Virus record (IMG/VR): IMGVR_UViG_3300042922_000265
Coordinates: 1 to 64,000 of that record
Length of the DNA stretch: 64,000 bases
Source: a virus
Reading direction: 5' to 3' (one strand)
A program made the position numbers and the translations under genes. The notes under the pieces were generated by a model that saw nothing but the letters and a program-made list of their open reading frames with translations, ran no database searches and was not told where the DNA came from. Numbering within the stretch: the first letter of the stretch is position 1; every line of letters begins with the position of its first letter. Positions 1 through 64,000 of the stretch are shown piece by piece.

Positions 1-572
1 GTGGACTGGTAGACCTGAGTGATCTGGTCTTGAATCTGCTGCTGCAGAGAGGTACGCAGCAGGCTGTCCGCGCTCTGGCGCGCGACGATCTCGGCCTCCA
101 GGTTGCCCTGGACCACGGCGGCGGACTCGGCACCCGAGACAGGATTGCCGTCGGCGTCAACCACCTGACCGGCGTCATTGAGTCGCGCCACGCCCGAGGA
201 AACACCGACGTCAGACCACTGGACGTAGGTCTCACCGCCGATGATGTTGCCCAGGTTGTCCAGGTCGTCGAAGTCCACGTCGAAGTCGGGCATGACGAAG
301 TCGCGGGTGTACTGGCGACCCATGGGCTTCTCACGCCAGGCGATCCGATACGGGATGCGCTCGGTGAGGTCCGGGTGATCGGTGGGCACCAGCTCGAACA
401 CGGCCTGGGCGGAACCACCGGCCAGCAAAACGTCCTGAGTCTCACGACCCACCAGGGTGGCGTTCTGGTTGGGAGCGCTGGGGTTGGAAAGTGGGTTGAT
501 GGCCACTTCCATGACGACCGGCTTGCTACCTACCGACCGCTGGAAGTTAACCGTAAGCGCACGCTTCTGCAC
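1..572 (-). CDS. Putative virion structural protein, N-terminal part (runs off the window edge)
   Basis: Open frame from a GTG at 572 (VQKRALTVNF...GVARLNDAGQV...), with an AG-rich RBS upstream; not in the ORF track because it is truncated. Confidence 0.55.
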   Translation of the reverse strand, partial: MQKRALTVNFQRSVGSKPVVMEVAINPLSNPSAPNQNATLVGRETQDVLLAGGSAQAVFELVPTDHPDLTERIPYRIAWREKPMGRQYTRDFVMPDFDVDFDDLDNLGNIIGGETYVQWSDVGVSSGVARLNDAGQVVDADGNPVSGAESAAVVQGNLEAEIVARQSADSLLRTSLQQQIQDQITQVYQS

Positions 573-630
573 CGTCTCTCCTCCACGCAGCTGTTCACCT
601 ATTCAGGTGACTGCGGGAGGTGATGACAGG

Positions 631-1335
631 TCAGAACGGGAAGCAGAGGCTGTTCCAGTCAGCGCGCGTGCCGGTCTTCCAGGCCACACGCTTGAGTCGT
701 GGATCGTCCTTGCTGCGGTCCTCCTGCTCGCCGTAGAGCGCGTCGGTCAAGAAGCTGCGGCGATCGATGATCGTGGTGGGAAGTTCGTCGTTGTGGTCGA
801 CCAGGCTGGGCCACGTGTAGCTGACCTGGCACTTGGGACCACGTTGTGCCCATCGGCTGACGATCTCGTCGATCGGCATCTCGCTGCGCAGGTGCCACGG
901 CAGGTATTCGCACAGGCTTTCGAGCTGAGTGCCGTGGACAGCCACGCCTACGTGGTGCAGCAGCTCCTGCGAGACGAGCCAAGAGGGGTCAATGCCATCC
1001 ACACTCATCATGCCCAGGGCGCGGTTGATGCTGTGCTGACGGTGCGCCGGGCGGGATCGGCCCAGATACAAACTCACGACGGGCGTGGGGGCTACACCGA
1101 GGGCATCCCAGAGCTGGTCACGGAAGCCCTCCACCGGCACGGCGTCATCCTCCAGCACCACGCCCCAGGTGTCTTCCTGCTCAGCCAACCACTCCCAGGC
1201 GCGACGATGATTGCGGCCTGGGCCAATGGTGCCGTCGTCGATGAAGACACGGTCGGCGTCCACCTCGGCGGCCAGGTTCTGACACACCTCATCGCGACTC
1301 TCGTGGCTGACGATCGCGATGCTGAAACTGCTCAC
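631..1335 (-). CDS. Glycosyltransferase (GT25-like)
   Basis: VVLEDDA motif, and PIDE and PSLVDH segments typical of actinophage glycosyltransferases. Confidence 0.75.
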   Translation of the reverse strand: MSSFSIAIVSHESRDEVCQNLAAEVDADRVFIDDGTIGPGRNHRRAWEWLAEQEDTWGVVLEDDAVPVEGFRDQLWDALGVAPTPVVSLYLGRSRPAHRQHSINRALGMMSVDGIDPSWLVSQELLHHVGVAVHGTQLESLCEYLPWHLRSEMPIDEIVSRWAQRGPKCQVSYTWPSLVDHNDELPTTIIDRRSFLTDALYGEQEDRSKDDPRLKRVAWKTGTRADWNSLCFPF

Positions 1336-1643
1336 TCGGCGGCCTGGTAGGTTTCCATGAAGATGTCAGGCTGGCATGGATAGAACTCGCCCTTCACCCC
1401 CTTGATGACCCACACACCCGGCTTCACCTCGTAGCTGGTGCCCTCCAGGGTGTTGATGTTGAACCACCGGAAGTCGGTGGACTCCATCCCCTCGGGGTCG
1501 TTGACCCGATCGGTGACCGGTGTGCCGATGTTGGCGGCAGGGCACCATTCCAACCACTCGCGCTTGGTATGAGTGCCTCGGGTATAACGGAACGCCTCGA
1601 TCGTGACCGGCTTCTTAGTCCACTGACTGGGTTTGATGCTCAT
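1332..1643 (-). CDS. Conserved phage hypothetical protein (PGDYG-like)
   Basis: KKPVTIEA...PGVWVIKGVKGEFYPC...F.ETY signature. Confidence 0.7.
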   Translation of the reverse strand: MSIKPSQWTKKPVTIEAFRYTRGTHTKREWLEWCPAANIGTPVTDRVNDPEGMESTDFRWFNINTLEGTSYEVKPGVWVIKGVKGEFYPCQPDIFMETYQAAE

Positions 1644-1863
1644 CGGATCTCCTTGTCCATTTGTAGAGGCCCCATGCGTTCACGGAGCCGTAGGCAGCGG
1701 CTGAGACCAGGAATCCCGGCTGGTCGCTGACGACCGCGTAGATCACCCAGAGCACCTGGGCGACCAGCGCCACCACGAAGCCGTACCAGAGCTTCTGGGT
1801 GACCAGGAACAGGCCAAACACACCGATACCGGTGAGTAGCCAGCTCCACCACCAGTCGATCAC
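1615..1863 (-). CDS. Small membrane protein, PnuC-like
   Basis: Three hydrophobic helices ending NAWGLYKW; GTG start overlaps the upstream stop. Confidence 0.55.
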   Translation of the reverse strand: MIDWWWSWLLTGIGVFGLFLVTQKLWYGFVVALVAQVLWVIYAVVSDQPGFLVSAAAYGSVNAWGLYKWTRRSDEHQTQSVD

Positions 1864-2120
1864 GCGATGGCCTGCTTCTTGTCCTTCTTGGTGTCCCGGA
1901 TGGACGGCAGGCCCGCACGGCGCTGGCGCTGCGTCTCCTTGATGACGTCCTCCGGCATCGCGCTGAAGACCTCCTTGACGGTCCAGAACTCCCCAGACGG
2001 CAGCAGCTCTACCTCCGAGCCGACCTTGGCAGTCTTGAGGTCGATCCACGCGGCTAGAACAAACACGCTATCGCCCTCCTTGCGCTCCAGACGACATTGA
2101 TGCAGCTGCTTGTTGCTCAT
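1860..2120 (-). CDS. Hypothetical protein
   Basis: Translationally coupled ORF in the operon. Confidence 0.6.
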   Translation of the reverse strand: MSNKQLHQCRLERKEGDSVFVLAAWIDLKTAKVGSEVELLPSGEFWTVKEVFSAMPEDVIKETQRQRRAGLPSIRDTKKDKKQAIA

Positions 2121-2860
2121 GATCGACCTTCCATGGTGAGTTCTCTGATCTCGGACGGAATGCCCGCCTTGCGATAACGGGCCAGGCGGAACTTGTTGCG
2201 GATGGTGGCGGCCTTGTCTTCTTCGGTGAGGTGGTCACCCCGCCATCCCGGCAGGTGGTAGAGGTGATGCACCGGACCCATGATCCACCGCGTCGGTGAG
2301 CAGGTGATGGCGAAGGCGTGAGCCATGGCGTTGTCGTCGTACCAGCTGCCCTCGAACTGCTCATCGTAGCCACCCACCAGGTCGTATGCCTGACGACTGA
2401 TGACATTGACCGCTCCGACACTGGAGCCGTTCCACATGACACGCTGAGGCTCCGCGTCCTGGGGCCGCAACTTGCCACGACGCACCCGGTCGGAGACTTC
2501 CTCGCCCAGGTAGCGGTACTTGTCGAACGGGATGACCAGACCGGGGCGTTCCTGGGCCATCATGACGGCGTCAGCCACCTGATGGAAGGGCACGATGACG
2601 TCGGCCTCGGTGAAGACGAACACGTCGGCCTTGCTACCCCGCACAGCGCTGTTGTAGGCCGCCGATCGATTGAACTGGGCATCGCCTTCTCGGCCATCGC
2701 TGTTGGCGAACACCACCCAGTTGTGCGGGACAACATCGCACCAGTGCTTGACCACGCAGTCCAAGTTGAGCTGGCGCAGCGGGTCGGTGCCCCGGTCCCG
2801 GAACGGAATAACAACAGCAACGCTAGGCACGGGCAAGGTAACGCCTCCCCAGCTCGGCAT
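2117..2860 (-). CDS. Glycosyltransferase (GT7/galactosyltransferase-like)
   Basis: VVIPFRDR, FNRSAAYN, EAD and GGYDEQFEGSWYDD motifs. Confidence 0.85.
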   Translation of the reverse strand: MPSWGGVTLPVPSVAVVIPFRDRGTDPLRQLNLDCVVKHWCDVVPHNWVVFANSDGREGDAQFNRSAAYNSAVRGSKADVFVFTEADVIVPFHQVADAVMMAQERPGLVIPFDKYRYLGEEVSDRVRRGKLRPQDAEPQRVMWNGSSVGAVNVISRQAYDLVGGYDEQFEGSWYDDNAMAHAFAITCSPTRWIMGPVHHLYHLPGWRGDHLTEEDKAATIRNKFRLARYRKAGIPSEIRELTMEGRS

Positions 2861-3662
2861 ACTCCTTGCGGAACATGGCCCACTCCTCCTTGGGCAGCTC
2901 CTGGGGGCCGAAGGTCAGGTGAGCAGCCAGGAACCCCTGAATCACCTGACGACGCACCGTGTTGCAGGCCCCCTCGTCGCCGATCACCGCATCCGGGCGG
3001 AAGGGACGACCACACAGGACGGACGGTGACGGCCTGCCCAACTGGGTGGCCACCTGCACGCCAGTACCCCAGCCGTAGGAGATCATGTTGATGCTCAGCC
3101 AGTCCTCGATCGGCTTGGCCTCCACAGGCAGGCCCAGCAGCTGCTGCCAATGGGTGAGGAAGTAGGTGTGGGACAGGCGGGCGAACTCGCCACTCTCGTG
3201 CACGTCCAACAGCGGGATGTCCAGGGTGTTGAACCGGGCCTGCATGCCCGGCGTGTGAGTCACACTGGCACCGTTGTTGATCGTGAGTGCGCTGCTGATG
3301 ACTCCAGGAGTCAGCATGGAGTACTCCACAAACTGACCGAAGGTGTCAGCCTCCCAGAACACCACGTCGTCATCAACCTTGACGAAATGAGTGTCCTGGT
3401 ACTGGGGCTTCGTGTACTCGCGCCAGACGCAATCGAACCGCTTCCACCAGGGCTTGACGTGGTAGTAGTCGTTGCGCACCCGCAACCGAGGACTGGTCTT
3501 GATGCCGCGCACGTACTCGGCGTCCCGGTAGAGCTTGGTCAGGTTCCAGATGTCAACGGTCAACCAGGGGTTCTCGTCGAGAGCCCGATGGATGAAGGGC
3601 ATCTGCAGCTCCATGTTCTCCCTGCGACCCGCAAAGACATAGAGCACCACACTGTTACTCAC
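2823..3662 (-). CDS. Glycosyltransferase (GT-A fold)
   Basis: FAGRR and FVKVDDDVVF (DxD) motifs. Confidence 0.7.
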   Translation of the reverse strand: MSNSVVLYVFAGRRENMELQMPFIHRALDENPWLTVDIWNLTKLYRDAEYVRGIKTSPRLRVRNDYYHVKPWWKRFDCVWREYTKPQYQDTHFVKVDDDVVFWEADTFGQFVEYSMLTPGVISSALTINNGASVTHTPGMQARFNTLDIPLLDVHESGEFARLSHTYFLTHWQQLLGLPVEAKPIEDWLSINMISYGWGTGVQVATQLGRPSPSVLCGRPFRPDAVIGDEGACNTVRRQVIQGFLAAHLTFGPQELPKEEWAMFRKEYAELGRRYLARA

Positions 3663-4159
3663 ACAGCCACCTCACCGATGCGGAACAGACCTCCCGAGAG
3701 CTGCTCCACCTTCCATCCGAACTTGGCGACGGCCTCCCAGAACGCCTTGAACACGTGCGGCTCGTTCTCGTCGTAGTCATCCAGGACGATCAGGCAGCCG
3801 GGCTTGAGAACCGGCCCCACATGCGTGAAGGCCGTCGTGGTGCTGCTGTAGAGATCGCAGTCGATGTGCACCAGCCCGACGTTGTACCTGCGGAAGGGGA
3901 ACACCGGCACCGTGTCGTCGAACCACCCCTCGACCAGCTGGGCGTTCTCCACCACTGGCTTGGGACACTTCATCGAGCCCGCAGGGAACTCCTCGCGCCA
4001 ATCCTCGGGTAGTCCCTGCCATGAGTCGAAACCGATGACCGGCATGACCCCGGCAATCAGTCGCGTCGAATGCCCACCGGCTACACCGAACTCGACCGCA
4101 ATCCCCTCCGGGTCCAGGCTCAGAGCCTGACGCAGGTCAGGAAACCCTTCATCGCTCAC
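3659..4159 (-). CDS. Class I SAM methyltransferase (TylF/MycF-like)
   Basis: EFGVAGG, GFDSWQGLP, GWFDDT, HIDCDLYSST and LDDY motifs. Confidence 0.85.
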   Translation of the reverse strand: MSDEGFPDLRQALSLDPEGIAVEFGVAGGHSTRLIAGVMPVIGFDSWQGLPEDWREEFPAGSMKCPKPVVENAQLVEGWFDDTVPVFPFRRYNVGLVHIDCDLYSSTTTAFTHVGPVLKPGCLIVLDDYDENEPHVFKAFWEAVAKFGWKVEQLSGGLFRIGEVAV

Positions 4160-4440
4160 TGCTGCTGCTCCCACTTCTGACGCCACCCCTTGGCGCGCCA
4201 CTCACACATACGCTTCCATTTCACCGACCAATGCGGGGCCGCGTCCAGCAAGGACGGCCTCAACACCGCGACCCAGACCGTCTTGCACTCTGGACAGACC
4301 CAGACATCTCCCACATGAGATCGATTCCGATACTCAAGCACATGCTCCTCGTTGGGCCGATGACACCAGTCCTTGGTGCCTTCAGTGTGCTCGAACGGGA
4401 TCTTCTTCTTGCGAACCCAGCCCTGCGGGTTACCGCTCAC
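4156..4440 (-). CDS. Hypothetical protein with a CxxC motif
   Basis: Coupled ORF containing CPEC. Confidence 0.55.
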   Translation of the reverse strand: MSGNPQGWVRKKKIPFEHTEGTKDWCHRPNEEHVLEYRNRSHVGDVWVCPECKTVWVAVLRPSLLDAAPHWSVKWKRMCEWRAKGWRQKWEQQQ

Positions 4441-4751
4441 AGGGTCTCGCGCTTGACCTCGCCGCTACGCTCGTCGGTCCACTTCAGCACATAGCCGTAG
4501 TGGCCACCGCGACCCTCATGCTCGCGCGCGGCGGCTTCCTTGGCCGCGCTCTTGGAGTTGAAGGACTGGGAGACGTAGACAATCTCGTTGTTCTCGCTCA
4601 GGCAGCGCCAGTAGTACTCGCCCGTGATGTCGGGCAATACCTCCAGGATACGCAGCTTCTTGCCTCGGTTCACCGAGGTCGCCTTGTCCCGGCGGCCCCG
4701 ACGGTACGGGGTGAGCTTGGGTACCTCAGTCTTGTCTCGTTGCTTCGCCAT
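4437..4751 (-). CDS. DUF1508/YegP-like protein
   Basis: YYWRCLSENNEIVYVSQSFNSKSAA resembles the DUF1508 consensus. Confidence 0.6.
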   Translation of the reverse strand: MAKQRDKTEVPKLTPYRRGRRDKATSVNRGKKLRILEVLPDITGEYYWRCLSENNEIVYVSQSFNSKSAAKEAAAREHEGRGGHYGYVLKWTDERSGEVKRETL

Positions 4752-4992
4752 CAGGCGCGTCCTTTCGCTTGCTCCAGGGTGGGTCGCGGTCCTCGTCAAG
4801 GACCTGCAGGTACTCCAGGCGCTGACCCTTCCAGGTCAGCGTCTTGAAGCCATGCGAGTCGTGTCTGGTCGGGGTGCTTCCAAGCCCCCAGCAGACCACC
4901 CCATCCCACGTGACGCGAGTGAGATAGGCCGGATACATGAAACCCATCTCCTCGGCCAGGCCGTCGAAGATGGGTGTGTTCATGGGTTTCAC
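4726..4992 (-). CDS. Hypothetical protein
   Basis: ORF in the operon. Confidence 0.45.
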   Translation of the reverse strand: MKPMNTPIFDGLAEEMGFMYPAYLTRVTWDGVVCWGLGSTPTRHDSHGFKTLTWKGQRLEYLQVLDEDRDPPWSKRKDAPDGEATRQD

Positions 4993-5018
4993 TATACCCT
5001 ATGTGGTAGATAAAGTCG

Positions 5019-5141
5019 CTATCGTTCTCCGACCTCATCCTCGTGGGGATTGAAGAAGAACTCCTCGGCAAACTCCTCGTCCGCCTGATCCTCCAGGTAG
5101 TCGTCGAAATCGCGGGCCAGGAAGTGCTGCGCGCCGTACAT
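5019..5141 (-). CDS. 40-aa highly acidic protein (MYGAQHFLARDFDDYLEDQADEEFAEEFFFNPHEDEVGER)
   Basis: ATG overlaps the upstream TGA; 14 of 40 residues are D/E; too short for the ORF track. Confidence 0.6.
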   Translation of the reverse strand: MYGAQHFLARDFDDYLEDQADEEFAEEFFFNPHEDEVGER

Positions 5142-5776
5142 CAGACCAGCACCAGCTGGGCGGTCTCGCGCTTCTTGGCCTCGCGACGCTCCTTGGCCGC
5201 TGCCTTCTTGGCGGCCTCGAACGCGATCACGTCAGGGCGATCTGCCACGCGGGCCTTGGCTGCCTTGTAGCCTTCTTTGCCCAGGATGGACGGACCGCAG
5301 CTGGTGCCGAGGCCGATGTGTTTGCTGGTGGGGTCCTCCAGCTCGTGGCTGCAGTTCACGCAGTAGGCGTTGGCCACACCGTGGGCCGCGATGGCCTCGC
5401 CGGTCATCTTCATGTCGGCGAACAGGCCGGACATGGCACCGGGGACGTACTCCAGGCCACGCGCGGTGGTCAGCTTGGCATAGAAGCGCTGCCCGTCCTG
5501 GGTGCGCACAACCTTGAAGACCTGGCCCTGGTCGTTCTTGTAGAAGCCCTCGGCGCTGATGCGCGCACGCTGGACAACCTGCACGGGCAGGGTGGTCTGG
5601 GTGGGGCGCACCTTCTTGGCGGTGGCCTTGAGGGCGGAGATCAGCTCGGAGGCGCGGGCCTTGGTGATGCCTTCCTCAAGCTCCTCGGCGATGGAGTTGA
5701 TGCCAGCGAGGTCGATGAGACGCTCGGAGACGAGAGCTTCGATGTAGCGGATCTGGGGTGCGGTTGCGTTGCTCAT
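5141..5776 (-). CDS. DUF6011-like zinc-binding protein, leaderless
   Basis: CVNC..LEDP.S...G.G..C motif. Confidence 0.65.
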   Translation of the reverse strand: MSNATAPQIRYIEALVSERLIDLAGINSIAEELEEGITKARASELISALKATAKKVRPTQTTLPVQVVQRARISAEGFYKNDQGQVFKVVRTQDGQRFYAKLTTARGLEYVPGAMSGLFADMKMTGEAIAAHGVANAYCVNCSHELEDPTSKHIGLGTSCGPSILGKEGYKAAKARVADRPDVIAFEAAKKAAAKERREAKKRETAQLVLV

Positions 5777-5812
5777 ACTTTTATTCTAGCACGGTAGAAC
5801 GAAGTAGCGCAA
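5777..5812 (-). promoter_or_regulatory. SigA-type leaderless promoter
   Basis: TTGCGC-18 nt-TAGAAT with extended TGn, then 6 nt to the ATG. Confidence 0.7.
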
Positions 5813-6025
5813 GTGAAGGGGACGCAGGTGCGCCACCGGCACACAACTATGACCTTGGTACTAGCCGACACCACCCTGAAGTTCCAGGGCTCGAACCGAC
5901 CAGCAGGGAACCGTCACCAAGTAGTGACCGGGCCTCGAAAGAGAGGTTGTTGGATGCTGGTCTAGGCGTCGCTCATGGGCGTCCTGTGGAGGGCAATAGG
6001 TACCCCCTTTGACGCCCCCTTCACT
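5812..6025 (-). ncRNA. Unassigned structured RNA of about 214 nt
   Basis: Terminal stem AGUGAAGGGG/CCCCUUCACU encloses several hairpins. Confidence 0.5.
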
Positions 6026-6043
6026 CGCACGTTCGAGGGTAGA

Positions 6044-6088
6044 CGACAGAACGGGCGGGGGTTGGGTAAACACCCCGCCCGTTCGTCG
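6044..6088 (-). terminator. Hairpin downstream of Ro60
   Basis: GAACGGGCGGGG/CCCCGCCCGTTC inverted repeat just after the stop codon. Confidence 0.6.
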
Positions 6089-6094
6089 ACTCGG

Positions 6095-7744
6095 TTAAAT
6101 CCGGCCAGCCGAGAAATTGCTGATGATCTGCGGCACCGCCGTGTCCATGCCGCTGACATCCAGCGACAGAGGATCGAACGGAGCCACCACCGAGGTTCCG
6201 GTGGAAGTCATCGCACACACGACCAGCCGCGCGTCCGGGTTGACGCGGTTGCGGTACAGCTCCATCACCTGGAAGGGATGGCCGTGACGACCCGCCCACG
6301 TCTCACCGTCGGTGAGGATCACGAACGTGTCGGCCCGGATGCCCTTGGCGATGGCCATCTGGATCGGCTGGGTGACGTCAGTGCCGCCGTTGACCTGCGA
6401 ACGCAGGTACTTGACGTTGTCGTCCAACCGGCGACGGGGCGAGATGTCCAGCGACCACGCACGGGTGTCGAACCCGATGTAGCCGACGTCAGGCTCCGAG
6501 GAACCCACCGCCATGGCCATCACCGCACACGCCTCCAGGCAGGTCAGTGGCATACCGCTGACGCGAGTGCCGCCACCCCACGAGGAGCCCATCGAACCCG
6601 AGCAGTCGATGCCCAGGATCGTGGTCTTACCCGCAGGCTCGATCGTGCCGAGCGAGGCGTAGAACGCATCGTCCAGCGCATCGGTGATCCGACCGACCGG
6701 GGTCCAGGTGCTCGATCCCCGCTCGGACTTGCCCGCCGCGTAGGTGCGCTGTGCCACCAGCAGCTGCATCGGGTGCACGCGGCCCCGCTTGAGGGCCTCG
6801 GCGTCGGTGAGCTGGTTGACCGCCTGGGCTGCCCAAGTGCCATCCCTGCCGTACACCCGCGTCAGACGCGGGAGCTGGCGGATCAGCGCCGTGATCGGCA
6901 TGCCCTTGTCCAGGAGTTCGTCCCAGATGGCAGGCTCGTTGATCCACTTGTCGGGGATCATCTCCCAGGTGACACCGTCGACCTTGAGCAGTTCGGTGAC
7001 CTGCGCGATGGTGTCGACCCGCTGCAGAGCCTCGTAGGCCAGCACGACCTCGGGCAGGGATGCCCGCAGTCGCTTGCCCGCGCGGTCCTTGGTGGTCCGA
7101 CCGGCCAGGTAGTTGTACAGCACCCGGTGGGCGTCGTTCTTGCCCGAAGGGTGGGCCATACGCAGGGCGTCGTTGTGTGCCCAGCCCTCACGCTGCCGGT
7201 ACTTCACCAGCTGGATGGCCAGCTGATCAGCGTCCTTGCCGTCGTACCACTCGCCAACAGCACGCCGGAAAGCGCGACCCCAACCACGGAACTGCTCGGC
7301 GTAGTTGAGGAACTTGAACAGCGAGGTGGCAGTCCGACAGACCTGCGGCAGAGCAGCCAGAGCTGCCTGGCGACCGGCGACGTCCGGGGACGCCGAGGCC
7401 ACTGCCAAAGCGAAGATCGCGGCGTCCTGCTTCGGTGCGCGACCGTTGGTCGACACGTCCACGATGGCCTTGACCAGGGTGAGAGGAGCCTGCTCAGCAG
7501 CCCGCAGCACGACGGCGGCGTTCTCCTTGGTGAGCTGGCGCTCGGAGGTGTAGTACGTACCGCCGTCGGTGCCCAGAGTCAGGAACCGGTGCAGCCGTGC
7601 TTCGTCTCCGATGCTGAAGACGTATCCACCCGCCGCATTCTTGACCTGATCCTTCACCGCAGGACGGCGCTGATCGGTCTTGGACGCAGGCACCGAACGG
7701 GGTGCGCGGGTGCGGATCGACGCGAGCGCGTCATTCTTGGCCAT
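6095..7744 (-). CDS. rsr: Ro60/Rsr TROVE-domain RNA-binding protein
   Basis: NAAGGYVF, RFLTLGTDGGTYY, KYRQREGW.H.D.LR..HP, RVHP and vWA MIDAS DCSGSM...TDGET. Confidence 0.95.
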   Translation of the reverse strand: MAKNDALASIRTRAPRSVPASKTDQRRPAVKDQVKNAAGGYVFSIGDEARLHRFLTLGTDGGTYYTSERQLTKENAAVVLRAAEQAPLTLVKAIVDVSTNGRAPKQDAAIFALAVASASPDVAGRQAALAALPQVCRTATSLFKFLNYAEQFRGWGRAFRRAVGEWYDGKDADQLAIQLVKYRQREGWAHNDALRMAHPSGKNDAHRVLYNYLAGRTTKDRAGKRLRASLPEVVLAYEALQRVDTIAQVTELLKVDGVTWEMIPDKWINEPAIWDELLDKGMPITALIRQLPRLTRVYGRDGTWAAQAVNQLTDAEALKRGRVHPMQLLVAQRTYAAGKSERGSSTWTPVGRITDALDDAFYASLGTIEPAGKTTILGIDCSGSMGSSWGGGTRVSGMPLTCLEACAVMAMAVGSSEPDVGYIGFDTRAWSLDISPRRRLDDNVKYLRSQVNGGTDVTQPIQMAIAKGIRADTFVILTDGETWAGRHGHPFQVMELYRNRVNPDARLVVCAMTSTGTSVVAPFDPLSLDVSGMDTAVPQIISNFSAGRI

Positions 7745-7793
7745 GAGTGGCCTCCTCTTCGTTGTGAGTCCGTATGTGGGTGGGGGATGGACT

Positions 7794-7943
7794 AGGTGAT
7801 GCGGACATAGGGGTGCTGTCCGGGTTTTGTACGCGCTCTACCAGACTGAGCTACACCGGCATGTGGTGCCGGTGGAAGGAATCGAACCTCCGACCTCGCG
7901 CTCCTGATGCGATAACCGAATTAGCGATCGGCCCGCATCACCT
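7794..7943 (-). ncRNA. yrlA: Y RNA, YrlA type (Y1)
   Basis: AGGUGAUGCGG terminal stem, GGGCCGA/AUGUCC Ro helix, then T arm (GGAGG UUCGAUU CCUUC), acceptor hairpin and D arm (UAGCUCAGUCUGGUAGAGC). Confidence 0.9.
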
Positions 7944-7962
7944 TTCCTCTATAAAATTTAGC

Positions 7963-8032
7963 GCACGGTCATGAGAACGCTCTCCGGGTTGTTTCGGCAA
8001 ATGAAGGTAACCGAAGTGCTTGCGGCCCGTGC
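7963..8032 (-). ncRNA. Minimal Y RNA without a tRNA module (Y2)
   Basis: GCACGG stem, GGGCCGC/AUGACC, and UUCGGUU...AACCCGGA as in Y1. Confidence 0.75.
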
Positions 8033-8041
8033 TTGATGATT

Positions 8042-8052
8042 ACTTTACAGGT
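8042..8052 (-). promoter_or_regulatory. Candidate -10 element for the Y2-Y1-Ro60 operon
   Basis: ACCTG-TAAAGT about 10 nt upstream of Y2. Confidence 0.45.
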
Positions 8053-8062
8053 TCTGTAGGGG

Positions 8063-8512
8063 TTACGCAACCGCCTTGGTCCGGGTGTCACACCCGAGCC
8101 GCTTGAACACCACCGCAAGGTCCTCCGCCGTACGCGGCGAGCTACACAGGACGGTGATCGGACCGGAGCCATTGTAGGGCTCCACCCACCTGGCTTCCAC
8201 CGAAATAGCCGTACCGGAGTCGTAGGACTCCCGAACGGTATCCACCAAGACGTGCTCGTCCTTGCGCTCCTGAGCCTTGGCCTTCGCCTTGGCCGCGCTG
8301 GCGAAGTTGCCACCCAAGGTCCACACCGACTTGTCCTGGTACCAGTAGTCCCAGACCCGAGGGCGGTTCTTCCACGTGACGATCGCATAGTCGACCTCGG
8401 CGGTGATAATGGTGCGGATCTCGTCGACAGACGAGGTGGAGTTGTCTTCCGCCCGTGCGGCGGTGATCTCTGTTGCGATGGGACCGGTTGCGGTCTGCTT
8501 ATGCCATTCCAT
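8063..8512 (-). CDS. Hypothetical protein, leaderless
   Basis: CCCTG-TAGAAT lies 7 nt before the ATG. Confidence 0.6.
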   Translation of the reverse strand: MEWHKQTATGPIATEITAARAEDNSTSSVDEIRTIITAEVDYAIVTWKNRPRVWDYWYQDKSVWTLGGNFASAAKAKAKAQERKDEHVLVDTVRESYDSGTAISVEARWVEPYNGSGPITVLCSSPRTAEDLAVVFKRLGCDTRTKAVA

Positions 8513-8522
8513 TGAACAGATT

Positions 8523-9407
8523 CTACAGGGTGTGGTTGCCGGTCTTCGCCTTGCCGTGCCAGTCCTCTACCTGTTCGGCGTACCGAGACGCCTGCGGCGG
8601 CACCGGGACGACGTTGCCGTCATCGCCGGTGGACTGGCCGAACTCACCGAACTTGCTCGTCATCCGGGTGTAGGGGTAGTCGGAGGTCACCGGCTTGACA
8701 CCCAGGGCCTCGTCCGACTCGCGACGCAGCTTGTCGGCGTGCTCGTTCATCTGCTCCTCCGACCACCCCGACATGATGTCGTCGGGGTCATTGAAGGTGG
8801 TGTACGCCTCCGGGGAGTTGTCACCCTTGCCCTCCCAGACGTCCTTGAGGCGCTTGTGCTGGGGCTCGATGTCGGTATCGAACATCTGCACCGCGTCCTC
8901 GGAGGGGCGCAGGTGCTCGTGGGGAGTCTCCTGCACGGTGGTGCCCACGATCTGCGGGAACCGGCGTTGGAACTCCTCGAACGTCATGAACTCCGGCAGG
9001 TCAGCGGGGTTGACTTTCGGCACCTCCAGCTTGGCGGAGATCGATTCATCGGAGTACTGAAACGTCTGCGCGGCGGGCTCCGACGTCTCCCGCAGCTCCT
9101 GGTAGGAATCCTCCGGGATAGTCACCGGCTCGGGCTCGGTGGTCTCCACCGGCTTGTACGGGCCGTACCAGCCCGCCGGGAAGGTGACGACCGGCCACCA
9201 CACGTCATCCCTGACCTTGTAGAAGGCCGTAGTGCCGTCAGCGCCATTGAGCGCGACATTGGCGTCCAGGGTCTGAGTCCCCCAGGAGGTCTCGTCATCG
9301 ACAATCTTGCGGACCCAGATCTCATACCCCCAACCGTCAGGCAGGAGTGCGATACGGCGTCCTGCGGGGTCCGGGGTTGACTGCTGGTGCTGCGGCGCTT
9401 CCGCCAT
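8523..9407 (-). CDS. Acidic low-complexity hypothetical protein
   Basis: Long ORF with GC3-rich codons. Confidence 0.6.
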   Translation of the reverse strand: MAEAPQHQQSTPDPAGRRIALLPDGWGYEIWVRKIVDDETSWGTQTLDANVALNGADGTTAFYKVRDDVWWPVVTFPAGWYGPYKPVETTEPEPVTIPEDSYQELRETSEPAAQTFQYSDESISAKLEVPKVNPADLPEFMTFEEFQRRFPQIVGTTVQETPHEHLRPSEDAVQMFDTDIEPQHKRLKDVWEGKGDNSPEAYTTFNDPDDIMSGWSEEQMNEHADKLRRESDEALGVKPVTSDYPYTRMTSKFGEFGQSTGDDGNVVPVPPQASRYAEQVEDWHGKAKTGNHTL

Positions 9408-9726
9408 GGGTTTTCTCCGATCCACTTGGATTGCGGTACCCCTCACGATATGCGATGAATACCGGGTCCGCCTCGACCCTCTGGCGTCGGCGGCGTGTGA
9501 CAACTTGGGTGCTGAGGTAGGCATGCAGGACGACGAACATCAGTCCGCCGTAGAGAGCCAGATCAACGTATTCGGTGGTGAACCCACCGATGATGATGGT
9601 GGCGAGGATAATCACTCCACCAAGGTCCAGCCAACTAACGGCCTGCGACAGCTTCCTGTCCACCAGGAAGTCCACTACTGAGGTCATGTCGCTCTGCTTC
9701 CTCTCGGGCGATGCGGTTTGCGTCAA
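9337..9726 (-). CDS. Small membrane protein
   Basis: Two hydrophobic segments. Confidence 0.5.
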   Translation of the reverse strand: MTQTASPERKQSDMTSVVDFLVDRKLSQAVSWLDLGGVIILATIIIGGFTTEYVDLALYGGLMFVVLHAYLSTQVVTRRRRQRVEADPVFIAYREGYRNPSGSEKTHGGSAAAPAVNPGPRRTPYRTPA

Positions 9727-9876
9727 GTCGCGCTCGGATCTGCTGGATCTCCTCGGCGCTGAACGGCGGGTGCTCGCTGAACATCATCGTCCTCCTACCT
9801 CTTCAGGTGTGTCGATACCCAAAACACCGGGTGATCCCCTGACTTCAAGATCACCCGGTGTCTGGCATGGCGCTGG

Positions 9877-10848
9877 TTACGCAGGTGCCTGGACCTCGAC
9901 GGCGGCACCAGGGAACAGCTTGCAGGTGCCGGGGGTGACCTGGTTCAGATCGCGGCAGGCGCGGAACTGCGGGGCCAGCGGTCCGTACAGTTCGTTGGTC
10001 AGCGCGATGTCGGCGGCCTTGGTGGCCTCGGCCAGGCGCGTCTTCTCCGCCTGAGACGCCGCTGCAGCTGCGGCACGTTGGGTGCCGTCATCCACGGCGG
10101 TCACCAGGTCGACCACGATGCGCACCGGCTCGCAGTTGAACTGATCGCCGACGCCCGTGGAACCCGATCCGCAGATCAAATCGTTGACCGACCCGGTCAC
10201 CTGCTGGAAGGTCTCAGCGAACCGGTCGCTCATCTCATCACTGACCTGCTGGCGCAGCTCGGGACTGTTGACCTGCCAGATGGGGTCGCCGGTTTGGCTG
10301 ACCGGTCCCTCCACGATGCGCTGCAGGGTCGGGTACATGTTCTCCGCCAGCATGCGGTTCCAGCCCGGTGTGGAGGCGGCCTGAGCGCCCTCTCCGGTGA
10401 ACGCACGCGGGTCAGCAGCCGCCGCGCCATACTTGCCTTCGGCAAAGCCGATGAAGTCACGAATGGGCTCCGGCTGCTGGTTGGGCTGCCAGTACACCGA
10501 CACCCAGACATTGACCGGGGTGCCCTTCTCGGTCAGGGCGCGCAGCGGGCGGTCGGTGTCCTTGGACGGCGCGTTCTGCGGAGCGATGACGTAGTTGCGG
10601 GTCACGCAGGGGAAGACTTTGCCGAAGGACTCGTCCTTGCGGAACTCGACGGTCTGACCCTGGTAGAGGACCTGCTCCAGATCGGCGCTGTTCGGGTTGG
10701 AGTTGCTGTCCAACCCGCCCTTGCCCTGAATGAAGCCACAGAAACTCTGCGGTACGGCGAGTGCCGCATCCTCGTCACAGGCGGTGAGGCCGAACACCAG
10801 CAATCCCGCGATGGGGATGCCGATGGCGGCCTTGATGATCTTCTTCAT
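9877..10848 (-). CDS. Lipoprotein, possibly SPFH/band-7-like
   Basis: Signal peptide with lipobox LTAC; C-terminal Ala-rich coiled coil. Confidence 0.6.
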   Translation of the reverse strand: MKKIIKAAIGIPIAGLLVFGLTACDEDAALAVPQSFCGFIQGKGGLDSNSNPNSADLEQVLYQGQTVEFRKDESFGKVFPCVTRNYVIAPQNAPSKDTDRPLRALTEKGTPVNVWVSVYWQPNQQPEPIRDFIGFAEGKYGAAAADPRAFTGEGAQAASTPGWNRMLAENMYPTLQRIVEGPVSQTGDPIWQVNSPELRQQVSDEMSDRFAETFQQVTGSVNDLICGSGSTGVGDQFNCEPVRIVVDLVTAVDDGTQRAAAAAASQAEKTRLAEATKAADIALTNELYGPLAPQFRACRDLNQVTPGTCKLFPGAAVEVQAPA

Positions 10849-10886
10849 GGTGATGTGATTCTCCTTCTCGGGGGGGGGGGGGTGGG

Positions 10887-11654
10887 TTAATCGATGGTGC
10901 GTTGGATGTTGTACTTGTCGAGACTCCAGTCCGCCTGCTCCTCGGCGCGGGCCGCCACCTCCTTCCACTGGGCGCGGCGGCGCACCAGGCGACGGTGCAG
11001 TAGGAACCAGACGACTCCCAGGGCGATCACACCGGCACCAGAAGCGATGCCGATGTACCACTTGGGCGTGAACCGGAAGGACTCGCCGGGTTGGGCGCGC
11101 TGGTCATTGGTCGGCACGGTCGACGGTGGCGGAGGGACCCCTGGAGTGCCGTTGACCGAGCAGTTCGGGGACTCCTCACACGGCACCCCGTTGATGAACA
11201 CCCGCGTGTTGGACTCCCCCGGCGGCGGGGGTGGTGCCTGAGTGCGCCGTGGGTTATCGGCCTGCCACTTGTGGATCTCGTCGATCATCTTGATGATCTG
11301 GTCCACCGGTCGGCGGGTGACGTTGTCGATGCGGTCCAGACGCTCGTCCAGGAACACCTGAGGCACCCAGTCGTTGCCGATCACCGTGACGTTCTTGCCC
11401 TCGGCGTAGAGGAACACCACGCTGGTGTTCTCCACCGGGGCCGTCTCGCCCTTTCCGGTGATGGCCACCTGGATCTCATCCTTGGGGTCCAGACGATCGG
11501 CAATGCGGTTGCGGATCTGCCGAGAGTCGTCGACCGACTCGCTGACGTACACACGGTCCTCATCAGCGTGGGCTTTCGGCAACTGCATGCCGATGATGAA
11601 GGCGAGCACGCAGGCCAGAGCAAGTCCGATCGCGAAACGCCAGCGGCGAGTCAT
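10887..11654 (-). CDS. Membrane-anchored protein
   Basis: Signal peptide (AHA), Pro-rich linker, C-terminal transmembrane helix. Confidence 0.65.
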   Translation of the reverse strand: MTRRWRFAIGLALACVLAFIIGMQLPKAHADEDRVYVSESVDDSRQIRNRIADRLDPKDEIQVAITGKGETAPVENTSVVFLYAEGKNVTVIGNDWVPQVFLDERLDRIDNVTRRPVDQIIKMIDEIHKWQADNPRRTQAPPPPPGESNTRVFINGVPCEESPNCSVNGTPGVPPPPSTVPTNDQRAQPGESFRFTPKWYIGIASGAGVIALGVVWFLLHRRLVRRRAQWKEVAARAEEQADWSLDKYNIQRTID

Positions 11655-12025
11655 CGCCCTGGCGGCTTCTGCTGGAGCCACTCAAAGATCTTCTGACCGA
11701 CGTAGTCCTGGAACGCCTGATCGTTACCGATGAGCGGGTAACGGTCCAGGTGCCCACGCACGCTCTCGATGACCGCCTGCATGTTGGGATGCATCGGAGC
11801 AATCAGCTCGACCTCGTCGGCGGCGGCCTTCTGGATCTTGAACTTGAAGTCCTCCACGGCATCCAGCGCGGCCATCTCCACCATGCGCTTGAAGTCGTAG
11901 TTCTCCTCCAGATGCTTGGCGATCTGCATCTCGATCGCCGCCGCGATGATGTGCTCGGGCAGCGTGATCGTGAGCGTGCCGACCTCGACCTTGACCTTCT
12001 TGCGCTTGAGGACGCCCTTGCTCAC
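11651..12025 (-). CDS. Hypothetical protein
   Basis: Coupled ORF. Confidence 0.6.
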   Translation of the reverse strand: MSKGVLKRKKVKVEVGTLTITLPEHIIAAAIEMQIAKHLEENYDFKRMVEMAALDAVEDFKFKIQKAAADEVELIAPMHPNMQAVIESVRGHLDRYPLIGNDQAFQDYVGQKIFEWLQQKPPGR

Positions 12026-12360
12026 TTCGCGGCCTCGACCCTGATCACCCCGGTGTGGTTGGGATCGTTCTCCAGATCACCCAGGTCGTAGTCACCCTTC
12101 TCGAACTGCTCCTTGAGGTAGCGCAGGTAGTCGACCGGGTGCAGGAAGTTCTGGCCCTTGCGGTCGCTCAGCTCACGCAGGGTCTTCTTGTCGATGTCGA
12201 AGAACACCTCCACGACTAGGCGGCATTCGCCGCCGGTCAGGCGCGCCTTGCGGGCCGAAATGCTGTCGGGGTGCGCCGAGAAGTCGGTCTTGGCCAGAGA
12301 GGTGTCGATGTCACCACCAACGGTCTCCTCCGTGCGCGCGTCCATATCGAACTCAGGCAT
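12022..12360 (-). CDS. Hypothetical protein
   Basis: Coupled ORF with an RBS. Confidence 0.6.
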   Translation of the reverse strand: MPEFDMDARTEETVGGDIDTSLAKTDFSAHPDSISARKARLTGGECRLVVEVFFDIDKKTLRELSDRKGQNFLHPVDYLRYLKEQFEKGDYDLGDLENDPNHTGVIRVEAAK

Positions 12361-12429
12361 GTATAGCGATCCTTTCGTGGGCGGGTTTGGTAATCGCTAT
12401 AACTAGACTACAGGGTCTAGCACCTGGAA

Positions 12430-12969
12430 TCAACCGAGGTTGCGGCGGAGCTTCTCTTCCACGCGGACCTTGACGTCCTTGCCGACGGCACTGGCCCAGA
12501 TGCCGGTGCTCTTGAGGGTGAATCCCCAGAGCTTGACCAACAGCTTGGTGCCGACCTCGGGCTCCTTCTCCGCAAGGGCCTTGCGGGCGGCGGCCTTCTC
12601 CGCAGCGGCTGTGCGCAGGTCTCGTTCGGTCTCCACCTCGAACAGCGTCTCCAGCGAGGCATATCGACCAGCACCAGGCTTCTTGAGAGAGCCATCCTCA
12701 TTGGTGGAGACCTTGGTGTAGAAGTCAGTCACGTCGACCGAGACTGCGGTCTTCTCCGGCAGCTTGCCGGTCAGCCGCATCTCCTCCAGGTCCGCCGTGG
12801 TGAGGTCAGTGGTGCGCAACATGAGCGTGCCGCCCAGGGCTGCCGCGATGCGTTCGCACGCCTGGGACGGGGTAGGGGTGGAGGTGTGGAAGTTCCAGCG
12901 CTTGCCCGCACCGCCACGGGTGCCGAGGTCGTCATTCTGGTACCACTGCTCATTGATGATGCCGGTCAT
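12430..12969 (-). CDS. Hypothetical protein
   Basis: ORF with an RBS. Confidence 0.6.
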   Translation of the reverse strand: MTGIINEQWYQNDDLGTRGGAGKRWNFHTSTPTPSQACERIAAALGGTLMLRTTDLTTADLEEMRLTGKLPEKTAVSVDVTDFYTKVSTNEDGSLKKPGAGRYASLETLFEVETERDLRTAAAEKAAARKALAEKEPEVGTKLLVKLWGFTLKSTGIWASAVGKDVKVRVEEKLRRNLG

Positions 12970-13242
12970 GGGACTATCCCTTCATCGTGGGCCGCAGGTA
13001 CTTTCCTGCTGCCCTCTACCTATTCAGGGGCTACCACGACGTCAGACACAGTGTTGTAGCGCGCCTGCAGGGGATTCACGTAGTCGGTGATGAACTCGAT
13101 CTGCCGCAACGTCTCGTCGTCGCGATGACGTAACGCGTCCAGCTCCAGGTCTACGATCTCCCTGATGTCAGCCAACTCGTTGTCGCTGACCAACTCGGCG
13201 TCGCGGTTCGTGAAAGTGACCACGACGCCTCGGATAGTGATG

Positions 13243-13728
13243 CTAGCCACCGGCCTGGATGACGTAGTCGCCGATGGACACCCGCACATGCGCGGGAATG
13301 GGTCCCTTGGCCGCCGTGAAGGTCTGCATGTGCTGGAGATCGTCGAACCGGATGCTGCGCGGGCCGACGTAGGTCTCCGGGTTCTCCTGCGCGCGCATGT
13401 GCGGCGGGATCTCGTCGTCGTCCAGGTCCGGGACGACCGGCTTGTCATGGACGGGCGGCTGATGGCCTCCGGCCTTCTTGGCGGCGGCTTCCTCCTTGAC
13501 CCGGTGGAAGTCCCTGGGATGGCCTCCGGCCATCTCCATGGTGTTCAGGCAGCCCCGGTGGCAGCGGTAGAAGCCACCCTTCTTGGACTGATAGAAGCCC
13601 TCCCCGGCCCCCTCGGCGATCGAGTGACCGCACAGGAAACACTTGTCGCCCCACTGCAGCGGCGAGAGCCCCTGGGTGGTCTTGGCGGCGGCGGAGTAAC
13701 TACGCGCTGTCGGCTTCTCGTTGGGCAC
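13243..13728 (-). CDS. Hypothetical zinc-binding protein
   Basis: CFLC...CHRGC. Confidence 0.55.
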   Translation of the reverse strand: MPNEKPTARSYSAAAKTTQGLSPLQWGDKCFLCGHSIAEGAGEGFYQSKKGGFYRCHRGCLNTMEMAGGHPRDFHRVKEEAAAKKAGGHQPPVHDKPVVPDLDDDEIPPHMRAQENPETYVGPRSIRFDDLQHMQTFTAAKGPIPAHVRVSIGDYVIQAGG

Positions 13729-13874
13729 GACGCGCCTCCTTCCTGACTCGCTGCGCGCGGTCCGGGAACTTCTCCCGAACTCGCTTGGCGTCCACGCTCT
13801 GGAAGTGCGCGATCTCCTTGTCCAGGAAGCCGTTCACCTTCCCACCGAGACCGGCACTGGACGCATGGCGGGGA

Positions 13875-14363
13875 TCAGGCACTCTTGGACTCCTCGAAAT
13901 GGATGGGCTCGGCGATGGTGATCGCCAGCCGGGTGAACACGAAGAACAACCCGGCGAGACCCAATGACCATAGCCCAGTAGAACCCGATCGCGCCAGATG
14001 GTGGGTGATGCCAATGCCGATGAACCAGGTCGCTGCAGCCAGGCTGTATACCCACATGATCACGTTGTAGAGGTTGTCGGTGCGCGTCCAGGCCAAGCTG
14101 AAGAGGCCGACGAGGCCCAAGGTGGCAATGGCGATCAAGCTGATGCCGACGTTCTGGTATCCACCGAAGAAGTCCTTGGCAGCCTGCCAGTGTTCGGACG
14201 TCAGCTGCTGTGCACCGCCGCTGTAGAGATACTGGCCGAAGGTGGCCAAGATGATGATCTGCAATCCATCGGTGAACCGACCAAGGTTCTTGAGCCAGGT
14301 GAGCCGCCTGTTGCGGATCTCCACCTCATCGATCAGTTGCTCACGGGTGAGCAGCGATACCAT
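13875..14363 (-). CDS. Four-transmembrane membrane protein
   Basis: Hydrophobic helices; GGAGG RBS. Confidence 0.65.
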   Translation of the reverse strand: MVSLLTREQLIDEVEIRNRRLTWLKNLGRFTDGLQIIILATFGQYLYSGGAQQLTSEHWQAAKDFFGGYQNVGISLIAIATLGLVGLFSLAWTRTDNLYNVIMWVYSLAAATWFIGIGITHHLARSGSTGLWSLGLAGLFFVFTRLAITIAEPIHFEESKSA

Positions 14364-14507
14364 CTGGACCTCCGGTCAGCCTCGTCGCGCAGATCTCATT
14401 GGCCTTCTCTGCGGCGGCCAACGGACCTTTGCCCGCAGCATACTCGGCGTCAGCAGCACGCGTCATCCACCAGTAATCATCTTCCCAGGTACCGAGCTTA
14501 GGTCGCT

Positions 14508-14993
14508 TCACTTCGGAAGGATCAGCTTGCTCTTGGGGTCCTCACGGAACTGGCCGGTGTTCGGGTCGATGAAGCCCGCCTTGCCATCGGCCTTGCCGGT
14601 GACGATGTCGTGCTTCATGCGATCGTGGTCGGTCTCTTCCTCGACCTTGGTGCGCCCCGCCAGAGAGATCTGAGGGACGTACAGTGGCACGCCCTCGGCG
14701 AACGGGTTGTTGGGGGTGCCGTCCTCGTTACGGGCTTCCAGCCACTCCACGGTGACCTTCCACCCGATCTCACCGAAGATGTTGGTCGCTTGCTGATTGA
14801 AGTGCTCCGCAGCGTCAGCAGGATCGTCCACCCGCTTCTGCAGCCACATGCTCTGGAGACGCGCGAACGCCTCCTTGATGCGAGGCATCTCAGAGGGGTA
14901 GGGCTCCATGGCCTCCGGCGGCGGAAGCTGCTGGTTAACTGGTGCCGGAGCCCGTCCCGCTCGACTGATTCCGGGTGGCTGAGGTGTGCTCAC
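14508..14993 (-). CDS. Hypothetical protein
   Basis: ORF with an RBS. Confidence 0.6.
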   Translation of the reverse strand: MSTPQPPGISRAGRAPAPVNQQLPPPEAMEPYPSEMPRIKEAFARLQSMWLQKRVDDPADAAEHFNQQATNIFGEIGWKVTVEWLEARNEDGTPNNPFAEGVPLYVPQISLAGRTKVEEETDHDRMKHDIVTGKADGKAGFIDPNTGQFREDPKSKLILPK

Positions 14994-15219
14994 GGGTACC
15001 TTTCACGAAGTCTTCCAGAGTGGACTGAGCTGCAGTAACCATACCCTGTAGCTCGGTCAAAGAGGGCAGGCCCTTGCGCGCCTTGCTGAACCCCTGAGCG
15101 CTCAGGTAGTTAGCCAGATCGACGACGTTGGCCCGATCAGCCAAGTCGGAGGTGTCGCCTTGAGACACCCACTCCGAGATGACCCAGGCCAATTCGGCGT
15201 CCTGCGGGGTGGTCATCAC
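14935..15219 (-). CDS. Hypothetical protein
   Basis: Coupled ORF. Confidence 0.5.
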   Translation of the reverse strand: MMTTPQDAELAWVISEWVSQGDTSDLADRANVVDLANYLSAQGFSKARKGLPSLTELQGMVTAAQSTLEDFVKGTREHTSATRNQSSGTGSGTS

Positions 15220-15482
15220 TTCTTCTTCGGGGTGCTGGCGGGCTTCTTAGCCGTCGGAGCTGCCGTGGGCTTCTTGCTGCTCGGCTTGCTGGTCGACGTC
15301 TTCTTCTTGCGGTCGCAGTCCGAATCGCCTTCCAGCATGTCGTCGAAGTCGCAGTCCTCGACATGCTGGTTGCCCTGCTGCGGCCCGACGGGTCCGCGCG
15401 GGGAGGAGGCCCCACAGCCAGTGAGCACCAGCGCCATGCTGATGCTCACCGCACTGATGGTGAGGCCGACCCGCTTGATCAC
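15216..15482 (-). CDS. Small lipoprotein
   Basis: Lipobox LTGC; Lys-rich tail. Confidence 0.65.
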   Translation of the reverse strand: MIKRVGLTISAVSISMALVLTGCGASSPRGPVGPQQGNQHVEDCDFDDMLEGDSDCDRKKKTSTSKPSSKKPTAAPTAKKPASTPKKK

Positions 15483-15925
15483 TTCAGGCCCTTCTGGCCC
15501 AGGTAGTCGCCCACGAGGCCGTCCATGGACTTGCCGGTGTCGCCCTGGACGCGGGCCTGGGAGGCGGTGTTCTCCAGGGTTACGTCAGCCACGGCGGCCA
15601 GATTCCCGTACCCCGAGGTGGTCTGGTACGGGGAGCGCTGCGATTCCTGGCTGACACGAGCGTTGGTCTTGGCTCGCTCCAGCCCATCGTTGACGAACGG
15701 TGCGGGGCCACCATCCAGGGCCACGGCGGCGTTGGCCGTCATGACACAGTTACGCAGGGAGCGCAGGGCATCGGCCTTGTCTGCGCCGTCAGGCACGAGC
15801 TTGTTGAGCACCTTGAAGAACTCACGCGCGTGAGCGCGGATCGTCTCGTAGGTGGCCTCGGTCTGCTTGGTCGCAGGTGGGTGATAGCTGAACACGTGGT
15901 CCAGGTACTCGTCGGTGTACGGCAC
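15479..15925 (-). CDS. Hypothetical protein (Acb2/Tad1-like N-terminal motif)
   Basis: F.YHPP....YE.IR......A...L....MTANAAVA pattern. Confidence 0.5.
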   Translation of the reverse strand: MPYTDEYLDHVFSYHPPATKQTEATYETIRAHAREFFKVLNKLVPDGADKADALRSLRNCVMTANAAVALDGGPAPFVNDGLERAKTNARVSQESQRSPYQTTSGYGNLAAVADVTLENTASQARVQGDTGKSMDGLVGDYLGQKGLK

Positions 15926-15994
15926 TATGCCTCCTTGATCGTGGGTGGGTCTGTAAACATTCTACAGGGTATCAAGAGCGGTGCAAGCTCGTTG

Positions 15995-16067
15995 CTGGCC
16001 ACATAGGACTCGAACCTATACCTGACGCCTTAACAGGGCGTAGCACTGCCAATTGTGCTAGTGACCA
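15995..16067 (-). tRNA. tRNA-Asn(GUU)
   Basis: Cloverleaf; anticodon loop CUGUUAA. Confidence 0.9.
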
Positions 16068-16079
16068 ATGGTTATTGCG

Positions 16080-16151
16080 CTGCCCGTCCAGGACTCGAAC
16101 CTAGAATAGAGGATTCAGAATCCCCTGTGTTGCCGATTACACCAACAGGCA
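16080..16151 (-). tRNA. tRNA-Gln(CUG)
   Basis: Cloverleaf; anticodon loop UUCUGAA. Confidence 0.9.
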
Positions 16152-16179
16152 CTGTGAAGAAGCAGTAGACCCCGGAGGG

Positions 16180-16212
16180 CTACTGCTGTCGATTCATGGC
16201 GGTGGTGAACAT
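16180..16212 (-). CDS. Leaderless 10-aa peptide MFTTAMNRQQ (candidate attenuator leader)
   Basis: ATG 6 nt after a TACAGT -10; its end overlaps a terminator-like hairpin. Confidence 0.45.
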   Translation of the reverse strand: MFTTAMNRQQ

Positions 16213-16249
16213 GAGACGACTGTAGCACACTCCGGGGCCTCCCGGTCAA
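16213..16249 (-). promoter_or_regulatory. Promoter of the tRNA-Gln/Asn operon
   Basis: TTGACC-19 nt-TACAGT with extended TGn. Confidence 0.65.
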
Positions 16250-16252
16250 GCA

Positions 16253-16984
16253 TTACTTCTTGGAGTCGGCCAGCGCGCGACCCAGGCCCTTGCCGAACCC
16301 CTTGTTCTTGCTCTGGGGCTCCTGCGGTGGCAGCTCGTCGCCCATGGCCTCCAGACGGGCCTCCGGGGTGAAGGCAGCAGCTGCAGCCACAGCCACCGAG
16401 GCACCGCCGCGCAGCTGGCTGGTGTAGTTGCTCACCGAGGCGTACACCGACCGATTGGCGAGATGATCATGGCTGTTGAACTGCATCACCTGGTCCCGAT
16501 TGAGACCCAGGTTGCCACCGACCGCCTCAGCGTTGATGTTCGCGCCGATGAAGATGAACTTCCAGGAGTACTTCTCCTGGTGCTCGGTGATGAGTTCCTT
16601 GACCTTGGCCCAGGTCCACTCACGGCTGGAGTTCTCCCCGCCGTCGGTCATGATCAGGCAGATCACGGTGCCGGGGCGCTCGTCCTCGGGCAGCTTGGCC
16701 AGCTCCGCGCCGGTCTCGGTGATCAGCTTGCCGATACCGTCCAGCATGGCGGTCATGCCACGCGGGACCAGGCTGAGCTTGGGCACCTCGTCGATCGGCT
16801 TGTTGGTGTAGACGACCTCGTAGACGTCGTCGAACTGGGTCAGGGTGACGAGCGCGGACCCCGGCTCCTTCTTCTGGCCGTTGATCAGCTCGTCGAAGCC
16901 CTCTTGGGTGGCGCTGACCGAGGACTGCATGGAGCCCGATCGGTCAAGTACGGCGGCGATGAGGGTCTTGCTGCTGTCAGTCAC
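16253..16984 (-). CDS. vWA-domain protein
   Basis: MIDAS DRSGSM, TAMLDG and TDGGEN. Confidence 0.85.
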   Translation of the reverse strand: MTDSSKTLIAAVLDRSGSMQSSVSATQEGFDELINGQKKEPGSALVTLTQFDDVYEVVYTNKPIDEVPKLSLVPRGMTAMLDGIGKLITETGAELAKLPEDERPGTVICLIMTDGGENSSREWTWAKVKELITEHQEKYSWKFIFIGANINAEAVGGNLGLNRDQVMQFNSHDHLANRSVYASVSNYTSQLRGGASVAVAAAAAFTPEARLEAMGDELPPQEPQSKNKGFGKGLGRALADSKK

Positions 16985-18054
16985 AGGGTTACTCCTTCGG
17001 TGGTGGGAACCTCGATGCGCTCGCCGGAGCGGGTCTGGGTGATCATGACCTCGACACGCACTTCGTGGTTGGGGTCCATGGCCATGTCACCGGCCAGGGT
17101 CTGGAGGGCCATCATGGTCTTGTAGGGGACCTGGCCGTTGGCCGCCTGGGTGAAGATCTGCTGGATGTCGTAGAGCGACACCAGCTCCTCGGGCAGCAAG
17201 TCCACGCGATCCAGGATCGGACGCATGACGCGGTTGGAGAGGTTGTAGGCCGCGCCGAGCTGACGGGCGTAGCGAGACGGGTTGTTGCCGGGGACCCGCA
17301 GGTTGGCCATCTCGGCGTAGTCGGCGAGCTTGGTGTCGATGTTGGCACGGACGTTGCGCATGATCTGGTTCATCTCTTCCAGAACGTCATCGACCGTGTT
17401 GCCCCTGAGCTTGATCGCGCCAGAGGCCACCGGGGCGCTGCAGCCGTTGGTGCACCACACACGGTGCAGGTAGGGCACGACCACGGGCTCCTTCAGCTCC
17501 GTGGGACTGCCCAGGACGCGCACACCGCCACGGGTGATGTCGCCGACCTCATGCTGGCCGCGCTGGCGATCCTCGATACCCTGAACCGGCGGCACCTCCA
17601 CCTGCTTGTTGTGAGCCAGGATGTCGATATGGAAGCTGCGGTCGTCGCGCTCCAGCAGCACGATCTCGTCGTCGAGATCCATCGCCTTGGTGATAACGTC
17701 ACCGACCTCGCGCAGTGGCAGGATGGTCAGGTTGGGCTTGTGGAAGGTGACGATCTTGTCGTTGATCGTCTCGGCGACCACAGCCAGGTTGGGCTTCTGG
17801 TCCAACCAGTAGTTCAGGTTGTGAGCCTTCAGGTCCTCCGGGCACTTCGCCAGGTAGGACGGGGAAACCCCCAGGTACCGGGCCAGGCTTCGTTCGAGCT
17901 GCTCGTCGAACTGGAACTCACGGGCGGCGCTGTGGCTACCATCGTCGATGGTCAAGATGCTGCAGTCGTCATCGACCTTGAGGCCGCCGAAAGTGGCCTC
18001 GATGCTGTCCTCTTTCACTTCGGCGAGGTGACCGGGTAGATCTCGTACCAGCAA
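16981..18054 (-). CDS. DUF932-like protein
   Basis: R.WCTNG motif. Confidence 0.55.
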   Translation of the reverse strand: MLVRDLPGHLAEVKEDSIEATFGGLKVDDDCSILTIDDGSHSAAREFQFDEQLERSLARYLGVSPSYLAKCPEDLKAHNLNYWLDQKPNLAVVAETINDKIVTFHKPNLTILPLREVGDVITKAMDLDDEIVLLERDDRSFHIDILAHNKQVEVPPVQGIEDRQRGQHEVGDITRGGVRVLGSPTELKEPVVVPYLHRVWCTNGCSAPVASGAIKLRGNTVDDVLEEMNQIMRNVRANIDTKLADYAEMANLRVPGNNPSRYARQLGAAYNLSNRVMRPILDRVDLLPEELVSLYDIQQIFTQAANGQVPYKTMMALQTLAGDMAMDPNHEVRVEVMITQTRSGERIEVPTTEGVTL

Positions 18055-18107
18055 GAGTACTCCTAGAACTTATGGGTGGGGTTTTGCTATAGGGCAGAGC
18101 TTACACC

Positions 18108-19091
18108 CTATGTCCAGCCCAGGAGATTCCACTTCACCAGCAACTGCGAGGCATCGGGGGTATCGATGAAGTCGGTAGTGACCACCGGGATGGCCGATCG
18201 CAGACCCTCCTGCAGCAACAGGCGGTTGATGCTGAGCTGAGGCTGCAGGTGAACCCACCCAGCCTCATAGGTGGCATAGGGGAACCAGTGCGGGTCCACC
18301 TTGCGGCTGACGTACACCTTGGCGTCGTCGACCTGATGGACGGCAAGGAACTCCCGGTCCTTGAGTGTGCCGTAGGTGACCGCGCCGATGGACGTCAGAG
18401 GACCGGTGGGGGTGGTAAGACCGGCGATCTCACCTGGCTCACGAGTCCAGCCACGCTCGCCCTTGAACTCCCACTGCCAATTGACGTCGCTGTTGTTTCC
18501 GACGCGTCCCCAACGCTTACGCATGAGATGCACCTGGTTGGCCGTGTCCAGCCCAACGATGTTGACGAACTGATCGTCAGCCCAGACACCGAAGGCGAAC
18601 TCGATGGTGCCGACCTGCTGGAGGGTCTCTTCGCCCTGCAGGATGATCTCTCCGGTGTCACTGACCCGGTGCAGCTGCAGCAGCGCGGTGCCGTCGATGG
18701 TGCCGATGGTGAACAGGTAATCCCCGCGACTCCAGGCAGCGGTGATCAGGCGGTCTCCCTCCAACCGTGACGGGATGGCGGCGCGGGGGTTGTGCTGACC
18801 GGTGACCGGATCGAACTCGATCCAGCTGGGCTCCACGGACTGCACGTACGAGGTGTATGCCTGGGGACCGGCAGTGCCGACGACGGCGTCGGCCCACCAA
18901 GTGGAGTAGATACCCAGGAAGCGACCGTTGTTCAGGGGGTGGAACCAGATCGGCACCCCGGCGGCGAAGGCGGTGGGGTCGTAGATACCACCCTGGCGTG
19001 GCTTGTCGGCCAGCCGGGTCGCGGTAGCGATACTGACACCTGCGGTGTCGATCGATGTGTCCAGCACCTGGACAGTGGCCTCAGTCGCCAA
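18108..19091 (-). CDS. Hypothetical protein (beta-rich)
   Basis: Long ORF; TTG start overlaps the upstream gene. Confidence 0.6.
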   Translation of the reverse strand: MATEATVQVLDTSIDTAGVSIATATRLADKPRQGGIYDPTAFAAGVPIWFHPLNNGRFLGIYSTWWADAVVGTAGPQAYTSYVQSVEPSWIEFDPVTGQHNPRAAIPSRLEGDRLITAAWSRGDYLFTIGTIDGTALLQLHRVSDTGEIILQGEETLQQVGTIEFAFGVWADDQFVNIVGLDTANQVHLMRKRWGRVGNNSDVNWQWEFKGERGWTREPGEIAGLTTPTGPLTSIGAVTYGTLKDREFLAVHQVDDAKVYVSRKVDPHWFPYATYEAGWVHLQPQLSINRLLLQEGLRSAIPVVTTDFIDTPDASQLLVKWNLLGWT

Positions 19092-19842
19092 GTTCGTCGT
19101 CCTCGTCCTTGTCCATGGTGAAGTCGGCGACCTCATCAGGGTACTCATCATCATCGTCATCGCCGACCACGTCAGCGTCGATAACGTTGTCGTCATCATC
19201 GTCGTCACTGGCCACGCCGCGCAAGACGTCCAGGCGATGACTCAGGGCCTTCATCTGCTCATCGGTGAGCACCTCGCGCACAGCCTGCTGAATGAGACCG
19301 ACGTCGCGGCGCAACGCGGCGCGCTCGGCCTGATCACGGTCTCCGGCTTCCATCTCGTCGAGCTTCAGACGAGCGTCCAGACCAGTCAGGAAGCTGACCT
19401 CGGTATCCTCTTTGACCAGGTGCTCCAGGCCCTTCTGGGCGATGATCCTGAGCATTCCACGGGCGGTCAGGATGTTGGATACACCCTCGGCGAGCAGGTC
19501 GCCGTTCTCCTTGGCGTACTCCTCTTCCAGGATGCGCAGAGTGGCCGCCCGCGCGGGCTCTTGGATGTTGAAGTGGTTCTCGCGGTGATCGCGCACCGAC
19601 CAGAATCCGATCTGGTCGTTCTTGCGACGCTTGGAATTGACGTCGCCGAGATTGCGGACGATCTCGGTGGGACCCATGCCGTGGGCCAACATCGTGTTGA
19701 CCCGGCGCATGGCCTCAGGATCATGGCAGACCCGGCATTTGCGCCCCCGTGTGCTCACAGGGCGATGATCCGCCTCACTGCGAATAAGCGCCACCTCGCG
19801 GCTGACCTGACGGTTCAACTCGGCGCTGGTGGGGACGCTCAT
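19081..19842 (-). CDS. Hypothetical protein with CxxC and an acidic tail
   Basis: CRVC; D-rich C terminus. Confidence 0.65.
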   Translation of the reverse strand: MSVPTSAELNRQVSREVALIRSEADHRPVSTRGRKCRVCHDPEAMRRVNTMLAHGMGPTEIVRNLGDVNSKRRKNDQIGFWSVRDHRENHFNIQEPARAATLRILEEEYAKENGDLLAEGVSNILTARGMLRIIAQKGLEHLVKEDTEVSFLTGLDARLKLDEMEAGDRDQAERAALRRDVGLIQQAVREVLTDEQMKALSHRLDVLRGVASDDDDDDNVIDADVVGDDDDDEYPDEVADFTMDKDEDDELGD

Positions 19843-19849
19843 CGGTTAC

Positions 19850-20113
19850 CTACCCATCTTCGTTGCGCTGGCGGGACGGTCGCTTACCCGCCATGGGATT
19901 ATAGGAGCGCTTGAACAGGCCACTGACCAGGTGAGCTTCGGGATACCCGTGGCCGTTGGGGATCTCGCGGTCCCATCGGAGCATCAGCTGGTCCTCGGTG
20001 AGGTAGTCCTTCTTCTCCGAGAGCTTGGTTACCCCCTCGCGGGCCTTCCGCAGCAGCTCGTTAGCTTGGGACTCCAGGTCGAAATTGGTCCCGCTGGTGA
20101 TGCGCATGGTCAT
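19850..20113 (-). CDS. Hypothetical protein
   Basis: ORF in the operon. Confidence 0.55.
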   Translation of the reverse strand: MTMRITSGTNFDLESQANELLRKAREGVTKLSEKKDYLTEDQLMLRWDREIPNGHGYPEAHLVSGLFKRSYNPMAGKRPSRQRNEDG

Positions 20114-20160
20114 GATGAAGTCGGCCCTCTCGGCTCATGGTGCCGACTCCGGCGCGGTAG

Positions 20161-21045
20161 TTACTGGGCAACAGGTTCTCCTGTCTCCGGGTCAAGACCC
20201 GCTTCGGTCCACAGCTGGCGCAACTCTTCTTTGAGCTGTTCCTCACGCTTACGGGCAGCCTCGATCGACTTCTGCACACGGGCTGCCTTGAGGCGCTTCT
20301 CACGCTGCTCGGGGGTCTCGTAGGCGTACTTCGCCTTCTCTGCTTCCTTGCGGCGCTCCTCCTCTTCCCGGATGGACGTCTCCTCGGGAGAGCGGTACCA
20401 AGGCTTGCGGAGGAAGGCCAGGGCTTTCACCTGCTGGCCTGTGATGCCAACTCCCGCGACCTTGTTGATGTACTCAGCGAGTCGCTGGTTCTCATCAGAA
20501 CAGGTGGTCCAGTCCAGGTGAGCGAGACGGCTCGACTTCGGGCCGACTTCATCCTGAACATCTTCCGGCACTTCCGGTGTATCTACGACAGCGGGCACTG
20601 GTGGGTCTTCTCTCTTGTTTCGGCGCTTCTTCTTTTTGACGGCCTCTACGGGGTCCCATGTGCCGTCTTGTACAGCATCATACGCTGCGATCATCTTCCT
20701 CAGCGCATCATCGGAATACTGCTGCACGGGTGTGGAGAACCGGGAGTTAGGCAGGATCTCTGCTGTGGCCGCCGACTCGGTGTACTCGTTGAGGCAGATC
20801 CGGTCAAAAGCGCGGTACTGCTGGGGGGCGTTGGCCTTGAGCGCGGGTAGCCCGGTCATCAGATCCCCGTAGTAGACGACCTCCCCGTCGGGAGTGGGGA
20901 TGAAGGGCTCCATACCGTGATCTTCTTGAAGGGCGCGCCAGTGCCCTCTCTTCTGGTAGATCCGTTTGAAGATCTCCCGCCGTCGCTTGGACGTGGCATA
21001 CGGCCCGTCCGTTTCAGGGTCGTACTTAGGGAGTTGCCTTCCCAC
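20161..21045 (-). CDS. Hypothetical protein
   Basis: Long ORF. Confidence 0.65.
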   Translation of the reverse strand: MGRQLPKYDPETDGPYATSKRRREIFKRIYQKRGHWRALQEDHGMEPFIPTPDGEVVYYGDLMTGLPALKANAPQQYRAFDRICLNEYTESAATAEILPNSRFSTPVQQYSDDALRKMIAAYDAVQDGTWDPVEAVKKKKRRNKREDPPVPAVVDTPEVPEDVQDEVGPKSSRLAHLDWTTCSDENQRLAEYINKVAGVGITGQQVKALAFLRKPWYRSPEETSIREEEERRKEAEKAKYAYETPEQREKRLKAARVQKSIEAARKREEQLKEELRQLWTEAGLDPETGEPVAQ

Positions 21046-21739
21046 CGTCGTCGATCCTCCAGTACCTGATGCGCTCCAGGAGGCGACTGAAGTTGTTCAG
21101 CTCCTTCATGAATACCTCCGCATGGCTGTAGAGGTAGTAACGATAGAAGGCGTGGTATTTGTCAACACGCGACTCACGGGAGGCGTAGGCGTTGCGTGCG
21201 GGGATGGTGTCATCCACCAGTTTCTCGTACGCATCAGCAAACGCATCTTCAGCCACATGCTTGGCAAACACCGCTTCGAGCAACAAGTCGTTCAGCTGGG
21301 GAGCTAGTTCGAGTTTGATGTATGCGATGTCAAGGAGGCATTTTTCGAGATCTTGGCCAGTGAGTTGGTCCCAGTTTTCGATTTCACGGTTTCTGGAGTC
21401 CTTCTGCCAGATTACCCTACCCGAGGCATCATGTTCTACCACACCTTCCTCATTGGTCACAGGCACCCGCAGCTCCCCGTAGAGCATGTCGATGGCAGTG
21501 ATGGCATCTCCGTACAACTCCAGGAAAGCCCGGTCTACCGCCGCACGGACCTGATCCAGGATGGCCGCATCATCTGGACGCCACCGAAACTCGATCTTGG
21601 AAGCCAGCCCTTTGCGGTTGTTCCTGCGCATGGGGGCTTCCTGGTCCACCTCCTCTTCGCCCATCAGGGCGATGGCCTCCAGGTGCTTGGCCTGCAAGTC
21701 CCCGGCGACCTCGGAGACCAGGTCAGATACGCGCGCCAT
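21026..21739 (-). CDS. Hypothetical protein
   Basis: Long coupled ORF. Confidence 0.65.
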   Translation of the reverse strand: MARVSDLVSEVAGDLQAKHLEAIALMGEEEVDQEAPMRRNNRKGLASKIEFRWRPDDAAILDQVRAAVDRAFLELYGDAITAIDMLYGELRVPVTNEEGVVEHDASGRVIWQKDSRNREIENWDQLTGQDLEKCLLDIAYIKLELAPQLNDLLLEAVFAKHVAEDAFADAYEKLVDDTIPARNAYASRESRVDKYHAFYRYYLYSHAEVFMKELNNFSRLLERIRYWRIDDGGKATP

Positions 21740-22104
21740 TATTCACTCCTCGCTGCGTGGATGATGTTGATCAGGTCGTCGACCGTCATGGTCAGATACT
21801 GTTCTCCAGGCTTGCCGTGACGCACTCGCTTGTGAACGACGATGCCCGCGATGGCGTCCAGGTTCTCCGCCTCCTCCTGGGCCTCACCGACCCAGGTGCC
21901 CAAGCTCATGGCCTTCACCGTCTTGATCTCGACAGCGATCTTGCGGGTTCCCAGGCGGACGTTGGCCAGGTCACCGACGTCACGGCTGCCGACCTTGACC
22001 TGCCGGTCGATGAACTCGGCGGCGCGGTCGGGCCAGTGCTCCTTGAAGTGGTCCGCGATCAGGCGCTCAAACGTTGCGCCCTTCTTGCCGTTGGGATTAG
22101 CCAT
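21739..22104 (-). CDS. Holliday junction resolvase (PD-(D/E)XK)
   Basis: KGATFER, GD and VEIK motifs. Confidence 0.8.
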   Translation of the reverse strand: MANPNGKKGATFERLIADHFKEHWPDRAAEFIDRQVKVGSRDVGDLANVRLGTRKIAVEIKTVKAMSLGTWVGEAQEEAENLDAIAGIVVHKRVRHGKPGEQYLTMTVDDLINIIHAARSE

Positions 22105-22370
22105 CAGATTCTCTTCCAGGTGAGGTGGTAGCCGTACCACGGCTGTCTGCAATGCGGAAACTCGCGGGGCCAGACACGGTGCTCTTCGCACACGAAAATG
22201 GTGAGCCCACAGCATGGGAACAGGGCGATCCAGCTCGCCAGATTGGTGCATCGGGTCCGCTTGGAGACGGTGTATCCCAGGAAGGTCCAGCGTTCGCGGA
22301 TGTTGCAGATGGGACTGAACTCCAGATCGGCAATCACCTGGTCGTCAGTGACAGTGGCCTCTCGGGTCAT
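22104..22370 (-). CDS. Cys-rich hypothetical protein
   Basis: Multiple Cys/His residues. Confidence 0.5.
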   Translation of the reverse strand: MTREATVTDDQVIADLEFSPICNIRERWTFLGYTVSKRTRCTNLASWIALFPCCGLTIFVCEEHRVWPREFPHCRQPWYGYHLTWKRI

Positions 22371-22792
22371 CGCAACCTCATCCCCTTCCTATTGCAGCCC
22401 AGACAGCTGGGCACCAGGTTGGTCGGGTCGTTGTTGAGCTTGTCGCCGTCCAGATGATCGGCCTGGATGCCTCCGGTGCCACCCCATTCCAGCACCTTGC
22501 CGCAACCAGAGATCCCAGACCAGTGACACTCATGAGGGCCAGGACCGATCGCATCGTAGAGTACTCTGCGGTGCTCCAGCACCTCGCCGTTCTTCCAGGC
22601 CATAGGGTGCCCCCACTGCCCAGTAATGGACCGATACCCCTGAGCGGTGATGTAAGTGCCTGCCGCTGGGCGTCCTCCGGGGCGGACGCCGAGGTGTCCT
22701 TCATGCTGTTTTCGCTGGTACTCAGCCGTTTGCCAAGCTCGCTTGTTGCCCGCCGAAATGGCGGCACGCAGCTGATCAGTCATCTCCCGCAT
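22367..22792 (-). CDS. HNH endonuclease
   Basis: EHRRV...DHLDGDKLNNDPTNLVPSCLGCN. Confidence 0.85.
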   Translation of the reverse strand: MREMTDQLRAAISAGNKRAWQTAEYQRKQHEGHLGVRPGGRPAAGTYITAQGYRSITGQWGHPMAWKNGEVLEHRRVLYDAIGPGPHECHWSGISGCGKVLEWGGTGGIQADHLDGDKLNNDPTNLVPSCLGCNRKGMRLR

Positions 22793-23555
22793 AGGGCCTC
22801 ACTTTGTCGGCAAGCCAGCACTGATAACGGGCGGGGCAGTCGTGCATCTTGCGGGTGTTCTTGGTACAGCAGTGCGGAGGCGGGGTGTTGTTCCTGACGC
22901 ACTCGCGCACGTAATCGAACTTGGCGAACACCTTGGCCAGCAGATCGTCATCGCGCTCCACGGTGAACTCACGGGTGCGGAATGGCCGACCGGCCTCCAG
23001 CACCAGCAGCACGCCCATGTCGTAACCCAAGCCGTAGAGGGCCATGTTGAGCTGCAGATTCCAGCTCTCCTTGATCTCGGACTGAAAGTCGAACGCGCGC
23101 GCGTTCTGGGTCTTCAGCTCCACCGGCATCTGACCGAGCGTGGGGTGATCCACCACCATGTCGGTCCGACCGCGCACGTGGTGCTCGGTGATGATGAACT
23201 CCTTCTCCACGTTCTCGGGACGAAGGATGTTGGCCATCTGAAGCTGGGTCTGGACCACCGAGTGCAGGGCGGTGCCCTGGGCGAAAGTCATCTCGGTGTT
23301 GAAGTCGTGCGGATCGAACAACAGGCGTGCGCGGTGCTCGGGGTGGAACTGATAGTACAGGCGGCGTTCGTCCATCAGGCCGTGCGTGGAGGGGTGGAAG
23401 TAGCCGTCGCCGAGGCCGTAGTAGGGACTGGAGTCCACCGTGATGGTGTACTTCTCCGGCCACTCGGGGTCCAGCATGGCGTTCTTCAGGTACGGAGCGA
23501 CGATCTCCTTGTCACCGAGGGACCGGAAAACGTCTCTAGCTGCACTCTTCGCCAT
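22776..23555 (-). CDS. Cas4-like PD-(D/E)XK exonuclease
   Basis: GTALH, GRTD, VELKT, QLNM and a C-terminal Cys cluster. Confidence 0.8.
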   Translation of the reverse strand: MAKSAARDVFRSLGDKEIVAPYLKNAMLDPEWPEKYTITVDSSPYYGLGDGYFHPSTHGLMDERRLYYQFHPEHRARLLFDPHDFNTEMTFAQGTALHSVVQTQLQMANILRPENVEKEFIITEHHVRGRTDMVVDHPTLGQMPVELKTQNARAFDFQSEIKESWNLQLNMALYGLGYDMGVLLVLEAGRPFRTREFTVERDDDLLAKVFAKFDYVRECVRNNTPPPHCCTKNTRKMHDCPARYQCWLADKVRPYAGDD

Positions 23556-23916
23556 GCTTCTCCCACTTCTTGGCCTTCTCGACCAGGTCTACAAAGTCCT
23601 CGAACGTGATGACAGCCAGGTCCGCCGGAGACACCTGACCGCGCGGCCAGATGCGGATCGGCAGGGCGAACTTCTTGCCCGCGAACGCAGCCTGATTGGC
23701 CAGCTGCTTGAACTCCTTGTAGCCGATCGACCGGCTGGCCTTCTCGGTGTACTTGGCGTCCACCTGGTAAGCGTGCTCGGAATCGCTGGGGTCGACACCG
23801 TCGCCCTTCTGATACCACTGGCTGCCGGAGGCCGCCGTGGGGGTCAGGCCGAGGTCCTCGTTGACTCGCTTCTCCCAGACCTCCCACCCTGGCTGGCTAC
23901 TAGGCCGGGTGTTCAC
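23536..23916 (-). CDS. Resolvase-like PD-(D/E)XK nuclease
   Basis: SG...KGDG...VDAKYT. Confidence 0.65.
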   Translation of the reverse strand: MNTRPSSQPGWEVWEKRVNEDLGLTPTAASGSQWYQKGDGVDPSDSEHAYQVDAKYTEKASRSIGYKEFKQLANQAAFAGKKFALPIRIWPRGQVSPADLAVITFEDFVDLVEKAKKWEKHGEECS

Positions 23917-25031
23917 TGGGCGCGATCCAGTTCGGCCATGGCCTCAGCGGCGTCGGAGTCGATCGGGGTCAGGGCGGCCAGCAGCTCCTCGTCACCCTTG
24001 AGGACGGCCAGGGTCTCGCTGACGATGGTCTCGCGCAGGGCCTGGTCGGCCTTCACGGCGGCCTGCACGCCGTTGATGCCCTGCAGCTTGCGCTGGCCCT
24101 TGGCGTCCTCGGGGAAGGCCGGGTGGGTGTACCAGCCGGAGCCCTGGATGACGCCGGTCGCCACACCGAGGCGCACAACCTCCTCGGTGGTGTCGATGCC
24201 GAATCCGAACTCCTCGGTCCACACGTGGTACATCTTCCACTGCGCGGTGCGGAACGGCGCGGCAAGCTGATTCTTCATGCAGGTGGCCTTGATCAGGGTG
24301 CCGATCTGCATCTCCTCGCCGTTGATCTTGCGGAAGATCTTGTCCTCTTTGCTGGTCGCGGCCTTGAGCCGGATGCGCAGGATGAACATGTACTTGGCCT
24401 TGCGCCCGCCGGGAGTCATGTACCGGCGGTAGCCGTCCATATCGTCGCGCTCCTGGTTGATGAACACGCCCAGGCAGCGGTACTTGGAGCAGTAGATGTT
24501 GGCCAGGTTGAGCAGCTTGCCGATGGCCTTGGCGTCGCCACCGACCTGGGCCTTCTCGGCTTCCTTCTCCATCACCGCCATGGATGCCGACCCGCCGATG
24601 GAGTCGTAGAGCACGTAGCAGACCTCCCCGGTGCTCACCAGGTCGACGAAGATGTTGGTGGCCTGTTCGATGTGCTTGGGCTGGACGTAGAGCACCCGGT
24701 CAGAATCCATCAGCTCGTCGCCGATGAGCTTGCGCACCCAGTCCAGAGTGAGCTTGTGCTCCATATCCAGGATGAGCGCCGAGCGATCGGCGTTGCTGGG
24801 GTCGTTGAGGAACTGCACCATGGCGAGCAAGGCCAAAGTGGTCTTGCCGCATCCCTCACCGCCACCGATCTCGATGGTGCGGTCCTGGGGCAGGCCGCCG
24901 ATGCCGATAGCGAAGTCCAGGGCGTAGGACCCGCTGTGGATGCCGGGGTACACCGGCACGTCGGCGGCGCGCATCATGGTGTTATCGCCGTACTTCTTGT
25001 TCACCATGTCGATCAATTTTTGTGAGTTCAC
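23913..25031 (-). CDS. recA: RecA-like recombinase
   Basis: SGSYALD, GGLP, Walker A GGEGCGKT, DMEH, INQ and TPGG. Confidence 0.92.
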   Translation of the reverse strand: MNSQKLIDMVNKKYGDNTMMRAADVPVYPGIHSGSYALDFAIGIGGLPQDRTIEIGGGEGCGKTTLALLAMVQFLNDPSNADRSALILDMEHKLTLDWVRKLIGDELMDSDRVLYVQPKHIEQATNIFVDLVSTGEVCYVLYDSIGGSASMAVMEKEAEKAQVGGDAKAIGKLLNLANIYCSKYRCLGVFINQERDDMDGYRRYMTPGGRKAKYMFILRIRLKAATSKEDKIFRKINGEEMQIGTLIKATCMKNQLAAPFRTAQWKMYHVWTEEFGFGIDTTEEVVRLGVATGVIQGSGWYTHPAFPEDAKGQRKLQGINGVQAAVKADQALRETIVSETLAVLKGDEELLAALTPIDSDAAEAMAELDRAQ

Positions 25032-25039
25032 TACAGCTC

Positions 25040-28000
25040 CTAATCCAGCCAGTCGAGTCTTGCTACGTCCACTAGGTTAGCCCCGTCGCCCTCAAGTTTC
25101 TGCAGTTCACACACCACGGGGGCGTCTACTTTGATCATCGTGCCGAGTTTGCTCCAACTATCGGCGAAGGACAGGAACTCAAAGCTCTCCCCGTTCCAGT
25201 CGACGGTGATGAAGGCCATCATCTTGCCGTTGCGCTGGCGGTGCTGGTGGATGCGCACCACCTTGCCACCGACGCAGAATCGCTCGCCCTTGCGGTAGTC
25301 CTCCATGTCCATCGGATGCGAGATGCACTCGCCCTCGATCATGGACACGTACTCACCCATCGGGTCGCGGGTGATGAAGGTGCCGACCAGGGTCTGCTCC
25401 AGGTCCAGGATGACCTCCGGGTCATCGAACTTGAACCGAGGGAAGGCGTCGGGGTTCTTGCGCCACTTCTCCCAGACGATCTCGTTGGTGTCTTCCACCG
25501 AGAGCGCGTTGCGCTTCTTCTCGGCGATCTCCATCCGGCAGCGATGGTAGTAGACCCGTTCCAGCAAGTCCTCGCGCGACTCGCCGGTCCAGTCGAACGC
25601 GCCGATCTTGACCAGGTTGTCGACGACGCCCTTTTTGCTGCCGCCGCCCTTCTTGGTCCGGTCCAGGTAGTCCTGCAGGCTCTCGTACGGACGGTTGGCC
25701 ACGATGTCGGGCACCACCGACGGTCCGACCCCGCCGATGTCGATCAGACCGTACCGAATGACGTTGTCGTCGGTCAGAGTGAAGCGCTCACCGGAGGTGT
25801 TGACATCCGGTGGCAGCACGGGCTGCTTGCGGCGGCGCAGCTCGCGCAGGAACACCAGAGCCTTCTTCTCGCCGTCCTTGACGTCGTCGCCGTAGACAGC
25901 CAGGCAGGCGGTCTCGAACTCCAGGAAGTAGTAGTGCTTGGTCCAGATCTCCCACACGGCCTGCATCGCGTAGCCCATGCCGTGGGCCTTGTTGAAGGCG
26001 TAGCTGGCCGAGGCCAGCATGGAAAGCCAGATCTGCTCGGCGAGCTTGCGGGTGCCGCCCTGGCGGGTGAACTCCGGGTTGGCCATGCAGCCGTCCAGGA
26101 ATTGGCCCTCGAAGCTCTGCATCAGCTCCAGCTTCTTCTTGCCGATCGCCTTGCGCAGCGTCTCGCCCTCGCCGGGAGTGAAGCCCGCCAGCAGCCGCGT
26201 GGCGGCCACCAGGTCCTCCTGGTAGACCAGGATGCCCATGGTGTGACCGGTGACCTGCTCCAGCAGCGGGTGGTCGTAGGTGACCTCCTCCTCGCCGTGG
26301 CGTCGCCGCATGTAGCGGTCCAGCAGGCCGGGCACCCGCAGCACACCAGGTCGGTTGATGGACACGAGGTCGGACAGGTCCTTGAGGCTGCGCGGCTTGA
26401 AGCGCATGGCCTGCTTGGTGCCCGAGGGGGTGTTGATCTGGAAGATACCGGCGGTGTGGCCGAGGTCGATCTGCTCCCAGATGGCGGGGTCGCTGTAGTG
26501 CTCGTCGTCCATGACGATGACCTCGCGGGCGTCCTCGGGGATGCCGATGCCGAACCCGTCGTAGTCGATCCACACACCGTGACGCTCGTAGATCATCACC
26601 CGCGCCTGGGCCAGGACGTCCAGCCCCTTGTTGGACAGGAAGTCCTTCTTGATGCCGCCCAGCCAGGCGACCTCCTCCATGTCGAACTGGGTGGCGATCG
26701 GGCTCTCTTCCTTGCCACCCTTGCGCCGGGTCGGCAGCAAGCCCAGGAAGGGGCTGGGCAGCGCGACGATACCGGCGGCGTGAACTCCAGCCTGACGGGT
26801 CAGGTCGGTCATGTCCTCCAGGTAGTCGAACAGCCCGGTGTCGGCGTACAGCTCCATGTAGGGCTGCAGCTCGCCGCCGATCAGCTCCAGGGTCTCGCGC
26901 CATGTCGGCGGAACGTAATCGGGGTTGACCTCGTAGTCGTTGTCGTCGGAGAAGTCGACCTTCTTGACGATCTTGGACATGGCCAGGCTGTCTTTGAAGT
27001 CGATGCCCAGAGCCTTGCAGAGATCCTGGATCGCCCGCGCGGGACCGCTCTTGGCCTTGGTTCCGATGGCCACCACGTGGTCCTCGCCGTAGCGCTTGCC
27101 CATGTAGCCGATCAGACCCTTGCGGTGGCTCTTCTGGAAGTCGACATCGATGTCCGGGAAGTCCGGGCGGTCCGGGTTGATGAACCGCTCGAACGACAGG
27201 TCGTACTTGATCGGGTCCAGGCTGGTGATGCCCAACAGGTAGTTGACCAGGGAACCACCACCGGAACCACGGCCCGGTCCGCAGATACACGGGGTCGGCG
27301 CGGCACCAGGGTTGATCCACTTCTGGTACTCACCGGTCCGGGCGGCCAACATGTAGTCGTTGACGATGTTGAAGTACCCGGCGAAGTTCTTGTCGACGAT
27401 CAGCTTCTGCTCGCGCTCCAGGCGCGCCCGGTAGACCTCTTCGTCGAGCCCCTTGGCGGTGATGAACCGCTTGAACCCTTCTTCGCAGGCGCGCCGGAAC
27501 GCAGCGGCGTCCTCAGCGTCGGTCTCATACAGCCGGGGCATACTGATGGTCGGCTTGATCTCGACATTGCATTGATCGGCGATCATCTTGGTGTTGCGGA
27601 TCGCCTCGGTAACCACCGAGGTGGGGATGCCGTGGAAGCCCATGTGCTCGAACAGCTCGTTGACGCTCATCATCCAGTCGGCGGCGTGGACGTCACCCTC
27701 GACCTGATCACCCTTGTTGCCGGTGTTGATCTTCCACACCAGGCGGTGCTGCTTCCACTGCTCCTCCCAGGCGTAATGGGAGTCGTTGACCACGACCAGT
27801 GGCACGCCGAACTCGTTCGCGAACTGGACCTTGGCCTGGTTCATCTTGGTGATCTTGGCGTTGATGCCCTTCTGCTTCTCGTCGAGCGGGACCCCGTCCT
27901 CGAAGAAACGGAAAGTGTGCAGCTCGGAGTAGAACCGCTCGCCGAAGATGTCCAGCAGGGTGAACCACTCCATGCGGGCGGCGTCGTAGTCATCGCGTTC

Positions 28001-28468
28001 GATGGCATCGGCGAACCGGGTCAGGCCACAGCCATCGCTGGCCCACAAGCCACTGGAGTACTGCTTCATCATGACCGGGTTGAGCTGCGGCTTGCCATAG
28101 AAGTTGGCCGGTTCGTAGGCCAGGCTGGACAGGGTCCAGAGGTTCTTCAGGCCCTCGTTGTTGGCGGCCAGCAGGCAGATGTGGCTGGCGTCCAAACCCT
28201 TGGAGCCGTTCTTGCGGCTCTCGCCCACGTCATAGACCCAACGGGCCTCCTCGCCGGGGATGAACTTGATACCGGCGTCCTGGCACGCCTTCCACATGCC
28301 GATGTGGCCGTTGACCTCATCGTGGTCGGTCAAGGCGACGGCCTCGTTGCCCAACTCGGTGGCGCGGCCAACGATCTCGGAGTGTCGGGACCGACCGTCC
28401 AGGAATGAGGTGTCCGCGTGGTTGTGCAGGGCCACGAAGTCAGAATCGCGAATAGGTGGGTTGCTCAA
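25040..28468 (-). CDS. dnaE: DNA polymerase III alpha subunit
   Basis: PHP domain (LHNH...SFLDG, TDH), GPGRGS, PDIDVD, FNKAH and a C-terminal OB fold. Confidence 0.95.
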   Translation of the reverse strand: MSNPPIRDSDFVALHNHADTSFLDGRSRHSEIVGRATELGNEAVALTDHDEVNGHIGMWKACQDAGIKFIPGEEARWVYDVGESRKNGSKGLDASHICLLAANNEGLKNLWTLSSLAYEPANFYGKPQLNPVMMKQYSSGLWASDGCGLTRFADAIERDDYDAARMEWFTLLDIFGERFYSELHTFRFFEDGVPLDEKQKGINAKITKMNQAKVQFANEFGVPLVVVNDSHYAWEEQWKQHRLVWKINTGNKGDQVEGDVHAADWMMSVNELFEHMGFHGIPTSVVTEAIRNTKMIADQCNVEIKPTISMPRLYETDAEDAAAFRRACEEGFKRFITAKGLDEEVYRARLEREQKLIVDKNFAGYFNIVNDYMLAARTGEYQKWINPGAAPTPCICGPGRGSGGGSLVNYLLGITSLDPIKYDLSFERFINPDRPDFPDIDVDFQKSHRKGLIGYMGKRYGEDHVVAIGTKAKSGPARAIQDLCKALGIDFKDSLAMSKIVKKVDFSDDNDYEVNPDYVPPTWRETLELIGGELQPYMELYADTGLFDYLEDMTDLTRQAGVHAAGIVALPSPFLGLLPTRRKGGKEESPIATQFDMEEVAWLGGIKKDFLSNKGLDVLAQARVMIYERHGVWIDYDGFGIGIPEDAREVIVMDDEHYSDPAIWEQIDLGHTAGIFQINTPSGTKQAMRFKPRSLKDLSDLVSINRPGVLRVPGLLDRYMRRRHGEEEVTYDHPLLEQVTGHTMGILVYQEDLVAATRLLAGFTPGEGETLRKAIGKKKLELMQSFEGQFLDGCMANPEFTRQGGTRKLAEQIWLSMLASASYAFNKAHGMGYAMQAVWEIWTKHYYFLEFETACLAVYGDDVKDGEKKALVFLRELRRRKQPVLPPDVNTSGERFTLTDDNVIRYGLIDIGGVGPSVVPDIVANRPYESLQDYLDRTKKGGGSKKGVVDNLVKIGAFDWTGESREDLLERVYYHRCRMEIAEKKRNALSVEDTNEIVWEKWRKNPDAFPRFKFDDPEVILDLEQTLVGTFITRDPMGEYVSMIEGECISHPMDMEDYRKGERFCVGGKVVRIHQHRQRNGKMMAFITVDWNGESFEFLSFADSWSKLGTMIKVDAPVVCELQKLEGDGANLVDVARLDWLD

Positions 28469-28611
28469 GGTGAACTCCTTACTGAGAGGCTCCAGAACCG
28501 GGGCAGGTATCCCTCCTGCCCCGGCCTGGCCCGTAACCGATCACTCGGCCTCCCCCGTATGGGATACCAGGTCTACGGGTTTAAACGCCCGTGCTGGCGG
28601 GGGTTAGGGTC

Positions 28612-29532
28612 TCAGCGGTGGCGTGCCAGCCGCGACTGCAGCGACCCACCGCTCTTGGGTGCCGACGTGGCCTGAGCCTCGTCGGAATCGTCGCCCTTGA
28701 GGTCCTTCTTCTCGTTGATGCCGCCGCCGAGGAAGTACTTGACGCGCTCCTCGGAGCACTGGTCCTCAGCCCACTCCTCCAGGGTCTGCGGGCAGTAGGC
28801 GAAGCGGTCCTCGGACTCTTCGGTCAGCGGCTCACCGTCGGCGTTCTGGCCGGTGCCGTACCCGTAGTACTTGTGCAGCGCCTTGTAGGACGGGCTGATC
28901 TCGCCCTCGGGGACGTACTCCCAGTCCGGGTCGACCTGCTTCTCCATGAAGCTGTAGCTGGTGTCGGTCTTCGCGCCGGTCCGCTTGATCTTGAAGATGC
29001 GGTCGCAGAGCGTGCCGTTCTCGTCGTAGTGGCTCACCAGCGGTGCCCAGAAGTTCTTGTAGGCCATCTTGACCGTGATGAACTTGCGGGCCTCGAACTT
29101 CCCGGCCTTGGTCTCGACAGTGTCCCACTCGTCCTCGTAGCTGATGGACGGGCGACCGTTCTTGCCCTCGGTGACGACTTCCTTCTGGACCACGGCAATG
29201 GCCACGGTGCGCGTCTTGGGGGTCAGGTCCAGCAGCTCGGAACCGCCGAACTCCTTCTGGACGCCGCCGTAGGTGCGGACGTAATCCTCGGCGCTGGGGT
29301 CCTCCAGCAGGTCGGGACGGACCACGAAGGTGGAGCCCTTGCCGGAGCCGTCGCTGGGGAAGACGAACTCGTAGAAGTCGACGGTCAGAACGTCGTCGAT
29401 GTCGGTCAGGAATCGGAGGGCGATCGTCTCGCCGTCCTTGAGGGCGAAATAGCCCAGACGACCGGAGAAGCCGCCTCCGCTCTTGGAGTCGGCGATTGCG
29501 TCGTTGATGGCCTGTAGCCCTGTGCGTGCCAT
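28612..29532 (-). CDS. ssDNA-binding protein (gp32-like)
   Basis: LRFL and IKRTG.KTDTSY motifs; acidic C terminus; lies next to dnaE. Confidence 0.7.
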   Translation of the reverse strand: MARTGLQAINDAIADSKSGGGFSGRLGYFALKDGETIALRFLTDIDDVLTVDFYEFVFPSDGSGKGSTFVVRPDLLEDPSAEDYVRTYGGVQKEFGGSELLDLTPKTRTVAIAVVQKEVVTEGKNGRPSISYEDEWDTVETKAGKFEARKFITVKMAYKNFWAPLVSHYDENGTLCDRIFKIKRTGAKTDTSYSFMEKQVDPDWEYVPEGEISPSYKALHKYYGYGTGQNADGEPLTEESEDRFAYCPQTLEEWAEDQCSEERVKYFLGGGINEKKDLKGDDSDEAQATSAPKSGGSLQSRLARHR

Positions 29533-29619
29533 TGCAGTGTTCTCTCTTCTAGTTAACTGGTTGGCCGAAGCCTGATGTGGTGTTTGTATATCTGTGTTTA
29601 CTGCGGTGCTGAGCCTACA

Positions 29620-30393
29620 TCACCTCCGGGACACATGGGTAGGAAGCTGTGGAGAAACCTCAGAAAGGTTCGATAGTCCTTGGTTACCAATAACTCTCGC
29701 GACTAGAGCATTTGCAGCATGCGCCGATGGCTCCCATCTGCGGGGGATCATCAGGATCTCCTGCGGCTCGTTCCATGACGGGCGCTCACCGTCCCACAGC
29801 AAAAGACGCAGACGCCCCTTGAAGGACGATTTGTTGGCGTGCTGCATCAGGTAGTGATACCACTGCTGGGCGCACAGAGGATCGGTAGTTCGGTGTCCCA
29901 AGCTGAAGTAGTCAAACCTGCCCGCCTTGCCGTAGGGGTTAGCTCGCTGGGGCTTGAGAGCCTCACGCACCTTCTCCTGGCTCATCACCTTCATGGTGCC
30001 CAAGGTGGCCTTCAGCTCCTCGGCATACACCTTGTCCATGAGCCGCTGGCCCTCGGGCGTGCGGTCGTACTTCAGTCGTTCCTGGTCGTCGAGAAGCACT
30101 TCGGCAATGTTCTTGATCCGGGTGAGCCTCTCAGGATCGGGGGAACTTCCGGTATCGGGATGCAGCTCCACGTAGAGCCGACGCAACGCAGACTTGATCT
30201 CACTACGTGAAGCGGAGGGAGCCACCCCCAACTCTGCGTAATAGCCCACGGGATCTCGTTCGTTTCTTGGGGCCAGGACCAGCTCTGTGCAGAGGGACGG
30301 AAAACCCACTCCTGGGCTGATGTCCCTGGAGTCGAAGAGGTCATACGGGCGATTTGTCACTGGGGACGGCGGTCCCGGCTTCTTGGCGCTCAC
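29620..30393 (-). CDS. DnaJ-domain protein
   Basis: YYAELGV...IKSALRRL...LHPD...R.KYD J-domain. Confidence 0.85.
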   Translation of the reverse strand: MSAKKPGPPSPVTNRPYDLFDSRDISPGVGFPSLCTELVLAPRNERDPVGYYAELGVAPSASRSEIKSALRRLYVELHPDTGSSPDPERLTRIKNIAEVLLDDQERLKYDRTPEGQRLMDKVYAEELKATLGTMKVMSQEKVREALKPQRANPYGKAGRFDYFSLGHRTTDPLCAQQWYHYLMQHANKSSFKGRLRLLLWDGERPSWNEPQEILMIPRRWEPSAHAANALVARVIGNQGLSNLSEVSPQLPTHVSRR

Positions 30394-30528
30394 GCTTCTC
30401 CTCTACTCGGTCCAGGGCCGCCTGGCGCAGGTCGGCACTGGCCGACTTGAACTCCATCTCCTGGGCATTGAGTGCGTCGGCCAAGGTGTTGGCTGGCGTC
30501 ATCACCTGCTTGCCGCCGGGGTAGTGCG

Positions 30529-31707
30529 TCACACGCTCGCCCGACGGGAGCGTCCTTTGGCTCGGTCGTTTCTCGCCCATTTCGCTCGCTCCTCGTCATA
30601 TTGGGCCAGCTTCTCGTTGGCCGGGACCGCCGAAGCGATCTTGTCCATCATCTCATCCAGGGTGTCACAATCACCCATGTCCTGGCCCTCATCGGGCTCC
30701 ACGACGGTCACCTTGGCCTTGCGGTGCAGCTTCTCCACCAGGCGGCGCTCCGCAGAGCGACCGGCGTTGTCCGGGTCCATCCACACGACGATGCGGGGGT
30801 CGATGTCGTTCAGTAGATGCGCAACCTGGCCGTCGGTGATCTTGGCACCGAAAGTCGCCGTGACTCCTCGTAGACCGACTGCCTCAGCCTTGATCGCACT
30901 GAAGGGGGATTCGACAACAATGACAGCCCCTCCGGTGAGGGTGAGGGTGTCCATTCGCCGAGCCATTCGCGCCTCATCGAGTCGATAGAGTGTCTCGGCC
31001 TTGGGGAAGCCTGGACTACTCCGGTACTTCGGCATTGCGGGCACGGTTCCAGGCCATTCACCAGGTCGGTTCGGAACAGCCCGCTTCTGCCATCCCACCA
31101 GATTCCCTCCCCAGAAGTGCGGGATGGTGATCCGGTTGGTGAGCTGGTCGTAGCCGATATGGAGCCGGGACGCTGTGTCCACGTCGATGCCTCGTCCAAC
31201 AACATATGGGTGGACGAAGGCCCACGGTTCGAGGCTGCGCGTGGGGAGGGTTCGGATGGGGGCTGCCAGGGCTTGCGGCTCTGTCGCGGCAGCCAGAATC
31301 CGGTCCAGCTCAGCCATGAAGTCGTCAGTTGTCGCTGTCGCATCGTCCAGGAATCCTGATACCAGTCCCATGACGGCATGAGGGTCCTTCTTCCCCTCCA
31401 TCTTCATGATCAGATGGAGCATGTCGTACCCGCTCTTGTTCGTCTCCGGGTCTACGTAGCTATAGCAGGTATAGAGTTTTTTGTCCAGGTTGCAGGCCGC
31501 CGACGGGTTGGCGTCGCCGTTCTGGTGGTGTGGGTCCACCCGATCGATCAGGCAGCTGTGAATGACTTCCTCGGTGCCGTCCTCGTTGTGCTCTACACGC
31601 TGGTTGTCGGCCCCGTAGTAGTCCAGGACGGCCTGGGGATCGATCCGGCGGTGGATGTCCTCGAACTGGATCTCGGCGGCCTTCATGGCGCTCAGACCGC
31701 GCTTCAC
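30529..31707 (-). CDS. DNA primase (zinc-binding domain plus TOPRIM)
   Basis: VVESPF, DPDNAG and QDMGD motifs. Confidence 0.88.
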   Translation of the reverse strand: MKRGLSAMKAAEIQFEDIHRRIDPQAVLDYYGADNQRVEHNEDGTEEVIHSCLIDRVDPHHQNGDANPSAACNLDKKLYTCYSYVDPETNKSGYDMLHLIMKMEGKKDPHAVMGLVSGFLDDATATTDDFMAELDRILAAATEPQALAAPIRTLPTRSLEPWAFVHPYVVGRGIDVDTASRLHIGYDQLTNRITIPHFWGGNLVGWQKRAVPNRPGEWPGTVPAMPKYRSSPGFPKAETLYRLDEARMARRMDTLTLTGGAVIVVESPFSAIKAEAVGLRGVTATFGAKITDGQVAHLLNDIDPRIVVWMDPDNAGRSAERRLVEKLHRKAKVTVVEPDEGQDMGDCDTLDEMMDKIASAVPANEKLAQYDEERAKWARNDRAKGRSRRASV

Positions 31708-31985
31708 GGCTTGTACCGATCAATCATGCCTTCTAGCCAGCTGACACCAACCGGATTGGCCGAGTGCACGCGGACCACGGCGGGCCAACGGTCATTGCCG
31801 TCAGCGTGCTGCTCACACAGCCACAGCACGATGGGCCGCGTGGTGTCGTCGCCACCCAGGTCGTGGTCCAAGCTCATCTCGGTCACGCCGGGGTAGTGCA
31901 GGAAGGCCAGCGCGCGCTTGGACGTCTTGGCCCACCACCAGGTGTCATCCGGCGGGAGCCGGAGGTCATCCACCCAGAGCTTCAC
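31704..31985 (-). CDS. Cyclic-phosphate-processing receiver-domain protein
   Basis: LWVDDLR.PP, SLDHDLG and HSANPVG signature. Confidence 0.8.
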   Translation of the reverse strand: MKLWVDDLRLPPDDTWWWAKTSKRALAFLHYPGVTEMSLDHDLGGDDTTRPIVLWLCEQHADGNDRWPAVVRVHSANPVGVSWLEGMIDRYKP

Positions 31986-32294
31986 GACGGCGGCACCAAC
32001 GGTTCCAGGGTGTCGATCGCCCAGTCCAGGGCCTCCCACTCGCGCACGTCGTACTTCATCGACGACGCCGAGTCGCCTCGGGCCTGACGCTCCTCCAGAC
32101 GTCGCTCCAGGTGAGAGTGGCGACGCTTGAGGGTCGCCAGCTTCCAACCGTCACTCATGCATGCATCCCCACCCCTCGAAACTCGATCACGTGAAGTGAT
32201 AGCTGGTCCCATGCCGATTGCTTGGTCTGCCAGGGACCCTGGAGCCCCTCGCCGTACCACTGCTGGTAGCCACAGTGGCAGGAGACAGCGCAGA

Positions 32295-32651
32295 TCACTT
32301 CGGGGTCCCCTCGACCCATTTGCCGTCCACCTGCACCTCGGTCTTGAGGTTGACCGGCCACATGTCCCGCTCCACCTTGGCCTTCAGCAGGTCCTCGCTG
32401 GCGCACTGGCGCTTGACCCAGAGCTTGAACGTCATGGTCTCGGCCATCCGGCGGAACGCGGTCTTCTTGTTCTGCAGCTGGGAGCGTTCCTCGGAGGACT
32501 CGCCGACCGCGCCGGAGGCCCGATGCACGATGCGCACGGCGGTGTCGCGCTTGTTGCGATTCTGTCCACCCGCGCCGGAACCGCGCTTGGTCTGGACGTC
32601 GCAGTCCTTGAGGGTCACTGACAGCATCAGCTTCTTGTCGCCCATGATCAC
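32295..32651 (-). CDS. Stand-alone GGQ peptidyl-tRNA hydrolase (RF-1 domain; ArfB/PrfH-like)
   Basis: RGSGAGGQNRNK.DTAVRI.H, ERSQLQNK. Confidence 0.9.
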   Translation of the reverse strand: MIMGDKKLMLSVTLKDCDVQTKRGSGAGGQNRNKRDTAVRIVHRASGAVGESSEERSQLQNKKTAFRRMAETMTFKLWVKRQCASEDLLKAKVERDMWPVNLKTEVQVDGKWVEGTPK

Positions 32652-33916
32652 TCCTCGTTGATCTCTCGCACCGATGCTTCGGTGCGATCGTGCAGACGCC
32701 AGTTCAGCAGGTAGTTCTGCTTGTCACCCCGGCGGAAGCCGAGGGTGTCCATGCCCATCACATTGTTGTGCCGCATGGAATCGTTACGCCAGAGACCGAA
32801 GGCGATGTCGACGGTCTGCTCGATGAAGCTGGAGTTGGCGAAGTTCTGCAGCTGGCCGCGACCGCCGTCGGACTTCTGGCTGTCACGGTTCTGCTGGACG
32901 GCCAGCACGCACGGGATCGCCCCGGCGCTCTCGCGGGCAATCTCATCCTTGAGATCGAACATGATCTCGCCGTGCTTGAACCGCAGGGCCTGATCGCCGG
33001 TATAGCGCTGCTCGGAATCCATGAAGCTCAGCTGATCGATGTACATGATGCCCGCGCCGACCTGACGCGCCCGGTTGACCATGTAGGCCACCGTGCGCTC
33101 CCCGCGCTCTGGACGCTCCACCAGAAGGTCCCCGGCGTCACGCAGGCGTTCCTGGGCCTCGTGGAGGCGCTTGAGGTCCTTGGGCAGCATGGAGCCCTCC
33201 ATGATCTGGCTGTAGCTCACCCCGGAGTAGAAGGCATCGATCCGGTCCTCCATCTCCGAGCACGTCATCTCCAGGGTGAAAACGATGGGCTTGATACCGG
33301 CCAGGTGCGCGCTGGCCGCGCCCTTACACAACGCGAACGACTTGCCCACCTTGGTGAAGGCGGCGAAGGCCGCCAATTCACCGGGGCGCAGTCCCCTGGT
33401 GTGCTGGTCCACCAGATCCAGGCCATAGGGCACGCCAGAGCCCTGGTCAGCACCACGCGCGGCGAAGGCAGCCCGGCGGGCGTCGATGTTCTCGGCCATG
33501 TTGTTGCGCGAGGTGCGCGCGGCGGTGCGCTCGGTGATGTCGTACGCCTGCTGCCAGAGCGTCTTGATGGCCCCGATGGGGTCCTCGGCGATACTGCGAC
33601 CAGCCTGGCGCAGGATGTCCTGGGCCTGGTTGAGGACGTAGCGGTCCTTCAGTGAGCTGACGAGCCACTCCAGGGACAGATCCTCGCCCTCGGTGATCTT
33701 CTCCAGCTTGAGCGTGGGGAACTCGTGCTCCATCACCACCCAGGTGGGGGCCAGGGCCATGGCCGAGTCCTGCCAGTACCGGATGATCCACCCGAAAGCG
33801 ACCCGGTTGACCAGGTCCTCGAACACGTGGTCACGCAGGCCCATCTCCCAAACCCGGTTGATGCTGTCGGCGGAGCCGACGATCTTGGACAGCAGCTTGG
33901 TTTCCAGGTCGCTCAT
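32648..33916 (-). CDS. dnaB: DnaB-like replicative helicase
   Basis: AFTKVGKS, LEM, IDQL, QQNR and IEQTVD. Confidence 0.9.
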   Translation of the reverse strand: MSDLETKLLSKIVGSADSINRVWEMGLRDHVFEDLVNRVAFGWIIRYWQDSAMALAPTWVVMEHEFPTLKLEKITEGEDLSLEWLVSSLKDRYVLNQAQDILRQAGRSIAEDPIGAIKTLWQQAYDITERTAARTSRNNMAENIDARRAAFAARGADQGSGVPYGLDLVDQHTRGLRPGELAAFAAFTKVGKSFALCKGAASAHLAGIKPIVFTLEMTCSEMEDRIDAFYSGVSYSQIMEGSMLPKDLKRLHEAQERLRDAGDLLVERPERGERTVAYMVNRARQVGAGIMYIDQLSFMDSEQRYTGDQALRFKHGEIMFDLKDEIARESAGAIPCVLAVQQNRDSQKSDGGRGQLQNFANSSFIEQTVDIAFGLWRNDSMRHNNVMGMDTLGFRRGDKQNYLLNWRLHDRTEASVREINEE

Positions 33917-34710
33917 ACGATTGGTCGCACCTCTCCGGCCTTGATTTCGTCGTCTTCTCGGGTGCGGGCGATGGGGCGGAAATCGACGCCCTCGAACTCG
34001 ACGTAGACCGACTTCTCCTTGAGCAGCGACAGCGCCGCCGCGCCGTAGTTCTTGCGGATCATGTTCTCGGCCAGGTTGGTGGTGATGAAGGTGGGCCGGT
34101 TGTGCTGCACGCGGGTGCGCAACAGCGAGTCGAAGGTCGACTCGCTCAGGATGGTGGTGCCCAGCAGGTCCTTGCCGACATCGTCAAGCAGCAGCACCTG
34201 GGACAGCTCGAACCGGCGCTCGAACCAGCGCCGCTCCTTGGGTTCCTTCCACCCGGCGGTGTACATGTCAATCGTCTTGGCCAAGGTGGTGGCGAAGCAG
34301 GTGTAGCCACGCTTGACGAACTCCTTGAGCATCAGGTTGGCGATCATGGTCTTGCCAGTGCCGAAGTCGCCGTAGAGCCACAACCCCACCCCGCGCTGGA
34401 TGTACGCCTCATGGTTGCCGACGTAATTGTCCACCAGGTCGGTGACGTCGGTGGTGCCGTGGTAGTCGCTCCAGTCCAGGCGCTGATACGTGCCGCCGAT
34501 ACCGGCGTGCAGATAGTGCATGTGCAGGTGCAGTTGCTGCTGGCAGTCGCACTCCTGGCGCACGCCTTCCCAGAGGTAGTCGCCACGCTTGAAGCAGGTG
34601 GGGCAGTACTTCTCCGGGTCGCCGCCCTTGAGCTGTGGGTTGTCAGCGATCAGCCGCGCCAGGTCTTTGTCGTCGAAGAATTTGCTCTTGTAGGTGTCTC
34701 GGGTGATCAC
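33913..34710 (-). CDS. DnaC/IstB-like helicase loader
   Basis: CPTC..CDC, GDFGTGKT, LLLDDVG and ITTN. Confidence 0.88.
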   Translation of the reverse strand: MITRDTYKSKFFDDKDLARLIADNPQLKGGDPEKYCPTCFKRGDYLWEGVRQECDCQQQLHLHMHYLHAGIGGTYQRLDWSDYHGTTDVTDLVDNYVGNHEAYIQRGVGLWLYGDFGTGKTMIANLMLKEFVKRGYTCFATTLAKTIDMYTAGWKEPKERRWFERRFELSQVLLLDDVGKDLLGTTILSESTFDSLLRTRVQHNRPTFITTNLAENMIRKNYGAAALSLLKEKSVYVEFEGVDFRPIARTREDDEIKAGEVRPIV

Positions 34711-35084
34711 AGCTCGTCGTTCTCCACGCTGAGCATGTCCTCTCGTAGGCGGTCTTGGGTGGTGTCGGATTCGGTCTTGCGTCTGGCCCGGTTCCGGGCG
34801 TTGAACAGCCTCATGGAGTACCGGCACATCACACAGTGGCAGGGCGGAAACTTCTCGGTGGTCCCCTTGTACCGACCAGGGGTGCCATGCCCCAGAATCA
34901 ACATCAGATGATCCGATTCCCAGGTCTTCATGAAGGTGTCGTGGGCCAGGTTGCCCCGACGGGTGTCCTGCAGCAGGAACAGGTGCCCCGCGCAGTTGGC
35001 CTTGACGTTGGTAAAGGGAATCTCTAGGGCCTCCATCTCATCGATCTGAACTTGAGTCAGGGCGCGACGAGTTTCACCTGCCAC
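34707..35084 (-). CDS. Hypothetical protein (HGT...C.C..C zinc motif)
   Basis: HGTPGRY...CHCVMC. Confidence 0.55.
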   Translation of the reverse strand: MAGETRRALTQVQIDEMEALEIPFTNVKANCAGHLFLLQDTRRGNLAHDTFMKTWESDHLMLILGHGTPGRYKGTTEKFPPCHCVMCRYSMRLFNARNRARRKTESDTTQDRLREDMLSVENDEL

Positions 35085-35125
35085 AGAGTGGCTCCTTTCG
35101 TATTCAACTATACGACTACTATAGC

Positions 35126-35551
35126 CTATCCGCTGAATGCTGGCGAGTACAAGTCTTCCTGATCGTCGGGCTGCTGCACAGGCTGACCTGCGGTCCTGCC
35201 CTTGCGGACCAGCTGCTTCTCACACTGCTTGCGTAGCGCAAAGCTGTAGTCGCGAATGGCGGTTCGTTGGTCCGAGGGGAGATCGTCGACCTTACCACCG
35301 GTCTCCTCGATCCGGCGGATAGGCCAGAAGATCAGCACGGCGCGCGGCGTGTCGATGTCGGTGAGTGGGGTGGTGCTCATCTGGATGCAGCGATCGTCGA
35401 AGCCGGTGATGTAGCCGATGTGCTTGGTGCCGTCAGTCTCGGTGATCTTGAACTCGACCTCGCGATGAATGCGCCGAACCAGATACCGCTGGAAGATCTG
35501 GTCGCGTTCGAGGCCGATATTGACCTCGTCCTTCTTGGACTCGTTCGCCAT
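35126..35551 (-). CDS. Hypothetical protein, possible Sm/LSm-like fold
   Basis: DGT.H.G.I.GFD pattern. Confidence 0.5.
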   Translation of the reverse strand: MANESKKDEVNIGLERDQIFQRYLVRRIHREVEFKITETDGTKHIGYITGFDDRCIQMSTTPLTDIDTPRAVLIFWPIRRIEETGGKVDDLPSDQRTAIRDYSFALRKQCEKQLVRKGRTAGQPVQQPDDQEDLYSPAFSG

Positions 35552-35618
35552 GTGGACTTTCCCTCTACGACTTGCGAGCAACTGCTGCTCTACCCCTTCT
35601 GGTCGCTGCGGGTCTGTT

Positions 35619-36683
35619 TCACGTGGCCGGTGCGATGTCCAAGCAGGCAGTGCCCAGAATGTCCACACCCCGAAGGATCTCGCGGGTGCTGATATTCAGG
35701 GGCGGAGTCAGCCGGATGCACCGCGTGCCGCCGGGGCTGGACAGCAACAGGCCGTTGTCCCTGGCGGCGCGGACCAGACTCTTGGCGGCCTGGGCATCCG
35801 TGCACACCAGAGTGTGCAGCAGGCCGACTCCCCGGTGGGTGTCCACCACGTCCGGGAACTGCTTCTCCAGACCGTTGAGAGCCTCGTGCAACACCTCCCC
35901 GCTGGCCACCACGTTGTTCAGGAAGTCCTCGTTGGCCACCCGGCGCATGACGGACAGGCCCGCAGCGCAGATGGCCGGATGAGCCGCGTAGCGGTCCAGC
36001 CGAGGGGCGGCCTTCTCCCAGTAGGACCGAGGTGCCACCACGGCACCGAAAGGGAATCCCGCGCCTGCGGGGCCGCCGACGACGGTAATGTCACCTGTGA
36101 CACCCCAGCGGGTCTGCGCCCAGAAGTGGCCAGTACGACCGAAGCCGGTGCGGGTCTCGTCGATGATCACCCCGACCTCCATGTCGCGGGCGTCGCGGAC
36201 GACTGACGCGATCTCGTCCGGGGTGTACATCTCACCGCCAGGGGCTCTCACCAGACGAACCGTGGTGAAGTTCTCACCGTGGACCCAGGTGGCCAACTCA
36301 TGGGCGACCAGGGCCGCCTCGTCGGTGTCGGTGGTGAAGAGCACCTGCAGGTCCTCGCCGTCGGGCAGGCTGCACGCCAGGGCGTCGGCGTACTCGGTGA
36401 CCATGCGCTCAGCGAAGTCACCGGGGGCGCTGACGTTGCCGTAATGCAGCAACTGCTCATTGAGGGCGCTGCGTGCGCCGTCATCGCTGTGACCCAGCAC
36501 CAGGTGCTCGCAGGCGAAGTCCAGGTACTCAGAGCGGTACTGGTCCCAGACGTAGCAGCGCTCGGCCTGGGAGACCACGAACGTGTCATCCAGGGAGCCC
36601 ACCAGACGGTCGGAGTGGGCCTTGCGCAGGGGTGCGGTCAGCTCGTCGACCGTCTGGCGCAGCAGCTCGTCGGGGTCACTCAC
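35619..36683 (-). CDS. Class III aminotransferase-like protein lacking the catalytic Lys
   Basis: EYLDF, LGH, DETRTGFGRTG, RGVGL and IRLTPPL. Confidence 0.8.
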   Translation of the reverse strand: MSDPDELLRQTVDELTAPLRKAHSDRLVGSLDDTFVVSQAERCYVWDQYRSEYLDFACEHLVLGHSDDGARSALNEQLLHYGNVSAPGDFAERMVTEYADALACSLPDGEDLQVLFTTDTDEAALVAHELATWVHGENFTTVRLVRAPGGEMYTPDEIASVVRDARDMEVGVIIDETRTGFGRTGHFWAQTRWGVTGDITVVGGPAGAGFPFGAVVAPRSYWEKAAPRLDRYAAHPAICAAGLSVMRRVANEDFLNNVVASGEVLHEALNGLEKQFPDVVDTHRGVGLLHTLVCTDAQAAKSLVRAARDNGLLLSSPGGTRCIRLTPPLNISTREILRGVDILGTACLDIAPAT

Positions 36684-37132
36684 GCGGCGCGGACCACCAC
36701 ACGCGGGACGTCCAGCCGGTAGTCGCTCTGGGTACGGCAGCAACCACGCCCCACGGAGTACCGAATGCCGCGCTGATCGGCGAACATAAGCATCTTCTCG
36801 TTCCAGGCTCCCCGCTGTGGGGCCTGGTCGCCGAAGGCAACTACGTCTTCCAGGAACCGCTCGGCGAACTCGTCACGGAACAGATGGCTCCGGTCGCCGT
36901 TGAGGTCCTGGGCGTTCATAAGGAACCAGACCTCAGGACCTTGTCGCGAGCCGATCTTCATGTCGCGGTTGTAGCGGGGGTACAGGACCCCGTCCAGGCC
37001 CTCGGTGGCTCCGGGCTTGGAGAGGTTCTCCACGTCACAGGGCTGCGTCGGGCGACAGAACCAGTCCAGGTACTTATCGGGCACGGTGGTGGTGGTGCCA
37101 CCTGCGTGCGTGCTGCTATCAATCTTCGCCAT
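36680..37132 (-). CDS. Hypothetical protein
   Basis: Coupled ORF. Confidence 0.55.
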   Translation of the reverse strand: MAKIDSSTHAGGTTTTVPDKYLDWFCRPTQPCDVENLSKPGATEGLDGVLYPRYNRDMKIGSRQGPEVWFLMNAQDLNGDRSHLFRDEFAERFLEDVVAFGDQAPQRGAWNEKMLMFADQRGIRYSVGRGCCRTQSDYRLDVPRVVVRAA

Positions 37133-38102
37133 CAGTGATGTCCTTCTTCTTGACCCATTTGCCCGCTCGTTTTTCGAGCTTGGACGGGTGGACCCACTTG
37201 CCACGCACCCGATGCCAGCCCTCGCGTTCTCTCCACTCGCCACCGAACTCGTTGATGCGAATGCGCCGGAGGATCTTCTTCAGCTCATCCGGCTCGACAT
37301 TGCCGCGCCGGTAGTTGCTCAGCAGAATATCCCGGATGATCGGCAGCGTAAAGCGCCGAACGCCGTCACCCTTGCCGTTGATGCGCTCGGGCTCGATCGG
37401 GGTCCCGTCCGGGTGGATGAAGATCGGCAGGCCGGTGTCGGGGTCCTTGCGCAGACCCCAGTACAGCCACTGGTTGGTCTTGTCGAAGAACTGGGCCGCC
37501 TCGGTGGTGCTGTAGAAGGGCTGCACCCCGGCCTCGGCCAGCAGGTCCTCGTCGCTGATCTCCTCGATCTGACGGGCGACCTTCTTCTTCTTCGGTGTCT
37601 CGGGCTCCGGTTCTGGCTCCGGGGGTGGTGCGGGCTCGGGAATGGCCACCTTGGAGCCGCTGGGTCGCTTGCCACGACGCACCGCCTTGACCACCGGACC
37701 GGTGTCGGGGACCAGCTTGCCGTGCTTGGCATCGGCAGCAGCCACCTGGTCCAGGAAGGCCGAAAGGTCCTCGTCGGTGGCCTGCTCATAGAGACCCATG
37801 TCCTCGGTCTCTTCCACCAGCTGCGATGCGGCGATCTCCGCACTCAGGTCGTGGTTGTCGTAGTACGCACGGGCCTTGGCCACCTTGGCCTCGAACGCGG
37901 CCTTGCGCTCAGCCTCGGAGTCCTGAGGGTTCCAGTTCTTGCCACCAGGACGCAGATCGCCTTGAGGAACGTCGTCGGAGAAGACAGCACGATCCCCGCC
38001 ACCGTCGTGGTGGCGGGGAATCGGTGCAACGGAGTGGGCTACGCCGTCTGACCGGGGTGGACTCTGAGAATCCTCTCTCGTGACCGTGTGGTCTGGCTGC
38101 AT
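37119..38102 (-). CDS. Putative HTH DNA-binding protein
   Basis: YSTTEAAQFFDKT.QWL...RRFT (MerR/excisionase-like). Confidence 0.6.
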   Translation of the reverse strand: MQPDHTVTREDSQSPPRSDGVAHSVAPIPRHHDGGGDRAVFSDDVPQGDLRPGGKNWNPQDSEAERKAAFEAKVAKARAYYDNHDLSAEIAASQLVEETEDMGLYEQATDEDLSAFLDQVAAADAKHGKLVPDTGPVVKAVRRGKRPSGSKVAIPEPAPPPEPEPEPETPKKKKVARQIEEISDEDLLAEAGVQPFYSTTEAAQFFDKTNQWLYWGLRKDPDTGLPIFIHPDGTPIEPERINGKGDGVRRFTLPIIRDILLSNYRRGNVEPDELKKILRRIRINEFGGEWREREGWHRVRGKWVHPSKLEKRAGKWVKKKDITDGED

Positions 38103-38118
38103 AGCCCCTGTCCTGTTC

Positions 38119-38823
38119 CTAGATGTTGTGCACCGCGAAGCTCGGGGACTTCCACTCGCCGACCTTCAGGCTGGCCCGCAACTTCTCCAGGATCTCCGGG
38201 TCGTGCTTGGCCAGCTGCATCAGGGAACCCAGGTCGACCTCGCGGGTGACCTCGACCTTCTCGACGGTCACCTGCTCCCAGACCTTGTCGCCGAGCAGCT
38301 TGGCCAGCTTCTTCTCGTCCAGCGAGGGGTCCTTGCGGCCACAACCCTGGCGCGCGAAGCGCTTGCCGAACTCCGGGGCGTCGATGGAGGCGTTGATGTG
38401 CTCGGGGTACTCGTCGCCCTCGGCCTCGAACTCGGCGGTCATCGCGCCGGAGACACGGGCCTTGATCTGCTCACGAGTCGCCTTGGCGGTGTCCTCGACG
38501 CGGATCATCTCCAGCCAGATGTCCATCAGCTGGTTGGCCTCGGCCAGAGCGATGCGGGTGGGCTCTTCCACGCTCAGGATCGGCGCAGCGTCCTTGAGCT
38601 TGCGGATGTAGCTCTGGAAGGTCTTGTTGACGACCGCGATGTCCTTGCGATCCAGATTGGCCAGAGCGGCCTTCCAGCGGGCGGTGCGGCCCTCGCGGGT
38701 GGACTTGGTGGCGACGACGGCCTTGGAGTCCTCGGACTTCACCAGCGCTTCGTACTGCGCGACGTAGTCACCGTCGTGCTGGGCGAGGATGGTCTTGAGA
38801 TCCTGCTCGATGAGGTCGGTCAT
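38119..38823 (-). CDS. Hypothetical protein
   Basis: Long ORF. Confidence 0.65.
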   Translation of the reverse strand: MTDLIEQDLKTILAQHDGDYVAQYEALVKSEDSKAVVATKSTREGRTARWKAALANLDRKDIAVVNKTFQSYIRKLKDAAPILSVEEPTRIALAEANQLMDIWLEMIRVEDTAKATREQIKARVSGAMTAEFEAEGDEYPEHINASIDAPEFGKRFARQGCGRKDPSLDEKKLAKLLGDKVWEQVTVEKVEVTREVDLGSLMQLAKHDPEILEKLRASLKVGEWKSPSFAVHNI

Positions 38824-38901
38824 GTTCTAGGCTCCTGAAGTTTTTTGATGTTTGGTTGTTTTTGCCTTCTCGACAAGTATATCTGTAGTGACCGACAAAT
38901 G

Positions 38902-39147
38902 CTAGTCCAGTAGAACGGCAGACGCCTCCGGGTCGTTGACCCAGGCGACAGTACCGATGGTGACGCCGTAGTGATGAGCGATGGCGATGACTTCCCTGGC
39001 CAGCGGGGAGTAGTCGGCAGGACGATCACCATCGGGTTCGATGCACTTCTCCTGGGCGAGACGGATGCGTGCCCTGATGGCAGACCTCTGCCCCTTGGAC
39101 AGGTGTTCGACCCGCTGCCGCAGGATATTCGTCCTGGTCATCGTCAT
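38902..39147 (-). CDS. Hypothetical protein
   Basis: Coupled ORF. Confidence 0.5.
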   Translation of the reverse strand: MTMTRTNILRQRVEHLSKGQRSAIRARIRLAQEKCIEPDGDRPADYSPLAREVIAIAHHYGVTIGTVAWVNDPEASAVLLD

Positions 39148-39380
39148 GACGACGGACTCTCCAGCTGCTTGAGAACCGCTTCACCGGTCGTGATGAGTCG
39201 CTTGCCGAGACCGATCGCAGTCTGGGCGGACATGGGGATGACACCGATCAGAATGGCGGCATTGACCGCATCGATCGTGGGTTCTCCCGTGGGCTGCTTC
39301 AGCTCGATGTGAATCTCGCTGTCGGTACGGGCGATGACGTCGATCTCGTCCTCATCGTAGACGATGACTTGGTGAGCCAC
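39144..39380 (-). CDS. Hypothetical protein
   Basis: AGGAG RBS. Confidence 0.55.
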   Translation of the reverse strand: MAHQVIVYDEDEIDVIARTDSEIHIELKQPTGEPTIDAVNAAILIGVIPMSAQTAIGLGKRLITTGEAVLKQLESPSS

Positions 39381-39420
39381 AGAACTCCTTTTACAGACTC
39401 TTGGAAGCCTCTACAGGCTA

Positions 39421-39819
39421 TCAGACCTGCTCAGCCATCGTCTGTAGCTCCACCAACTTGACCGCCGTCATCTGTTCCAGCAGTCGTCGCTCCAGGATGG
39501 TCAGACCCAGGTCCATGTCTGCTCCGTGGACCCAGTGCTGCTGCGCGAGCAACAGCATCTGCCCCAACCACTCCATGCTGGCGTAGCCGAAGTGGTTCTC
39601 AGCGTCCAGGAGGGCGTGACGGACAGCGGAGATGCAGCTGTATCGACGCACAGTGCGTTCGGAGTCGTTGCGATCACCACCGACTGTTTCGGTCTGGGCG
39701 TAGAGGTTCTCGGCGATGTCGAACCATCGCAGGAAGAACTCCAGGAACTTCTGGCCGACGTCGTCCTGTTTCAGCTCTAGTTCCTGATCGGTCCACGCCT
39801 GCAGGTCTTTGAATTGCAT
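39421..39819 (-). CDS. Hypothetical protein
   Basis: First gene of the leftward unit. Confidence 0.6.
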   Translation of the reverse strand: MQFKDLQAWTDQELELKQDDVGQKFLEFFLRWFDIAENLYAQTETVGGDRNDSERTVRRYSCISAVRHALLDAENHFGYASMEWLGQMLLLAQQHWVHGADMDLGLTILERRLLEQMTAVKLVELQTMAEQV

Positions 39820-40112
39820 GGTGTGAACATACCCCTCTCATAACCGGCGGCCAGTCTGATAGCTAAACGCCGTACTGACGTCCTGGGATGGTCGCATCGC
39901 GTGTTCACACGGCCCAGGGGATATGTACGGAGGCATTCACTATCCCGCGCATGGTTCTCAGCGGGAGGTGCCTCTGGTATGATGGGGGCATCCCGCGTTG
40001 AACCGCGCCCCTGAGGACTGCAATCCTGTGACGGGGCGCGGTTTCATTTGTACACCCTGGCCAGTGATTTCGCCAACACGGGTTTGGAGACCCTGTAGTA
40101 GACTCCAAGCAA

Positions 40113-41951
40113 ATGCCGCACCACAGAGCCGCCGTTGACCTGGACGAAGAGATCCAGCGCGCGATCAACGCACCGCATCATCCCGACCGCATCGCCCTGG
40201 TGGAAGAGCACCCTGATTTCCCTGGCTGCCTGCACTTTGACGTCGGTGACGATGACAACCGCCAGGAGTTCTTCAAGTCCTACAGCAAGTTCGTCAGCCG
40301 TCACCTGGTGCTCAATGAGCTGTACCAGCTCGACGACTTCATCGCCAAGATCACCGAGGACGGCTGGTGGCCGATCTTCGCTCCCAACACCAGGCTGATC
40401 TTGGAGAAGCACGGCCAGTGGATGTGCCCGGTCAAGGTCGACGGGTACCAGCTGCTGGACTACCAGAGCTTCGGGATCAACCGGGCTCTGGAGAGGGCGA
40501 TCAAGGCCACCGGGACCAACTCGGACCGGTTCTTCTTCTGGAATTGGTCCGCCGGTGCCGGGAAGAGCTTCTGCAGTGGTGCCGGGATCAAGGTGCTGTT
40601 CGAGCTGAACGAGATCGACCTGGCCATCTGTGCGACCACCAGCGATCTGAAGATCAACCTGTTCCGGTTCCTGCAGACCAGCGGCCTGGACGTGGTGCTC
40701 ACCGACGGGGACAAGGACAAGCGCCGACGTCTCTACGGTGGGGGCCACCAGGTGCTGGTGATGAATTTCGAGAAGTTCCATTTCGACCTCGCCGAACTGA
40801 GCGAGATCACCGCAGGCCGCCGGGTGTTGTTCATCCTGGACGAGGCCCAGAAGCTGATCAACCAGGGCAGCCAGAACCGCTCACGGGTGGGCCTGCACGG
40901 CCTGGTGCGGCACTGTCAGGCCACCGTGTGGCCCATGACGGCCACCGCTGTGGGTGCTAGCCCGCTGCGCTACCGCGACGTCTTCTCTCTGGACGGCCAC
41001 CCCCGCAACAACGTGCTGGGCTCCAAGAAGGAGTTCGAGGCGTACTACGCCAAGAAGGTCAAGTCGCGACTGGTCAAGTCGCGCAGCGGCGGGGTGTTCC
41101 CGCTCGTCGAACACACCTGGGACCACGCTCGGCTCCAGGAGATCCGCCACCGGGTGGCAGACAGAACCATGGCCATGCGCCGACCCTCCAACATGCCCAC
41201 CATCCCGGTGATGATCGCGGCCAGCGACGGCCAGCGAGAGGCGTTCGAGGTCATCACCGACAAGGCGCGCGAGGCCGCCGAGAAGGAGTTCGACGTCGGC
41301 CCCTACTACCGGCTGCTGCGGATGGTCGCGGTGACACCGGGTGCCCTGCGGGTGACCGAGGACAAGATCGCCGCCGAGATCAACGCGGAGTTCCCGCACC
41401 TGGCCGCAGCACCGGCACCCAAGCTGGCCCACCTCTACGAGATGCTGGATGAGTTCCGGGACCAGGGCGACCAAGCGGTGTGTTTCGTGCACTGGACCAC
41501 CGGCGGCTTGCACCTGATGGACCCCCACCTCAAGGGGATCAACTACGTCAAGCACTGGGGGTCGGGCCAGACCCGGCGGCAGTCCCAGAAGGCGATCGAC
41601 GACTTCAAGGCCAATCCCGGCATCACCGGCTTCCTGTCCAGCGACGCCGGGGCGCTGGGCTTGAGCTTCCAGAACGCCCGGTACGTGATCAACATCGACC
41701 CGGTCTATGACTACGACCTGATGACCCAGCGCAACAAGCGCATCGATCGCGCGGACAGCTACCTGGAGGGCCTGACGTCCTATGTGCTGATCACCGAGGA
41801 CTCGGTGGAAGAAAGGGTCTGGCGCGTCTGCAACGCCCGCATGCGGCTGTCTGCGGCCACCCAGGGCACTGTGGAGGAGCTGACCCCGGAGGAACTGAAG
41901 CTGGCCGACATGCCGGAAGCCGAGATGATGAGATGGAGCCTGTTCGGATGA
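40113..41951 (+). CDS. SNF2-like superfamily 2 helicase
   Basis: AGAGKS, ILDEAQ, MTAT, GLSFQNA and QRNKRIDR. Confidence 0.85.
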   Translation: MPHHRAAVDLDEEIQRAINAPHHPDRIALVEEHPDFPGCLHFDVGDDDNRQEFFKSYSKFVSRHLVLNELYQLDDFIAKITEDGWWPIFAPNTRLILEKHGQWMCPVKVDGYQLLDYQSFGINRALERAIKATGTNSDRFFFWNWSAGAGKSFCSGAGIKVLFELNEIDLAICATTSDLKINLFRFLQTSGLDVVLTDGDKDKRRRLYGGGHQVLVMNFEKFHFDLAELSEITAGRRVLFILDEAQKLINQGSQNRSRVGLHGLVRHCQATVWPMTATAVGASPLRYRDVFSLDGHPRNNVLGSKKEFEAYYAKKVKSRLVKSRSGGVFPLVEHTWDHARLQEIRHRVADRTMAMRRPSNMPTIPVMIAASDGQREAFEVITDKAREAAEKEFDVGPYYRLLRMVAVTPGALRVTEDKIAAEINAEFPHLAAAPAPKLAHLYEMLDEFRDQGDQAVCFVHWTTGGLHLMDPHLKGINYVKHWGSGQTRRQSQKAIDDFKANPGITGFLSSDAGALGLSFQNARYVINIDPVYDYDLMTQRNKRIDRADSYLEGLTSYVLITEDSVEERVWRVCNARMRLSAATQGTVEELTPEELKLADMPEAEMMRWSLFG

Positions 41952-42310
41952 CCAACATCGATCGCGTGGCCCAGAACTACGACAATGTGGTGCCGTTCGC
42001 TCGGCGCACCGACCCGGAGACCTCCCACGAGGCTGTTCCGGCGCGCCAGCGCCGCGAAAGCATCCAACTGGAACTGCTGCTGGCCTATGCGCGGGCCTAC
42101 CCCCAGGGCCTCACCGATGAGGAGGCCATGGAGGCCGCAGGTTTCGATCTGATCGACGACGGCCACCGTCGCCGCTGTGGTGACCTCCGCGCCGCCGGGG
42201 AGATCGAGTATCGGGGTGAGAAGCGGGCCACTGGACGCACCGGGAAGAACCGAATGGTCTGCTACGCCACCCACCTCGGTGCCGACCGGCTAGACCGGGT
42301 GTTCGGCTAA
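41948..42310 (+). CDS. Putative winged-helix protein
   Basis: ARRTDPETSHEA, GLTDEE and RRCGDL family motifs. Confidence 0.6.
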   Translation: MTNIDRVAQNYDNVVPFARRTDPETSHEAVPARQRRESIQLELLLAYARAYPQGLTDEEAMEAAGFDLIDDGHRRRCGDLRAAGEIEYRGEKRATGRTGKNRMVCYATHLGADRLDRVFG

Positions 42311-42573
42311 GCCGCCATCGCCTTGACCATCACCGACGGCAGGATGGTGACGGTACGCCAGCCGCCATCTTCCAGGTCGGCGGCCATCCACTGCAGCAGG
42401 CCGCTGCCCCGCGTGGAGCGCAGCTTGTGGTCAATACCAGCGACTGGGGTGCCCAGGAAGGGGTCCAGCAGAACCATACCCTCCTTGATTTGATCGGCGC
42501 GGACCTCGACAAATTCCGGGGTGCTCAACGCGTCAATGTTGGCGAAGGAGTCGAGGATGGCTGCTTTGCTCAT
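42307..42573 (-). CDS. Hypothetical protein, leaderless
   Basis: TTGTGT-17 nt-TAGAAT, then 6 nt to the ATG. Confidence 0.6.
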   Translation of the reverse strand: MSKAAILDSFANIDALSTPEFVEVRADQIKEGMVLLDPFLGTPVAGIDHKLRSTRGSGLLQWMAADLEDGGWRTVTILPSVMVKAMAA

Positions 42574-42634
42574 GATTCTATTCTATCATGCTAGAACGAG
42601 CAACACAAGGATGGAGGTGCCGTAGGCTGGGGCC

Positions 42635-43555
42635 ATGAAGCTTCATATCGGTCAGTCTGACCTGGTCTCACTCAAGCCTGCCGACCGCGCTGTGGTCCTC
42701 GGACAGATCAAGGACTTTGGGTTCGACAAGGTCCGTTTCGAGGTGCCCTTCCATGCCTGGACCTGGCCGGGGAGCAAGTACAACTGGACGCCGGTGCGCA
42801 AGACGGCGGAAGACCTGTATTCGGCGGGTCTGGAGGCGTTGCCTGTCCTGGGTGCTCATCGACCGCTGTTCTGGAAGCCGACCGCGAAGCAGTACGGTGC
42901 CTGGTGCGCCACCGCCGTCTCGGCAGTCCGTGCGTCCCTGCCGGATCTCACCGAGGTGGAGGTGTGGAACGAGCCGAACCTGATCAACTTCTGGTCCAAG
43001 GCCGATCCCACCACCTTCTACCCGTACGCCCAGGCCGCCTACGAGTCGATCAAGGCCCTGTGGCCCAACCTCACCGTGGTGCTGGCCGGTATGGCCGCCG
43101 CCGCGACCGGACCGCAGTGGCCCTTCATCGGTGGCCCCAAGGACCCGGTGAGCTTCGTTCTGGCCCTCCAGAAGGCCGCTGGGGGCAAGAAGTTCTACGA
43201 CCGGCTGGCCTACCACCCCTACAACCTCAACGAGGGCTTCCAGCTGGCCAAGCCCGACCCGGATCTGTTCGGCATCAAGGCCCTGAGCCGCATGCAGGCG
43301 CTGACGCCAGGCAACGAGGTCCTGGTGACCGAGATCGGCTACCAGACCACCGGCAAGCTCGGGGACTACCACGACCTGGAGAAGAGCCTGCACCTGATCG
43401 GTGAGCGCGACGAGGTCTACCTGTACTGCTGGCGCGACGCCGACCGGGAGAAGTTCGGGCTGGTGGACGGCAACAACACGCCCAAGCGGCCCTACTACGA
43501 CCTGGTGAAACAGCTGGTGGGGCGTCCGGGTCTCGATCCCGGTATTCAAGCTTAA
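42635..43555 (+). CDS. Clan GH-A glycoside hydrolase (GH5/GH39-like)
   Basis: EVWNEPN acid/base, YHPY and VTEIG nucleophile. Confidence 0.85.
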   Translation: MKLHIGQSDLVSLKPADRAVVLGQIKDFGFDKVRFEVPFHAWTWPGSKYNWTPVRKTAEDLYSAGLEALPVLGAHRPLFWKPTAKQYGAWCATAVSAVRASLPDLTEVEVWNEPNLINFWSKADPTTFYPYAQAAYESIKALWPNLTVVLAGMAAAATGPQWPFIGGPKDPVSFVLALQKAAGGKKFYDRLAYHPYNLNEGFQLAKPDPDLFGIKALSRMQALTPGNEVLVTEIGYQTTGKLGDYHDLEKSLHLIGERDEVYLYCWRDADREKFGLVDGNNTPKRPYYDLVKQLVGRPGLDPGIQA

Positions 43556-43590
43556 AAGGCAAGAGTGATAGCCGCGTTCACCAACGCCCC
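43515..43590 (-). tRNA. tRNA-Lys(UUU) with encoded CCA and an atypical T loop
   Basis: GGGGCGU/ACGCCCC-ACCA; anticodon loop CUUUUAA. Confidence 0.75.
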
Positions 43591-43641
43591 ATGACGGGAG
43601 CGGGGACTATTTATAGCGGCGCATGGTCTCAGGATAACAGA

Positions 43642-44148
43642 TTACTCCGCAGCGCTGACGTTGATCGTTACATCACCGTCAGGGTATCTAGCAATGATTT
43701 CTTTAGCCCAGGCCAGCGCGTCGGCAGCCCGAATGCCTGCGGGCTGTGGCTTGACCCACAGCTCCAGGTTCTCGATCCGGTTGTCGTCCTTGACGCCATA
43801 CCGGTGGTGGACGTTCTCGTCGGGCAGCAGGTGCCTGCCCAGGTGGTCCTCCATCACCAGGATGTGCTCGAACACGTACTTGCAGCTGGGGGTGGCGCGA
43901 GGGTGGTTGGGTGCCCACACCATCACGTACCCCTTCTTGTGACGGGTCTTACCGCCCTTCCAGTTGCCGTTGTTGGTGCCGGTGAACTTCGCACATGACG
44001 TGCACGCGGCAGAAGCCTTTCGCTTGCGCTCACCGCAGGCGCAGAGGTCGTAACGCTCCGGTGCGTTGGACCTGCAGCGAGGACACTTCTTGTGTGCGCT
44101 GGAGGGCTTGAACTCTTGATCACACTGGACGCAAATACGACTCACCAC
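43642..44148 (-). CDS. HNH endonuclease
   Basis: EHILVME..LGR.L...ENVHH..GVKDDNRIENL. Confidence 0.9.
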   Translation of the reverse strand: MVSRICVQCDQEFKPSSAHKKCPRCRSNAPERYDLCACGERKRKASAACTSCAKFTGTNNGNWKGGKTRHKKGYVMVWAPNHPRATPSCKYVFEHILVMEDHLGRHLLPDENVHHRYGVKDDNRIENLELWVKPQPAGIRAADALAWAKEIIARYPDGDVTINVSAAE

Positions 44149-44184
44149 GGCTCCGATGTTACCGGTGGAGCCGTGGTGAGTCTA

Positions 44185-44617
44185 TGGTGGAGCTGCCGAC
44201 ATCCGAGAGTCGGGTCCTAGCGTCTATCCTTCTGCGTTCTACGGGCGTAGTCCTGTTCACCGTTTTGCCTCCGGTAGGCCAGACTGCCCAGAGGGTTCGT
44301 TGTCTTCGGTACTTCGACCTTGCGGTCGTTGATCGCCCCTCCGACGTCGCGGGTATCTAATCCGCTAGGCGAGTTCGCTGCCACTATCTTTGAAACCCCC
44401 GGCGCTGCGTGGCAGCAGGCTAACCGGGTGGCTGGTTACTGGTTAGACCAGCACCGAGTCGTTGGCGAATGCCTCGATCTCGGCGAAGTCGGCCTCAGTG
44501 ACCGTGGCGTCCTCATGGGTGCCGTTTATAGTTTGGCGCGTTCACTCAAAGTAGAAGTGCGCCCAACACTTGCCCGCTGTTCAGTTTTCAATCGGCCAGT
44601 CGAAGCCTGTCAGCCCC
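44185..44617 (-). ncRNA. ssrA: tmRNA; tag (A)GTHEDATVTEADFAEIEAFANDSVLV* at 44443-44523
   Basis: 5' GGGGCUGACAGGCUUCGAC, 3' CAGCUCCACCA, G3-U, and UAAAC before the resume codon. Confidence 0.92.
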
Positions 44618-44721
44618 TCGTGGTGACCGTTGTGGAGGCCCCAGGTGGTCATTCCTGGTGGTATATCGCCTGGACCCTCGCGGGCCACCTCCGAATTACT
44701 CAATCAGTGTAGCACATAGAA

Positions 44722-44874
44722 CTACAGGGCGTCGAGACGGTAGAACTCCTCGACCTCATCCTGGTGGATGGCCTGCTCCATGGCGATCTCGGTCTGTGTC
44801 TCACGCTTGTCTGCAGCGCGGTCCCTACGGTCATCACCACAGCATCCACAACCGGGTCGTCTGGTGCGTAGCAT
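44722..44874 (-). CDS. Small hypothetical protein
   Basis: 50-aa ORF between tRNA-Arg and the tmRNA. Confidence 0.4.
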   Translation of the reverse strand: MLRTRRPGCGCCGDDRRDRAADKRETQTEIAMEQAIHQDEVEEFYRLDAL

Positions 44875-44884
44875 TCTGCTCACG

Positions 44885-44957
44885 TACCCCCGGAGAGGAT
44901 CGAACTCCCGGCACCCGAGGTAGAAACTCGGTGCTCTGTCCACTGAGCTACGGAGGC
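44885..44957 (-). tRNA. tRNA-Arg(UCU)
   Basis: Anticodon loop UUUCUAC. Confidence 0.88.
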
Positions 44958-44961
44958 TTAG

Positions 44962-45033
44962 ATGGGGTAGCTGGACTCGAACCAACACTGCCCGGTGCCA
45001 AAAACCGGTGGGCTGCCATTACCCCATACCCCA
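44962..45033 (-). tRNA. tRNA-Gln(UUG)
   Basis: Anticodon loop UUUUGGC. Confidence 0.88.
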
Positions 45034-45069
45034 AGGCGAGATGCTCCACAGTGTAGTACCAGATCGTTG

Positions 45070-45142
45070 CACCGCTGGGAGGAATCGAACCCCCGACTCT
45101 GCGCTTAGGACGCGCCAGCTCTATCCACTGAGCTACAGCGGT
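45070..45142 (-). tRNA. tRNA-Arg(CCU)
   Basis: Anticodon loop GUCCUAA. Confidence 0.85.
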
Positions 45143-45145
45143 AGG

Positions 45146-45217
45146 TGCAGCCTCCCCGAATCCAACGGAGGTCTCCCAGGTGTTTCACTGGGCGCTCTGG
45201 CACTGAGCTATAGCCGC
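45146..45217 (-). ncRNA. Atypical tRNA-like RNA (swapped D/T elbow, 8-nt anticodon loop)
   Basis: D loop AGUGCCA, T loop UUGGAUU, anticodon loop UGAAACAC. Confidence 0.65.
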
Positions 45218-45222
45218 ATGAT

Positions 45223-45293
45223 GCAGTGCGCACAACCCGTGACGCCGCACCCCCATGAGTGGAGGTGACCAGACTCGAACTGGCCCCCGCTGC
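45223..45293 (-). ncRNA. Circularly permuted tRNA mimic without a Ro stem
   Basis: GCAG, T arm, acceptor hairpin CACCUCCA/UGGGGGUG, D-like arm, CUGC. Confidence 0.6.
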
Positions 45294-45295
45294 TG

Positions 45296-45364
45296 TGCCC
45301 TCGGCAGGAGTTGAACCTGCCAGCTCGCCTTCGGAGGGCGTGCGCCAGATCCGCTGGCGAAGGC
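45296..45364 (-). tRNA. tRNA-Arg(CCG) with a short D arm
   Basis: Anticodon loop CUCCGAA. Confidence 0.7.
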
Positions 45365-45428
45365 ATAGGGCTGATGTCGGTATTGCCCGCCGACACGGTA
45401 CAGATCGGCCTGTCAGCCCAAGCCAGGG

Positions 45429-45500
45429 TGTCCCTACGAGGTATCGAACCTCGGACCTCCTCCATGTCATAGAGGCGCTCTACCACTGAGCTACAAGGAC
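45429..45500 (-). tRNA. tRNA-Val(GAC)
   Basis: Anticodon loop AUGACAU. Confidence 0.88.
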
Positions 45501-45503
45501 ATG

Positions 45504-45611
45504 AACACACGGGCATGGGAACGAGGCCGGAGAGGAGGGCTCGAACCTCCATGATTCCTGGTGAGGGAATTTTTAACCAAGTTAACCGACTACTCAATCG
45601 GCCCGTGCGTT
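45504..45611 (-). ncRNA. Y-RNA-like element Y3
   Basis: GGGCCGA...GUCGGUU / AUGCCC; anticodon-like arm followed by a T arm. Confidence 0.75.
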
Positions 45612-45613
45612 TG

Positions 45614-45687
45614 TATCCCGAGCAGGACTCGAACCTGCGGCTTCCACGTTCGTAGCGTGGCACTCTATCCATCTGAGCTACCGGGAC
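45614..45687 (-). tRNA. tRNA-Arg(ACG)
   Basis: Anticodon loop CUACGAA. Confidence 0.9.
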
Positions 45688-45693
45688 ATAGGA

Positions 45694-45828
45694 GAATGGG
45701 CATTTAGCCGTTACCGGCAAGGGACTGGACTCGAACCAGCGACCTCCACCTTAAAGGGTGGCGCTCTACCAACTGAGCTACCCCGCAGAAGGTTGGTTGC
45801 GGGAGAACCGATAACTATCGGCCCATTC
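45694..45828 (-). ncRNA. Y-RNA-like element Y4 carrying a whole permuted tRNA
   Basis: GAAUGGGCCGA...UCGGUU / AUGCCCAUUC; acceptor hairpin, then D, anticodon and T arms. Confidence 0.8.
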
Positions 45829-45832
45829 AACG

Positions 45833-45906
45833 TAGCCGTCCAGGGAGTCGAACCCCGTATCTCCGCCATATCAGGGCGGCGCGTTTACCACTTACGCCAC
45901 ACGGCC
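45833..45906 (-). tRNA. tRNA-Ile(GAU)
   Basis: Anticodon loop CUGAUAU. Confidence 0.88.
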
Positions 45907-45914
45907 ATAGATGC

Positions 45915-46090
45915 GTGATAGGGAGCTTCTCAGGGCTCCGAGCCATTGGACACCAGTGCGCCGACCGTCGAGTCATTGGACGCCTGGGCCTGACAGCGGG
46001 TTACGAGACTATCGGTTCCATCCACCAGCGCTGACTGGCTTCACCCCACATTGACGCCCGGTCGGGAACGCCACACTCTGTCACTATCAC
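45915..46090 (-). ncRNA. Unassigned structured RNA
   Basis: Closed by GUGAUAG/CUAUCAC; internal 16-nt near-repeat. Confidence 0.4.
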
Positions 46091-46118
46091 AGGAGGCTGT
46101 ACGGGCCTCCCGTTCGCG

Positions 46119-46191
46119 TACCCATGGATGGTCTCGAACCATCTGCCTCGCCGTTATGAGCAGCGCGCTCTGCCAGATGAGCTACACGGGC
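46119..46191 (-). tRNA. tRNA with CAU anticodon (elongator Met or Ile2)
   Basis: Anticodon loop CUCAUAA. Confidence 0.85.
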
Positions 46192-46197
46192 TTGACC

Positions 46198-46317
46198 TGA
46201 GAATGCGAGCACCAGCCACACCACATCCTGCCCTACCGGCGTCCCGGTGGGGTGTCGCTGCAAGGTTTGCGACCCCTGCGTTGACGCGGAAGTCGGGAAT
46301 CGAACCCGAACCTCTCA
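46198..46317 (-). ncRNA. Permuted tRNA mimic with an insertion, without a Ro stem
   Basis: UGAGA, T arm UCGGG UUCGAUU CCCGA, acceptor hairpin, D-like arm, extra hairpin, UCUCA. Confidence 0.55.
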
Positions 46318-46320
46318 TTG

Positions 46321-46395
46321 CGACTCTGATGGGATTTGAACCCACGGCCTCCACCGTGACAGGGTGGCGATCACTCCAGACTGATCTACAGAGCC
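46321..46395 (-). tRNA. tRNA-Asp(GUC)
   Basis: Anticodon loop CUGUCAC. Confidence 0.9.
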
Positions 46396-46435
46396 ATAGC
46401 TTGGAGGGACCAGGACACGTTCTCCTGGACCTTTG

Positions 46436-46508
<73 letters not shown>

Positions 46509-46581
46509 ATTGTCCTGTTTCGCTGGACCAGCGACAGGGTTGCCACATCCTGCTATATGCCGGGAGACCCGGACGGCGACG

Positions 46582-46653
46582 AGCTGAATCGGAGGATTGA
46601 ACTCCGGGCCTTTCCCATACCAAGGGAACGCTCTACCACTGAGCTAATCCAGC
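46582..46653 (-). tRNA. tRNA-Thr(GGU)
   Basis: Anticodon loop UUGGUAU. Confidence 0.88.
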
Positions 46654-46712
46654 ATTAGTGCAGCAACCCCGAGGGGCTCCTGGTCCACCCAGGTTCACCG
46701 GGTGTAGCTGCG

Positions 46713-46784
46713 AGCCTCAGGCCAGGATCGAACTGGCGTCTTCGCTTTACAAGAGCGGTGTCCGTACCACTGGACCACAGAGGC
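46713..46784 (-). tRNA. tRNA-Thr(UGU)
   Basis: Anticodon loop CUUGUAA. Confidence 0.88.
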
Positions 46785-46819
46785 ATACACCCTTGCTGCC
46801 GTCAGGCCCTGGGGGATTG

Positions 46820-46892
46820 AGCTGGAGGCGAGAATCGAACTCGCTTCTGCGCGTTACGAGGGCGCTGCGTTGACCATTCACGCTTCACCAGC
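46820..46892 (-). tRNA. tRNA-Thr(CGU)
   Basis: Anticodon loop CUCGUAA. Confidence 0.85.
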
Positions 46893-46963
46893 AGGTGGGG
46901 AGCTTTCGCGGGGTCGTTACACCGCAGGCGCTTGTGTTGTCGTCTCCCCTATGGACCGCAACG

Positions 46964-47036
46964 TAGTTCGGACGGGAATCGAACCCGCGTGTCTCGCCTT
47001 GAAAGGGCAAGTGGCTAGCCAGCACACCACCGAACC
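46964..47036 (-). tRNA. tRNA-Glu(UUC)
   Basis: Anticodon loop CUUUCAA. Confidence 0.88.
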
Positions 47037-47041
47037 ATTGA

Positions 47042-47173
47042 TGAAGGGCATAAAAGTGCAGCCGATGTTTTTAGGTGTTCTACCACTAAACTACGAGGTC
47101 CGGGGACCCCGGCGGGAATCGAACCCGCGCAACCCGCTTGACAGGCGATAACCGACATGCTGTCGGCCCTTCA
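47042..47173 (-). ncRNA. Y RNA, YrlA type (Y5)
   Basis: UGAAGGGCCGA...GUCGGUU / AUGCCCUUCA; T arm, acceptor hairpin, D arm. Confidence 0.85.
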
Positions 47174-47176
47174 ACG

Positions 47177-47249
47177 TAGACCCGGCAGGGATCGAACCTG
47201 CGACATTCCGATTAAGAGTCGGAAGCTCTACCAACTGAGCTACGAGTCC
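47177..47249 (-). tRNA. tRNA-Lys(CUU)
   Basis: Anticodon loop CUCUUAA. Confidence 0.9.
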
Positions 47250-47322
47250 ATACTGTGGGTTTTCCCGGTCCCACCCGGTCCATTTGTCACCGGTAACGGA
47301 CAAACCGGCACCAACGTGTACG

Positions 47323-47395
47323 TAGTCGATGCAGGGATCGAACCTGCGGCCTCCCCGGTGTGAACGGGGCACTCTTCCAACTGAGCTAATCGACC
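47323..47395 (-). tRNA. tRNA-Val(CAC)
   Basis: Anticodon loop UUCACAC. Confidence 0.88.
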
Positions 47396-47589
47396 ATTGG
47401 AGTCTTGGGGAGCACGTCACCGCTCCTCTGCCAGGGTATGAGCCCGGAGTGCTTGCCCTCTTGATCCGACCTGGCAGGGCCAGATCGAAAAGACACAGGT
47501 GACTGAGTCACAGGCCGTTGCCGGGTCGGCTGCCACCGAACACCGAACTTTCCTGTGCGCCACCATGGACGACTTACACCACCGCAACG

Positions 47590-47661
47590 TGCCGACACCA
47601 GGGCTCGAACCTGGTTCTCTGAGGCTTCAACTCAGCGCTTCTCCACTCAAGCTGTGACGGC
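47590..47661 (-). tRNA. tRNA-Phe(GAA)
   Basis: Anticodon loop UUGAAGC. Confidence 0.82.
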
Positions 47662-47745
47662 ATACTTCGGATTACGCGCCGTTTCCCGCGAGGATCTCTA
47701 ACCCGTCCTACGGGGGCACGCATAGGGTTGAACCCCCGTGCTACG

Positions 47746-47818
47746 TGGAACTGGTGGGGATCGAACCCACTGCCTCCGGTATGCCATACCGGCGCTCTAC
47801 CAACTGAGCTACAGCCCC
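47746..47818 (-). tRNA. tRNA-Ala(GGC)
   Basis: Anticodon loop AUGGCAU; G3-U70. Confidence 0.9.
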
Positions 47819-47971
47819 ATTGAAGTTTGATGCCCTGTACCGGGTGGGGAGAGCATGTTCCCCGGATACCCATTGCACCACCCCAGGACATCCAGGCGGT
47901 CCGCGTACCGTTCGGTCAGTGTCGACCCCGACTCGGGTGGTAAACCCATGCGCCCCCATAGGGTCCTAACG

Positions 47972-48042
47972 AGCGCCTGACAGGAATCGAACCTGCGTAG
48001 CCAGCTTGGAAGGCTGGAGCACGACCACTATGCCACAAGCGC
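47972..48042 (-). tRNA. tRNA-Gly(UCC)
   Basis: Anticodon loop CUUCCAA. Confidence 0.88.
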
Positions 48043-48131
48043 AATGTCCACGTTCGGTCGTCTTGGCGGTGGACGCGCCTCAATGAGGGGATCTAAACCC
48101 TGGACCTTCTACACAACTATACCACTTCAAG

Positions 48132-48207
48132 TGGGGAGACCGACCGGAATCGAACCGGCGAAGGCCAGGGTCACATCCTGACTGCACAACCAGCAGTGCA
48201 CGGCCTC
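48132..48207 (-). tRNA. tRNA-His(GUG)
   Basis: Anticodon loop AUGUGAC; C73 and encoded CCA. Confidence 0.8.
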
Positions 48208-48209
48208 AG

Positions 48210-48283
48210 TAGCTCGTACGGGACTCGAACCCGTCATCTCCGCCTTGAGAGGGCGGCGAGATTACCATCTACTCCAACGAGCC
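48210..48283 (-). tRNA. tRNA-Glu(CUC)
   Basis: Anticodon loop CUCUCAA. Confidence 0.9.
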
Positions 48284-48342
48284 ATTGGGGAGCCTTCACA
48301 GGGCGCTCCCGAACCCTTTAGTCCGTTATCAGGACCATAACG

Positions 48343-48414
48343 AGCGCCTACCTGGAATCGAACCAGGGAATAGCGGGTTTGCAATCCGCCGCGTTGCCAT
48401 TTCGCCATAGACGC
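48343..48414 (-). tRNA. tRNA-Cys(GCA)
   Basis: Anticodon loop UUGCAAA; U73. Confidence 0.88.
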
Positions 48415-48418
48415 AGAG

Positions 48419-48491
48419 TGGAGATAATGGGAATTGAACCCACCACACCGATCTTGCAAGGATCAGTCGCCCCCAAGGAACATGTACCCCC
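48419..48491 (-). tRNA. tRNA-Ala(UGC)
   Basis: Anticodon loop CUUGCAA; G3-U70. Confidence 0.85.
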
Positions 48492-48496
48492 ATTGT

Positions 48497-48623
48497 GATC
48501 TTGGATATTGCTTGAGGCCGGAACGCCCCGCCAGCACGGTTTCCCGTTGGGGCTGTCCAGACCATGGGTGGTCTGGACTGGAATCGAACCAGTGATAACC
48601 GACTACTCGGTCGACCCAAGATC
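48497..48623 (-). ncRNA. Y-RNA-like element Y6
   Basis: GAUCUUGGGUCGA...GUCGGUU / AUAUCCAAGAUC; T arm, acceptor hairpin, expanded D-like region. Confidence 0.78.
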
Positions 48624-48627
48624 TTAG

Positions 48628-48701
48628 TCGCGGAGGGAGGATTTGAACCTCCGACCTCCAGGTTATGAGCCTGGCGGGCTACCGAACTGCCCTACCCCGC
48701 T
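48628..48701 (-). tRNA. tRNA-Met(CAU), initiator-like
   Basis: 1:72 mismatch; anticodon loop CUCAUAA. Confidence 0.85.
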
Positions 48702-48851
48702 ACCGTGTCCCTGCTGTTGCCAGCAGGGACGGTGCCTAGAGGAATGGTGGCCTCTAGGCGGATCTATGTACTACACTATGGAGTTCTCAAGATTCAAACG
48801 AACTAGAGTAAAAGGTACCTCTAGTCGGTCAATCCCGCAAGGGATTAAACG

Positions 48852-48935
48852 TGCCGCATTGAGGAATCGAACCTCACCGTCCCGAAGGCCACAGGGTTAC
48901 AGCCTGCTCCCAAACACCAGTTGGGCATATACGGC
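48852..48935 (-). tRNA. tRNA-Tyr(GUA)
   Basis: Anticodon loop CUGUAAC; long variable arm. Confidence 0.85.
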
Positions 48936-48936
48936 A

Positions 48937-49011
48937 TGGCGAGGACTGGAGGAATCGAACCCCCTCGTGACGGGTTTGGAAGCCGTTGCCATCCCATTAG
49001 GCGAAGTCCCC
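48937..49011 (-). tRNA. tRNA-Trp(CCA)
   Basis: Anticodon loop UUCCAAA; encoded CCA. Confidence 0.88.
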
Positions 49012-49043
49012 ATCGCATGCTGCAGATATTCAGTTGTTTTACG

Positions 49044-49114
49044 TCGGGATGGGAGGAGTCGAACCTCCGCCACCTGGTCCCAAACCAGGCATGATTCCGT
49101 TTCACTACACCCCG
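49044..49114 (-). tRNA. tRNA-Pro(UGG)
   Basis: Anticodon loop UUUGGGA. Confidence 0.88.
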
Positions 49115-49139
49115 CTCGTCGCGGAGGTTACTCCGGCGA

Positions 49140-49220
49140 CTAAAGAACGATGCGCTTATGCCACGGTCGATAGGGCGCTCGTTCGAGCATCCCTCGCGTG
49201 GTATCGGCAGTCGTAAACAT
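49140..49220 (-). CDS. Leaderless 26-aa peptide MFTTADTTRGMLERAPYRPWHKRIVL
   Basis: ATG 7 nt after a TATGGT -10. Confidence 0.45.
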   Translation of the reverse strand: MFTTADTTRGMLERAPYRPWHKRIVL

Positions 49221-49258
49221 GGGACCTACCATAGCACAGGTCCCATCGAGCTTGTCAA
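49219..49258 (-). promoter_or_regulatory. Promoter of the main RNA island
   Basis: TTGACA-19 nt-TATGGT; the -10 is flanked by an ATGGGACCT/AGGTCCCAT inverted repeat. Confidence 0.7.
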
Positions 49259-49263
49259 CACCT

Positions 49264-50523
49264 CTACTTGAACAGAGGCAGATCCCGCTTCGGGACGGCC
49301 ACCCGCACCCAGGAGTCTCCCAGGTAGGTGACCACAATCTCCTCGTCGATCACGTAATAGGTCTCGCGCTGTTCGGGGTTGCGGGGCAGGTCGGTGAGGT
49401 GTTCCACGCGCCAGTTGCGGTACTCGCGCTTGGCCTCGTCAGGGGTGCGTCCCGACAAGCAGACAGAGCACCTGTAGCCCGGAGGCTGCCTGTCCCAGCC
49501 CATGACGGGGTTCTCGGTATCCAAGAGACCGCACTGGGCACAGGTGGCCAGGAATCCCTGGGTGGGCAGCTCATTGGCCTGGATCGGCGAGGTAGCCCGC
49601 TGGTAGGCCGTGCGGACCCGATTCTCGGTAGCCTCCACCCCGGCCTCGAATCGAGAACCATTGATCGAGACCGGACCCGGCATCTGATACCGGGTGAAGT
49701 CCTTGGCATCGACCTCGGCGTTGATCGCCCCCTGCAGGTAATGCTGCAGCGGGTCGTGGGCCAGAATCACACCCAGGCGATCCAGGAATGGGCTTCTGGA
49801 CTCGATCTTGTCAGCGCGCACCGCTCGCGCCGCTACGACGTCGTCGGACCGCTGCGACCATGCGTTCGCGCTCGCGCTTTCGGCGGCGACACTCTCGGCA
49901 CGAGCACCCATCGGGCGAAGCGGGTGACAAGCCGCGCAGCGCCATCCAGCGACGGTGTTGTAGCTCCCGTTGGTCCCGTCCTCGGATTTGCGGTGGCACA
50001 CCGTGCACTCCCAGTGACTCACCTCCTGGTACGCCGTCGGCGGGAACGAGACGAGCGTATCGCCCCTGAAGGTGGTGATCTTCTGCGCCGTCGTCGTCGG
50101 GACGGCTGCCTCTTTTGGGAGATCAGGACCATCTGGCTGGACCTGGACCATCAGGCCGTCATCGGTCATCCGCCACAGACGCATGTGGACATCGCGGTCC
50201 TTGGTCAGAGTCTCGCGCAGCTTCAGCATGCAGGGCTTGCAGCCCATCTCCAGCTGCTCCAGCCAGACGACCGACTCGACGTTGTGATCGCCCCTGATGC
50301 AGTAGTACTTGGTCTCAGCCTGGGTCACTTGATCCTCCGTGGGTGTGTCGACCTCGGAAGACTGCTTCCTGCGGTCGATGGCCATGTTAGCGAACATGAC
50401 CCCGAACATGGCAATGAGCACCGAATCCATCATTGGCGGTGGGACCGGCTCATACACCTGAAACCCCGTCCACACGGTGGTGGACAAGGCGCAGGCGATG
50501 GTACTGGCGTGACGTCTGTTCAC
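49264..50523 (-). CDS. Hypothetical protein with N-terminal transmembrane segments and CxxC motifs (possibly two genes)
   Basis: Long ORF; internal GGAGG-GTG near 50330. Confidence 0.5.
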   Translation of the reverse strand: MNRRHASTIACALSTTVWTGFQVYEPVPPPMMDSVLIAMFGVMFANMAIDRRKQSSEVDTPTEDQVTQAETKYYCIRGDHNVESVVWLEQLEMGCKPCMLKLRETLTKDRDVHMRLWRMTDDGLMVQVQPDGPDLPKEAAVPTTTAQKITTFRGDTLVSFPPTAYQEVSHWECTVCHRKSEDGTNGSYNTVAGWRCAACHPLRPMGARAESVAAESASANAWSQRSDDVVAARAVRADKIESRSPFLDRLGVILAHDPLQHYLQGAINAEVDAKDFTRYQMPGPVSINGSRFEAGVEATENRVRTAYQRATSPIQANELPTQGFLATCAQCGLLDTENPVMGWDRQPPGYRCSVCLSGRTPDEAKREYRNWRVEHLTDLPRNPEQRETYYVIDEEIVVTYLGDSWVRVAVPKRDLPLFK

Positions 50524-50655
50524 AGGTGGTAGAACCAGACCGCCAAACCCATGGCAGCGGCGAAGAAAGTCCACCCGGCGGCGGCCCCTCCCCAGACGGC
50601 GGGCAGGAAGTCTTTGAAATTCGGGTCGTCCATTATTGCTCCTTCTCGGGGGTGG

Positions 50656-50820
50656 TTAGAGGACGACGAGTTCGTGGTCGCTGAACTTCAGCTGTTGGAC
50701 CTCGTGTCCGATCGCGATGGCGACCAGGATATTGAGCTGGTCTTGGATCTCGATGATGACGCCGGTCATGTCGAGGAACACGTCATCACCAGAAACGATG
50801 ACGCGGTCGCCGACCTTCAC
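50656..50820 (-). CDS. 54-aa KOW-motif protein
   Basis: VKVGDRVIVSGDDVFLDMTGVIIEI...; GTGA overlap with the upstream gene. Confidence 0.6.
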   Translation of the reverse strand: MKVGDRVIVSGDDVFLDMTGVIIEIQDQLNILVAIAIGHEVQQLKFSDHELVVL

Positions 50821-50960
50821 CGCCCCTGCTTCCAGGAGTTGCGGTTACCCTTGCCGGGACGCTTGGCCTGGCGGGCCTTGTTGGCGGGCTTGGCAGCGGC
50901 GCGAGCCTGCGCGGTGCGGCGCTCGGCGTGCGCGCGTCCGGTGCTGATGTCGTTGCTCAT
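50817..50960 (-). CDS. 47-aa basic protein, leaderless
   Basis: TTGCGC-17 nt-CATACT, then 6 nt to the ATG; R/K/A-rich. Confidence 0.55.
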   Translation of the reverse strand: MSNDISTGRAHAERRTAQARAAAKPANKARQAKRPGKGNRNSWKQGR

Positions 50961-50998
50961 AGTTCAAGTATGACAGGAACTAGAACAACGCGCAACCC

Positions 50999-52312
50999 TT
51001 ACGAGACAGGAATCCCCAGGGCGTCGACAGCCAGGTCGGCCAGGACCTGATGGCCTGCGGCGTTCAGGTGGAACTCATCGGCGTAGAGCGCAGGGTGCTC
51101 CGAGAACGGCGGGATCTGCGGCCAGAAGTCCAGCAGCGCGGTGCCAGCGGTGTCGGCCACAGCCAGCACCTGGTCCCGAACAGTGCTCCAGGTCGGCTGC
51201 CAGTAGGTCTGCAGCGCGACGTCGGCGTTCGGGCAGATGTCGCGCATCTCGGTGACGACGGTGGACAGATTCACGGCCACGTCGTCGATGATGATCGGAT
51301 CATCCAGGTCGTTGGCTCCCAGGGCGATGATCACCAGATCGGGGTCGAAACCGTCGGCCAGGGCACGGGGGATGGCGTTACCCCAGTCCTCGACCGCCGT
51401 GGTGCCGCCGGTCAGACGGTCTACCCACCACTTGGCCGTCACATCCGGTTGAGCCAGACTCATCACGTCCAGCTTGGCGTCGCTCACCTTGGCGTTGAAG
51501 CCGTACCAATAGGTCTCGCCACTGCCGCCGTTGGGACGAACGCTCAGGTCCGCCGCACCGCCCATGTCAGCGATGCGCTGATAGTCGATCAAGCCGGTCT
51601 CTGGCCAACCGTTCGACCAGACGCTACCGGGGACCCACGGTCCCTGCCAGGAGCCCTCGTCGTAGCGCCATTGGCCCATCTGTGCCGAATCCGGGGCGAA
51701 CAACACGTCGATGTCGGTCAGGTGGGCCACATCGTTGAATCGGCTGATCTGGGCATCGAGCAAACCGTTGGCGAAGGCGACGTCCAGGTAACCCGCAGGC
51801 TCATCGGCGCGCTGGGGATCGAACCACATGCGACCAGCCAACTGATGCTGCCAGCTGTAGCGTTCCGAGGAGGCCGAATCCCCGACGATCAAGATGCGGG
51901 GATTACGGGTGCCGCGCAGTCCCACAGCGGCACGCCAGTGGTTCAGCTCGGCACCGGGACGACCGGCGACGTTGAGGGTCGCACGAGCCTGGGAGACGGT
52001 CTGAGAGCCGAGAAGGGTGCGCCCAACCGCACCGGAATCAGTAATGTCGGCACGCTGCAGAACAACGGCCCCGTCGCGCCCGGCGACCGAGGTCACCGGG
52101 GCGCTCTGCAGCGCGCTGTTGGCGTTCGCCAGGGCGCTCTGGACGGCGGTGGAGAGGTCTCCGGTAGGGATGCCCGCACCCGGCTTGGTGTACTTGGCTG
52201 TGGCGAGGGTGTGCGCATCGTCGATGCCGGTCTCGATGTGGTTGAGACGCTCGGCGGAGATGGGCGAGTCGGTCGACGGGGCGTCGACCCATGTCTGCTT
52301 GAGGTAGGCCAT
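50999..52312 (-). CDS. Minor tail protein with an SGNH/GDSL hydrolase domain
   Basis: P.SAERLNHIE.GI head, VTSVAGR.G repeat, and GDS / GAND / DEFH blocks. Confidence 0.8.
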   Translation of the reverse strand: MAYLKQTWVDAPSTDSPISAERLNHIETGIDDAHTLATAKYTKPGAGIPTGDLSTAVQSALANANSALQSAPVTSVAGRDGAVVLQRADITDSGAVGRTLLGSQTVSQARATLNVAGRPGAELNHWRAAVGLRGTRNPRILIVGDSASSERYSWQHQLAGRMWFDPQRADEPAGYLDVAFANGLLDAQISRFNDVAHLTDIDVLFAPDSAQMGQWRYDEGSWQGPWVPGSVWSNGWPETGLIDYQRIADMGGAADLSVRPNGGSGETYWYGFNAKVSDAKLDVMSLAQPDVTAKWWVDRLTGGTTAVEDWGNAIPRALADGFDPDLVIIALGANDLDDPIIIDDVAVNLSTVVTEMRDICPNADVALQTYWQPTWSTVRDQVLAVADTAGTALLDFWPQIPPFSEHPALYADEFHLNAAGHQVLADLAVDALGIPVS

Positions 52313-52319
52313 CAGTTTC

Positions 52320-55300
52320 TCACTTCAGGTAGTAGGGGGTGACGCGGCAGCCGTACGCCCAGGCGCGCGGTGACAGGATGGTGGCCGTGACGCTGACGTC
52401 AGTGACCGGGGTGGTGGTGGTCAGGACCGCCCGACCATCGGCGTAGCGAAGGTCGGTGACCTCATGCAGGTAGGCCCCGACGCTGCCCAGGCGCACGAAA
52501 TAACGAACCAGGGCGACGTCGGTGTAGAGGTCGGACAAGTAGACCTCGTCCTCGTCGTCGCCTTCCAGGGTGAAATGCACCTCGTAGTCCTGGTCGTCTC
52601 CGGCAGGAATCTCGACGAACTTGGTGGTGAACTCGTGCCACCGGCCAGCCGGGGCATTCACGGTCTCCTCGTAGACGATTACACCGTCACTGATCCGCCG
52701 GAGGCGGACGGTGGCCATGTTGTCGTTGGCGACGGGCTTGTAGAAGACGGCACCGATGCGGAAGAGGCCCTGCGGAACGAAATTCGTCCACTGCTTGACC
52801 TTGATACCAGCCTCACCAGCGCCCGCATCCCGGCGAAAGCGTAGAACGCGCTTGCCCTGGTAGCGCCGTCCAGGATCGACACTGATACCGACCAGCTGAT
52901 AAGGACTTCCCCACGTAGCTTCCTCAGACGCCCACGTTTTCTGTGTGTCACCCCAGGTACCTCCAGGCATCGTCTCGGGAATGGTGCGGGTGTAGTAGGC
53001 CAGCTGTGTGTCGTCAATCGACTGGCTGTCCGGGTTGATGTCGGCCCACATGCTGTCGCCGCGCACCAGGCCGGAGTCCTTGAAATCGACAGCGACTTTG
53101 GCGAACGACGATCGGGTCTGCAGGGCCTTGAACACGGTGGCCACCGTGGTGTCGGTGGTGTCCAGGGAGACCCCGTCAAACCACAGCTGACCTTCGCTGG
53201 CCGCGCCGGTCACCTGCAGGAAAACTCGCATTCGGTTGACCCCGTCGGGCACCGTGACGATCGCGTCACGGTCCTCCCAGAAGGTATAGGTAATCGCGTC
53301 CTCGTGCGGGATCTCATCGAGCACCTCGGTGTCGACCAGCGTGTCGTTCGAGTAGAACCGCACCCCCCAGCGCATGACGATCGCATCGGGGTCGTCGGCG
53401 ACGTTGTCGCCCGAAACGGGGTAGTTGAAGGGGCTCGGGTAGGTGTCGGTGCCGGGGTAACGCGGGGCGTAGCCGACCTCCCGCGTCATGACACCCAAGC
53501 TGATCTTGATCTCGTCATCGGGTGCGACATCGGCCAGCGCGGACAGCAACACGTTGTCGATACCGGCAGCGTCCACGCGCGCGGCACCGCGCTCCCAGTG
53601 GCCCTTGATCGGGTCCCAGGCCCAGTTACCGGACTCGACGATCCAGTTGGCCAGGTTGCGCTCGAACAGTCGGTTGGCCACCTGGTAGGTCTTCTTCTGA
53701 GTGGTCGTCGGACCGGACGGCAGCTGACGGATGTGATTGGTGACGAACTGGTCAGGATCGTAGGTCGGGAAGTCGTAGAACGGCTTGTCCTCACCCGCGA
53801 TGAACGTCGACTGCATCGGGGTGATCTCACGGACGGCAGCGAAGTAGGCGATGGCCGCGTCCCGCTTGACCGTCTTGTAGTCGTAGCGGTGCACGGCGGT
53901 GGTGTTGAAGCGGACACGCTTCTCCAAGGTCAGCTTGCGCTCGATCACCGTGGAGGTGTCGGTCAGCTTCTCCATGACGTAGGCCGGGACCTTGAGCTGC
54001 TGACCAGGGTAGATCCACCAGTCCGTGCCCCGGATCGGCAGTGTGCCGGTGGTCTTGACGTGGGTGATCGCGCCGGGGTTGGCGGTCTCGATGTCCTCCC
54101 ACGGCACGTCGGTGTACTGAGCGAGCTTCTGCAGGCCCTCGGCCTTGATGACCGTGACGTAGGCGTTCTCGCTCAGGATGTAGGGCTGCAGCTCCTCGCG
54201 GCGGTAGACGTACTGGCTGCCCATCTCCAGACGGCGGTATTTCTCCAGGTCCAGATTGCCCGCGTTGGGCAGTGTCTCGCTGATGTAGCCGTTGCCCTGT
54301 TCGATCTGGATGACGTCGTACTGGGTGTTGAGCACGGAGCCGACCGCTGACAGCACGCTGGCCGGGTTGAGCCAGTTGACCGAACGCACGCCGTTGGTGC
54401 TGATGTAGGTGCCCAGGCCCAGGAAGCCGCCCTTGCCGGAGTAGTGGCGGATGCCCTGGCTGGACTGCTGGACAACCGAGGTCGGGAAGACCTTGTACCG
54501 GATCTCGATGTCGGACTCATAGATCGGGTACGGCTGCTCGGTGAGCTGGGAGAACTCGAACTTCCAGTACTTGGCACTGATCGCCTGGGGCAGAAACAGC
54601 ATGCCCTTCTCGACGACGAAGTTGCGCCAGACTGGGGTCCATTCCTTGTCCTCGAACGTGGTCTCGCTCATGCCGCCGGAACCGTGCTCCTGGGCGGTCC
54701 AGGAGACGGCATAGACCGCGTTATCCAGGCTGGTGGCCGGGACAATTCCGGTGGCCGGGTCCGGGATGACCGGGTCCGGGTCGACGTAGTAAGTCGGATT
54801 GGCGATGAAACCCTCGACGTGTCCGACGTAGCGCTCCATTTTGACGATGAGCGCACTAATGGTGCCCCGGAAATTCCAGATCTCGCTGGTGCCGTCGAAA
54901 CTCACTTGCAGCGGCAGCGTGGGCGGGTTGGACTCCACCTCGGCGATGGTCACGCCACGATGGTTGACCACCCTCAGCAAGACGGTGTCGGGGTTGTAGC
55001 GCCACCCGGCGACGATCTTGAGGGTGTCTCCGGCCTCGAATGCGGAGGTGATCGGCGCGCTGTAGGTGCGGGTGTCAGCACCGTTGTCAAACTGCAGGGT
55101 GAACTCGCCCGCACCCACGTCGTACTCGACGGTGGGCTTCCACTGGCCGCCAGGCTCGCGCACGCGGTACAACACGGGGTTCTGCGGCGGACCGGTGCCA
55201 GCGGCGAAGTCAGGGGTCCATTCGACACCGATCCAGGCCGCCTGGCCAATCTGCGGACCGAGCCCCATGGTCCAGCGGTAGTAGCTCTCCTGGATGCCCG

Positions 55301-56156
55301 TAGAGGTGTCGTAGCGGCCCCGGCCCAGTCGCCATTCGGTGTTCTGATCCTCGTTCGGGCGCAAGCTGATGGGGTTCAGCTTGCGGGTGCCGATCGTGTC
55401 ATCGCTGGAGTAGTAGAGGTTCAGGTGCTGGCCGGTGTAGACCGGGTCGATGTAGAACTTGTCGATGGAGCGCGGACCGCCCTCGTCGTTGCGCAGGTCC
55501 AGGAACAGGTTGGCCACCGCCGCCGGGTCGGGCATGGGGGCGGACTTCCAGAAGGTGTAGGGGTCATCGTCGACTGCCTGGGAGGCGTCCCAGTCCTTGA
55601 TGTACTTGGTGACGACGTTGCCGAGGATGTCCTGCTCTTCCTCGAAATACTGCTGGCCCTGCGCACGGTCGTAGACGTTGCGCCGGATCAGACCGTTGCG
55701 CAGGCCGATGACGTAGGGTGCGCCTTCCAGGGTCAAATCGTTGACGCGCTCGACCAGGATGCGCATCTGCTTGGCGACCACCGGGTAGACCCGGCTGGTG
55801 AACTTGTAGAAGCTCTTGGCGTCCGCGCGGGACACGTTGATCCGCAGCGGCAGCCGGGTCATGTCCAGCATGGGACGCCAGTTGTTGCTGCGATCCTGGT
55901 ACTCGAATGTGACCACGCACGGCATGCGCAGGATCTCGATCGAGACCTCCGAGATGCTCAGTGGCAGCTTGAAGGTGGTCGTGATGACTTCCGCGCCACC
56001 GTCGGCGAACGGGCGAGGCTGGCTGAACCACTCGCGGGTCGCCGGGTCGATGACCTGGGCGTCCGGGCCGCGCTTGCCGAAGATGGCGTGCAGAATCATC
56101 TGCACCACCTTCATCGGGTAGTGGAAGTCGAAGTAGAACTTCTGCTGATCGGCCAC
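52320..56156 (-). CDS. Large minor tail/baseplate protein
   Basis: 1278 aa beta-rich ORF in the baseplate operon. Confidence 0.7.
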   Translation of the reverse strand: MADQQKFYFDFHYPMKVVQMILHAIFGKRGPDAQVIDPATREWFSQPRPFADGGAEVITTTFKLPLSISEVSIEILRMPCVVTFEYQDRSNNWRPMLDMTRLPLRINVSRADAKSFYKFTSRVYPVVAKQMRILVERVNDLTLEGAPYVIGLRNGLIRRNVYDRAQGQQYFEEEQDILGNVVTKYIKDWDASQAVDDDPYTFWKSAPMPDPAAVANLFLDLRNDEGGPRSIDKFYIDPVYTGQHLNLYYSSDDTIGTRKLNPISLRPNEDQNTEWRLGRGRYDTSTGIQESYYRWTMGLGPQIGQAAWIGVEWTPDFAAGTGPPQNPVLYRVREPGGQWKPTVEYDVGAGEFTLQFDNGADTRTYSAPITSAFEAGDTLKIVAGWRYNPDTVLLRVVNHRGVTIAEVESNPPTLPLQVSFDGTSEIWNFRGTISALIVKMERYVGHVEGFIANPTYYVDPDPVIPDPATGIVPATSLDNAVYAVSWTAQEHGSGGMSETTFEDKEWTPVWRNFVVEKGMLFLPQAISAKYWKFEFSQLTEQPYPIYESDIEIRYKVFPTSVVQQSSQGIRHYSGKGGFLGLGTYISTNGVRSVNWLNPASVLSAVGSVLNTQYDVIQIEQGNGYISETLPNAGNLDLEKYRRLEMGSQYVYRREELQPYILSENAYVTVIKAEGLQKLAQYTDVPWEDIETANPGAITHVKTTGTLPIRGTDWWIYPGQQLKVPAYVMEKLTDTSTVIERKLTLEKRVRFNTTAVHRYDYKTVKRDAAIAYFAAVREITPMQSTFIAGEDKPFYDFPTYDPDQFVTNHIRQLPSGPTTTQKKTYQVANRLFERNLANWIVESGNWAWDPIKGHWERGAARVDAAGIDNVLLSALADVAPDDEIKISLGVMTREVGYAPRYPGTDTYPSPFNYPVSGDNVADDPDAIVMRWGVRFYSNDTLVDTEVLDEIPHEDAITYTFWEDRDAIVTVPDGVNRMRVFLQVTGAASEGQLWFDGVSLDTTDTTVATVFKALQTRSSFAKVAVDFKDSGLVRGDSMWADINPDSQSIDDTQLAYYTRTIPETMPGGTWGDTQKTWASEEATWGSPYQLVGISVDPGRRYQGKRVLRFRRDAGAGEAGIKVKQWTNFVPQGLFRIGAVFYKPVANDNMATVRLRRISDGVIVYEETVNAPAGRWHEFTTKFVEIPAGDDQDYEVHFTLEGDDEDEVYLSDLYTDVALVRYFVRLGSVGAYLHEVTDLRYADGRAVLTTTTPVTDVSVTATILSPRAWAYGCRVTPYYLK

Positions 56157-56160
56157 TGGG

Positions 56161-57507
56161 CTATGTCCTCACGAAGTTTGCTGGGTCCCGAACCTCACGG
56201 TTGGCGCTACGTGGGTGTCGTGCCGTCCAGCTGCTGGTCACCGTAGAATCTCGCGCAGGCGCGGAGTACGCGATGGCCAGATCTGCGGTGAACGTGCGCT
56301 TGCTGACAGATGCCTTCTCCACTGGGAGACGGTACCGCTGGTCGTCGGCGTAACCGCCGATGGCCAGGACCTCGGCCTTGCGCTCGTCGATGTATTCCTG
56401 CTGCGAGGTGTAGGGGAACTGGTAGGCAGTCCGGTCGGGGTTGACCGCTGGTGCCTCGGTCGGGGTCAGACCGAACTTACCGCCTGGGTAGTTGTCCGGG
56501 CTGTCGGCCTTCTCGTATTCCATCCACGCGGTGAACTGGCCGGTGGACTCGAACATCTCGAACGGCGGCTCGTTGCGGAACTGGCCGTCAGGCAGCCGGT
56601 AGCTGTACCCCACCGCATCGATCGGGCTGCGCTTGCCGCCGCCGACCAGGTAGTAGTAGCTGTACTCGCTGGTGATGTTGAACCGGGCGTAGGGGGCCAG
56701 CTCGGGGCTCTTGGACCACATCCACCGCTCGGACAGCTCCAGGTCGGCGGCCAGCAGCTCTGGTGCCGGGTAGTCCTCCAGCACGGGAGTGCCGGTGACG
56801 ACCTTCTGGACCTCGTAGTAGACGCTGTCGGCGACGATGCCGCGCACGGGCACCGGAGCCGAGACGCTCAAGCCGTTCTCGTCGATCGTGGCGATGGTGT
56901 CCTGCGGGGTGATCTTGTCGAGCATGTCGCGCAGCAGTCGGCGTTCCTTGGGGTCCAGCGCGGCCTTGTGGGGCCGGATGGTGACCTCATTACGAGCACT
57001 GAACGGCGCTCGGCCCACGTTGGCACCGAGACCGAAGTTGTCGATGTAGCGCCAGTTCTCCATGATCTCGCAGTCCACCGAGCAGGCGGCGTGCACGGCC
57101 CTGCGGATGCCCTCCGGGGTGCCTCCGGCGGTGCAGGCCGCGAAGTACTCGGTGATGCGCGCGCGGTACCAGGCGTCGGAGACCTCCACGACGTTCCACT
57201 GCTCGCTGGTGAGCATGTCGGTCATGGTGTTGTAGGGGTAGCTCTCCGAGGGCGCGCGGGACAGGAACTTCATGTTGCCGAAGATGTAGTCCAGATCCGA
57301 GCCGTAGATGCCCGAGATCGCGCCGGAGAGGCGCTGCAGGAAGATCTCCTTCTTCAGCGTCCCCGCCCCGGCGTCACCGCACATGGCGTCCATGAACTTG
57401 TACAGGACCGTGGTCGGGTCGGCGACATAGACGTTCTGGTCAAAGTGGGCCAGCCGAAGCTCGGTGGACTTCGGCGGCAGCAGCGGAAACGGTGCGTTAT
57501 TGGGCAT
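56161..57507 (-). CDS. Baseplate wedge protein
   Basis: YRARI...GGTPEGI motif; follows baseplate J. Confidence 0.7.
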   Translation of the reverse strand: MPNNAPFPLLPPKSTELRLAHFDQNVYVADPTTVLYKFMDAMCGDAGAGTLKKEIFLQRLSGAISGIYGSDLDYIFGNMKFLSRAPSESYPYNTMTDMLTSEQWNVVEVSDAWYRARITEYFAACTAGGTPEGIRRAVHAACSVDCEIMENWRYIDNFGLGANVGRAPFSARNEVTIRPHKAALDPKERRLLRDMLDKITPQDTIATIDENGLSVSAPVPVRGIVADSVYYEVQKVVTGTPVLEDYPAPELLAADLELSERWMWSKSPELAPYARFNITSEYSYYYLVGGGKRSPIDAVGYSYRLPDGQFRNEPPFEMFESTGQFTAWMEYEKADSPDNYPGGKFGLTPTEAPAVNPDRTAYQFPYTSQQEYIDERKAEVLAIGGYADDQRYRLPVEKASVSKRTFTADLAIAYSAPARDSTVTSSWTARHPRSANREVRDPANFVRT

Positions 57508-57510
57508 GGG

Positions 57511-59253
57511 TCACCTGTTGGCCTTGCGCAGGACGACCGCCTCGACGAAGACCGGCAGGGTGTTGTCCGAGAGCTTGAAGTCACCGGTCTGGATGCTCTG
57601 CGGGACGGTATCCGAGCTGGCCGCGTACACCTTGACGCCATAGTTGGTGCCGTGCTCGGTGCTGGTGGTGATGTTGACGTTGTCCACGCCCAGGACCTGG
57701 TGCACGGCCAGATTGATGTCGCTCATCTCAATCCAGGACCCGAACGGCAGGCCCGCGAAGTACTGGCGCAGCCGATCCTGAATGGCGTTGGTGATCTGGC
57801 CGACGACCATGCCTCGATCGAACTCGATGGACAGGTAGATCTTGAGGTAGGCGTATCCGGCCTGGTGGACCATGACGTCGGTGGTGATCTGCTTGTTCTG
57901 CTTGACCACGGCACCCAGAACCTCTGGCACCCGGTTGTAGACGTAGGACAGGGTCAGCGGGGTGCCAGAGGACGGCCCTGCGGGCAGCCATTCGATACCG
58001 GCGACCTCGCGGGTGGACCCGGCATCCAAGGTGGTACCGCGCAGCAGGTGGTAATGCACACCCTGCTGGTAATTCGTCACGCCGACAACGATGGACGACG
58101 GGAAGGTCAGGATTGGTACCGACCCCAGGCGCATGAACCGGTTGGACGACGATGGGCTACCGGCGGTGCCCACTCGGGCGAAGTTGCCGGTCCACAGCTC
58201 GTCGGCGCTGTTGCTGGAGAGCAGCTGGGCGCTCACCACGGTGCGCTCGGTGATCGTATAGGGGTCCTGGCCGTTGACGAACAGATCGACCTTGTTGGTG
58301 ATACCCGCCTGCGGGTTGTTGCGGCTGGAGCGGGTGGTGTACTCGAACTCCACATCCACGATGTCGCCGACGACCATCGCGCCGGAGGAAATACGTTCGA
58401 TCTGCGGGGATGCGCCTGAAACGAAGACATAGTCGTCATAGGGGCGGTAAAATACTTCGCCCTCTTGGCCCAGGTTCTTGAATACGGTCTCGCCCTTGGG
58501 CCAGGCGTACTTGACGTCGGCGGTGACCGGCAGGTTGAGCACGGTATCCGGGACGGCGATCTGGGTGACGTACTTCTTGATCGGGCCAAAGCAGCTGGCC
58601 TTGGATACGAACTGATTCTGGTATGCCAGTCCCAGGTACCAATCCTCGGTGCCTGCGATGTTACGCATGAAGGTGTCCTTGAACCGCTGACGCAGCTCGG
58701 CGTCGGTCTCGACGTCCACGCCGCCGGTCAGTGCGTTCAGGTTGGTAACCGAGGTGGCCCCGATGATGGAGCCCAGGAACACGATGGAGTCAGGCGGGAC
58801 GTTACCGGCAGTGCCCACGACAGTGCACTGGATCGGCACGTCAGCGACATAGCTACCGGTGGGGATGACCACAGCCTGGGTAGAGCTGAAATAGAGCTGG
58901 GAGGCACTGCCGGGAAGACCCTGTCGGGTGTAAAACTGAGTGCCCTGCGGGATGGGGATGTCCTGGGCGTTGGCGGTAGCCAGCTCCACTCGGACAACTC
59001 CCGAGGACTGGCGTCCCTGCAGACGGGCAAAGCCAAAGATACCGACCCATTGCTCCAGTTCCAGACCGGCCTTGGACTCGATGTCGAGCAGAGACCCCAC
59101 CAGGTACTGATCGACGTAGGCGTCAGCGATCGACTCGGCGACGGCGTCAAGCATCTTGCGTTCGGGGGTGCCCAATTCCAGGCTGAAGCCTGGCGCGGTG
59201 ACACGGAGCTTCGCCAACATCTCCTTGGCGATCTCATCGGGGGTCTTGGCCAA
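57511..59253 (-). CDS. Baseplate J-like protein
   Basis: IPQGT, GTAGNV and GGVDVETDAELRQR. Confidence 0.9.
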   Translation of the reverse strand: MAKTPDEIAKEMLAKLRVTAPGFSLELGTPERKMLDAVAESIADAYVDQYLVGSLLDIESKAGLELEQWVGIFGFARLQGRQSSGVVRVELATANAQDIPIPQGTQFYTRQGLPGSASQLYFSSTQAVVIPTGSYVADVPIQCTVVGTAGNVPPDSIVFLGSIIGATSVTNLNALTGGVDVETDAELRQRFKDTFMRNIAGTEDWYLGLAYQNQFVSKASCFGPIKKYVTQIAVPDTVLNLPVTADVKYAWPKGETVFKNLGQEGEVFYRPYDDYVFVSGASPQIERISSGAMVVGDIVDVEFEYTTRSSRNNPQAGITNKVDLFVNGQDPYTITERTVVSAQLLSSNSADELWTGNFARVGTAGSPSSSNRFMRLGSVPILTFPSSIVVGVTNYQQGVHYHLLRGTTLDAGSTREVAGIEWLPAGPSSGTPLTLSYVYNRVPEVLGAVVKQNKQITTDVMVHQAGYAYLKIYLSIEFDRGMVVGQITNAIQDRLRQYFAGLPFGSWIEMSDINLAVHQVLGVDNVNITTSTEHGTNYGVKVYAASSDTVPQSIQTGDFKLSDNTLPVFVEAVVLRKANR

Positions 59254-59268
59254 CTGACGGCCCTCCTG

Positions 59269-59688
59269 CTACTGGATCGAAGACGCCACGTTGATCGTGG
59301 CGGTGTTGCCCGACCCATTACGCAGCTTGATGGTCACATTCACCGTGTCGAAGTCGACTCGGGTCTGAATATCGTCGATGGCCACCAGCAACTCACTGGT
59401 GCTGTAGTCCTGCGGGTTCTCCTTGATCCCCCGCAGCTGAACAGCCTGGTAATTTCGCAACACCCGAAGGACCTCGGATTGGACCTCGGCGCGAGTGGAA
59501 TCACTGACCACGCCGCCGATGAACTCCTGAAGGATACTGCCCATGGTGACGTGGAACCGGTCCCAGCCGTAACGCTCCATGATCCACAGGTAGATGTCCT
59601 GGTTGAGCTTGTCGACGCCATGCACAAGGTCAAGCCGGTTGCCCTGTTGCACCAGATCGCCGTCGGCAATTGCCAAACTGAAGCTCAT
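59269..59688 (-). CDS. Baseplate wedge subunit (gp25-like)
   Basis: DGDLV...DRFH...GS.L; precedes baseplate J. Confidence 0.75.
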   Translation of the reverse strand: MSFSLAIADGDLVQQGNRLDLVHGVDKLNQDIYLWIMERYGWDRFHVTMGSILQEFIGGVVSDSTRAEVQSEVLRVLRNYQAVQLRGIKENPQDYSTSELLVAIDDIQTRVDFDTVNVTIKLRNGSGNTATINVASSIQ

Positions 59689-59722
59689 CAGTCCTCCTCA
59701 TTCATTCCGGTCGCTCGTGGCC

Positions 59723-60529
59723 TCAGACCCACTCCACGCGGGTCAGGGGGTCACCACCACTGGTGCCTGATCCCGGCGTGGCACCACCACCGCCGCCGCC
59801 GTTACCACTGCGGCTGTTCCTGACGCCTGCCGTGCCTGGCGCGCCCCGGAAGTTCAGGCCGCCGGGGGTACCGCCAGTCGCCGTACCAGATGCGCCACCA
59901 CCGCCGCTGCCGTTGTCTCGCGACCCACCGCCACCACCGCCGCCGGAGCCCGCGCCGTTGGAGCGCGATTGACCTGAGACACCGGAACTGACGCCAGAAC
60001 CGCCACCGCCGCCATTGCCGCCGGAATCCACAGATACACCCGTGACACCTTGGACCAGAGTCGCCCCACCAGCACCGCCGCCGAAACCGGGGCGACCCCA
60101 ATTGGCTCGCAGGATCACTCCCCCGGAGACGAACTGACAGGGGCGCGCGACCCAGGTGAACCCACTCTGATACCAGGTATTGCCCATAGTCAGCGTGAAG
60201 GTCTCACCGAGCAAATCCGCCGGGACGAAGAATCGGTTGATGCGTGCTCCACCGCCACCGCCGTCGCCACCCGTGGCGATCTTGTTGGAGCCACTTCCCG
60301 TACTGCCGCCGCTACCGTTCCCGCCGCCGCCGAGCAAGGTCACCCAGCACCCCTCGGTCCAGGCCGGTACCGGTTCGTCGGTGTAGTTGATGTTCTGGAT
60401 GGTGAACGGAACGAAGGTTGGCCAGATACGTGCGCCCTGCAGATAGGCGGCCTCGACCGGGACGTCCCCGATGAACGCACCATCCATGCCTCGGTAGAAC
60501 TCGCCGAGGTCTCCGACTCCCATCCCCAT
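59723..60529 (-). CDS. Glycine-rich minor tail protein
   Basis: Gly runs; VTLLGGGG...RVEW ending. Confidence 0.75.
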   Translation of the reverse strand: MGMGVGDLGEFYRGMDGAFIGDVPVEAAYLQGARIWPTFVPFTIQNINYTDEPVPAWTEGCWVTLLGGGGNGSGGSTGSGSNKIATGGDGGGGGARINRFFVPADLLGETFTLTMGNTWYQSGFTWVARPCQFVSGGVILRANWGRPGFGGGAGGATLVQGVTGVSVDSGGNGGGGGSGVSSGVSGQSRSNGAGSGGGGGGGSRDNGSGGGGASGTATGGTPGGLNFRGAPGTAGVRNSRSGNGGGGGGATPGSGTSGGDPLTRVEWV

Positions 60530-61623
60530 TACATGACCACCAGGTAGAGGGTGTTGGGGTCCTTCACTCCGATCGCGTCATACTGGGCCTGAGTGCCACG
60601 CCAGATGGCCAGGTTGTCCGGGGTGCCGTTGTTGGTCGCCACGACGCGCCCGGTCGCCAGATCGCTCGGGGGGATGCCGGTCGGAGGCTTGTTGTAGGCA
60701 CCGATGACTGTCCGCGCGTACGCCTCATTGGGGGCGGTGAGCAGCTCACGTCCGATCACTGTGGAGTCGGTGATGTCGGCGCTGGTGGTCGCTGCACCGA
60801 TAGCCTCACGCGCGGCAGCCTGGGTAGGTGCGGTCAACACGGCGCGACCGATTGCCGTGGAGTCCAGGATGTCCTCGGAATTGGTGCTGACTCCGGTGCC
60901 GATGTTCAGCGCAGCACGCGCGGCGGCGGCGTCAGCCGCCGTCAACAGCTCGCGGCCCACGGTGGTGGAGTCCAGGATGTCCTCGGACTCGATCTCGGTC
61001 AGGCCCGCATCAGCGGCTGCCAAAGACGCCTGGACGTCGGCGGACAGATCGGTACGGGGAATGCCGCTGCCGGGTTTGGTGTAACTACCTGCGTTGATGA
61101 GCGCCCGGATGGCCGCCGCATCAGCGGCGGTGAGCACCGCGCGCCCTATTCCGGTGGAATCCTGGATGTCGGTACTCAGCACGTAGGAGCCCGAGGACGG
61201 GATGACCGGAATCCAGGTGCCGTCGTCCTGCTGCTTCTCCAGTTTGCCATCAGTGCTGCGATAATGGGTCCCGCCCAATACGAGATCCGCATTGACGTTG
61301 ACCTGGCTGCCGTGCAGCTCCAGCGGACCCTTCTTGCCCCCGACGCTGACCTGGCCCTCCACGGCCTCGGTCAGCAAGGTCTCGTCATTGAAGGGGATGC
61401 GTCCGTACAGTCGCCAGACCCCATCGAACCGTTCGACATACCACTGCTCGCCGATCGCCGGGGTGATGGTGATCTCGCCGACCGAGAAGCTGCAGTCGAC
61501 GGTGATCAGGGTCCCAATGCGGGTGATGACGGCAGCAGAGCGCGTCGCGGGGTCCACCGAGTGAATCGCCACCGGTTGAATATCGCGATCGGCGTTGCTG
61601 TGCCGCGTGTAGCCGTCAGCCAC
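60529..61623 (-). CDS. Baseplate spike/minor tail protein with DIxDSTxxGRxxLTA repeats
   Basis: Four repeats; WRGTQAQYDAI..KDPNTLY terminus. Confidence 0.7.
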   Translation of the reverse strand: MADGYTRHSNADRDIQPVAIHSVDPATRSAAVITRIGTLITVDCSFSVGEITITPAIGEQWYVERFDGVWRLYGRIPFNDETLLTEAVEGQVSVGGKKGPLELHGSQVNVNADLVLGGTHYRSTDGKLEKQQDDGTWIPVIPSSGSYVLSTDIQDSTGIGRAVLTAADAAAIRALINAGSYTKPGSGIPRTDLSADVQASLAAADAGLTEIESEDILDSTTVGRELLTAADAAAARAALNIGTGVSTNSEDILDSTAIGRAVLTAPTQAAAREAIGAATTSADITDSTVIGRELLTAPNEAYARTVIGAYNKPPTGIPPSDLATGRVVATNNGTPDNLAIWRGTQAQYDAIGVKDPNTLYLVVM

Positions 61624-64000
61624 CGGGGTGCATCCATTCGTAGTTCGATGGCATCGGCGTGCCGTCGACATCGCGCTGATCCCAGTGGGTGCCGAAGACC
61701 AGTCCCTCGTCGATCCGCTGCGCGATGCGCCGGATGTTCGGGTTCGATGGTGCCATGATCGTGGCCGTGGTGGTGAACCCATTCTCAAAATCACCCGAAT
61801 GGGTCACGCCCGCGACATAGACCTGCAGGTTGTGACCCACAAGGTTGATACGCATGCCGGGATACATGTCGGGCATGAAGGTGAAGTCGACCTGGGTGGA
61901 GTACTGCTCGGCCCACTTGGTCATGAAGATCTGGAGTGCCATCAGGAACTCCATCTCACCGTTCATGATCGTCGACATGCTCTGCACCAGCGGACGGACA
62001 CCGAACCGTCGCATGATGTCCTTGCCGTTCTTCAGCTCGGACCCGTCCGGTGTCGGCGCGGCGGCGGTCATCCGGCGGAACATCCATTCGTTCTCGACGG
62101 TTGCTACGCCCTTGGTGGCCAGCCAGCCCTGAATGCCTTGGGGCGCGCCACGAGGGCTCGCCGAACCGGCAACGTAGACGTGCGTGGCCAGCGCATCGTC
62201 GTTCCAGTTGATGGTGATGTTCTTGATCTCGATGTCCTCGATGTCCATGACGGCATCCTTGCCGTCCAGACCGAAGTAATCGGGGAAGTAGGCCGCGAAA
62301 CTGCCGTCAGGCATGGACTGGAAGTTACGCAGACCCGCCTTGCAGACCGAGGCCACGGACTGGATGATCGGTTCGTCATTGATGAACGCCTTCTCCTCCT
62401 GCTCCTTGCCTGATCCGTAGTACGAGGAGATCGCGCTCATGAATTTGCCAGGCTCGAACATGTAGGAGAACAGGTTACGAGCAATCGGCTCGGAGGACCC
62501 CGTCTGGTACGTGCCACCATTGGTGCCCTGAGCTGCGGTTCCGGGAGCTACGCCCGTGCTGGGATTGCCTGCCACCTGCGCGGCACGGATCGGATCAAAA
62601 GCGATCGGAGATGGCCCCGAATAGGTTGCTGGCGGGTAGGTGACAACCAGTTCAGGCTCAAAGTACAGCGGGGCGACCTTGACGACGTCACCACTCTGTG
62701 GAGCATGCAGGATGCTGTTTGCGCCCAGGTAGATGACCACGTGGCCCAGTCCCGGCGGGAAGAGCAGATCCCCCGGCTTAGCCTGTGCCATGGTGATCCG
62801 CTGGCCGTTGCTGGCCTGGGTGTAGGTGTCGCGACCGATCTTGATGCCGATGTAGGCGTAGCACGCCTGGGTCAACCCCGAGCAGTCGTAGGCCACCGGT
62901 CCGGTAGCGCCCCACTGGTACGGACGGCCCAGCTGAGCCATGGCGAAGTTGATGACCTCGCCCAGGTCGTACTGGGGACGGTTGATGGCCTGATTGACGC
63001 CCTGGGTGCTGACCTGACCGTTGACAGTCGGAATGCCAGGAAGGCCACCGGTGCTGCCGGGGATACCGGCGGTGATCGCAGGCGGCGCAGTGCCACCACC
63101 GGGGATGCCGGTCACACCCTGGCTCATGCCGCCGGTGCCGGTAGCCGTGCCGGTACCCAGCCGGATCGCACGCACCTCCTCGATCGACGTTGCCTCGTGG
63201 GTGGCGTAGTTGCTGCCGTCAGAGAACGCCGAACGCTGCACGGCCTGGCAGGCCGCTGCGCGCGGCATGTTGCGCCAGTCGTGGTCCTTGAGCGCGTTGA
63301 GGAACATGCCGGTGGACTCGCGGACGTTCATCCGCTGATCCACATTGCCCCACCCTGGCTGCTGCTGGTAGAGGCCCACCGAGAGGTGATCGGAGCCCAG
63401 TGCCTCGTGCGGGAACTTCAGCGATTCCGGCACGGCGGTGTTGGCGTACATGATCCAGTTGGACTCGGCCATGATGGTCATGAAGCAGTGCACGGCGGCG
63501 TCGCTCTTCATGGCCGCGTCGGTGTAGTTGGCGTACAGGCGCTGCTGATCCTTCCACGCCTGCTGGTCCTTCCAGTCCGTACCGCCGGAGGCGGCAGTGG
63601 CCGCACCCTGGCCGAGGCCCAGGGACCGGGTGTCCACACCCATACCCATCTCGTCGACCGCGCGAATGACCTCCAGCTTCCTGGACACCGCGTCCAGGTG
63701 GTAGCCACCCTTGGTGACACCCAGCTGGCGTCCCGCCTGCGCACCGACACCACCGGAGGTGTCACTGCCCAGCAGCATCCGGCGGAAGTCCTCGACCTGC
63801 TTCTGGCTGCCCTTGAGCCTGTTGAGCTGGTCGCGCATGTAGTTCATGTAGCCCATGGGGAAGCGCTGGATATGCACCTGAGAGCTGTCCCAGTTTCCGG
63901 CCTCGGTGAGCAGACGGCGCAACGTGGAACCCAGACCGGCGTCCAGCTGGCCGCCCTCAAACCCGTCGCGCTCGTTGTTCTTCATCTGGTCGAAGATCTC
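61616..64000 (-). CDS. Baseplate hub/tail-associated lysin (lysozyme-like plus NlpC/P60); 5' end outside the window
   Basis: AES...SVGLYQQ...QAVQRSAF and PYQWGA.GP..YDCSGL...HV. Confidence 0.85.
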   Translation of the reverse strand, partial: EIFDQMKNNERDGFEGGQLDAGLGSTLRRLLTEAGNWDSSQVHIQRFPMGYMNYMRDQLNRLKGSQKQVEDFRRMLLGSDTSGGVGAQAGRQLGVTKGGYHLDAVSRKLEVIRAVDEMGMGVDTRSLGLGQGAATAASGGTDWKDQQAWKDQQRLYANYTDAAMKSDAAVHCFMTIMAESNWIMYANTAVPESLKFPHEALGSDHLSVGLYQQQPGWGNVDQRMNVRESTGMFLNALKDHDWRNMPRAAACQAVQRSAFSDGSNYATHEATSIEEVRAIRLGTGTATGTGGMSQGVTGIPGGGTAPPAITAGIPGSTGGLPGIPTVNGQVSTQGVNQAINRPQYDLGEVINFAMAQLGRPYQWGATGPVAYDCSGLTQACYAYIGIKIGRDTYTQASNGQRITMAQAKPGDLLFPPGLGHVVIYLGANSILHAPQSGDVVKVAPLYFEPELVVTYPPATYSGPSPIAFDPIRAAQVAGNPSTGVAPGTAAQGTNGGTYQTGSSEPIARNLFSYMFEPGKFMSAISSYYGSGKEQEEKAFINDEPIIQSVASVCKAGLRNFQSMPDGSFAAYFPDYFGLDGKDAVMDIEDIEIKNITINWNDDALATHVYVAGSASPRGAPQGIQGWLATKGVATVENEWMFRRMTAAAPTPDGSELKNGKDIMRRFGVRPLVQSMSTIMNGEMEFLMALQIFMTKWAEQYSTQVDFTFMPDMYPGMRINLVGHNLQVYVAGVTHSGDFENGFTTTATIMAPSNPNIRRIAQRIDEGLVFGTHWDQRDVDGTPMPSNYEWMHPGG

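What the first reader, a model, noticed from the sequence alone, without database searches (positions are those of the whole stretch)
7794..48623. One Ro60 protein with six modular Y RNAs, four of them hidden in the tRNA array
Seen in sequence: six minus-strand elements (7794-7943, 7963-8032, 45504-45611, 45694-45828, 47042-47173, 48497-48623) share one design. Each has a terminal helix of different sequence, then GGG(C/U)CG(A/C) opposite AU(G/A)NCC, then a 5-8 nt spacer and UCGGUU pairing with CCGG/UCGG near the 3' end. Y6 shows a compensatory change (GGGUCGA/AUAUCC versus GGGCCGA/AUGCCC). Established: this matches the bulged-C Ro60-binding helix of Y RNAs (GGUCCGA/UUGAC), and YrlA RNAs are known next to bacterial and some phage rsr genes. 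Inference: here the Ro stem is reused as a handle for at least four different cargo architectures, most of them in the tRNA operon about 38-41 kb from rsr. That suggests a Ro60 plus interchangeable tRNA-decoy or adaptor system, for example against host tRNA-targeting nucleases or for recruiting different RNA-processing enzymes.
Basis: partly seen in the sequence, partly recalled or inferred. Interest (0 to 1): 0.92.

Follow-up and report, generated by a model that had tools for sequence, protein, structure and literature searches.

The report
Six Y RNAs for one phage Ro60
A Myrna-like mycobacteriophage has one Ro60 gene and six small RNA genes sharing the Ro60-binding "handle" of Y RNAs but carrying different tRNA-like inserts; four lie unannotated between tRNA genes about 40 kb from Ro60, which extends a known RNA-protein system rather than revealing a new one.

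Summary
GGG[CT]CG-N5-14-TCGGTT occurs six times in the window, all on the minus strand at the claimed sites (0.1 expected per strand). A covariance model (R1) of the two-helix handle, built almost entirely from unrelated metagenomic phages, ranks these six as the top hits (54.6 to 20.7 bits; noise at or below 14.5). The other 100 kb of the genome searched has none, and the genome has one TROVE gene.

Both handle helices covary strongly. The pair beside the bulged C is C-G in 43 and U-A in 29 of 72 sequences, never unpaired. The handle also flanks bacterial rsr genes and nearly reaches Rfam's threshold for nematode Y-RNA homologues.

It tracks Ro60. 30 of 32 model- or descriptor-positive viral contigs carry TROVE, against 0 of 38 contigs with chance pattern hits. 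Two tRNA-rich, Ro-less mycobacteriophages have no handle RNA.

Phabba and Myrna keep the same 2+4 layout. Cluster C1 phage ET08 has 3+2, and its two distal copies are conserved and unannotated in about 200 phage records.

The distal RNAs lie 1-6 nt from flanking tRNAs, so tRNA processing probably releases them. Ro60 binding, expression and the decoy/adaptor function remain untested. This scan has noted similar handle-RNA arrays beside Ro60-like genes on other DNA. Verdict: a new variant of a known kind.

The parts
6095..7744 (-). Ro60/Rsr orthologue, 549 aa, the only TROVE gene in the 167-kb genome
   Evidence: Pfam TROVE 8.1e-49 and vWA_Ro60 1.1e-40. Full-length match to X. laevis Ro60 1yvp at 5.9e-93 and to D. 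radiodurans Rsr 2nvo at 3.3e-91. Single TROVE locus in the genome.
7963..8032 (-). Y2: minimal handle-only Y RNA (70 nt), first gene of the Y2-Y1-Ro60 unit
   Evidence: R1 54.6 bits (it is in the training set). Orthologues in Phabba and Myrna. The same short type lies next to rsr in bacteria.
7794..7943 (-). Y1: YrlA-type Y RNA. Handle, then a small U-turn hairpin, T arm, closed acceptor-like stem-loop and D arm. It ends 49 nt upstream of the Ro60 start codon.
   Evidence: R1 33.7 bits. Rfam YrlA local hit 36.8 bits, E 1.5e-6, below the 69-bit gathering score. Compensatory changes in the T and acceptor-like stems against Phabba and Myrna.
48497..48623 (-). Y6: handle with the U-A variant of the Ro box, then a T-arm-like hairpin, a long hairpin and further hairpins. 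It starts 3 nt after tRNA-Met.
   Evidence: R1 20.7 bits. MFE z-score -4.7. Positional counterpart in ET08 between tRNA-Met and tRNA-Cys. Spacing.
47042..47173 (-). Y4: second YrlA-type RNA. Handle, mini hairpin with loop CUGUCAA, T arm, closed acceptor-like stem and D arm. It starts 2 nt after tRNA-Lys and ends 5 nt before tRNA-Glu.
   Evidence: R1 22.5 bits. Rfam YrlA local hit 33.5 bits. The orthologues have GGGUCGA/AUAUCC where the window has GGGCCGA/AUGCCC, a compensatory change. Spacing.
45694..45828 (-). Y3: handle enclosing a tRNA-order domain (D arm, anticodon arm with a 6-nt loop, T arm) preceded by a closed hairpin. It starts 3 nt after tRNA-Ile and ends 6 nt before tRNA-Arg.
   Evidence: R1 29.2 bits. 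Inner part 45716-45786 scores 48.2 bits on Rfam tRNA, and ARAGORN calls a 2-nt 'anticodon'. Orthologues.
45504..45611 (-). Y5: handle, then a 5-bp hairpin with a 7-nt loop and a T-arm-like hairpin. It starts 1 nt after tRNA-Arg and ends 2 nt before tRNA-Val.
   Evidence: R1 36.2 bits. MFE z-score -3.3. Compensatory C-G to A-U change in the first hairpin against Phabba and Myrna. Spacing.
43515..49114 (-). tRNA/tmRNA operon (27 tRNA genes called by ARAGORN plus tmRNA) that hosts Y3-Y6
   Evidence: ARAGORN and Rfam. None of the four tRNAs read just upstream of Y3-Y6 encodes CCA (sequences).
6052..6081 (-). G+C-rich hairpin 14 nt after the Ro60 stop codon, a possible end of the Y2-Y1-Ro60 transcript
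   Evidence: Perfect 8-bp stem seen as a spurious R1 hit. The consensus terminator scan did not call it.

Best explanation
The six elements are Y RNAs, that is, small RNAs built to be held by the phage's own Ro60 ring protein.

Each has a two-helix handle. The first helix is a terminal stem that runs into a helix with a bulged C (GGGYCGR facing A-Y-R-Y-CC). An internal loop follows, then a second helix that ends UCGG/CCGG, then UUAYC.

In the YrlA-type members the second helix occupies the place of a tRNA anticodon stem. The insert is a tRNA body with a sealed acceptor end. The other members carry only parts of a tRNA, a tRNA in normal order, or nothing.

Y2 and Y1 are probably transcribed with Ro60. 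Y3-Y6 are probably transcribed within the tRNA operon. The enzymes that trim the neighbouring tRNAs would release them: a cut after the upstream discriminator base and an RNase P cut at the downstream tRNA.

Once on Ro60, the inserts most likely act as published for Y RNAs. They would tether Ro60 to tRNA-binding or RNA-degrading host proteins such as PNPase, and gate access to the Ro60 cavity, so one protein serves several tasks during infection.

Shown here: the shared structure, its covariation, its conservation and its linkage to TROVE genes. Inferred: transcription, processing, Ro60 binding and the effector role.
For: - Motif count 6 against 0.1 expected.
- The independent model R1 ranks the six on top and finds no other in the further 100 kb of the genome searched.
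- Covariation: 94.9% paired with 12 pairs changed on both sides in 16 minimal elements. 94.8% paired with 17 of 18 pairs changed on both sides in 72 elements, against 36-44% paired when the partners are slid. 88.4% paired within cluster C alone.
- The same handle lies next to rsr in Jiangella, Spirillospora, Spongiactinospora, Methylobacterium and a Nocardioides MAG, as a short plus a long RNA.
- The Jiangella element scores 36.2 bits (threshold 38) on Rfam ceN72-3_ceN74-2, with the same GGnCCGGAG...GGUUAUC...CAC layout.
- YrlA local hits on Y1 and Y4.
- TROVE is present in 30 of 32 contigs positive by the model or by my script's descriptor, and in 0 of 38 contigs with chance pattern hits.
- Wildcat and Bongo have 20 or more tRNAs and no TROVE. 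Their best R1 scores are 15.1 and 14.0 bits, which is noise.
- The 2+4 layout is kept in Phabba and Myrna, with compensatory changes in handles and inserts.
- ET08 has 3+2. Its distal pair exactly fills two inter-tRNA gaps and is conserved in about 200 records.
- The Y RNAs lie 1-6 nt from flanking tRNAs.
- Ro60 is full length and canonical.
- The published model has a Ro60 module plus an effector module, with the YrlA connecting stem equivalent to the anticodon stem (10.1101/312249; PMC4201824).
Against: - No transcript, end-mapping or binding data exist. No RNA run holds this DNA.
- No element reaches Rfam's YrlA gathering score.
- Y4 and Y6 score only 20-23 bits on R1.
- The outer three pairs of helix 2 are often unpaired in cluster C elements.
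- Elements used for covariation were picked by a descriptor or a model that demands part of the pairing, which inflates the paired fraction.
- All cluster C phages seen here have Ro60, so linkage of the distal copies to Ro60 cannot be separated from shared ancestry within this lineage.
- The host M. smegmatis has its own Rsr (PMC4201824), which could be the partner instead of, or as well as, the phage protein.
Confidence: 0.75

Rival explanations
1. Decoy model. The inserts are baits that soak up host tRNA-targeting nucleases or toxins such as VapC, MazF or anticodon nucleases. The handle and Ro60 mainly stabilise the bait or deliver the bound enemy to degradation.
For: - The inserts are tRNA bodies or tRNA parts that cannot be charged, because the acceptor is sealed or the anticodon loop has 6 nt.
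- In family members with a T loop, the hairpin before the T arm is often a 3-5-bp stem with a 7-nt loop. In 10 of 10 cases where the longest-stem hairpin has a 7-nt loop, position 2 is U and position 6 is a purine. The middle triplets are varied and anticodon-like.
- The RNAs sit in the tRNA operon, so they would be made together with the tRNAs they might protect.
Against: - A U-turn 7-nt loop is not specific to anticodon loops. T loops have one too.
- The 'anticodon' is not conserved between orthologues. The Y3 loop is CUUUAA here and in Myrna but CUUGAUC in Phabba. The Y5 loop is CUCACCA here and CUCAUAA in the other two.
- Half of the family (47 of 100) has no insert at all.
- No nuclease partner is known.
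- Nothing here tests it.
Confidence: 0.13
2. Ro60-independent role for the four distal RNAs. They would be structural punctuation that helps process or stabilise the long tRNA transcript, or they would bind the host Rsr or another protein. In that case the shared handle reflects only common descent from YrlA.
For: - They are 38-41 kb from Ro60, whereas published Y RNAs and nearly all arrays seen here lie within a few kb of it (PMC4201824).
- They are flush with tRNAs.
- M. smegmatis has its own Rsr and YrlA (PMC4201824).
Against: - The exact bases that mark the Ro box, including the covarying pair beside the bulged C, are kept in the distal copies across the C1/C2 split, where Ro60 is about 50% identical.
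- tRNA-rich mycobacteriophages without Ro60 have no such elements.
- In Gordonia phage Sixama the handle RNAs interleaved with tRNAs lie directly downstream of Ro60. Distance therefore looks like a rearrangement, not a change of partner.
Confidence: 0.09
3. The distal elements are decaying duplicates of the Ro60-adjacent Y RNAs and have no present function.
For: R1 scores are lower for Y4 and Y6. The inserts look like partial tRNAs.
Against: - Compensatory changes keep the helices between window, Phabba and Myrna.
- Both ET08 distal elements are 90-100% identical across about 200 phage records and fill their gaps exactly.
- MFE z-scores run from -2.0 to -4.7.
Confidence: 0.03

Closest known systems
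Bacterial and mycobacteriophage YrlA/YrlB Y RNAs with Rsr/Ro60 (Chen et al. 2014, PMC4201824; Rfam RF02553; Wang et al. 2018, 10.1101/312249)
   Same: - A canonical Ro60 gene with a short and a long Y RNA just upstream on the same strand.
- A 5' GNCGA motif, and YUAY after the stem.
- A long RNA with a permuted T-acceptor-D tRNA mimic, whose connecting stem stands for the anticodon stem.
- ET08, one of their phages, has the same handle.
   Different: - Six RNAs per genome, not one or two.
- Four are about 40 kb from Ro60, inside the tRNA operon and flush with tRNAs.
- Three inserts are not YrlA-like: tRNA order, hairpin plus T arm, and T arm plus other hairpins.
- None reaches the Rfam threshold.
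- The published search reported the best hits within 4 kb of Ro60. I found no mention of distal copies, but the supplementary tables are not held here.
Metazoan Y RNAs and nematode stem-bulge RNAs (Rfam RF01656 ceN72-3_ceN74-2; that these are Y RNA homologues is my own knowledge)
   Same: A terminal stem with a bulged-C helix (GGUCCGA in Xenopus, per PMC4201824), then an internal loop, a second helix and GUUAUC. A bacterial member of the handle family scores 36.2 bits against a 38-bit threshold on RF01656.
   Different: The window's own elements do not hit RF01656 or the Y_RNA family at E up to 10. Eukaryotic Y RNAs are separate Pol III genes with loop-type effector domains, not tRNA mimics in a tRNA operon.
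Thermus phage phiLo Ro60 with Yrl1/Yrl2 (PMC12135203)
   Same: A phage-encoded Ro60 with two Y-like RNAs just upstream. Binding to the phage Ro60 and to host PNPase was shown in vitro, which supports the tether model for phages.
   Different: Only two RNAs, both adjacent. They are defined by a CGAA motif in a bulge. No tRNA-operon copies or varied tRNA-like inserts are reported.
D. radiodurans Yrn1/Yrn2 with Rsr and PNPase (RYPER; described in PMC4201824 and 10.1101/312249)
   Same: More than one Y RNA per Ro60. The effector domain tethers Ro60 to an exoribonuclease. Yrn1 has a tRNA-order T arm and an 'anticodon' loop of 6 nt, as Y3 does here.
   Different: They are adjacent to rsr and are not embedded among tRNAs. 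No homology was tested here.
Large ncRNAs lodged in Mycobacterium and phage tRNA arrays (GOLLD; Morgado et al. 2020, cited in PMC9569102), and tRNA-like RNAs released by RNase P such as mascRNA (mentioned in 10.1101/312249)
   Same: Non-tRNA structured RNAs carried inside tRNA gene arrays, or released by tRNA-processing enzymes.
   Different: Unrelated sequence and structure, with no Ro60 link. This is an analogy of location and processing only.

Membership tests
Y RNA (Ro60-bound modular ncRNA) | Bound and stabilised by Ro60/Rsr in vivo | not testable with these tools
   No binding or expression data are available. No RNA run holds this DNA.
Y RNA (Ro60-bound modular ncRNA) | The 5' and 3' ends pair into a long stem that contains a conserved Ro60-binding helix with a bulged C | tested here: met
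   All six fit. Helix 1 is 95-99% paired, with double changes in 7-9 of its pairs. The pair beside the bulge is CG 43 and UA 29.
Y RNA (Ro60-bound modular ncRNA) | Encoded close to the Ro60 gene on the same strand | tested here: inconclusive
   Y1 and Y2 meet it, at 49 and 218 nt upstream of Ro60. Y3-Y6 are on the same strand but 37.8-40.9 kb away. Across the family, 30 of 32 positive contigs carry TROVE.
Y RNA (Ro60-bound modular ncRNA) | A second, variable module distal to the Ro60 stem | tested here: met
   Five insert designs in the window. Over 100 family members: 47 minimal, 26 with a T loop only, 17 in T..D order, 4 in D..T order, 6 other.
YrlA (Rfam RF02553) | Scores at or above the family gathering score of 69 bits | tested here: not met
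   No hit at gathering. The best local hits are 36.8 bits (Y1) and 33.5 bits (Y4), covering only model positions 23-87. ET08's published YrlA locus also falls below the threshold.
YrlA (Rfam RF02553) | Permuted tRNA-like domain in the order T arm, closed acceptor stem-loop, D arm | tested here: inconclusive
   Met by Y1 and Y4. Not met by Y2 (no insert), Y3 (D before T), or Y5 and Y6 (T arm only).
YrlA (Rfam RF02553) | GNCGAAN0-1G near the 5' end, and YUAY after the stem (PMC4201824) | tested here: inconclusive
   GNCGA is present in five of six (GCCGA or GUCGA); Y2 has GCCGC. The second A is absent in all six. UUAUC, UUACC or UUAAC follows the stem in five; Y3 has UUCUC.
tRNA (RF00005), for the inner part of Y3 | Cloverleaf with a 7-nt anticodon loop and free acceptor ends | tested here: not met
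   It scores 48.2 bits on RF00005. However, the loop has 6 nt, ARAGORN calls a 2-nt anticodon, and the domain is enclosed by the handle with a competing upstream hairpin.

The most novel reading that the evidence does not exclude
One Ro60 ring is loaded in turn with a panel of RNAs that share a handle. Their tRNA-shaped or anticodon-loop-like inserts each capture a different host tRNA-binding factor, such as defence nucleases, toxins or processing enzymes. The particle would then be a programmable anti-defence or RNA-surveillance hub. Its bait set is made in step with the phage's own tRNAs, because both come from the same operon.
Probability: 0.15. Interest if true: 0.88.

Novelty: new variant of a known kind. 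Interest (0 to 1): 0.62.

Why it matters
Ro60 and Y RNAs are conserved from bacteria to humans, and Ro60 is a lupus autoantigen. What the variable half of bacterial Y RNAs binds is still open.

This phage lineage offers a natural series: one handle, at least five inserts, and orthologues with compensating mutations. Cluster C mycobacteriophages grow on M. smegmatis and can be engineered, so binding partners could be found insert by insert.

The result also corrects annotation. About 200 deposited cluster C genomes have two or more unannotated Y-type RNA genes in their tRNA arrays, and at least one called ORF (ET08 gp219) lies on top of Y RNAs.

The handle model finds tandem arrays of up to eight such RNAs beside Ro60 genes in many uncultured phages. 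Multi-RNA Ro60 particles therefore appear common in phages.

Tried and rejected
- Rfam at gathering thresholds found only tRNAs and tmRNA, with no YrlA or Y_RNA.
- megablast of the Ro-proximal region against public phages gave no match.
- The search for related loci with the Ro60 protein in bacterial genomes found nothing. Bacterial loci came from a DNA pattern scan instead.
- The genome search with the RNA model found only 2 of the 6 in the own genome, so it was not used for counting.
- Promoter and terminator consensus scans were uninformative.
- An alternative local hairpin, CCGR with UCGG, can form in 96% of cells. It shows no covariation beyond shuffles, so it remains unsupported.
- Looser motif hits at 28484-28554 and at genome position 157016-157041 were rejected as non-members.
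- The loose pattern GGYCG...YCGGTT is as frequent as its reversed control, so it was used only to seed model searches.
- A comparison of the inserts with the phage's own tRNAs gave no clear donor. The Y3 inner domain is closest to tRNA-Gly(GCC) by a crude local score.
- RtcB is absent from the genome.
- Literature searches found no description of distal or arrayed phage Y RNAs. The 2020 Annual Review on bacterial Ro60 and the supplementary tables of Chen et al. 2014 are not held, so prior mention there cannot be excluded.

Full report
**What the window is**

The window is the first 64 kb of a 167,373-bp virus record with direct terminal repeats. Its Ro60 protein is 78.6% identical to that of Mycobacterium phage Phabba (genus Myrnavirus). 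It is about 50% identical to the Ro-like proteins of some 200 Bxz1-type cluster C1 mycobacteriophages. The phage is therefore Myrna-like.

The protein at 6095-7744(-) has a TROVE domain and a Ro60 vWA domain. It matches X. laevis Ro60 and D. radiodurans Rsr over its whole length, at E 5.9e-93 and 3.3e-91. It is the only TROVE gene in the genome.

**Check of the observation**

The motif GGG[CT]CG-N5-14-TCGGTT occurs six times in the window. All six are on the minus strand at the six claimed places, against 0.115 expected per strand.

Each element reads the same way in the RNA sense:
- a terminal stem of its own sequence;
- GGGCCGA, GGGCCGC or GGGUCGA, facing AUGCCC, AUGUCC, AUGACC or AUAUCC near the 3' end;
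- a 6-8 nt spacer;
- UCGGUU, with a CCGG or UCGG upstream of the 3' box.

Single-sequence folds are more stable than shuffles for five of the six, with z-scores from -2.0 to -4.7. The 70-nt Y2 is not (z -0.9).

**An independent model of the handle**

A pattern scan of IMG/VR returned many contigs with several matches in tandem. I aligned 16 short elements of 65-90 nt. Thirteen came from uncultured phages, two from Phabba and Myrna, and one from the window.

On a two-helix structure of 21 pairs:
- 94.9% of cells pair;
- 12 pairs show changes on both sides;
- the covariation score is 0.51, against 0.19 in shuffles;
- the paired fraction falls to 36-43% when partners are slid by 1-3 columns.

Model R1, built from this alignment, was run with filters off on the window. 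It returns the six elements as the six best hits, at 54.6, 36.2, 33.7, 29.2, 22.5 and 20.7 bits. The next hit scores 14.5 bits and is a plain G+C hairpin after Ro60. The further 100 kb of the genome searched gives nothing above 12.7 bits.

The genome therefore appears to have six handle RNAs and one Ro60 gene.

**Covariation**

In 72 model hits from viral contigs, 94.8% of cells pair and 17 of 18 pairs change on both sides. The pair next to the bulged C is C-G in 43 and U-A in 29, and it is never unpaired.

In the 20 cluster C elements alone, 88.4% of cells pair. The pair flanking UCGG/CCGG is G-C 12, A-U 4, U-A 3 and G-U 1.

It also separates orthologues: Y4 has GGGCCGA/AUGCCC here and GGGUCGA/AUAUCC in Phabba and Myrna.

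Two caveats apply. The elements were found by a descriptor or a model that requires part of this pairing, so the paired percentages are somewhat inflated. In cluster C, the outer three pairs of helix 2 are often broken by small internal loops.

**Is it the Y RNA handle?**

Three results say yes.
1. The tRNA-like parts of Y1 and Y4 give local hits to Rfam YrlA (36.8 and 33.5 bits). Both are well under the 69-bit threshold.
2. A pattern scan of bacterial genomes found the same handle next to rsr in Jiangella, Spirillospora, Spongiactinospora, Methylobacterium and a Nocardioides MAG. R1 finds a short and a long RNA beside rsr in the three loci that hold the rsr flank (Spirillospora, Spongiactinospora, Methylobacterium), one in Jiangella and three in the Nocardioides MAG. 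This matches the published YrlA/YrlB arrangement.
3. The Jiangella short RNA scores 36.2 bits (threshold 38, E 1.5e-6) on Rfam ceN72-3_ceN74-2. These are nematode RNAs that I know as stem-bulge homologues of Y RNAs. The layout is shared: GGnCCGGAG, second helix, GGUUAUC, then CAC...GACC on the 3' side.

Chen et al. describe GNCGAAN0-1G and YUAY as the conserved YrlA motifs. They liken the first to the GGUCCGA contacted by Xenopus Ro60 (PMC4201824). Wang et al. state that Y RNAs are modular and that the YrlA stem leading to the Ro60 module corresponds to the anticodon stem (10.1101/312249).

**Linkage to Ro60**

| Set of contigs or phages | TROVE gene present |
|---|---|
| 23 viral contigs with two or more motif hits | 23 of 23 |
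| 9 further R1-positive contigs | 7 of 9; the two without are fragments, 44% and 62% complete |
| 40 contigs with a pattern hit but no R1 hit | 2 of 40; in both, the hit lies beside Ro60, so these are real elements the model missed |

That leaves 0 of 38 for chance pattern hits.

As direct negative controls I took two mycobacteriophages of the same host with large tRNA arrays and no TROVE gene. These are Wildcat (23 tRNAs plus tmRNA) and Bongo (about 20 tRNAs). With filters off, their best R1 scores are 15.1 and 14.0 bits, which is noise.

That is not what is seen. The controls are not close relatives, however, and every cluster C phage I saw has Ro60.

**Conservation of the layout**

- Phabba and Myrna each have two handle RNAs just upstream of Ro60 and four in the tRNA array. 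Alignments of the six orthologue sets show compensatory changes in handles and in insert stems: the T and acceptor-like stems of Y1, the mini hairpin of Y4 and the first hairpin of Y5.
- ET08, a C1 phage used by Chen et al., has three handle RNAs upstream of Ro60. Two more exactly fill the gaps tRNA-Met/tRNA-Cys and tRNA-Val/tRNA-Lys. Each of these two is found at 90-100% identity in about 200 phage records, with no annotated feature under the match in any listed record.
- In Gordonia phage Sixama, Ro60 is followed directly by a tRNA, a tmRNA, and then handle RNAs alternating with tRNAs.
- Streptomyces phage BoomerJR has one upstream of Ro60 and one near tRNAs about 9 kb away.
- In most uncultured phages the RNAs instead form a tandem array of 3-8 beside Ro60, without tRNAs.

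The 40-kb separation in cluster C is thus unusual. It looks like a split of an ancestral Ro60/Y RNA/tRNA unit.

**The inserts**

| RNA | Insert |
|---|---|
| Y2 | None |
| Y1, Y4 | YrlA order: small hairpin, T arm, sealed acceptor-like stem-loop, D arm |
| Y3 | A closed hairpin, then D arm, anticodon arm with a 6-nt loop, and T arm. Rfam tRNA scores it 48 bits and ARAGORN reports a 2-nt anticodon |
| Y5 | A 5-bp hairpin with a 7-nt loop, plus a T-arm-like hairpin |
| Y6 | A T-arm-like hairpin, a long hairpin and more hairpins |

Over 100 family members, my rough regex-based sorting gives 47 minimal, 26 with a T loop only, 17 in T..D order, 4 in D..T order and 6 other. Mixed cargo on one handle is therefore the rule, not a peculiarity of this phage.

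**Processing (inferred)**

- Y6 starts 3 nt after tRNA-Met.
- Y4 starts 2 nt after tRNA-Lys and ends 5 nt before tRNA-Glu.
- Y3 starts 3 nt after tRNA-Ile and ends 6 nt before tRNA-Arg.
- Y5 starts 1 nt after tRNA-Arg and ends 2 nt before tRNA-Val.

The four upstream tRNAs read here do not encode CCA. The phage has its own CCA-adding-type nucleotidyltransferase outside the window.

Cutting after the upstream discriminator base and at the downstream RNase P site would release each Y RNA with overhangs of a few nucleotides. Chen et al. showed that M. smegmatis YrlA is itself a substrate for RNase P and CCA addition (PMC4201824).

**Function**

The best-supported reading follows the published one. 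The handle docks on Ro60. The insert tethers Ro60 to other proteins or gates its cavity (10.1101/312249). For a Thermus phage, Ro60, Y-like RNAs and host PNPase form a ternary complex in vitro (PMC12135203).

The decoy idea is not excluded. Hairpins before the T arm often carry 7-nt loops with U at position 2 and a purine at position 6, with varied middle triplets. Such U-turn loops are not unique to anticodon loops, though, and the triplets are not conserved between orthologues.

No transcript or binding data exist for any of this.

**Novelty**

Phage Ro60 with adjacent YrlA is known. Six RNAs per genome, non-YrlA inserts on the same handle, and copies embedded in a tRNA operon about 40 kb from Ro60 are not described in the papers I could search. 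Two likely sources are not held here.

Earlier notes of this scan report similar handle-RNA arrays beside Ro60-like genes in other phages, and the four distal RNAs of this genome. Those notes are not independent evidence.

I rate this a new variant of a known kind.

Noticed in passing
window 48419-48492 (-): A tRNA-shaped stretch between Y6 and tRNA-Cys that ARAGORN does not call. It has an acceptor-like stem, an odd D region, the anticodon-type loop CUUGCAA (UGC, Ala) and a good T arm. Rfam gives only a 25-bit tRNA-Sec-type hit. A similar stretch follows the Y6 counterpart in Phabba.
   Followed up: partly
L134 1294-1467 (ET08 gp219): The annotated 58-codon ORF gp219 lies on top of two handle RNAs, at L134 1193-1338 and 1371-1442. 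It is probably not a gene. In the window, ORFs 7969-8388(-) and 7774-7974(+) overlap Y2 and Y1 in the same way, and the first has no PHROG match.
   Followed up: partly
L094 467-1679; L111 1064-2382; L038 5108-5989; L026 7164-7876; L016 8915-9537: Uncultured phage contigs carry tandem arrays of 4-8 handle RNAs with mixed inserts directly beside a TROVE gene.
   Followed up: partly
L171 706-769 (-): A 63-nt Y RNA next to rsr in Jiangella endophytica nearly reaches Rfam's threshold for the nematode family ceN72-3_ceN74-2 (36.2 against 38 bits). This suggests the bacterial and phage handle and the eukaryotic Y/stem-bulge handle are recognisably alike at sequence level.
   Followed up: partly
family-wide; window 47130-47145 (-) in Y4: In members with a T loop, the hairpin before the T arm often has a 7-nt loop with U at position 2 and a purine at position 6. 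This holds in 10 of 10 cases where the longest-stem hairpin has a 7-nt loop, and the middle triplets vary. In Y4 the loop CUGUCAA is kept in all three Myrna-like phages while its stem changes by a compensatory G-C to U-A.
   Followed up: partly
handle, all six elements: CCGR of the Ro box, UCGG of helix 2 and the 3' CCGG are mutually complementary. A local hairpin CCGR/UCGG could therefore compete with both helices. It can form in 96% of cells but shows no covariation. It may be a switch or a by-product of conserved bases.
   Followed up: yes
G000:C1:127305-127679 (-), outside the window: The phage encodes a PolyA_pol/CCA-adding-type nucleotidyltransferase (E 6.9e-34), and the phage tRNA genes read here lack encoded CCA. 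No RtcB is present.
   Followed up: no
L135 1492-4593 (Gordonia phage Sixama): Ro60 heads a run of tRNA-Asn, tmRNA, handle RNA, tRNA-Arg, handle RNA, tRNA-Gln, handle RNA and tRNA-Ile. This may be the undivided form of the arrangement that is split by about 40 kb in cluster C.
   Followed up: partly
L231 and L262 (bacterial MAG contigs): Short contigs filed as bacterial (a Nocardioides MAG and one other) hold a Ro60 fragment, one to three handle RNAs and 9-12 tRNAs. They may be phage or prophage DNA binned with bacteria.
   Followed up: no

What the first reader, a model, noticed from the sequence alone, without database searches (positions are those of the whole stretch)
16157..16249. Candidate tRNA-sensing attenuator: leader MFTTAMNRQQ* upstream of tRNA-Gln(CUG) and tRNA-Asn
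Seen: a promoter places an ATG at about +1. The 10-codon ORF ends AAT CGA CAG CAG TAG, and its GCAGUAG forms the 5' strand of a hairpin (GCAGUAG-CCCUCCGGGGU-CUACUGC) followed by UUCUU. The downstream genes are the tRNAs that read CAG and AAU. Established: leaderless sORF attenuators exist in mycobacteria, and Gln- and Asn-tRNA depend on transamidation there. Inference: ribosome stalling at CAG CAG occludes the hairpin and allows readthrough, so the tRNAs are made when their charged forms are scarce.
Basis: partly seen in the sequence, partly recalled or inferred. Interest (0 to 1): 0.78.

Follow-up and report, generated by a model that had tools for sequence, protein, structure and literature searches.

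The report
Codon-matched leader before phage tRNA genes
Between a promoter and this mycobacteriophage's glutamine and asparagine tRNA genes lies a ten-codon mini-gene that uses those codons and ends inside a hairpin; similar mini-genes precede its other tRNA clusters, so ribosomes probably gauge tRNA supply and tune tRNA gene output, a control I found in no paper.

Summary
On the minus strand lie a TTGACC box, an extended -10 (TGCTACAGT), an ATG 7 nt downstream, and a 10-codon ORF ending AAT CGA CAG CAG TAG. A -20.5 kcal/mol hairpin has the last Gln codon and the stop in its 5' arm. tRNA-Gln(CUG) follows after 10 nt, then tRNA-Asn(GUU).

The unit is conserved in every Ceeclamvirinae (cluster C) phage lineage I examined. 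The frame is kept through 3-nt indels, and two lineages carry extra Asn or Gln codons.

Two sister leaders of the same design exist in this genome. The one before the Ser/Leu tRNA cluster has Ser or Leu at 9 of 13 codons, and relatives differ from it only by synonymous changes. The promoter type occurs four times in 167 kb, always before tRNA or small-RNA units.

The best reading is a leaderless leader-peptide sensor: a ribosome on the last five codons prevents the hairpin from forming.

Not shown: the transcription start, translation, termination (the U-tract is weak and not conserved), and the direction of the response.

No paper I could search describes this. Earlier unchecked notes from this scan report the same design in other phage lineages. 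It is a new variant of ribosome-mediated attenuation. Interest is 0.75.

The parts
16244..16249 (-). -35-like box TTGACC
   Evidence: Read. It is T-GAC in all relatives. It belongs to the TTGACN-N15-16-TGNTANNNT pattern found only 4 times in the genome.
16219..16227 (-). Extended -10 element TGCTACAGT
   Evidence: Invariant in 9 of 9 distinct phage sequences. The same element type precedes nine leaderless long ORFs.
16180..16212 (-). Leaderless 10-codon sORF (Met-Phe-Thr-Thr-Ala-Met-Asn-Arg-Gln-Gln-stop). The predicted TSS is the A of the ATG at 16212.
   Evidence: The frame is kept in lineages with 9, 10 and 11 codons. The ATG is invariant. No TSS or translation data exist.
16183..16194 (-). 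Invariant candidate sensing codons AAT CGA CAG CAG
   Evidence: They are 100% identical in all relatives. AAT is 14% of Asn codons and CGA is 7% of Arg codons in long ORFs. A ribosome with any of them in the A site abolishes the hairpin in simulation.
16162..16186 (-). Hairpin whose 5' arm holds the last G of the first CAG, the second CAG and the TAG stop
   Evidence: Leader fold -20.5 kcal/mol, z -3.9. All cells are paired in 9 sequences; 9 of 10 pairs never vary and one varies C-G to U-G. The hairpin persists in the fold of the whole precursor.
16152..16161 (-). Pyrimidine-rich tail UUCUUCACAG between the hairpin and the tRNA
   Evidence: It has only 4 U in the first 8 nt. It is variable and U-poorer in relatives. 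The terminator scan did not call it.
16079..16151 (-). tRNA-Gln(CUG), which reads CAG
   Evidence: ARAGORN. Rfam tRNA, 54 bits.
15994..16067 (-). tRNA-Asn(GUU), which reads AAC and AAU
   Evidence: ARAGORN. Rfam tRNA, 60.1 bits.
49115..49263 (-). Sister leader L2 before the main tRNA array: TTGACA, extended -10, leaderless 26-codon sORF (49220-49140), hairpin 49140-49118, then tRNA-Pro
   Evidence: Its first five residues match those of the Gln/Asn leader through synonymous codons. It is 96-97% identical in two Myrnavirus phages.

Best explanation
This is a leaderless leader-peptide sensor at the head of a two-tRNA transcription unit. It is one of three paralogous units that head the phage's tRNA operons.

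Proposed mechanism:
1. Host RNA polymerase starts at the A of the ATG. (Inferred from promoter geometry.)
2. A 70S ribosome translates the ten codons. (Inferred.)
3. The last five codons, Asn AAU, rare Arg CGA, Gln CAG CAG and UAG, lie in or just before the 5' arm of a stable hairpin that ends 10 nt before tRNA-Gln. (Shown.)
4. While a ribosome dwells on these codons, the hairpin cannot form. (Shown by simulation only.)
5. Polymerase then runs on into tRNA-Gln(CUG) and tRNA-Asn(GUU). With no ribosome there, the hairpin forms and, with its pyrimidine-rich tail, pauses or terminates transcription. (Inferred, and the weakest step.)
6. So slow decoding of CAG or AAU raises output of the phage tRNAs that read those codons. 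Slow decoding could come from scarce or uncharged host tRNA-Gln or tRNA-Asn, for instance through limited GatCAB or nuclease attack. (Inferred.)
For: Anatomy:
- Anatomy and fold are confirmed.

Promoter and leaderless start:
- TTGACN-N15-16-TGNTANNNT occurs 4 times in 167 kb against 0.27 expected. All four are on the coding strand and precede tRNA or small-RNA units.
- All 17 instances of an extended -10 followed by ATG or GTG lie on the coding strand. Nine of them open ORFs of 63-231 aa.
- A 5' AUG or GUG suffices for translation in mycobacteria (PMC4633059).

Conservation:
- The -10, the ATG, the last five codons and both stem arms are invariant in nine distinct Ceeclamvirinae sequences.
- Codons 2-6, the loop and the tail vary.
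- The gene upstream of the unit differs between genera.

Reading frame:
- The sORF has 9, 10 or 11 codons depending on lineage.
- At least five indels across the three leader families are all multiples of 3.

Codon match, tested with composition-controlled shuffles:
- Asn+Gln: 3 of 9 codons here (p = 0.04), 4 of 9 in Phabba (p = 0.003), 5 of 10 in Bxz1-type phages (p = 0.0006).
- The sister leader before tRNA-Ser and four tRNA-Leu has Ser or Leu at 9 of 13 codons (p = 0.002) and no Asn or Gln.
- The Gln/Asn leader has no Ser or Leu.

Selection on amino-acid identity:
- The Ser/Leu leaders of BeanWater and Lukilu differ at 5 codons (7 nt). All five differences are synonymous, including a TCG-to-AGC switch, and there are two in-frame indels.
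- Phabba and Myrna change Arg to Leu in that leader.

Ribosome footprint:
- In simulation the hairpin core survives a ribosome at codons 2-6 and is lost at codons 7-11. That boundary coincides with the boundary between variable and invariant codons.

Rare CGA:
- CGA makes up 5 of 7 Arg codons in the three leaders, against 7% in long ORFs (p = 4e-5).
- It is the third codon before the stop in both short leaders.
Against: - There is no experimental TSS, translation or 3'-end data.
- The hairpin shows no compensatory change: 9 of 10 pairs never vary.
- The tail has 4 U in 8 nt here and about 3 in Bxz1-type phages. The sister leaders have almost no U-tract, and their hairpins end 3-5 nt before the tRNA.
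- The consensus scan calls no terminator here. Mycobacterial RNA polymerase required a U-tract in vitro, with NusG helping only at weak ones (PMC3993855).
- No mutually exclusive antiterminator fold exists.
- A tightly coupled ribosome would block the hairpin whether or not it stalls, so the sign and dynamic range of the response are open.
- Enrichment in this phage's own leader is marginal (p = 0.04).
- Most Ser codons of the sister leader are UCN, which the phage's tRNA-Ser(GCU) cannot read.
- The 26-codon leader of the main array shows no specific match. The Bxz1 leader before tRNA-Pro contains Ser and Leu codons.
- The -35 spacing of 18-19 nt is atypical.
- All relatives belong to one subfamily, so the independent events are few.
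Confidence: 0.5

Rival explanations
1. The sensor is the same but its output differs. The ribosome-controlled hairpin does not terminate transcription. It acts on the precursor instead: it gates RNase P or RNase E access to the tRNA 5' end only 3-10 nt away, or sets precursor stability, or works through Rho or NusG-dependent pausing.
For: - The hairpins of all three leaders end 3-10 nt before the first tRNA and lack real U-tracts.
- Mycobacterial RNA polymerase needs a U-tract for intrinsic termination (PMC3993855).
- In M. tuberculosis, premature termination is mostly tied to Rho and translated uORFs (10.1101/2022.06.01.494293).
Against: - I know of no precedent for ribosome-gated RNase P access.
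- tRNA sequence is structured and makes a poor Rho substrate.
- The phage's other strong hairpins at gene ends also carry only 4-5 U in 8 nt, so weak tails may be the local norm for terminators.
Confidence: 0.2
2. The sORF is not a sensor. The unit is a constitutive promoter with a structured 5' leader. The hairpin insulates tRNA folding, protects the 5' end, or ends read-through from the upstream vWA-like gene. The sORF and its codon content are incidental.
For: - The hairpin shows no covariation.
- Enrichment in the window's own leader is only p = 0.04.
- Rare-codon richness is what non-coding sequence would show anyway.
- There is no terminator between the upstream gene's stop (16253) and the hairpin.
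Against: - The frame is kept through at least five 3-nt indels.
- The ATG is invariant at a fixed distance from the -10.
- The Ser/Leu leader's changes are all synonymous, including a TCG-to-AGC switch.
- Amino acids partition cleanly between the leaders.
- Two lineages gained extra Asn or Gln codons independently.
Confidence: 0.15
3. The sensor works with the opposite sign, as a translation-capacity coupler. Only a ribosome that keeps pace with polymerase reaches the last codons in time to block the hairpin. Good decoding of CAG and AAU then gives read-through, and poor decoding lets the hairpin form first.
For: - The geometry fits. When polymerase reaches the tail, a fully coupled ribosome would be at about codons 9-10 (reasoning).
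- Extra Gln or Asn codons in relatives lie at codons 4-7, where a stalled ribosome leaves the hairpin core intact.
Against: - This would be positive feedback with no evident benefit.
- The invariant sensing codons lie exactly where stalling blocks the hairpin.
- The rare CGA at the third codon before the stop looks like a built-in dwell site over the stem.
Confidence: 0.1
4. The inverted repeat is a DNA operator for a dimeric phage or host regulator that blocks the promoter just upstream. It is not an RNA hairpin.
For: - Both 7-bp arms are sequence-invariant, with no covariation.
- The repeat is a perfect palindrome at +27 to +51.
Against: - The repeat is unique in the 167-kb genome.
- The sister leaders have unrelated hairpins at the same position. 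In Lukilu-type phages the Ser/Leu hairpin was replaced by a different sequence that still pairs.
- The inner CC/GG pairing is kept while loop bases change.
- The half-site spacing of 18 bp centre to centre is awkward for a dimer.
Confidence: 0.03

Closest known systems
Classical leader-peptide transcription attenuators of enterobacterial amino-acid and synthetase operons (trpL, hisL, leuL, thrL, pheL, pheST leader); reviewed in PMC1183508
   Same: A short translated ORF in the 5' leader carries tandem codons cognate to what the operon supplies. Ribosome position decides whether a hairpin forms ahead of the first gene.
   Different: The genes controlled are tRNA genes of a phage, not biosynthetic or synthetase genes. 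The start is leaderless, with no Shine-Dalgarno sequence. There is a single hairpin with no 1:2/2:3/3:4 alternatives. The U-tract is weak. The leader carries two amino acids, matching a two-tRNA unit.
E. coli pyrBI-type attenuator (from my own knowledge): a leader ORF runs into a single terminator hairpin, and a closely following ribosome blocks it
   Same: A one-hairpin design in which the leader ORF overlaps the 5' arm, so occlusion by the ribosome is the whole switch.
   Different: In pyrBI the signal is UTP-sensitive polymerase pausing, not codon-specific decoding speed. It has a canonical U-tract.
Mycobacterial polycysteine leaderless sORF attenuators, the 'Cys ribulon' (Canestrari et al., 10.1101/834739)
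   Same: The host genus is the same. Both have a leaderless sORF with consecutive codons for the sensed amino acid, and a stalled ribosome opens an RNA duplex.
   Different: [quoted passage not shown] Here the next genes are tRNAs with no ribosome-binding site, so the output must be transcriptional or act on processing.
Codon-matched leaders before tRNA operons noted earlier in this scan in other phages (e1-5362210, e1-5341205, e1-4038497; AI notes, not publications)
   Same: The concept is the same: a tiny ORF written in the amino acids of the tRNAs downstream, followed by a hairpin.
   Different: The phage lineages and hosts differ, and there is no sequence similarity. I did not verify those notes.

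Membership tests
Leader-peptide transcription attenuator (trp/his/leu type) | Short ORF with a usable start in the 5' leader | tested here: met
   A 10-codon ORF starts at an ATG 7 nt after an extended -10. The frame is conserved in 9-, 10- and 11-codon versions. Translation itself was not measured.
Leader-peptide transcription attenuator (trp/his/leu type) | Regulatory codons cognate to the controlled product, enriched or in tandem | tested here: met
   CAG CAG and AAU precede tRNA-Gln(CUG) and tRNA-Asn(GUU). Shuffle p = 0.04 here, 0.003 in Phabba and 0.0006 in Bxz1. The sister leader has Ser or Leu at 9 of 13 codons, p = 0.002.
Leader-peptide transcription attenuator (trp/his/leu type) | Intrinsic terminator (GC-rich hairpin plus U-tract) before the first gene | tested here: inconclusive
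   The hairpin is present; the 61-nt leader folds at -20.5 kcal/mol. The tail has only 4 U in 8 nt. The scan did not call it, and tails in relatives are poorer.
Leader-peptide transcription attenuator (trp/his/leu type) | Mutually exclusive antiterminator structure | tested here: not met
   The MFE, centroid and consensus folds show only the one hairpin. Masking the ribosome footprint yields no competing helix of note.
Leader-peptide transcription attenuator (trp/his/leu type) | Controls amino-acid biosynthesis or aminoacyl-tRNA synthetase genes | tested here: not met
   The genes downstream are two tRNAs, followed by a separate promoter for the next protein gene.
Mycobacterial leaderless sORF attenuator (Cys ribulon) | Transcript begins at the start codon | tested here: inconclusive
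   The promoter geometry and nine leaderless long ORFs of the same design fit this. No 5'-end data exist.
Mycobacterial leaderless sORF attenuator (Cys ribulon) | [quoted passage not shown] | tested here: not met
   The next gene is a tRNA 10 nt after the hairpin, so there is no ribosome-binding site.
Canonical intrinsic terminator | At least 5 U within 8 nt after a GC-rich stem | tested here: not met
   The tail is UUCUUCAC, with 4 U in 8.
T-box or other curated cis-regulatory RNA (Rfam 15) | Match to a covariance model | tested here: not met
   Only the tRNAs match, even with E-values allowed up to 10, at this leader and at both sister leaders.

The most novel reading that the evidence does not exclude
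Cluster C mycobacteriophages run all their tRNA operons under ribosome-operated, codon-specific feedback that serves as a counter-defence sensor. Each leader samples codons read by host tRNAs that are liable to be depleted or cleaved: CAG and AAU depend on GatCAB, and UCN Ser and Leu codons are read by tRNAs reported as VapC-type nuclease targets (PMC10264068). Stalling on those codons then releases the phage's nuclease-resistant replacement tRNAs. The shared UAG stops may add a second input from the phage's own CUA-anticodon tRNA.
Probability: 0.15. Interest if true: 0.9.

Novelty: new variant of a known kind. Interest (0 to 1): 0.75.

Why it matters
Why phages carry tRNA genes, and when they use them, is a long-standing question. 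Codon compensation and evasion of tRNA-cleaving defences are the current ideas. I found no description of leader-peptide or ribosome-mediated control of tRNA genes in any organism.

If these leaders work as proposed, the phage measures decoding speed at particular codons and answers with the matching tRNAs. That would make the function of phage tRNAs directly testable.

The system is convenient for experiments. Bxz1-type phages number in the hundreds, grow on M. smegmatis mc2 155, and carry the same invariant element. It would also extend attenuation, so far known for protein-coding operons, to RNA genes. And it would give a second natural use of leaderless sORFs in mycobacteria.

Tried and rejected
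- More distant relatives:
  - An exact 16-mer scan of viral contigs returned only cluster C phages plus chance hits.
  - A looser palindrome scan gave 118 loci and none related.
- Rhodococcus phage Trina, whose tRNA-Asn is similar, has no comparable leader.
- Rfam holds no family for any of the three leaders.
- Covariation: the stem never varies, so neither the pair counts nor RNAalifold can support or reject the fold. RNAalifold's extra helix between the -10 region and CGAC lies upstream of the predicted start, and I set it aside.
- Rare-codon bias of the leaders (p = 0.0001-0.002 for the two sister leaders) is rejected as evidence of design. Non-coding sequence would look the same. Only the CGA excess survives a uniform-codon null.
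- An 11-codon ORF starting at 15960, after tRNA-Asn, is rejected. Its ATG is not conserved, and the conserved element there is a TAGNNT -10 box.
- A 5-codon ORF with AAA before tRNA-Lys(UUU) is not conserved in Alice or Myrna. I list it only in passing.
- The 44-aa TTG ORF at 16115-16249 runs across tRNA-Gln and is spurious.

Full report
**1. What is there.**

The window is the first 64 kb of a 167,373-bp phage record with terminal repeats. It is about 75% identical to Bxz1-, Myrna- and Phabba-type mycobacteriophages of the subfamily Ceeclamvirinae, known as cluster C.

On the minus strand, a vWA-like gene ends at 16253. The following elements come next:
- TTGACC at 16249-16244.
- An extended -10, TGCTACAGT, at 16227-16219.
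- An ATG at 16212, whose A lies 7 nt after the -10.
- A ten-codon ORF (Met-Phe-Thr-Thr-Ala-Met-Asn-Arg-Gln-Gln) with its TAG at 16182-16180.
- A hairpin at 16186-16162. Its 5' arm holds the last G of the first CAG, the second CAG and the stop codon. It has a 7-bp outer stem, a 3-bp inner stem, a UCCG loop and one bulged U.
- A tail, UUCUUCACAG.
- tRNA-Gln(CUG) at 16151-16079 and tRNA-Asn(GUU) at 16067-15994.

The 61-nt leader folds at -20.5 kcal/mol, with z = -3.9, and none of 200 shuffles fold as well. The hairpin survives in a fold of the whole precursor.

I add two qualifications. The -35 to -10 spacer is 19 nt. And the simple consensus scan flags neither a promoter nor a terminator here.

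**2. Is the promoter real, and is the ATG at +1?**

The composite pattern TTGACN, 15-16 nt, TGNTANNNT occurs exactly four times in the 167-kb genome, against 0.27 expected. All four lie on the coding strand, and all precede tRNA or small-RNA units.

More generally, an extended -10 followed 5-8 nt later by ATG or GTG occurs 17 times, always on the coding strand. Nine of these ATGs open ORFs of 63-231 aa with no room for a Shine-Dalgarno sequence. Leaderless expression is therefore routine for this phage, as it is for its host (PMC4633059). The start site remains an inference.

**3. Conservation.**

I compared nine distinct sequences from both genera of the subfamily.
- Invariant: the extended -10, the ATG, the sixteen bases covering Asn-Arg-Gln-Gln-stop, and the 3' stem arm.
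- Variable: codons 2-6, the loop and the tail.
- The gene upstream differs between genera, so the conserved module begins at the -35 box.

The ORF length varies by lineage:
- Ten codons in Phabba and Myrna, with a second Asn codon.
- Nine codons in ScoobyDoobyDoo.
- Eleven codons in Bxz1-type phages, with two further CAG codons.

All indels are multiples of three. The peptide's N-terminal half is not conserved, so the peptide itself is unlikely to be the product that matters. The stem offers no covariation: 9 of 10 pairs never vary. This says nothing for or against the fold.

**4. Sister leaders.**

The genome holds 35 tRNA genes in separate minus-strand clusters. Each main cluster is headed by the same promoter type and a leaderless ORF that begins Met-Phe-Thr and ends in TAG.

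*The Ser/Leu leader.* It precedes tRNA-Ser(GCU) and four tRNA-Leu genes, at genome 107058-106953, outside the window.
- It has 14 codons, of which four are Leu and five are Ser. It has no Asn or Gln.
- Conversely, the Gln/Asn leader has no Ser or Leu.
- It is present in all cluster C lineages I examined.
- BeanWater and Lukilu differ at five codons. All five differences are synonymous, including a TCG-to-AGC switch between the two Ser codon boxes, and there are two in-frame single-codon indels.
- Phabba and Myrna turn an Arg codon into a further Leu codon.
- In Lukilu and Tonenili the hairpin next to the tRNA has been replaced by an unrelated sequence that still pairs.

*The main-array leader.* It lies at 49220-49140 and has 26 codons.
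- It is strongly structured and is 96-97% identical in two Myrnavirus phages.
- Its amino-acid content is diverse and not specifically matched to its tRNAs. I do not count it as support.

**5. Statistics.**

Shuffling each leader's own bases controls for composition.
- Asn+Gln content: p = 0.04 here, 0.003 in Phabba and 0.0006 in Bxz1.
- Ser+Leu content of the sister leader: p = 0.002-0.009.

CGA is 7% of Arg codons in long ORFs. In the three leaders it supplies 5 of 7 Arg codons, p = 4e-5, or p = 0.002 against a uniform 1/6. It sits at the third codon before the stop in both short leaders.

General rare-codon richness is not evidence, because non-coding sequence would show the same.

**6. Mechanism.**

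I masked a 27-nt ribosome footprint at each A-site codon.
- The hairpin core stays fully formed with the ribosome at codons 2-6.
- It vanishes with AAU, CGA, CAG, CAG or UAG in the A site.
- This boundary coincides with the boundary between the variable and the invariant codons.

My reading is that a ribosome dwelling on the last five codons prevents the hairpin and lets transcription enter the tRNAs. With no ribosome, the hairpin forms and stops or pauses polymerase.

The weak link is termination:
- The tail has 4 U in 8 nt here and fewer in relatives.
- The sister leaders' hairpins end 3-5 nt before their tRNAs with no U-tract.
- Mycobacterial polymerase needed a U-tract in vitro, with NusG helping at weak ones (PMC3993855).

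On the other side, the phage's other strong end-of-gene hairpins also carry only 4-5 U in 8 nt.

An output through pausing, Rho or 5' processing is a live alternative. So is the reverse sign of the response.

**7. Comparison with what is known.**

The logic is that of leader-peptide attenuation. Three defining features are not met: an antiterminator alternative, a canonical terminator, and biosynthetic or synthetase target genes.

The mycobacterial Cys leaderless sORFs (10.1101/834739) share the leaderless sensing ORF. They act by unmasking a ribosome-binding site, which a tRNA gene lacks.

Rfam has nothing for any of the three leaders.

Five full-text searches found no paper that describes leader-peptide control of tRNA genes, in phages or elsewhere.

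It gives a reason why these two tRNAs are kept as a pair.

A paper on cluster C1 phage tRNAs proposes that they replace host tRNAs cut by VapC-type nucleases. It notes that UCN-reading Ser tRNAs are targets, while the phage supplies Ser(GCU) (PMC10264068). This could explain why the Ser/Leu leader is written mostly in UCN codons. That link is speculation.

**8. Earlier notes of this scan.**

I found the sister leaders. A later look-up showed that other agents had reported the same design in a 202-kb phage, a 500-kb phage and phiCbK-like Caulobacter phages. Those notes are unchecked, share no sequence with this window, and did not enter my scoring.

**9. Verdict.**

The evidence for a conserved, translated, codon-matched leader is good. 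The termination step and the direction of the response are not shown.
- This is a new variant of a known kind.
- Confidence in the stated mechanism is 0.5. Confidence that the sORF is a functional codon-sensing leader of some kind is about 0.8, the sum of the main reading and the two rivals that keep the sensor.

Noticed in passing
G000:C1:106953-107058 (minus strand; L141:1654-1759): A sister leader precedes tRNA-Ser(GCU) and four tRNA-Leu genes. It has TTGACC, an extended -10 and a leaderless 14-codon ORF with five Ser and four Leu codons, drawn from four different codons for each amino acid. It ends in TAG, and two hairpins follow. It is conserved in all cluster C lineages I examined, with synonymous Ser changes.
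   Followed up: yes
window 49115-49263 (minus strand): The leader of the main tRNA array has TTGACA, an extended -10 and a leaderless 26-codon ORF. A long internal helix lies within the ORF, and a hairpin starts at the last base of the TAG and ends 3 nt before tRNA-Pro. It is 96-97% identical in ScoobyDoobyDoo and Phabba, far above the genome average, so it may be a structured RNA in its own right. Bxz1 has a different GTG-started 23-codon leader at this position.
   Followed up: partly
whole genome G000; in the window at 5776, 42573: A second promoter class has a GTTCTAGCA-like motif directly upstream of an extended -10, then an ATG 6-8 nt later that opens ORFs of 63-231 aa starting Met-Ser. 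There are nine such leaderless genes, all on the minus strand.
   Followed up: no
window 15959-15986 (minus strand): A separate promoter, TTGCAC, 16 nt, TAGAAT, lies between tRNA-Asn and the next protein gene, which starts with GTG at 15925. Its -10 is conserved as TAGNNT in relatives. The two tRNAs therefore form a self-contained unit.
   Followed up: partly
G000:C1:105584-105655 and the stop codons of all three leaders: The phage and its relatives carry a tRNA with anticodon CUA, which would read UAG. All three leader ORFs end in TAG, although TAG ends only 24.5% of long ORFs (0.245 cubed is 0.015). A link between suppression and leader read-through is possible but was not tested.
   Followed up: no
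G000:C1:106774-106857 (minus strand): An aberrant class II tRNA lies between tRNA-Ser(GCU) and tRNA-Leu(CAG). ARAGORN finds it only at a relaxed threshold, as Ser(CGA) with a mismatched anticodon stem. Rfam's tRNA-Sec model gives 29 bits, below threshold.
   Followed up: partly
window 43607-43624 (minus strand): A five-codon ORF lies 6 nt after a TGTTATCCT element and ends AAA TAG. It sits 16 nt before tRNA-Lys(UUU), and AAA is only about 7% of Lys codons. It lies in a spacer created by an HNH endonuclease gene insertion. Alice and Myrna lack it, so it may be chance or a recent gain.
   Followed up: yes
G000:C1:106303-106340 (minus strand): This is the fourth promoter of the tRNA-leader class (TTGACA, 16 nt, TGCTACAGT). 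It is followed by GTG TAG rather than a leader ORF. It heads the stretch that contains the CUA-anticodon tRNA and repeated GC-rich hairpins.
   Followed up: no

What the first reader, a model, noticed from the sequence alone, without database searches (positions are those of the whole stretch)
45504..45611. Y3: Ro stem replacing the acceptor end of an unpermuted tRNA-like body
Seen: GGGCCGA...GUCGGUU, a degenerate D region (AACUUGGUUAAAA), a 5-bp arm with a 7-nt loop AUUCC-CUCACCA-GGAAU (CAC at the anticodon position), a short linker, a T arm GGAGG-UUCGAGC-CCUCC, then CCGGC...AUGCCC. The arm order is that of a normal tRNA, so the anticodon is displayed and the acceptor is replaced by the Ro handle. 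This is the reverse of YrlA.
Basis: partly seen in the sequence, partly recalled or inferred. Interest (0 to 1): 0.75.

Follow-up and report, generated by a model that had tools for sequence, protein, structure and literature searches.

The report
Phage Y RNA with anticodon-like arm
A 108-base spacer in the tRNA gene array of a Myrna-like mycobacteriophage most likely encodes a small RNA that joins the stem bound by the phage's Ro60 protein to a stripped-down tRNA look-alike in normal arm order. This is a new variant of the known Y RNAs, and one public phage record labels it tRNA-Met.

Summary
On the minus strand, window 45504-45611 fills the whole gap between tRNA-Arg(acg) and tRNA-Val(gac). 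It folds into an 11-bp terminal stem, a GGGCCGA internal loop, a 5-bp second stem (GUCGG/CCGGC), a GG-containing linker, a 5-bp arm with a 7-nt loop (CUCACCA), and a canonical T arm.

Orthologues sit at the same place in ScoobyDoobyDoo, Myrna and Phabba. They keep every helix: 95.8% of cells are paired, and 6 pairs changed on both sides.

The handle occurs 5 times in the window against 0.08 expected. It also flanks the YrlA-like RNA next to the phage's own Ro60 gene and the ET08 locus matched by the YrlA model. In 10 of 10 other viral contigs, RNAs with this handle lie directly upstream of a TROVE gene.

So the Y-RNA reading is well supported, but Ro60 binding is inferred, not shown. Three corrections apply:
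- The order handle, anticodon-like hairpin, T arm is shared with the canonical YrlA copies, so Y3 is not a mirror image of YrlA. It lacks the acceptor hairpin and the D arm.
- D. radiodurans Yrn1 is described in print with the same arm order.
- The "anticodon" is not conserved (CAC, UUA, CAU).

The scan had noted sister RNAs in this same genome, but none on other DNA. Verdict: new variant of a known kind, of moderate interest.

The parts
45601..45611 (-). Terminal stem, 5' strand (AACGCACGGGC). It starts 1-2 nt after the 3' end of tRNA-Arg(acg).
   Evidence: Pairs with 45504-45514 in the MFE fold. In the four orthologues the 10 aligned pairs include 3 with changes on both sides.
45598..45604 (-). 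GGGCCGA, the presumed Ro60-contact motif. GGGC closes the terminal stem and CGA opens the internal loop.
   Evidence: It is part of the handle motif found 5 times against 0.08 expected. The same motif heads the YrlA-like RNA beside the Ro60 gene and the ET08 locus matched by the YrlA model. It differs by one base from the GGUCCGA contacted by X. laevis Ro60, as quoted in PMC4201824.
45591..45600 (-). 5' side of the internal loop of the handle (CGAUUGAGUA). UGAG can pair with CUCG on the 3' side.
   Evidence: MFE fold. Length and sequence vary among the 61 family members.
45586..45590 (-). Stem 2, 5' strand (GUCGG), in the acceptor-stem position.
   Evidence: Pairs with CCGGC at 45526-45530. 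Across 61 family RNAs the outer pair covaries: A-U 15 of 15, U-A 4 of 4, and G with C or U in 42. Rare inner variants are compensated.
45571..45585 (-). UUAAC plus a GG-containing linker (UUAACUUGGUUAAAA), the degenerate D region. UUAA corresponds to the YUAY motif of YrlA.
   Evidence: GG and the A-rich tail align in all four orthologues. With the anticodon-like arm forced, the linker can form a weak hairpin, UUAAC-UUG-GUUAA. That hairpin is not conserved.
45554..45570 (-). Anticodon-like arm AUUCC-CUCACCA-GGAAU: 5-bp stem and 7-nt loop, with CAC at 45561-45563.
   Evidence: Chosen by RNAalifold. The loop-closing pair is C-G in the window and ScoobyDoobyDoo and A-U in Myrna and Phabba. The loops are CUCACCA, CUUUACA and CUCAUAA.
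45534..45550 (-). T arm GGAGG-UUCGAGC-CCUCC, preceded by a 3-nt linker (CAU, 45551-45553).
   Evidence: The loop has the canonical UUCRANY form in all four orthologues. Two stem pairs changed on both sides.
45526..45530 (-). Stem 2, 3' strand (CCGGC), preceded by UCU (45531-45533).
   Evidence: It is followed by N-CCA in ScoobyDoobyDoo, Myrna and Phabba but by CUCG in the window.
45515..45525 (-). 3' side of the internal loop of the handle (CUCGUUCCCAU), ending in the conserved AU.
   Evidence: All window paralogues end this stretch with AU before the stem.
45504..45514 (-). Terminal stem, 3' strand (GCCCGUGUGUU). It ends 2-3 nt before the 5' end of tRNA-Val(gac).
6095..7744 (-). Phage Ro60 gene (549 aa, TROVE + vWA_Ro60), the presumed protein partner. 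It lies on the same strand, 37.8 kb away.
   Evidence: Pfam TROVE 167 bits and vWA_Ro60 140 bits. Matches X. laevis Ro60 (1yvp) at 6e-93 and D. radiodurans Rsr (2nvo) at 3e-91.
7800..7941 (-). YrlA-type RNA directly upstream of the Ro60 gene, carrying the same handle. It serves as the reference for the handle.
   Evidence: Rfam YrlA 36.8 bits, E 2e-6, over the tRNA-like core. Handle GGGCCGAUCGCUAAUUCGGUUAUC.

Best explanation
Y3 is a phage Y RNA, a paralogue of the YrlA-type RNAs of Ro60-encoding mycobacteriophages. It lies inside the tRNA operon and is probably released by the tRNA-processing enzymes that cut its neighbours; this is inferred. Its two ends pair into a handle made of a terminal stem, an internal loop that begins GGGC|CGA, and a 5-bp second stem. 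The phage's own Ro60 protein most likely binds this handle; that is inferred from motif sharing and gene association. The second stem closes a reduced tRNA-like module in normal tRNA order: a GG-containing linker in place of the D arm, a 5-bp arm with a 7-nt loop, a short linker, and a canonical T arm. By analogy with Yrn1 and YrlA, this module would tether Ro60 to a partner that binds tRNA or structured RNA, such as host PNPase or a tRNA enzyme, or would gate the Ro60 cavity. The identity of the partner is unknown.
For: The structure is conserved in four phages that are only about 72-77% identical here: 95.8% of cells are paired against 30-49% with slid partners, and 6 pairs changed on both sides. 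The handle motif occurs 5 times in the window against 0.08 expected, always on the minus strand; four copies are in the tRNA array and one is 170 nt upstream of the Ro60 gene, attached to a YrlA-model match. The ET08 locus matched by the YrlA model has the same handle, and the paper names ET08 as a YrlA host. In 10 of 10 other viral contigs where model R1 finds this handle, a TROVE gene lies directly downstream on the same strand. Stem 2 covaries across 61 family RNAs. The phage Ro60 gene is full length. The element fills the spacer to within 1-3 nt of both flanking tRNAs in all four phages. Published support: Y RNAs co-transcribed with a tRNA, and tRNA-like modules in Yrn1 and YrlA (PMC4201824); a phage Ro60 that binds phage Y RNAs and host PNPase in vitro (PMC12135203).
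Against: There is no expression, end-mapping or Ro60-binding data. The element is 37.8 kb from the Ro60 gene, unlike published YrlA RNAs, which lie within 4 kb. It gets no meaningful Rfam YrlA score. The nearly invariant T- and D-stem sequences of YrlA are absent, so the YrlA effector may not bind it. The single-sequence ensemble is split: stem 2 has probability about 0.41 and a competing local CGA/UCG hairpin about 0.57; the anticodon-like arm has about 0.27 and an alternative helix about 0.67. Only four orthologues exist, and two of them (Myrna and Phabba) are close relatives.
Confidence: 0.7

Rival explanations
1. It is a caged, unusual tRNA precursor. RNase P cuts 5' of GUCGG and the 3' trailer is trimmed to N-CCA, releasing a tRNA-like RNA of about 75 nt that is charged or otherwise used in translation. 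The handle would be only a paired leader and trailer, perhaps for Ro60-assisted quality control.
For: ARAGORN calls the Myrna orthologue tRNA-Met(cat), and the public Myrna record annotates it as gene 163. N-CCA follows stem 2 in 3 of 4 orthologues, although ordinary tRNA genes of these arrays do not encode CCA. M. smegmatis YrlA is cut by RNase P and receives CCA in vivo (PMC4201824).
Against: The anticodon differs between orthologues (CAC, UUA, CAU). Position 37 is C in the window and ScoobyDoobyDoo. There is no D stem. The acceptor has 5 bp plus mismatches. Phabba has a UUCG hairpin inserted between the T stem and the acceptor strand. The window copy lacks CCA. Neither ARAGORN nor Rfam tRNA calls the window, ScoobyDoobyDoo or Phabba copies. 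The window already has tRNA-Val(cac).
Confidence: 0.1
2. It is a decaying tRNA pseudogene or inert spacer that happens to keep a T arm, with no function of its own.
For: tRNA-rich phage arrays contain pseudo-tRNAs; ET08 has several annotated. The D region is degenerate and tRNA finders miss it.
Against: Compensatory changes keep all four helices. The handle is shared with RNAs next to Ro60 genes in 15 phage genomes or contigs. The position is kept in four diverged phages. The body is not a copy of a neighbouring tRNA.
Confidence: 0.1
3. It is a processing or stability element of the polycistronic tRNA transcript, for example a long stem cut by RNase III or a spacer that helps neighbouring tRNAs fold, and it has nothing to do with Ro60.
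For: An 11-bp terminal stem abuts both tRNAs. No promoter or terminator lies nearby.
Against: It does not explain the conserved GGGCCGA...UCGGUUAYC...CCGG...AU handle, its link to TROVE genes, or the conserved T arm and 7-nt-loop arm. Most other spacers of the array have no such stem.
Confidence: 0.05

Closest known systems
YrlA RNAs of Ro60-encoding mycobacteriophages and bacteria (Rfam RF02553; Chen et al. 2014, PMC4201824; structure in 10.1101/312249)
   Same: The handle is the same (stem, GNCGA-type motif, UUAYC/YUAY). Both have a tRNA-like effector module with a canonical T arm, occur in phages that encode Ro60, and place a hairpin with an anticodon-loop-like 7-nt loop ahead of the T arm.
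   Different: Y3 has no acceptor hairpin and no D arm, and its T-stem sequence is not the conserved YrlA one. A GG linker lies 5' of the hairpin. The closing stem takes the acceptor position, not the anticodon-stem position. Y3 lies in the tRNA array 37.8 kb from the Ro60 gene, and the YrlA model does not score it.
Deinococcus radiodurans Yrn1 (Chen et al. 2000, 2013, 2014)
   Same: According to the paper's text, Yrn1 has the Ro60-binding stem formed by the two ends, then D-loop-like features without a full D arm, a 5-bp anticodon-like arm and a T arm in tRNA order. It is co-transcribed with a tRNA.
   Different: The Yrn1 loop has 6 nt, whereas Y3 has the tRNA-like 7. The Yrn1 handle keeps both strands of the metazoan-type helix. 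Sequence relatedness could not be tested here because the Yrn1 sequence could not be retrieved. Yrn1 lies next to rsr.
Ordinary phage tRNA genes and pseudo-tRNAs of cluster C mycobacteriophages
   Same: Same location in the tRNA array, same arm order and a T arm. The Myrna copy is annotated tRNA-Met.
   Different: Y3 has no D stem, a 5-bp acceptor, and an anticodon that is unstable between orthologues. It is enclosed in the Y-RNA handle.
Yrl1 and Yrl2 of Thermus phage phiLo (PMC12135203)
   Same: They are phage-encoded Y-like RNAs shown to bind a phage Ro60 and to form complexes with host PNPase in vitro. This is the functional model used here.
   Different: The phage lineage is unrelated. Their sequences and structures were not compared here.

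Membership tests
Y RNA (general definition, PMC4201824) | 80-130 nt, with 5' and 3' ends paired into a long stem | tested here: met
   The element is 108 nt between two tRNAs. It has an 11-bp terminal stem plus stem 2, conserved in four orthologues. The true RNA ends were not mapped.
Y RNA (general definition, PMC4201824) | The stem carries a Ro60-binding motif (GGUCCGA type, or GNCGAAN0-1G in YrlA) | tested here: inconclusive
   GGGCCGA is one base off GGUCCGA, and GCCGAU is one base off GNCGAA. The same motif occurs in the YrlA-type RNA beside the Ro60 gene. Binding itself was not tested.
Y RNA (general definition, PMC4201824) | Bound and stabilised by Ro60 | not testable with these tools
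   Only association is available: the genome has a full-length Ro60 gene, and 10 of 10 other contigs with this handle have a TROVE gene next to it.
YrlA (RF02553) | Score at or above the Rfam gathering threshold (69 bits) | tested here: not met
   There is no match within Y3 at E up to 10. Only matches of 13.5-14.7 bits straddle it and a neighbouring tRNA. The ET08 locus also scores only 37.4 bits, so the threshold is too strict for phage copies.
YrlA (RF02553) | T arm, then acceptor-like hairpin, then D arm (permuted tRNA), with nearly invariant T and D stems | tested here: not met
   Y3 has a T arm only, with no acceptor hairpin and no D arm. The T stem is GGAGG/CCUCC and varies between orthologues.
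YrlA (RF02553) | Encoded within about 4 kb of the Ro60 gene on the same strand | tested here: not met
   The strand is the same, but the distance is 37.8 kb. Two other handle RNAs do lie within 300 nt of the gene.
YrlA (RF02553) | Conserved YUAY after the 5' motif | tested here: met
   UUAU in ScoobyDoobyDoo, Myrna and Phabba, and UUAA in the window.
Yrn1-type architecture | Ro stem at the acceptor position, partial D loop, 5-bp anticodon-like arm and T arm in tRNA order | tested here: met
   The Yrn1 side rests on the text of PMC4201824, not on a sequence examined here.
Yrn1-type architecture | Sequence homology to Yrn1 | not tested
   Searches with the published Yrn1 probe sequence found no Deinococcus locus.
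tRNA | Recognised by tRNA finders (ARAGORN; Rfam RF00005 at 29 bits or more) | tested here: not met
   The window copy is not called. Only the Myrna orthologue is called by ARAGORN.
tRNA | 7-bp acceptor stem, D stem-loop, and an anticodon kept between orthologues | tested here: not met
   Y3 has a 5-bp stem plus mismatches and no conserved D stem. The anticodons are CAC, UUA, CAU and CAU.

The most novel reading that the evidence does not exclude
The Ro60 handle is a modular display scaffold. These phages mount different tRNA parts on it: whole permuted tRNAs, T arm only, anticodon stem-loop only, or anticodon arm plus T arm as in Y3. Y3-type and anticodon-loop-only cargos would act as Ro60-tethered decoys or baits for host factors that read anticodon loops, for example the VapC- or MazF-type tRNases of mycobacteria discussed in PMC10264068. 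The anticodon-like loop would change quickly between phages as the targets change.
Probability: 0.12. Interest if true: 0.85.

Novelty: new variant of a known kind. Interest (0 to 1): 0.55.

Why it matters
Bacterial and phage Y RNAs are known as tRNA mimics, but their effector partners are still unknown. Y3 shows that within one phage lineage the same Ro60 handle carries very different tRNA-derived modules. One is a minimal module in normal arm order that keeps a T arm and a 7-nt-loop arm but drops the D arm and the acceptor hairpin. This gives natural deletion variants for asking which part of the tRNA mimic recruits which partner. It extends phage Y RNAs from the Ro60 locus into tRNA operons, and it fits the published idea that these RNAs arose from tRNA transcripts. 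It also corrects an annotation: Myrna gene 163 (tRNA-Met) is the Y3 orthologue and most likely does not decode.

Tried and rejected
- Rfam, at gathering and at E up to 10, gave no family for Y3. The YrlA and tRNA models score only neighbours or straddling pseudo-dimers.
- blastn with the 111-nt element alone found nothing useful in the phage collection.
- The search for related loci with the neighbouring helicase found no close relatives in IMG/VR.
- A first Y3-specific pattern found nothing in IMG/VR. A looser one found only Myrna and Phabba.
- The same looser pattern gave 30 hits in metagenome contigs. None scored with model R1, so they are chance matches.
- Cluster C1 phages (ET08, Erdmann) have no element between tRNA-Arg(acg) and tRNA-Val(gac) and lack the exact GGGYCG...YCGGTT spelling in their arrays.
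- A loosened handle pattern has a real background: the reversed-pattern control gave 5 hits per genome. Only the strict pattern and the model hits were therefore used.
- My shuffled-5-mer control for stem 2 was uninformative in GC-rich tails, so I rely on the covariation of the outer pair instead.
- I tried to fetch D. radiodurans Yrn1 through its published probe sequence. The search found no exact match and then only chance matches.
- The idea that the Y3 body is a recent copy of a neighbouring tRNA is rejected: only T-loop similarity of 13-21 nt was found.
- A protein-coding reading is rejected: the only overlapping ORFs run through the flanking tRNA genes.

Full report
**1. What is there**

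The window is the first 64 kb of a 167,373-bp viral record with terminal repeats. It carries 29 tRNA genes and a tmRNA; 27 of the tRNA genes lie in a minus-strand array between 43.5 and 49.1 kb. The closest public phages are ScoobyDoobyDoo, Phabba and Myrna, all in the genus Myrnavirus. They are only about 72-77% identical to the window in this region.

The finding covers the whole spacer between tRNA-Arg(acg) (45613/4-45687) and tRNA-Val(gac) (45426-45500/1). The 111-nt stretch folds to -40.2 kcal/mol, with z = -3.49, and none of 200 shuffles folds as well. ARAGORN and Rfam report nothing inside it, even at E up to 10.

**2. Orthologues and structure**

The same spacer follows tRNA-Arg(acg) in three relatives:
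- ScoobyDoobyDoo, L001:3093-3198
- Myrna, L016:3966-4080
- Phabba, L017:3897-4018

RNAalifold on the four sequences returns the following structure:
- a 10-bp terminal stem
- a 5-bp second stem, GUCGG/CCGGC
- a 5-bp arm with a 7-nt loop
- a T arm

On that structure 95.8% of cells are standard pairs, against 30-49% when the partners are slid by 1-3 columns. Six pairs have changes on both sides: three in the terminal stem, one in the anticodon-like arm (C-G to A-U at the loop-closing pair) and two in the T arm. The caveat is that there are only four sequences and two of them are close relatives.

In the window copy alone, the anticodon-like arm competes with another helix, CUUGGU/ACCAGG. Enforcing the arm costs 0.7 kcal/mol and yields a cloverleaf with a weak D-like hairpin. 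That hairpin is not conserved. What is conserved in the linker is UUAYC, a GG, and an A-rich tail. All four T loops are canonical (UUCGAGC, UUCAAGU, UUCGAGU, UUCAAAU).

**3. The handle is the Y-RNA handle of these phages**

The strict motif GGGYCGA-N(3-12)-UCGGUU occurs five times in the window, all on the minus strand, against 0.08 expected. Four copies lie in spacers of the tRNA array: at 48617, 47169 and 45824, plus Y3 at 45604. The fifth, at 7934, lies about 170 nt upstream of the start of a 549-aa gene. [quoted passage not shown]

The copy at 7934 is fused to a tRNA-like core that the Rfam YrlA model matches at 36.8 bits. A sixth, looser copy sits at 8028.

ScoobyDoobyDoo, Myrna and Phabba show the same split between the array and the Ro60 locus. 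Phage ET08 is named in Chen et al. 2014 as a YrlA host. Its locus matched by the YrlA model has the same design: stem, GGCCGA-N7-GUCGGUUAC, then CCGG...AU and stem.

A covariance model built from the four Y3 orthologues (R1) finds the handle in ten further IMG/VR contigs, often as tandem arrays. In all ten, a TROVE gene lies directly downstream on the same strand.

I examined 61 family RNAs. The five bases before UUAYC pair with a 3' CCGGN in every one. The outer pair covaries: A with U in 15 of 15, U with A in 4 of 4, and G with C (25) or U (17). Rare inner variants are compensated: GCUGG/CCAGU, AUCAG/CUGGU and GACGG/CCGUU. In several of these variants the competing local hairpin, CCGA with UCGG, is broken. 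So the comparative data favour stem 2.

The handle therefore consists of a terminal stem whose top is GGGY/RYCC, then an internal loop (5' side CGR plus 5-10 nt, 3' side a variable stretch ending in A-Y), then stem 2. GGGCCGA differs by one base from the GGUCCGA that X. laevis Ro60 contacts, as quoted in PMC4201824.

**4. How Y3 relates to its sisters**

Canonical family members have, after UUAYC, this order:
- a short hairpin whose 7-nt loop usually reads CUNNNAA
- a linker of about 5 nt
- the T arm
- an acceptor-like hairpin, often with ACCA in its loop
- a D arm

The hairpin starts 18-21 nt before the T arm, which is tRNA spacing. Chen et al. call this hairpin V.

Y3 keeps the order hairpin, linker, T arm. 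Its hairpin has 5 bp. A GG linker has been added in front of it, and nothing follows the T arm except stem 2.

Three observations favour that reading:
- ARAGORN calls the Myrna copy tRNA-Met(cat), and GenBank annotates it as gene 163.
- The linker contains a conserved GG.
- N-CCA follows stem 2 in ScoobyDoobyDoo (ACCA), Myrna and Phabba (UCCA), although ordinary tRNA genes of these arrays do not encode CCA.

Three observations argue against a working tRNA:
- The anticodon is CAC, UUA, CAU and CAU in the four orthologues, and position 37 is C in two of them.
- The acceptor has 5 bp, followed by U-U and U-C mismatches.
- Phabba has an extra UUCG hairpin between the T stem and the acceptor strand, and the window copy has CUCG instead of NCCA.

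The body is not a recent copy of a neighbouring tRNA. Cargos of similar design, a 7-nt-loop hairpin followed at tRNA spacing by a T arm with no D arm, occur at L107:552-670, L150:5644-5761 and L099:4780-4904. Cargos made of an anticodon-like stem-loop alone occur at L066:9163-9252 and L157:8472-8562.

**5. Mechanism**

What is shown:
- conserved structure
- a handle shared with RNAs at the Ro60 locus
- tight genomic linkage of the handle to TROVE genes
- a full-length phage Ro60 gene
- exact filling of the spacer between two tRNAs

What is inferred:
- The RNA is made as part of the tRNA operon transcript. No promoter or terminator is nearby.
- It is freed by the enzymes that mature the flanking tRNAs. 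D. radiodurans Yrn1 and Yrn2 are likewise made together with tRNA-Asp.
- Ro60 binds the GGGCCGA region.
- The tRNA-like module recruits a partner or gates the Ro60 ring. Yrn1 does this with PNPase, and a Thermus phage Ro60 with its Y RNAs and host PNPase does so in vitro (PMC12135203).

The Y3 T stem does not carry the nearly invariant YrlA T-stem sequence, and Y3 has no D arm. The authors of 10.1101/312249 expect the YrlA effector to recognise the T-D elbow with some sequence specificity. That effector may therefore not bind Y3, so Y3 may serve a different partner.

**6. Comparison with the literature and novelty**

The closest family is YrlA. Y3 shares the handle, the YUAY motif and a T arm, but it fails the defining permuted T-acceptor-D core, the model score and the proximity rule.

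The closest architecture is D. radiodurans Yrn1. The paper describes Yrn1 as having D-loop features, a 5-bp anticodon-like arm with a 6-nt loop, and a T arm, in the opposite orientation to YrlA. The idea of a Y RNA with an unpermuted tRNA-like module is therefore not new. I could not compare the sequences.

I found no paper describing Y RNAs inside the tRNA arrays of Myrna-like phages, or a Y RNA with a 7-nt anticodon-like loop plus T arm and no D arm. The supplements of Chen et al. are not held, so I cannot exclude that their tables list such loci.

Earlier notes of this scan flagged the sister RNAs and the shared scaffold in this same genome. I re-derived the scaffold independently. Nothing similar was noted on other DNA.

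**7. Verdict**

Y3 is a new variant of a known kind. My confidence that it is a Y-family RNA is about 0.7. Its interest is moderate, and higher when it is seen as one cargo of a modular family.

Noticed in passing
L107:343-1681 (IMGVR_UViG_3300048999_000166); also L066:8911-9539, L120:750-1625, L073:5106-5993, L118:12218-12540, L137:1270-1500 and 4403-4539: Tandem arrays of up to about ten handle-bearing Y-like RNAs lie directly upstream of TROVE genes in uncultured phage contigs. Their cargos differ from copy to copy: full permuted tRNA, T arm only, short hairpins.
   Followed up: partly
L066:9163-9252 and L157:8472-8562: These Y-handle RNAs carry little more than an anticodon-like stem-loop: CCUGA-CUUCUAA-UCAGG and CCUGA-CUCCUAA-UCAGG, which are tRNA-Arg UCU/CCU-like loops. 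They have no T or D arm.
   Followed up: no
L016:3986-4060 (Myrna gene 163); also Myrna gene 161, ScoobyDoobyDoo gene 159 and Phabba gt024: Public records annotate Y-RNA cargos as tRNA genes. The Y3 orthologue in Myrna is labelled tRNA-Met. The cargo of the neighbouring Y4-type RNA is labelled suppressor, OTHER or Ser.
   Followed up: partly
window 7958-8035 (-): A second, short handle RNA lies upstream of the Ro60 gene. Its cargo is only about 17 nt (UUCAUUUGCCGAAACAA), so it resembles YrlB. Counterparts exist in ScoobyDoobyDoo, Myrna and Phabba.
   Followed up: no
L017:3958-3985 (Phabba): The Phabba Y3 orthologue has an extra UUCG-tetraloop hairpin (AGGCC-UUCG-GGUCU) between the T arm and stem 2. 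Myrna instead has a 6-8-nt insertion in the D-like linker.
   Followed up: partly
L018:2488-2530 (Erdmann, cluster C1): An unannotated element downstream of the peptidyl-tRNA hydrolase gene looks like a T-arm minihelix closed by GCCGG/CCGGC and followed by ACCA. More T-arm-like hairpins follow within 250 nt.
   Followed up: no
window 45502-45612 (-): The single-sequence ensemble is split between stem 2 (probability about 0.41) and a local CGA/UCG hairpin (about 0.57). This could reflect a conformational switch in the handle, or only the limits of the energy model.
   Followed up: partly
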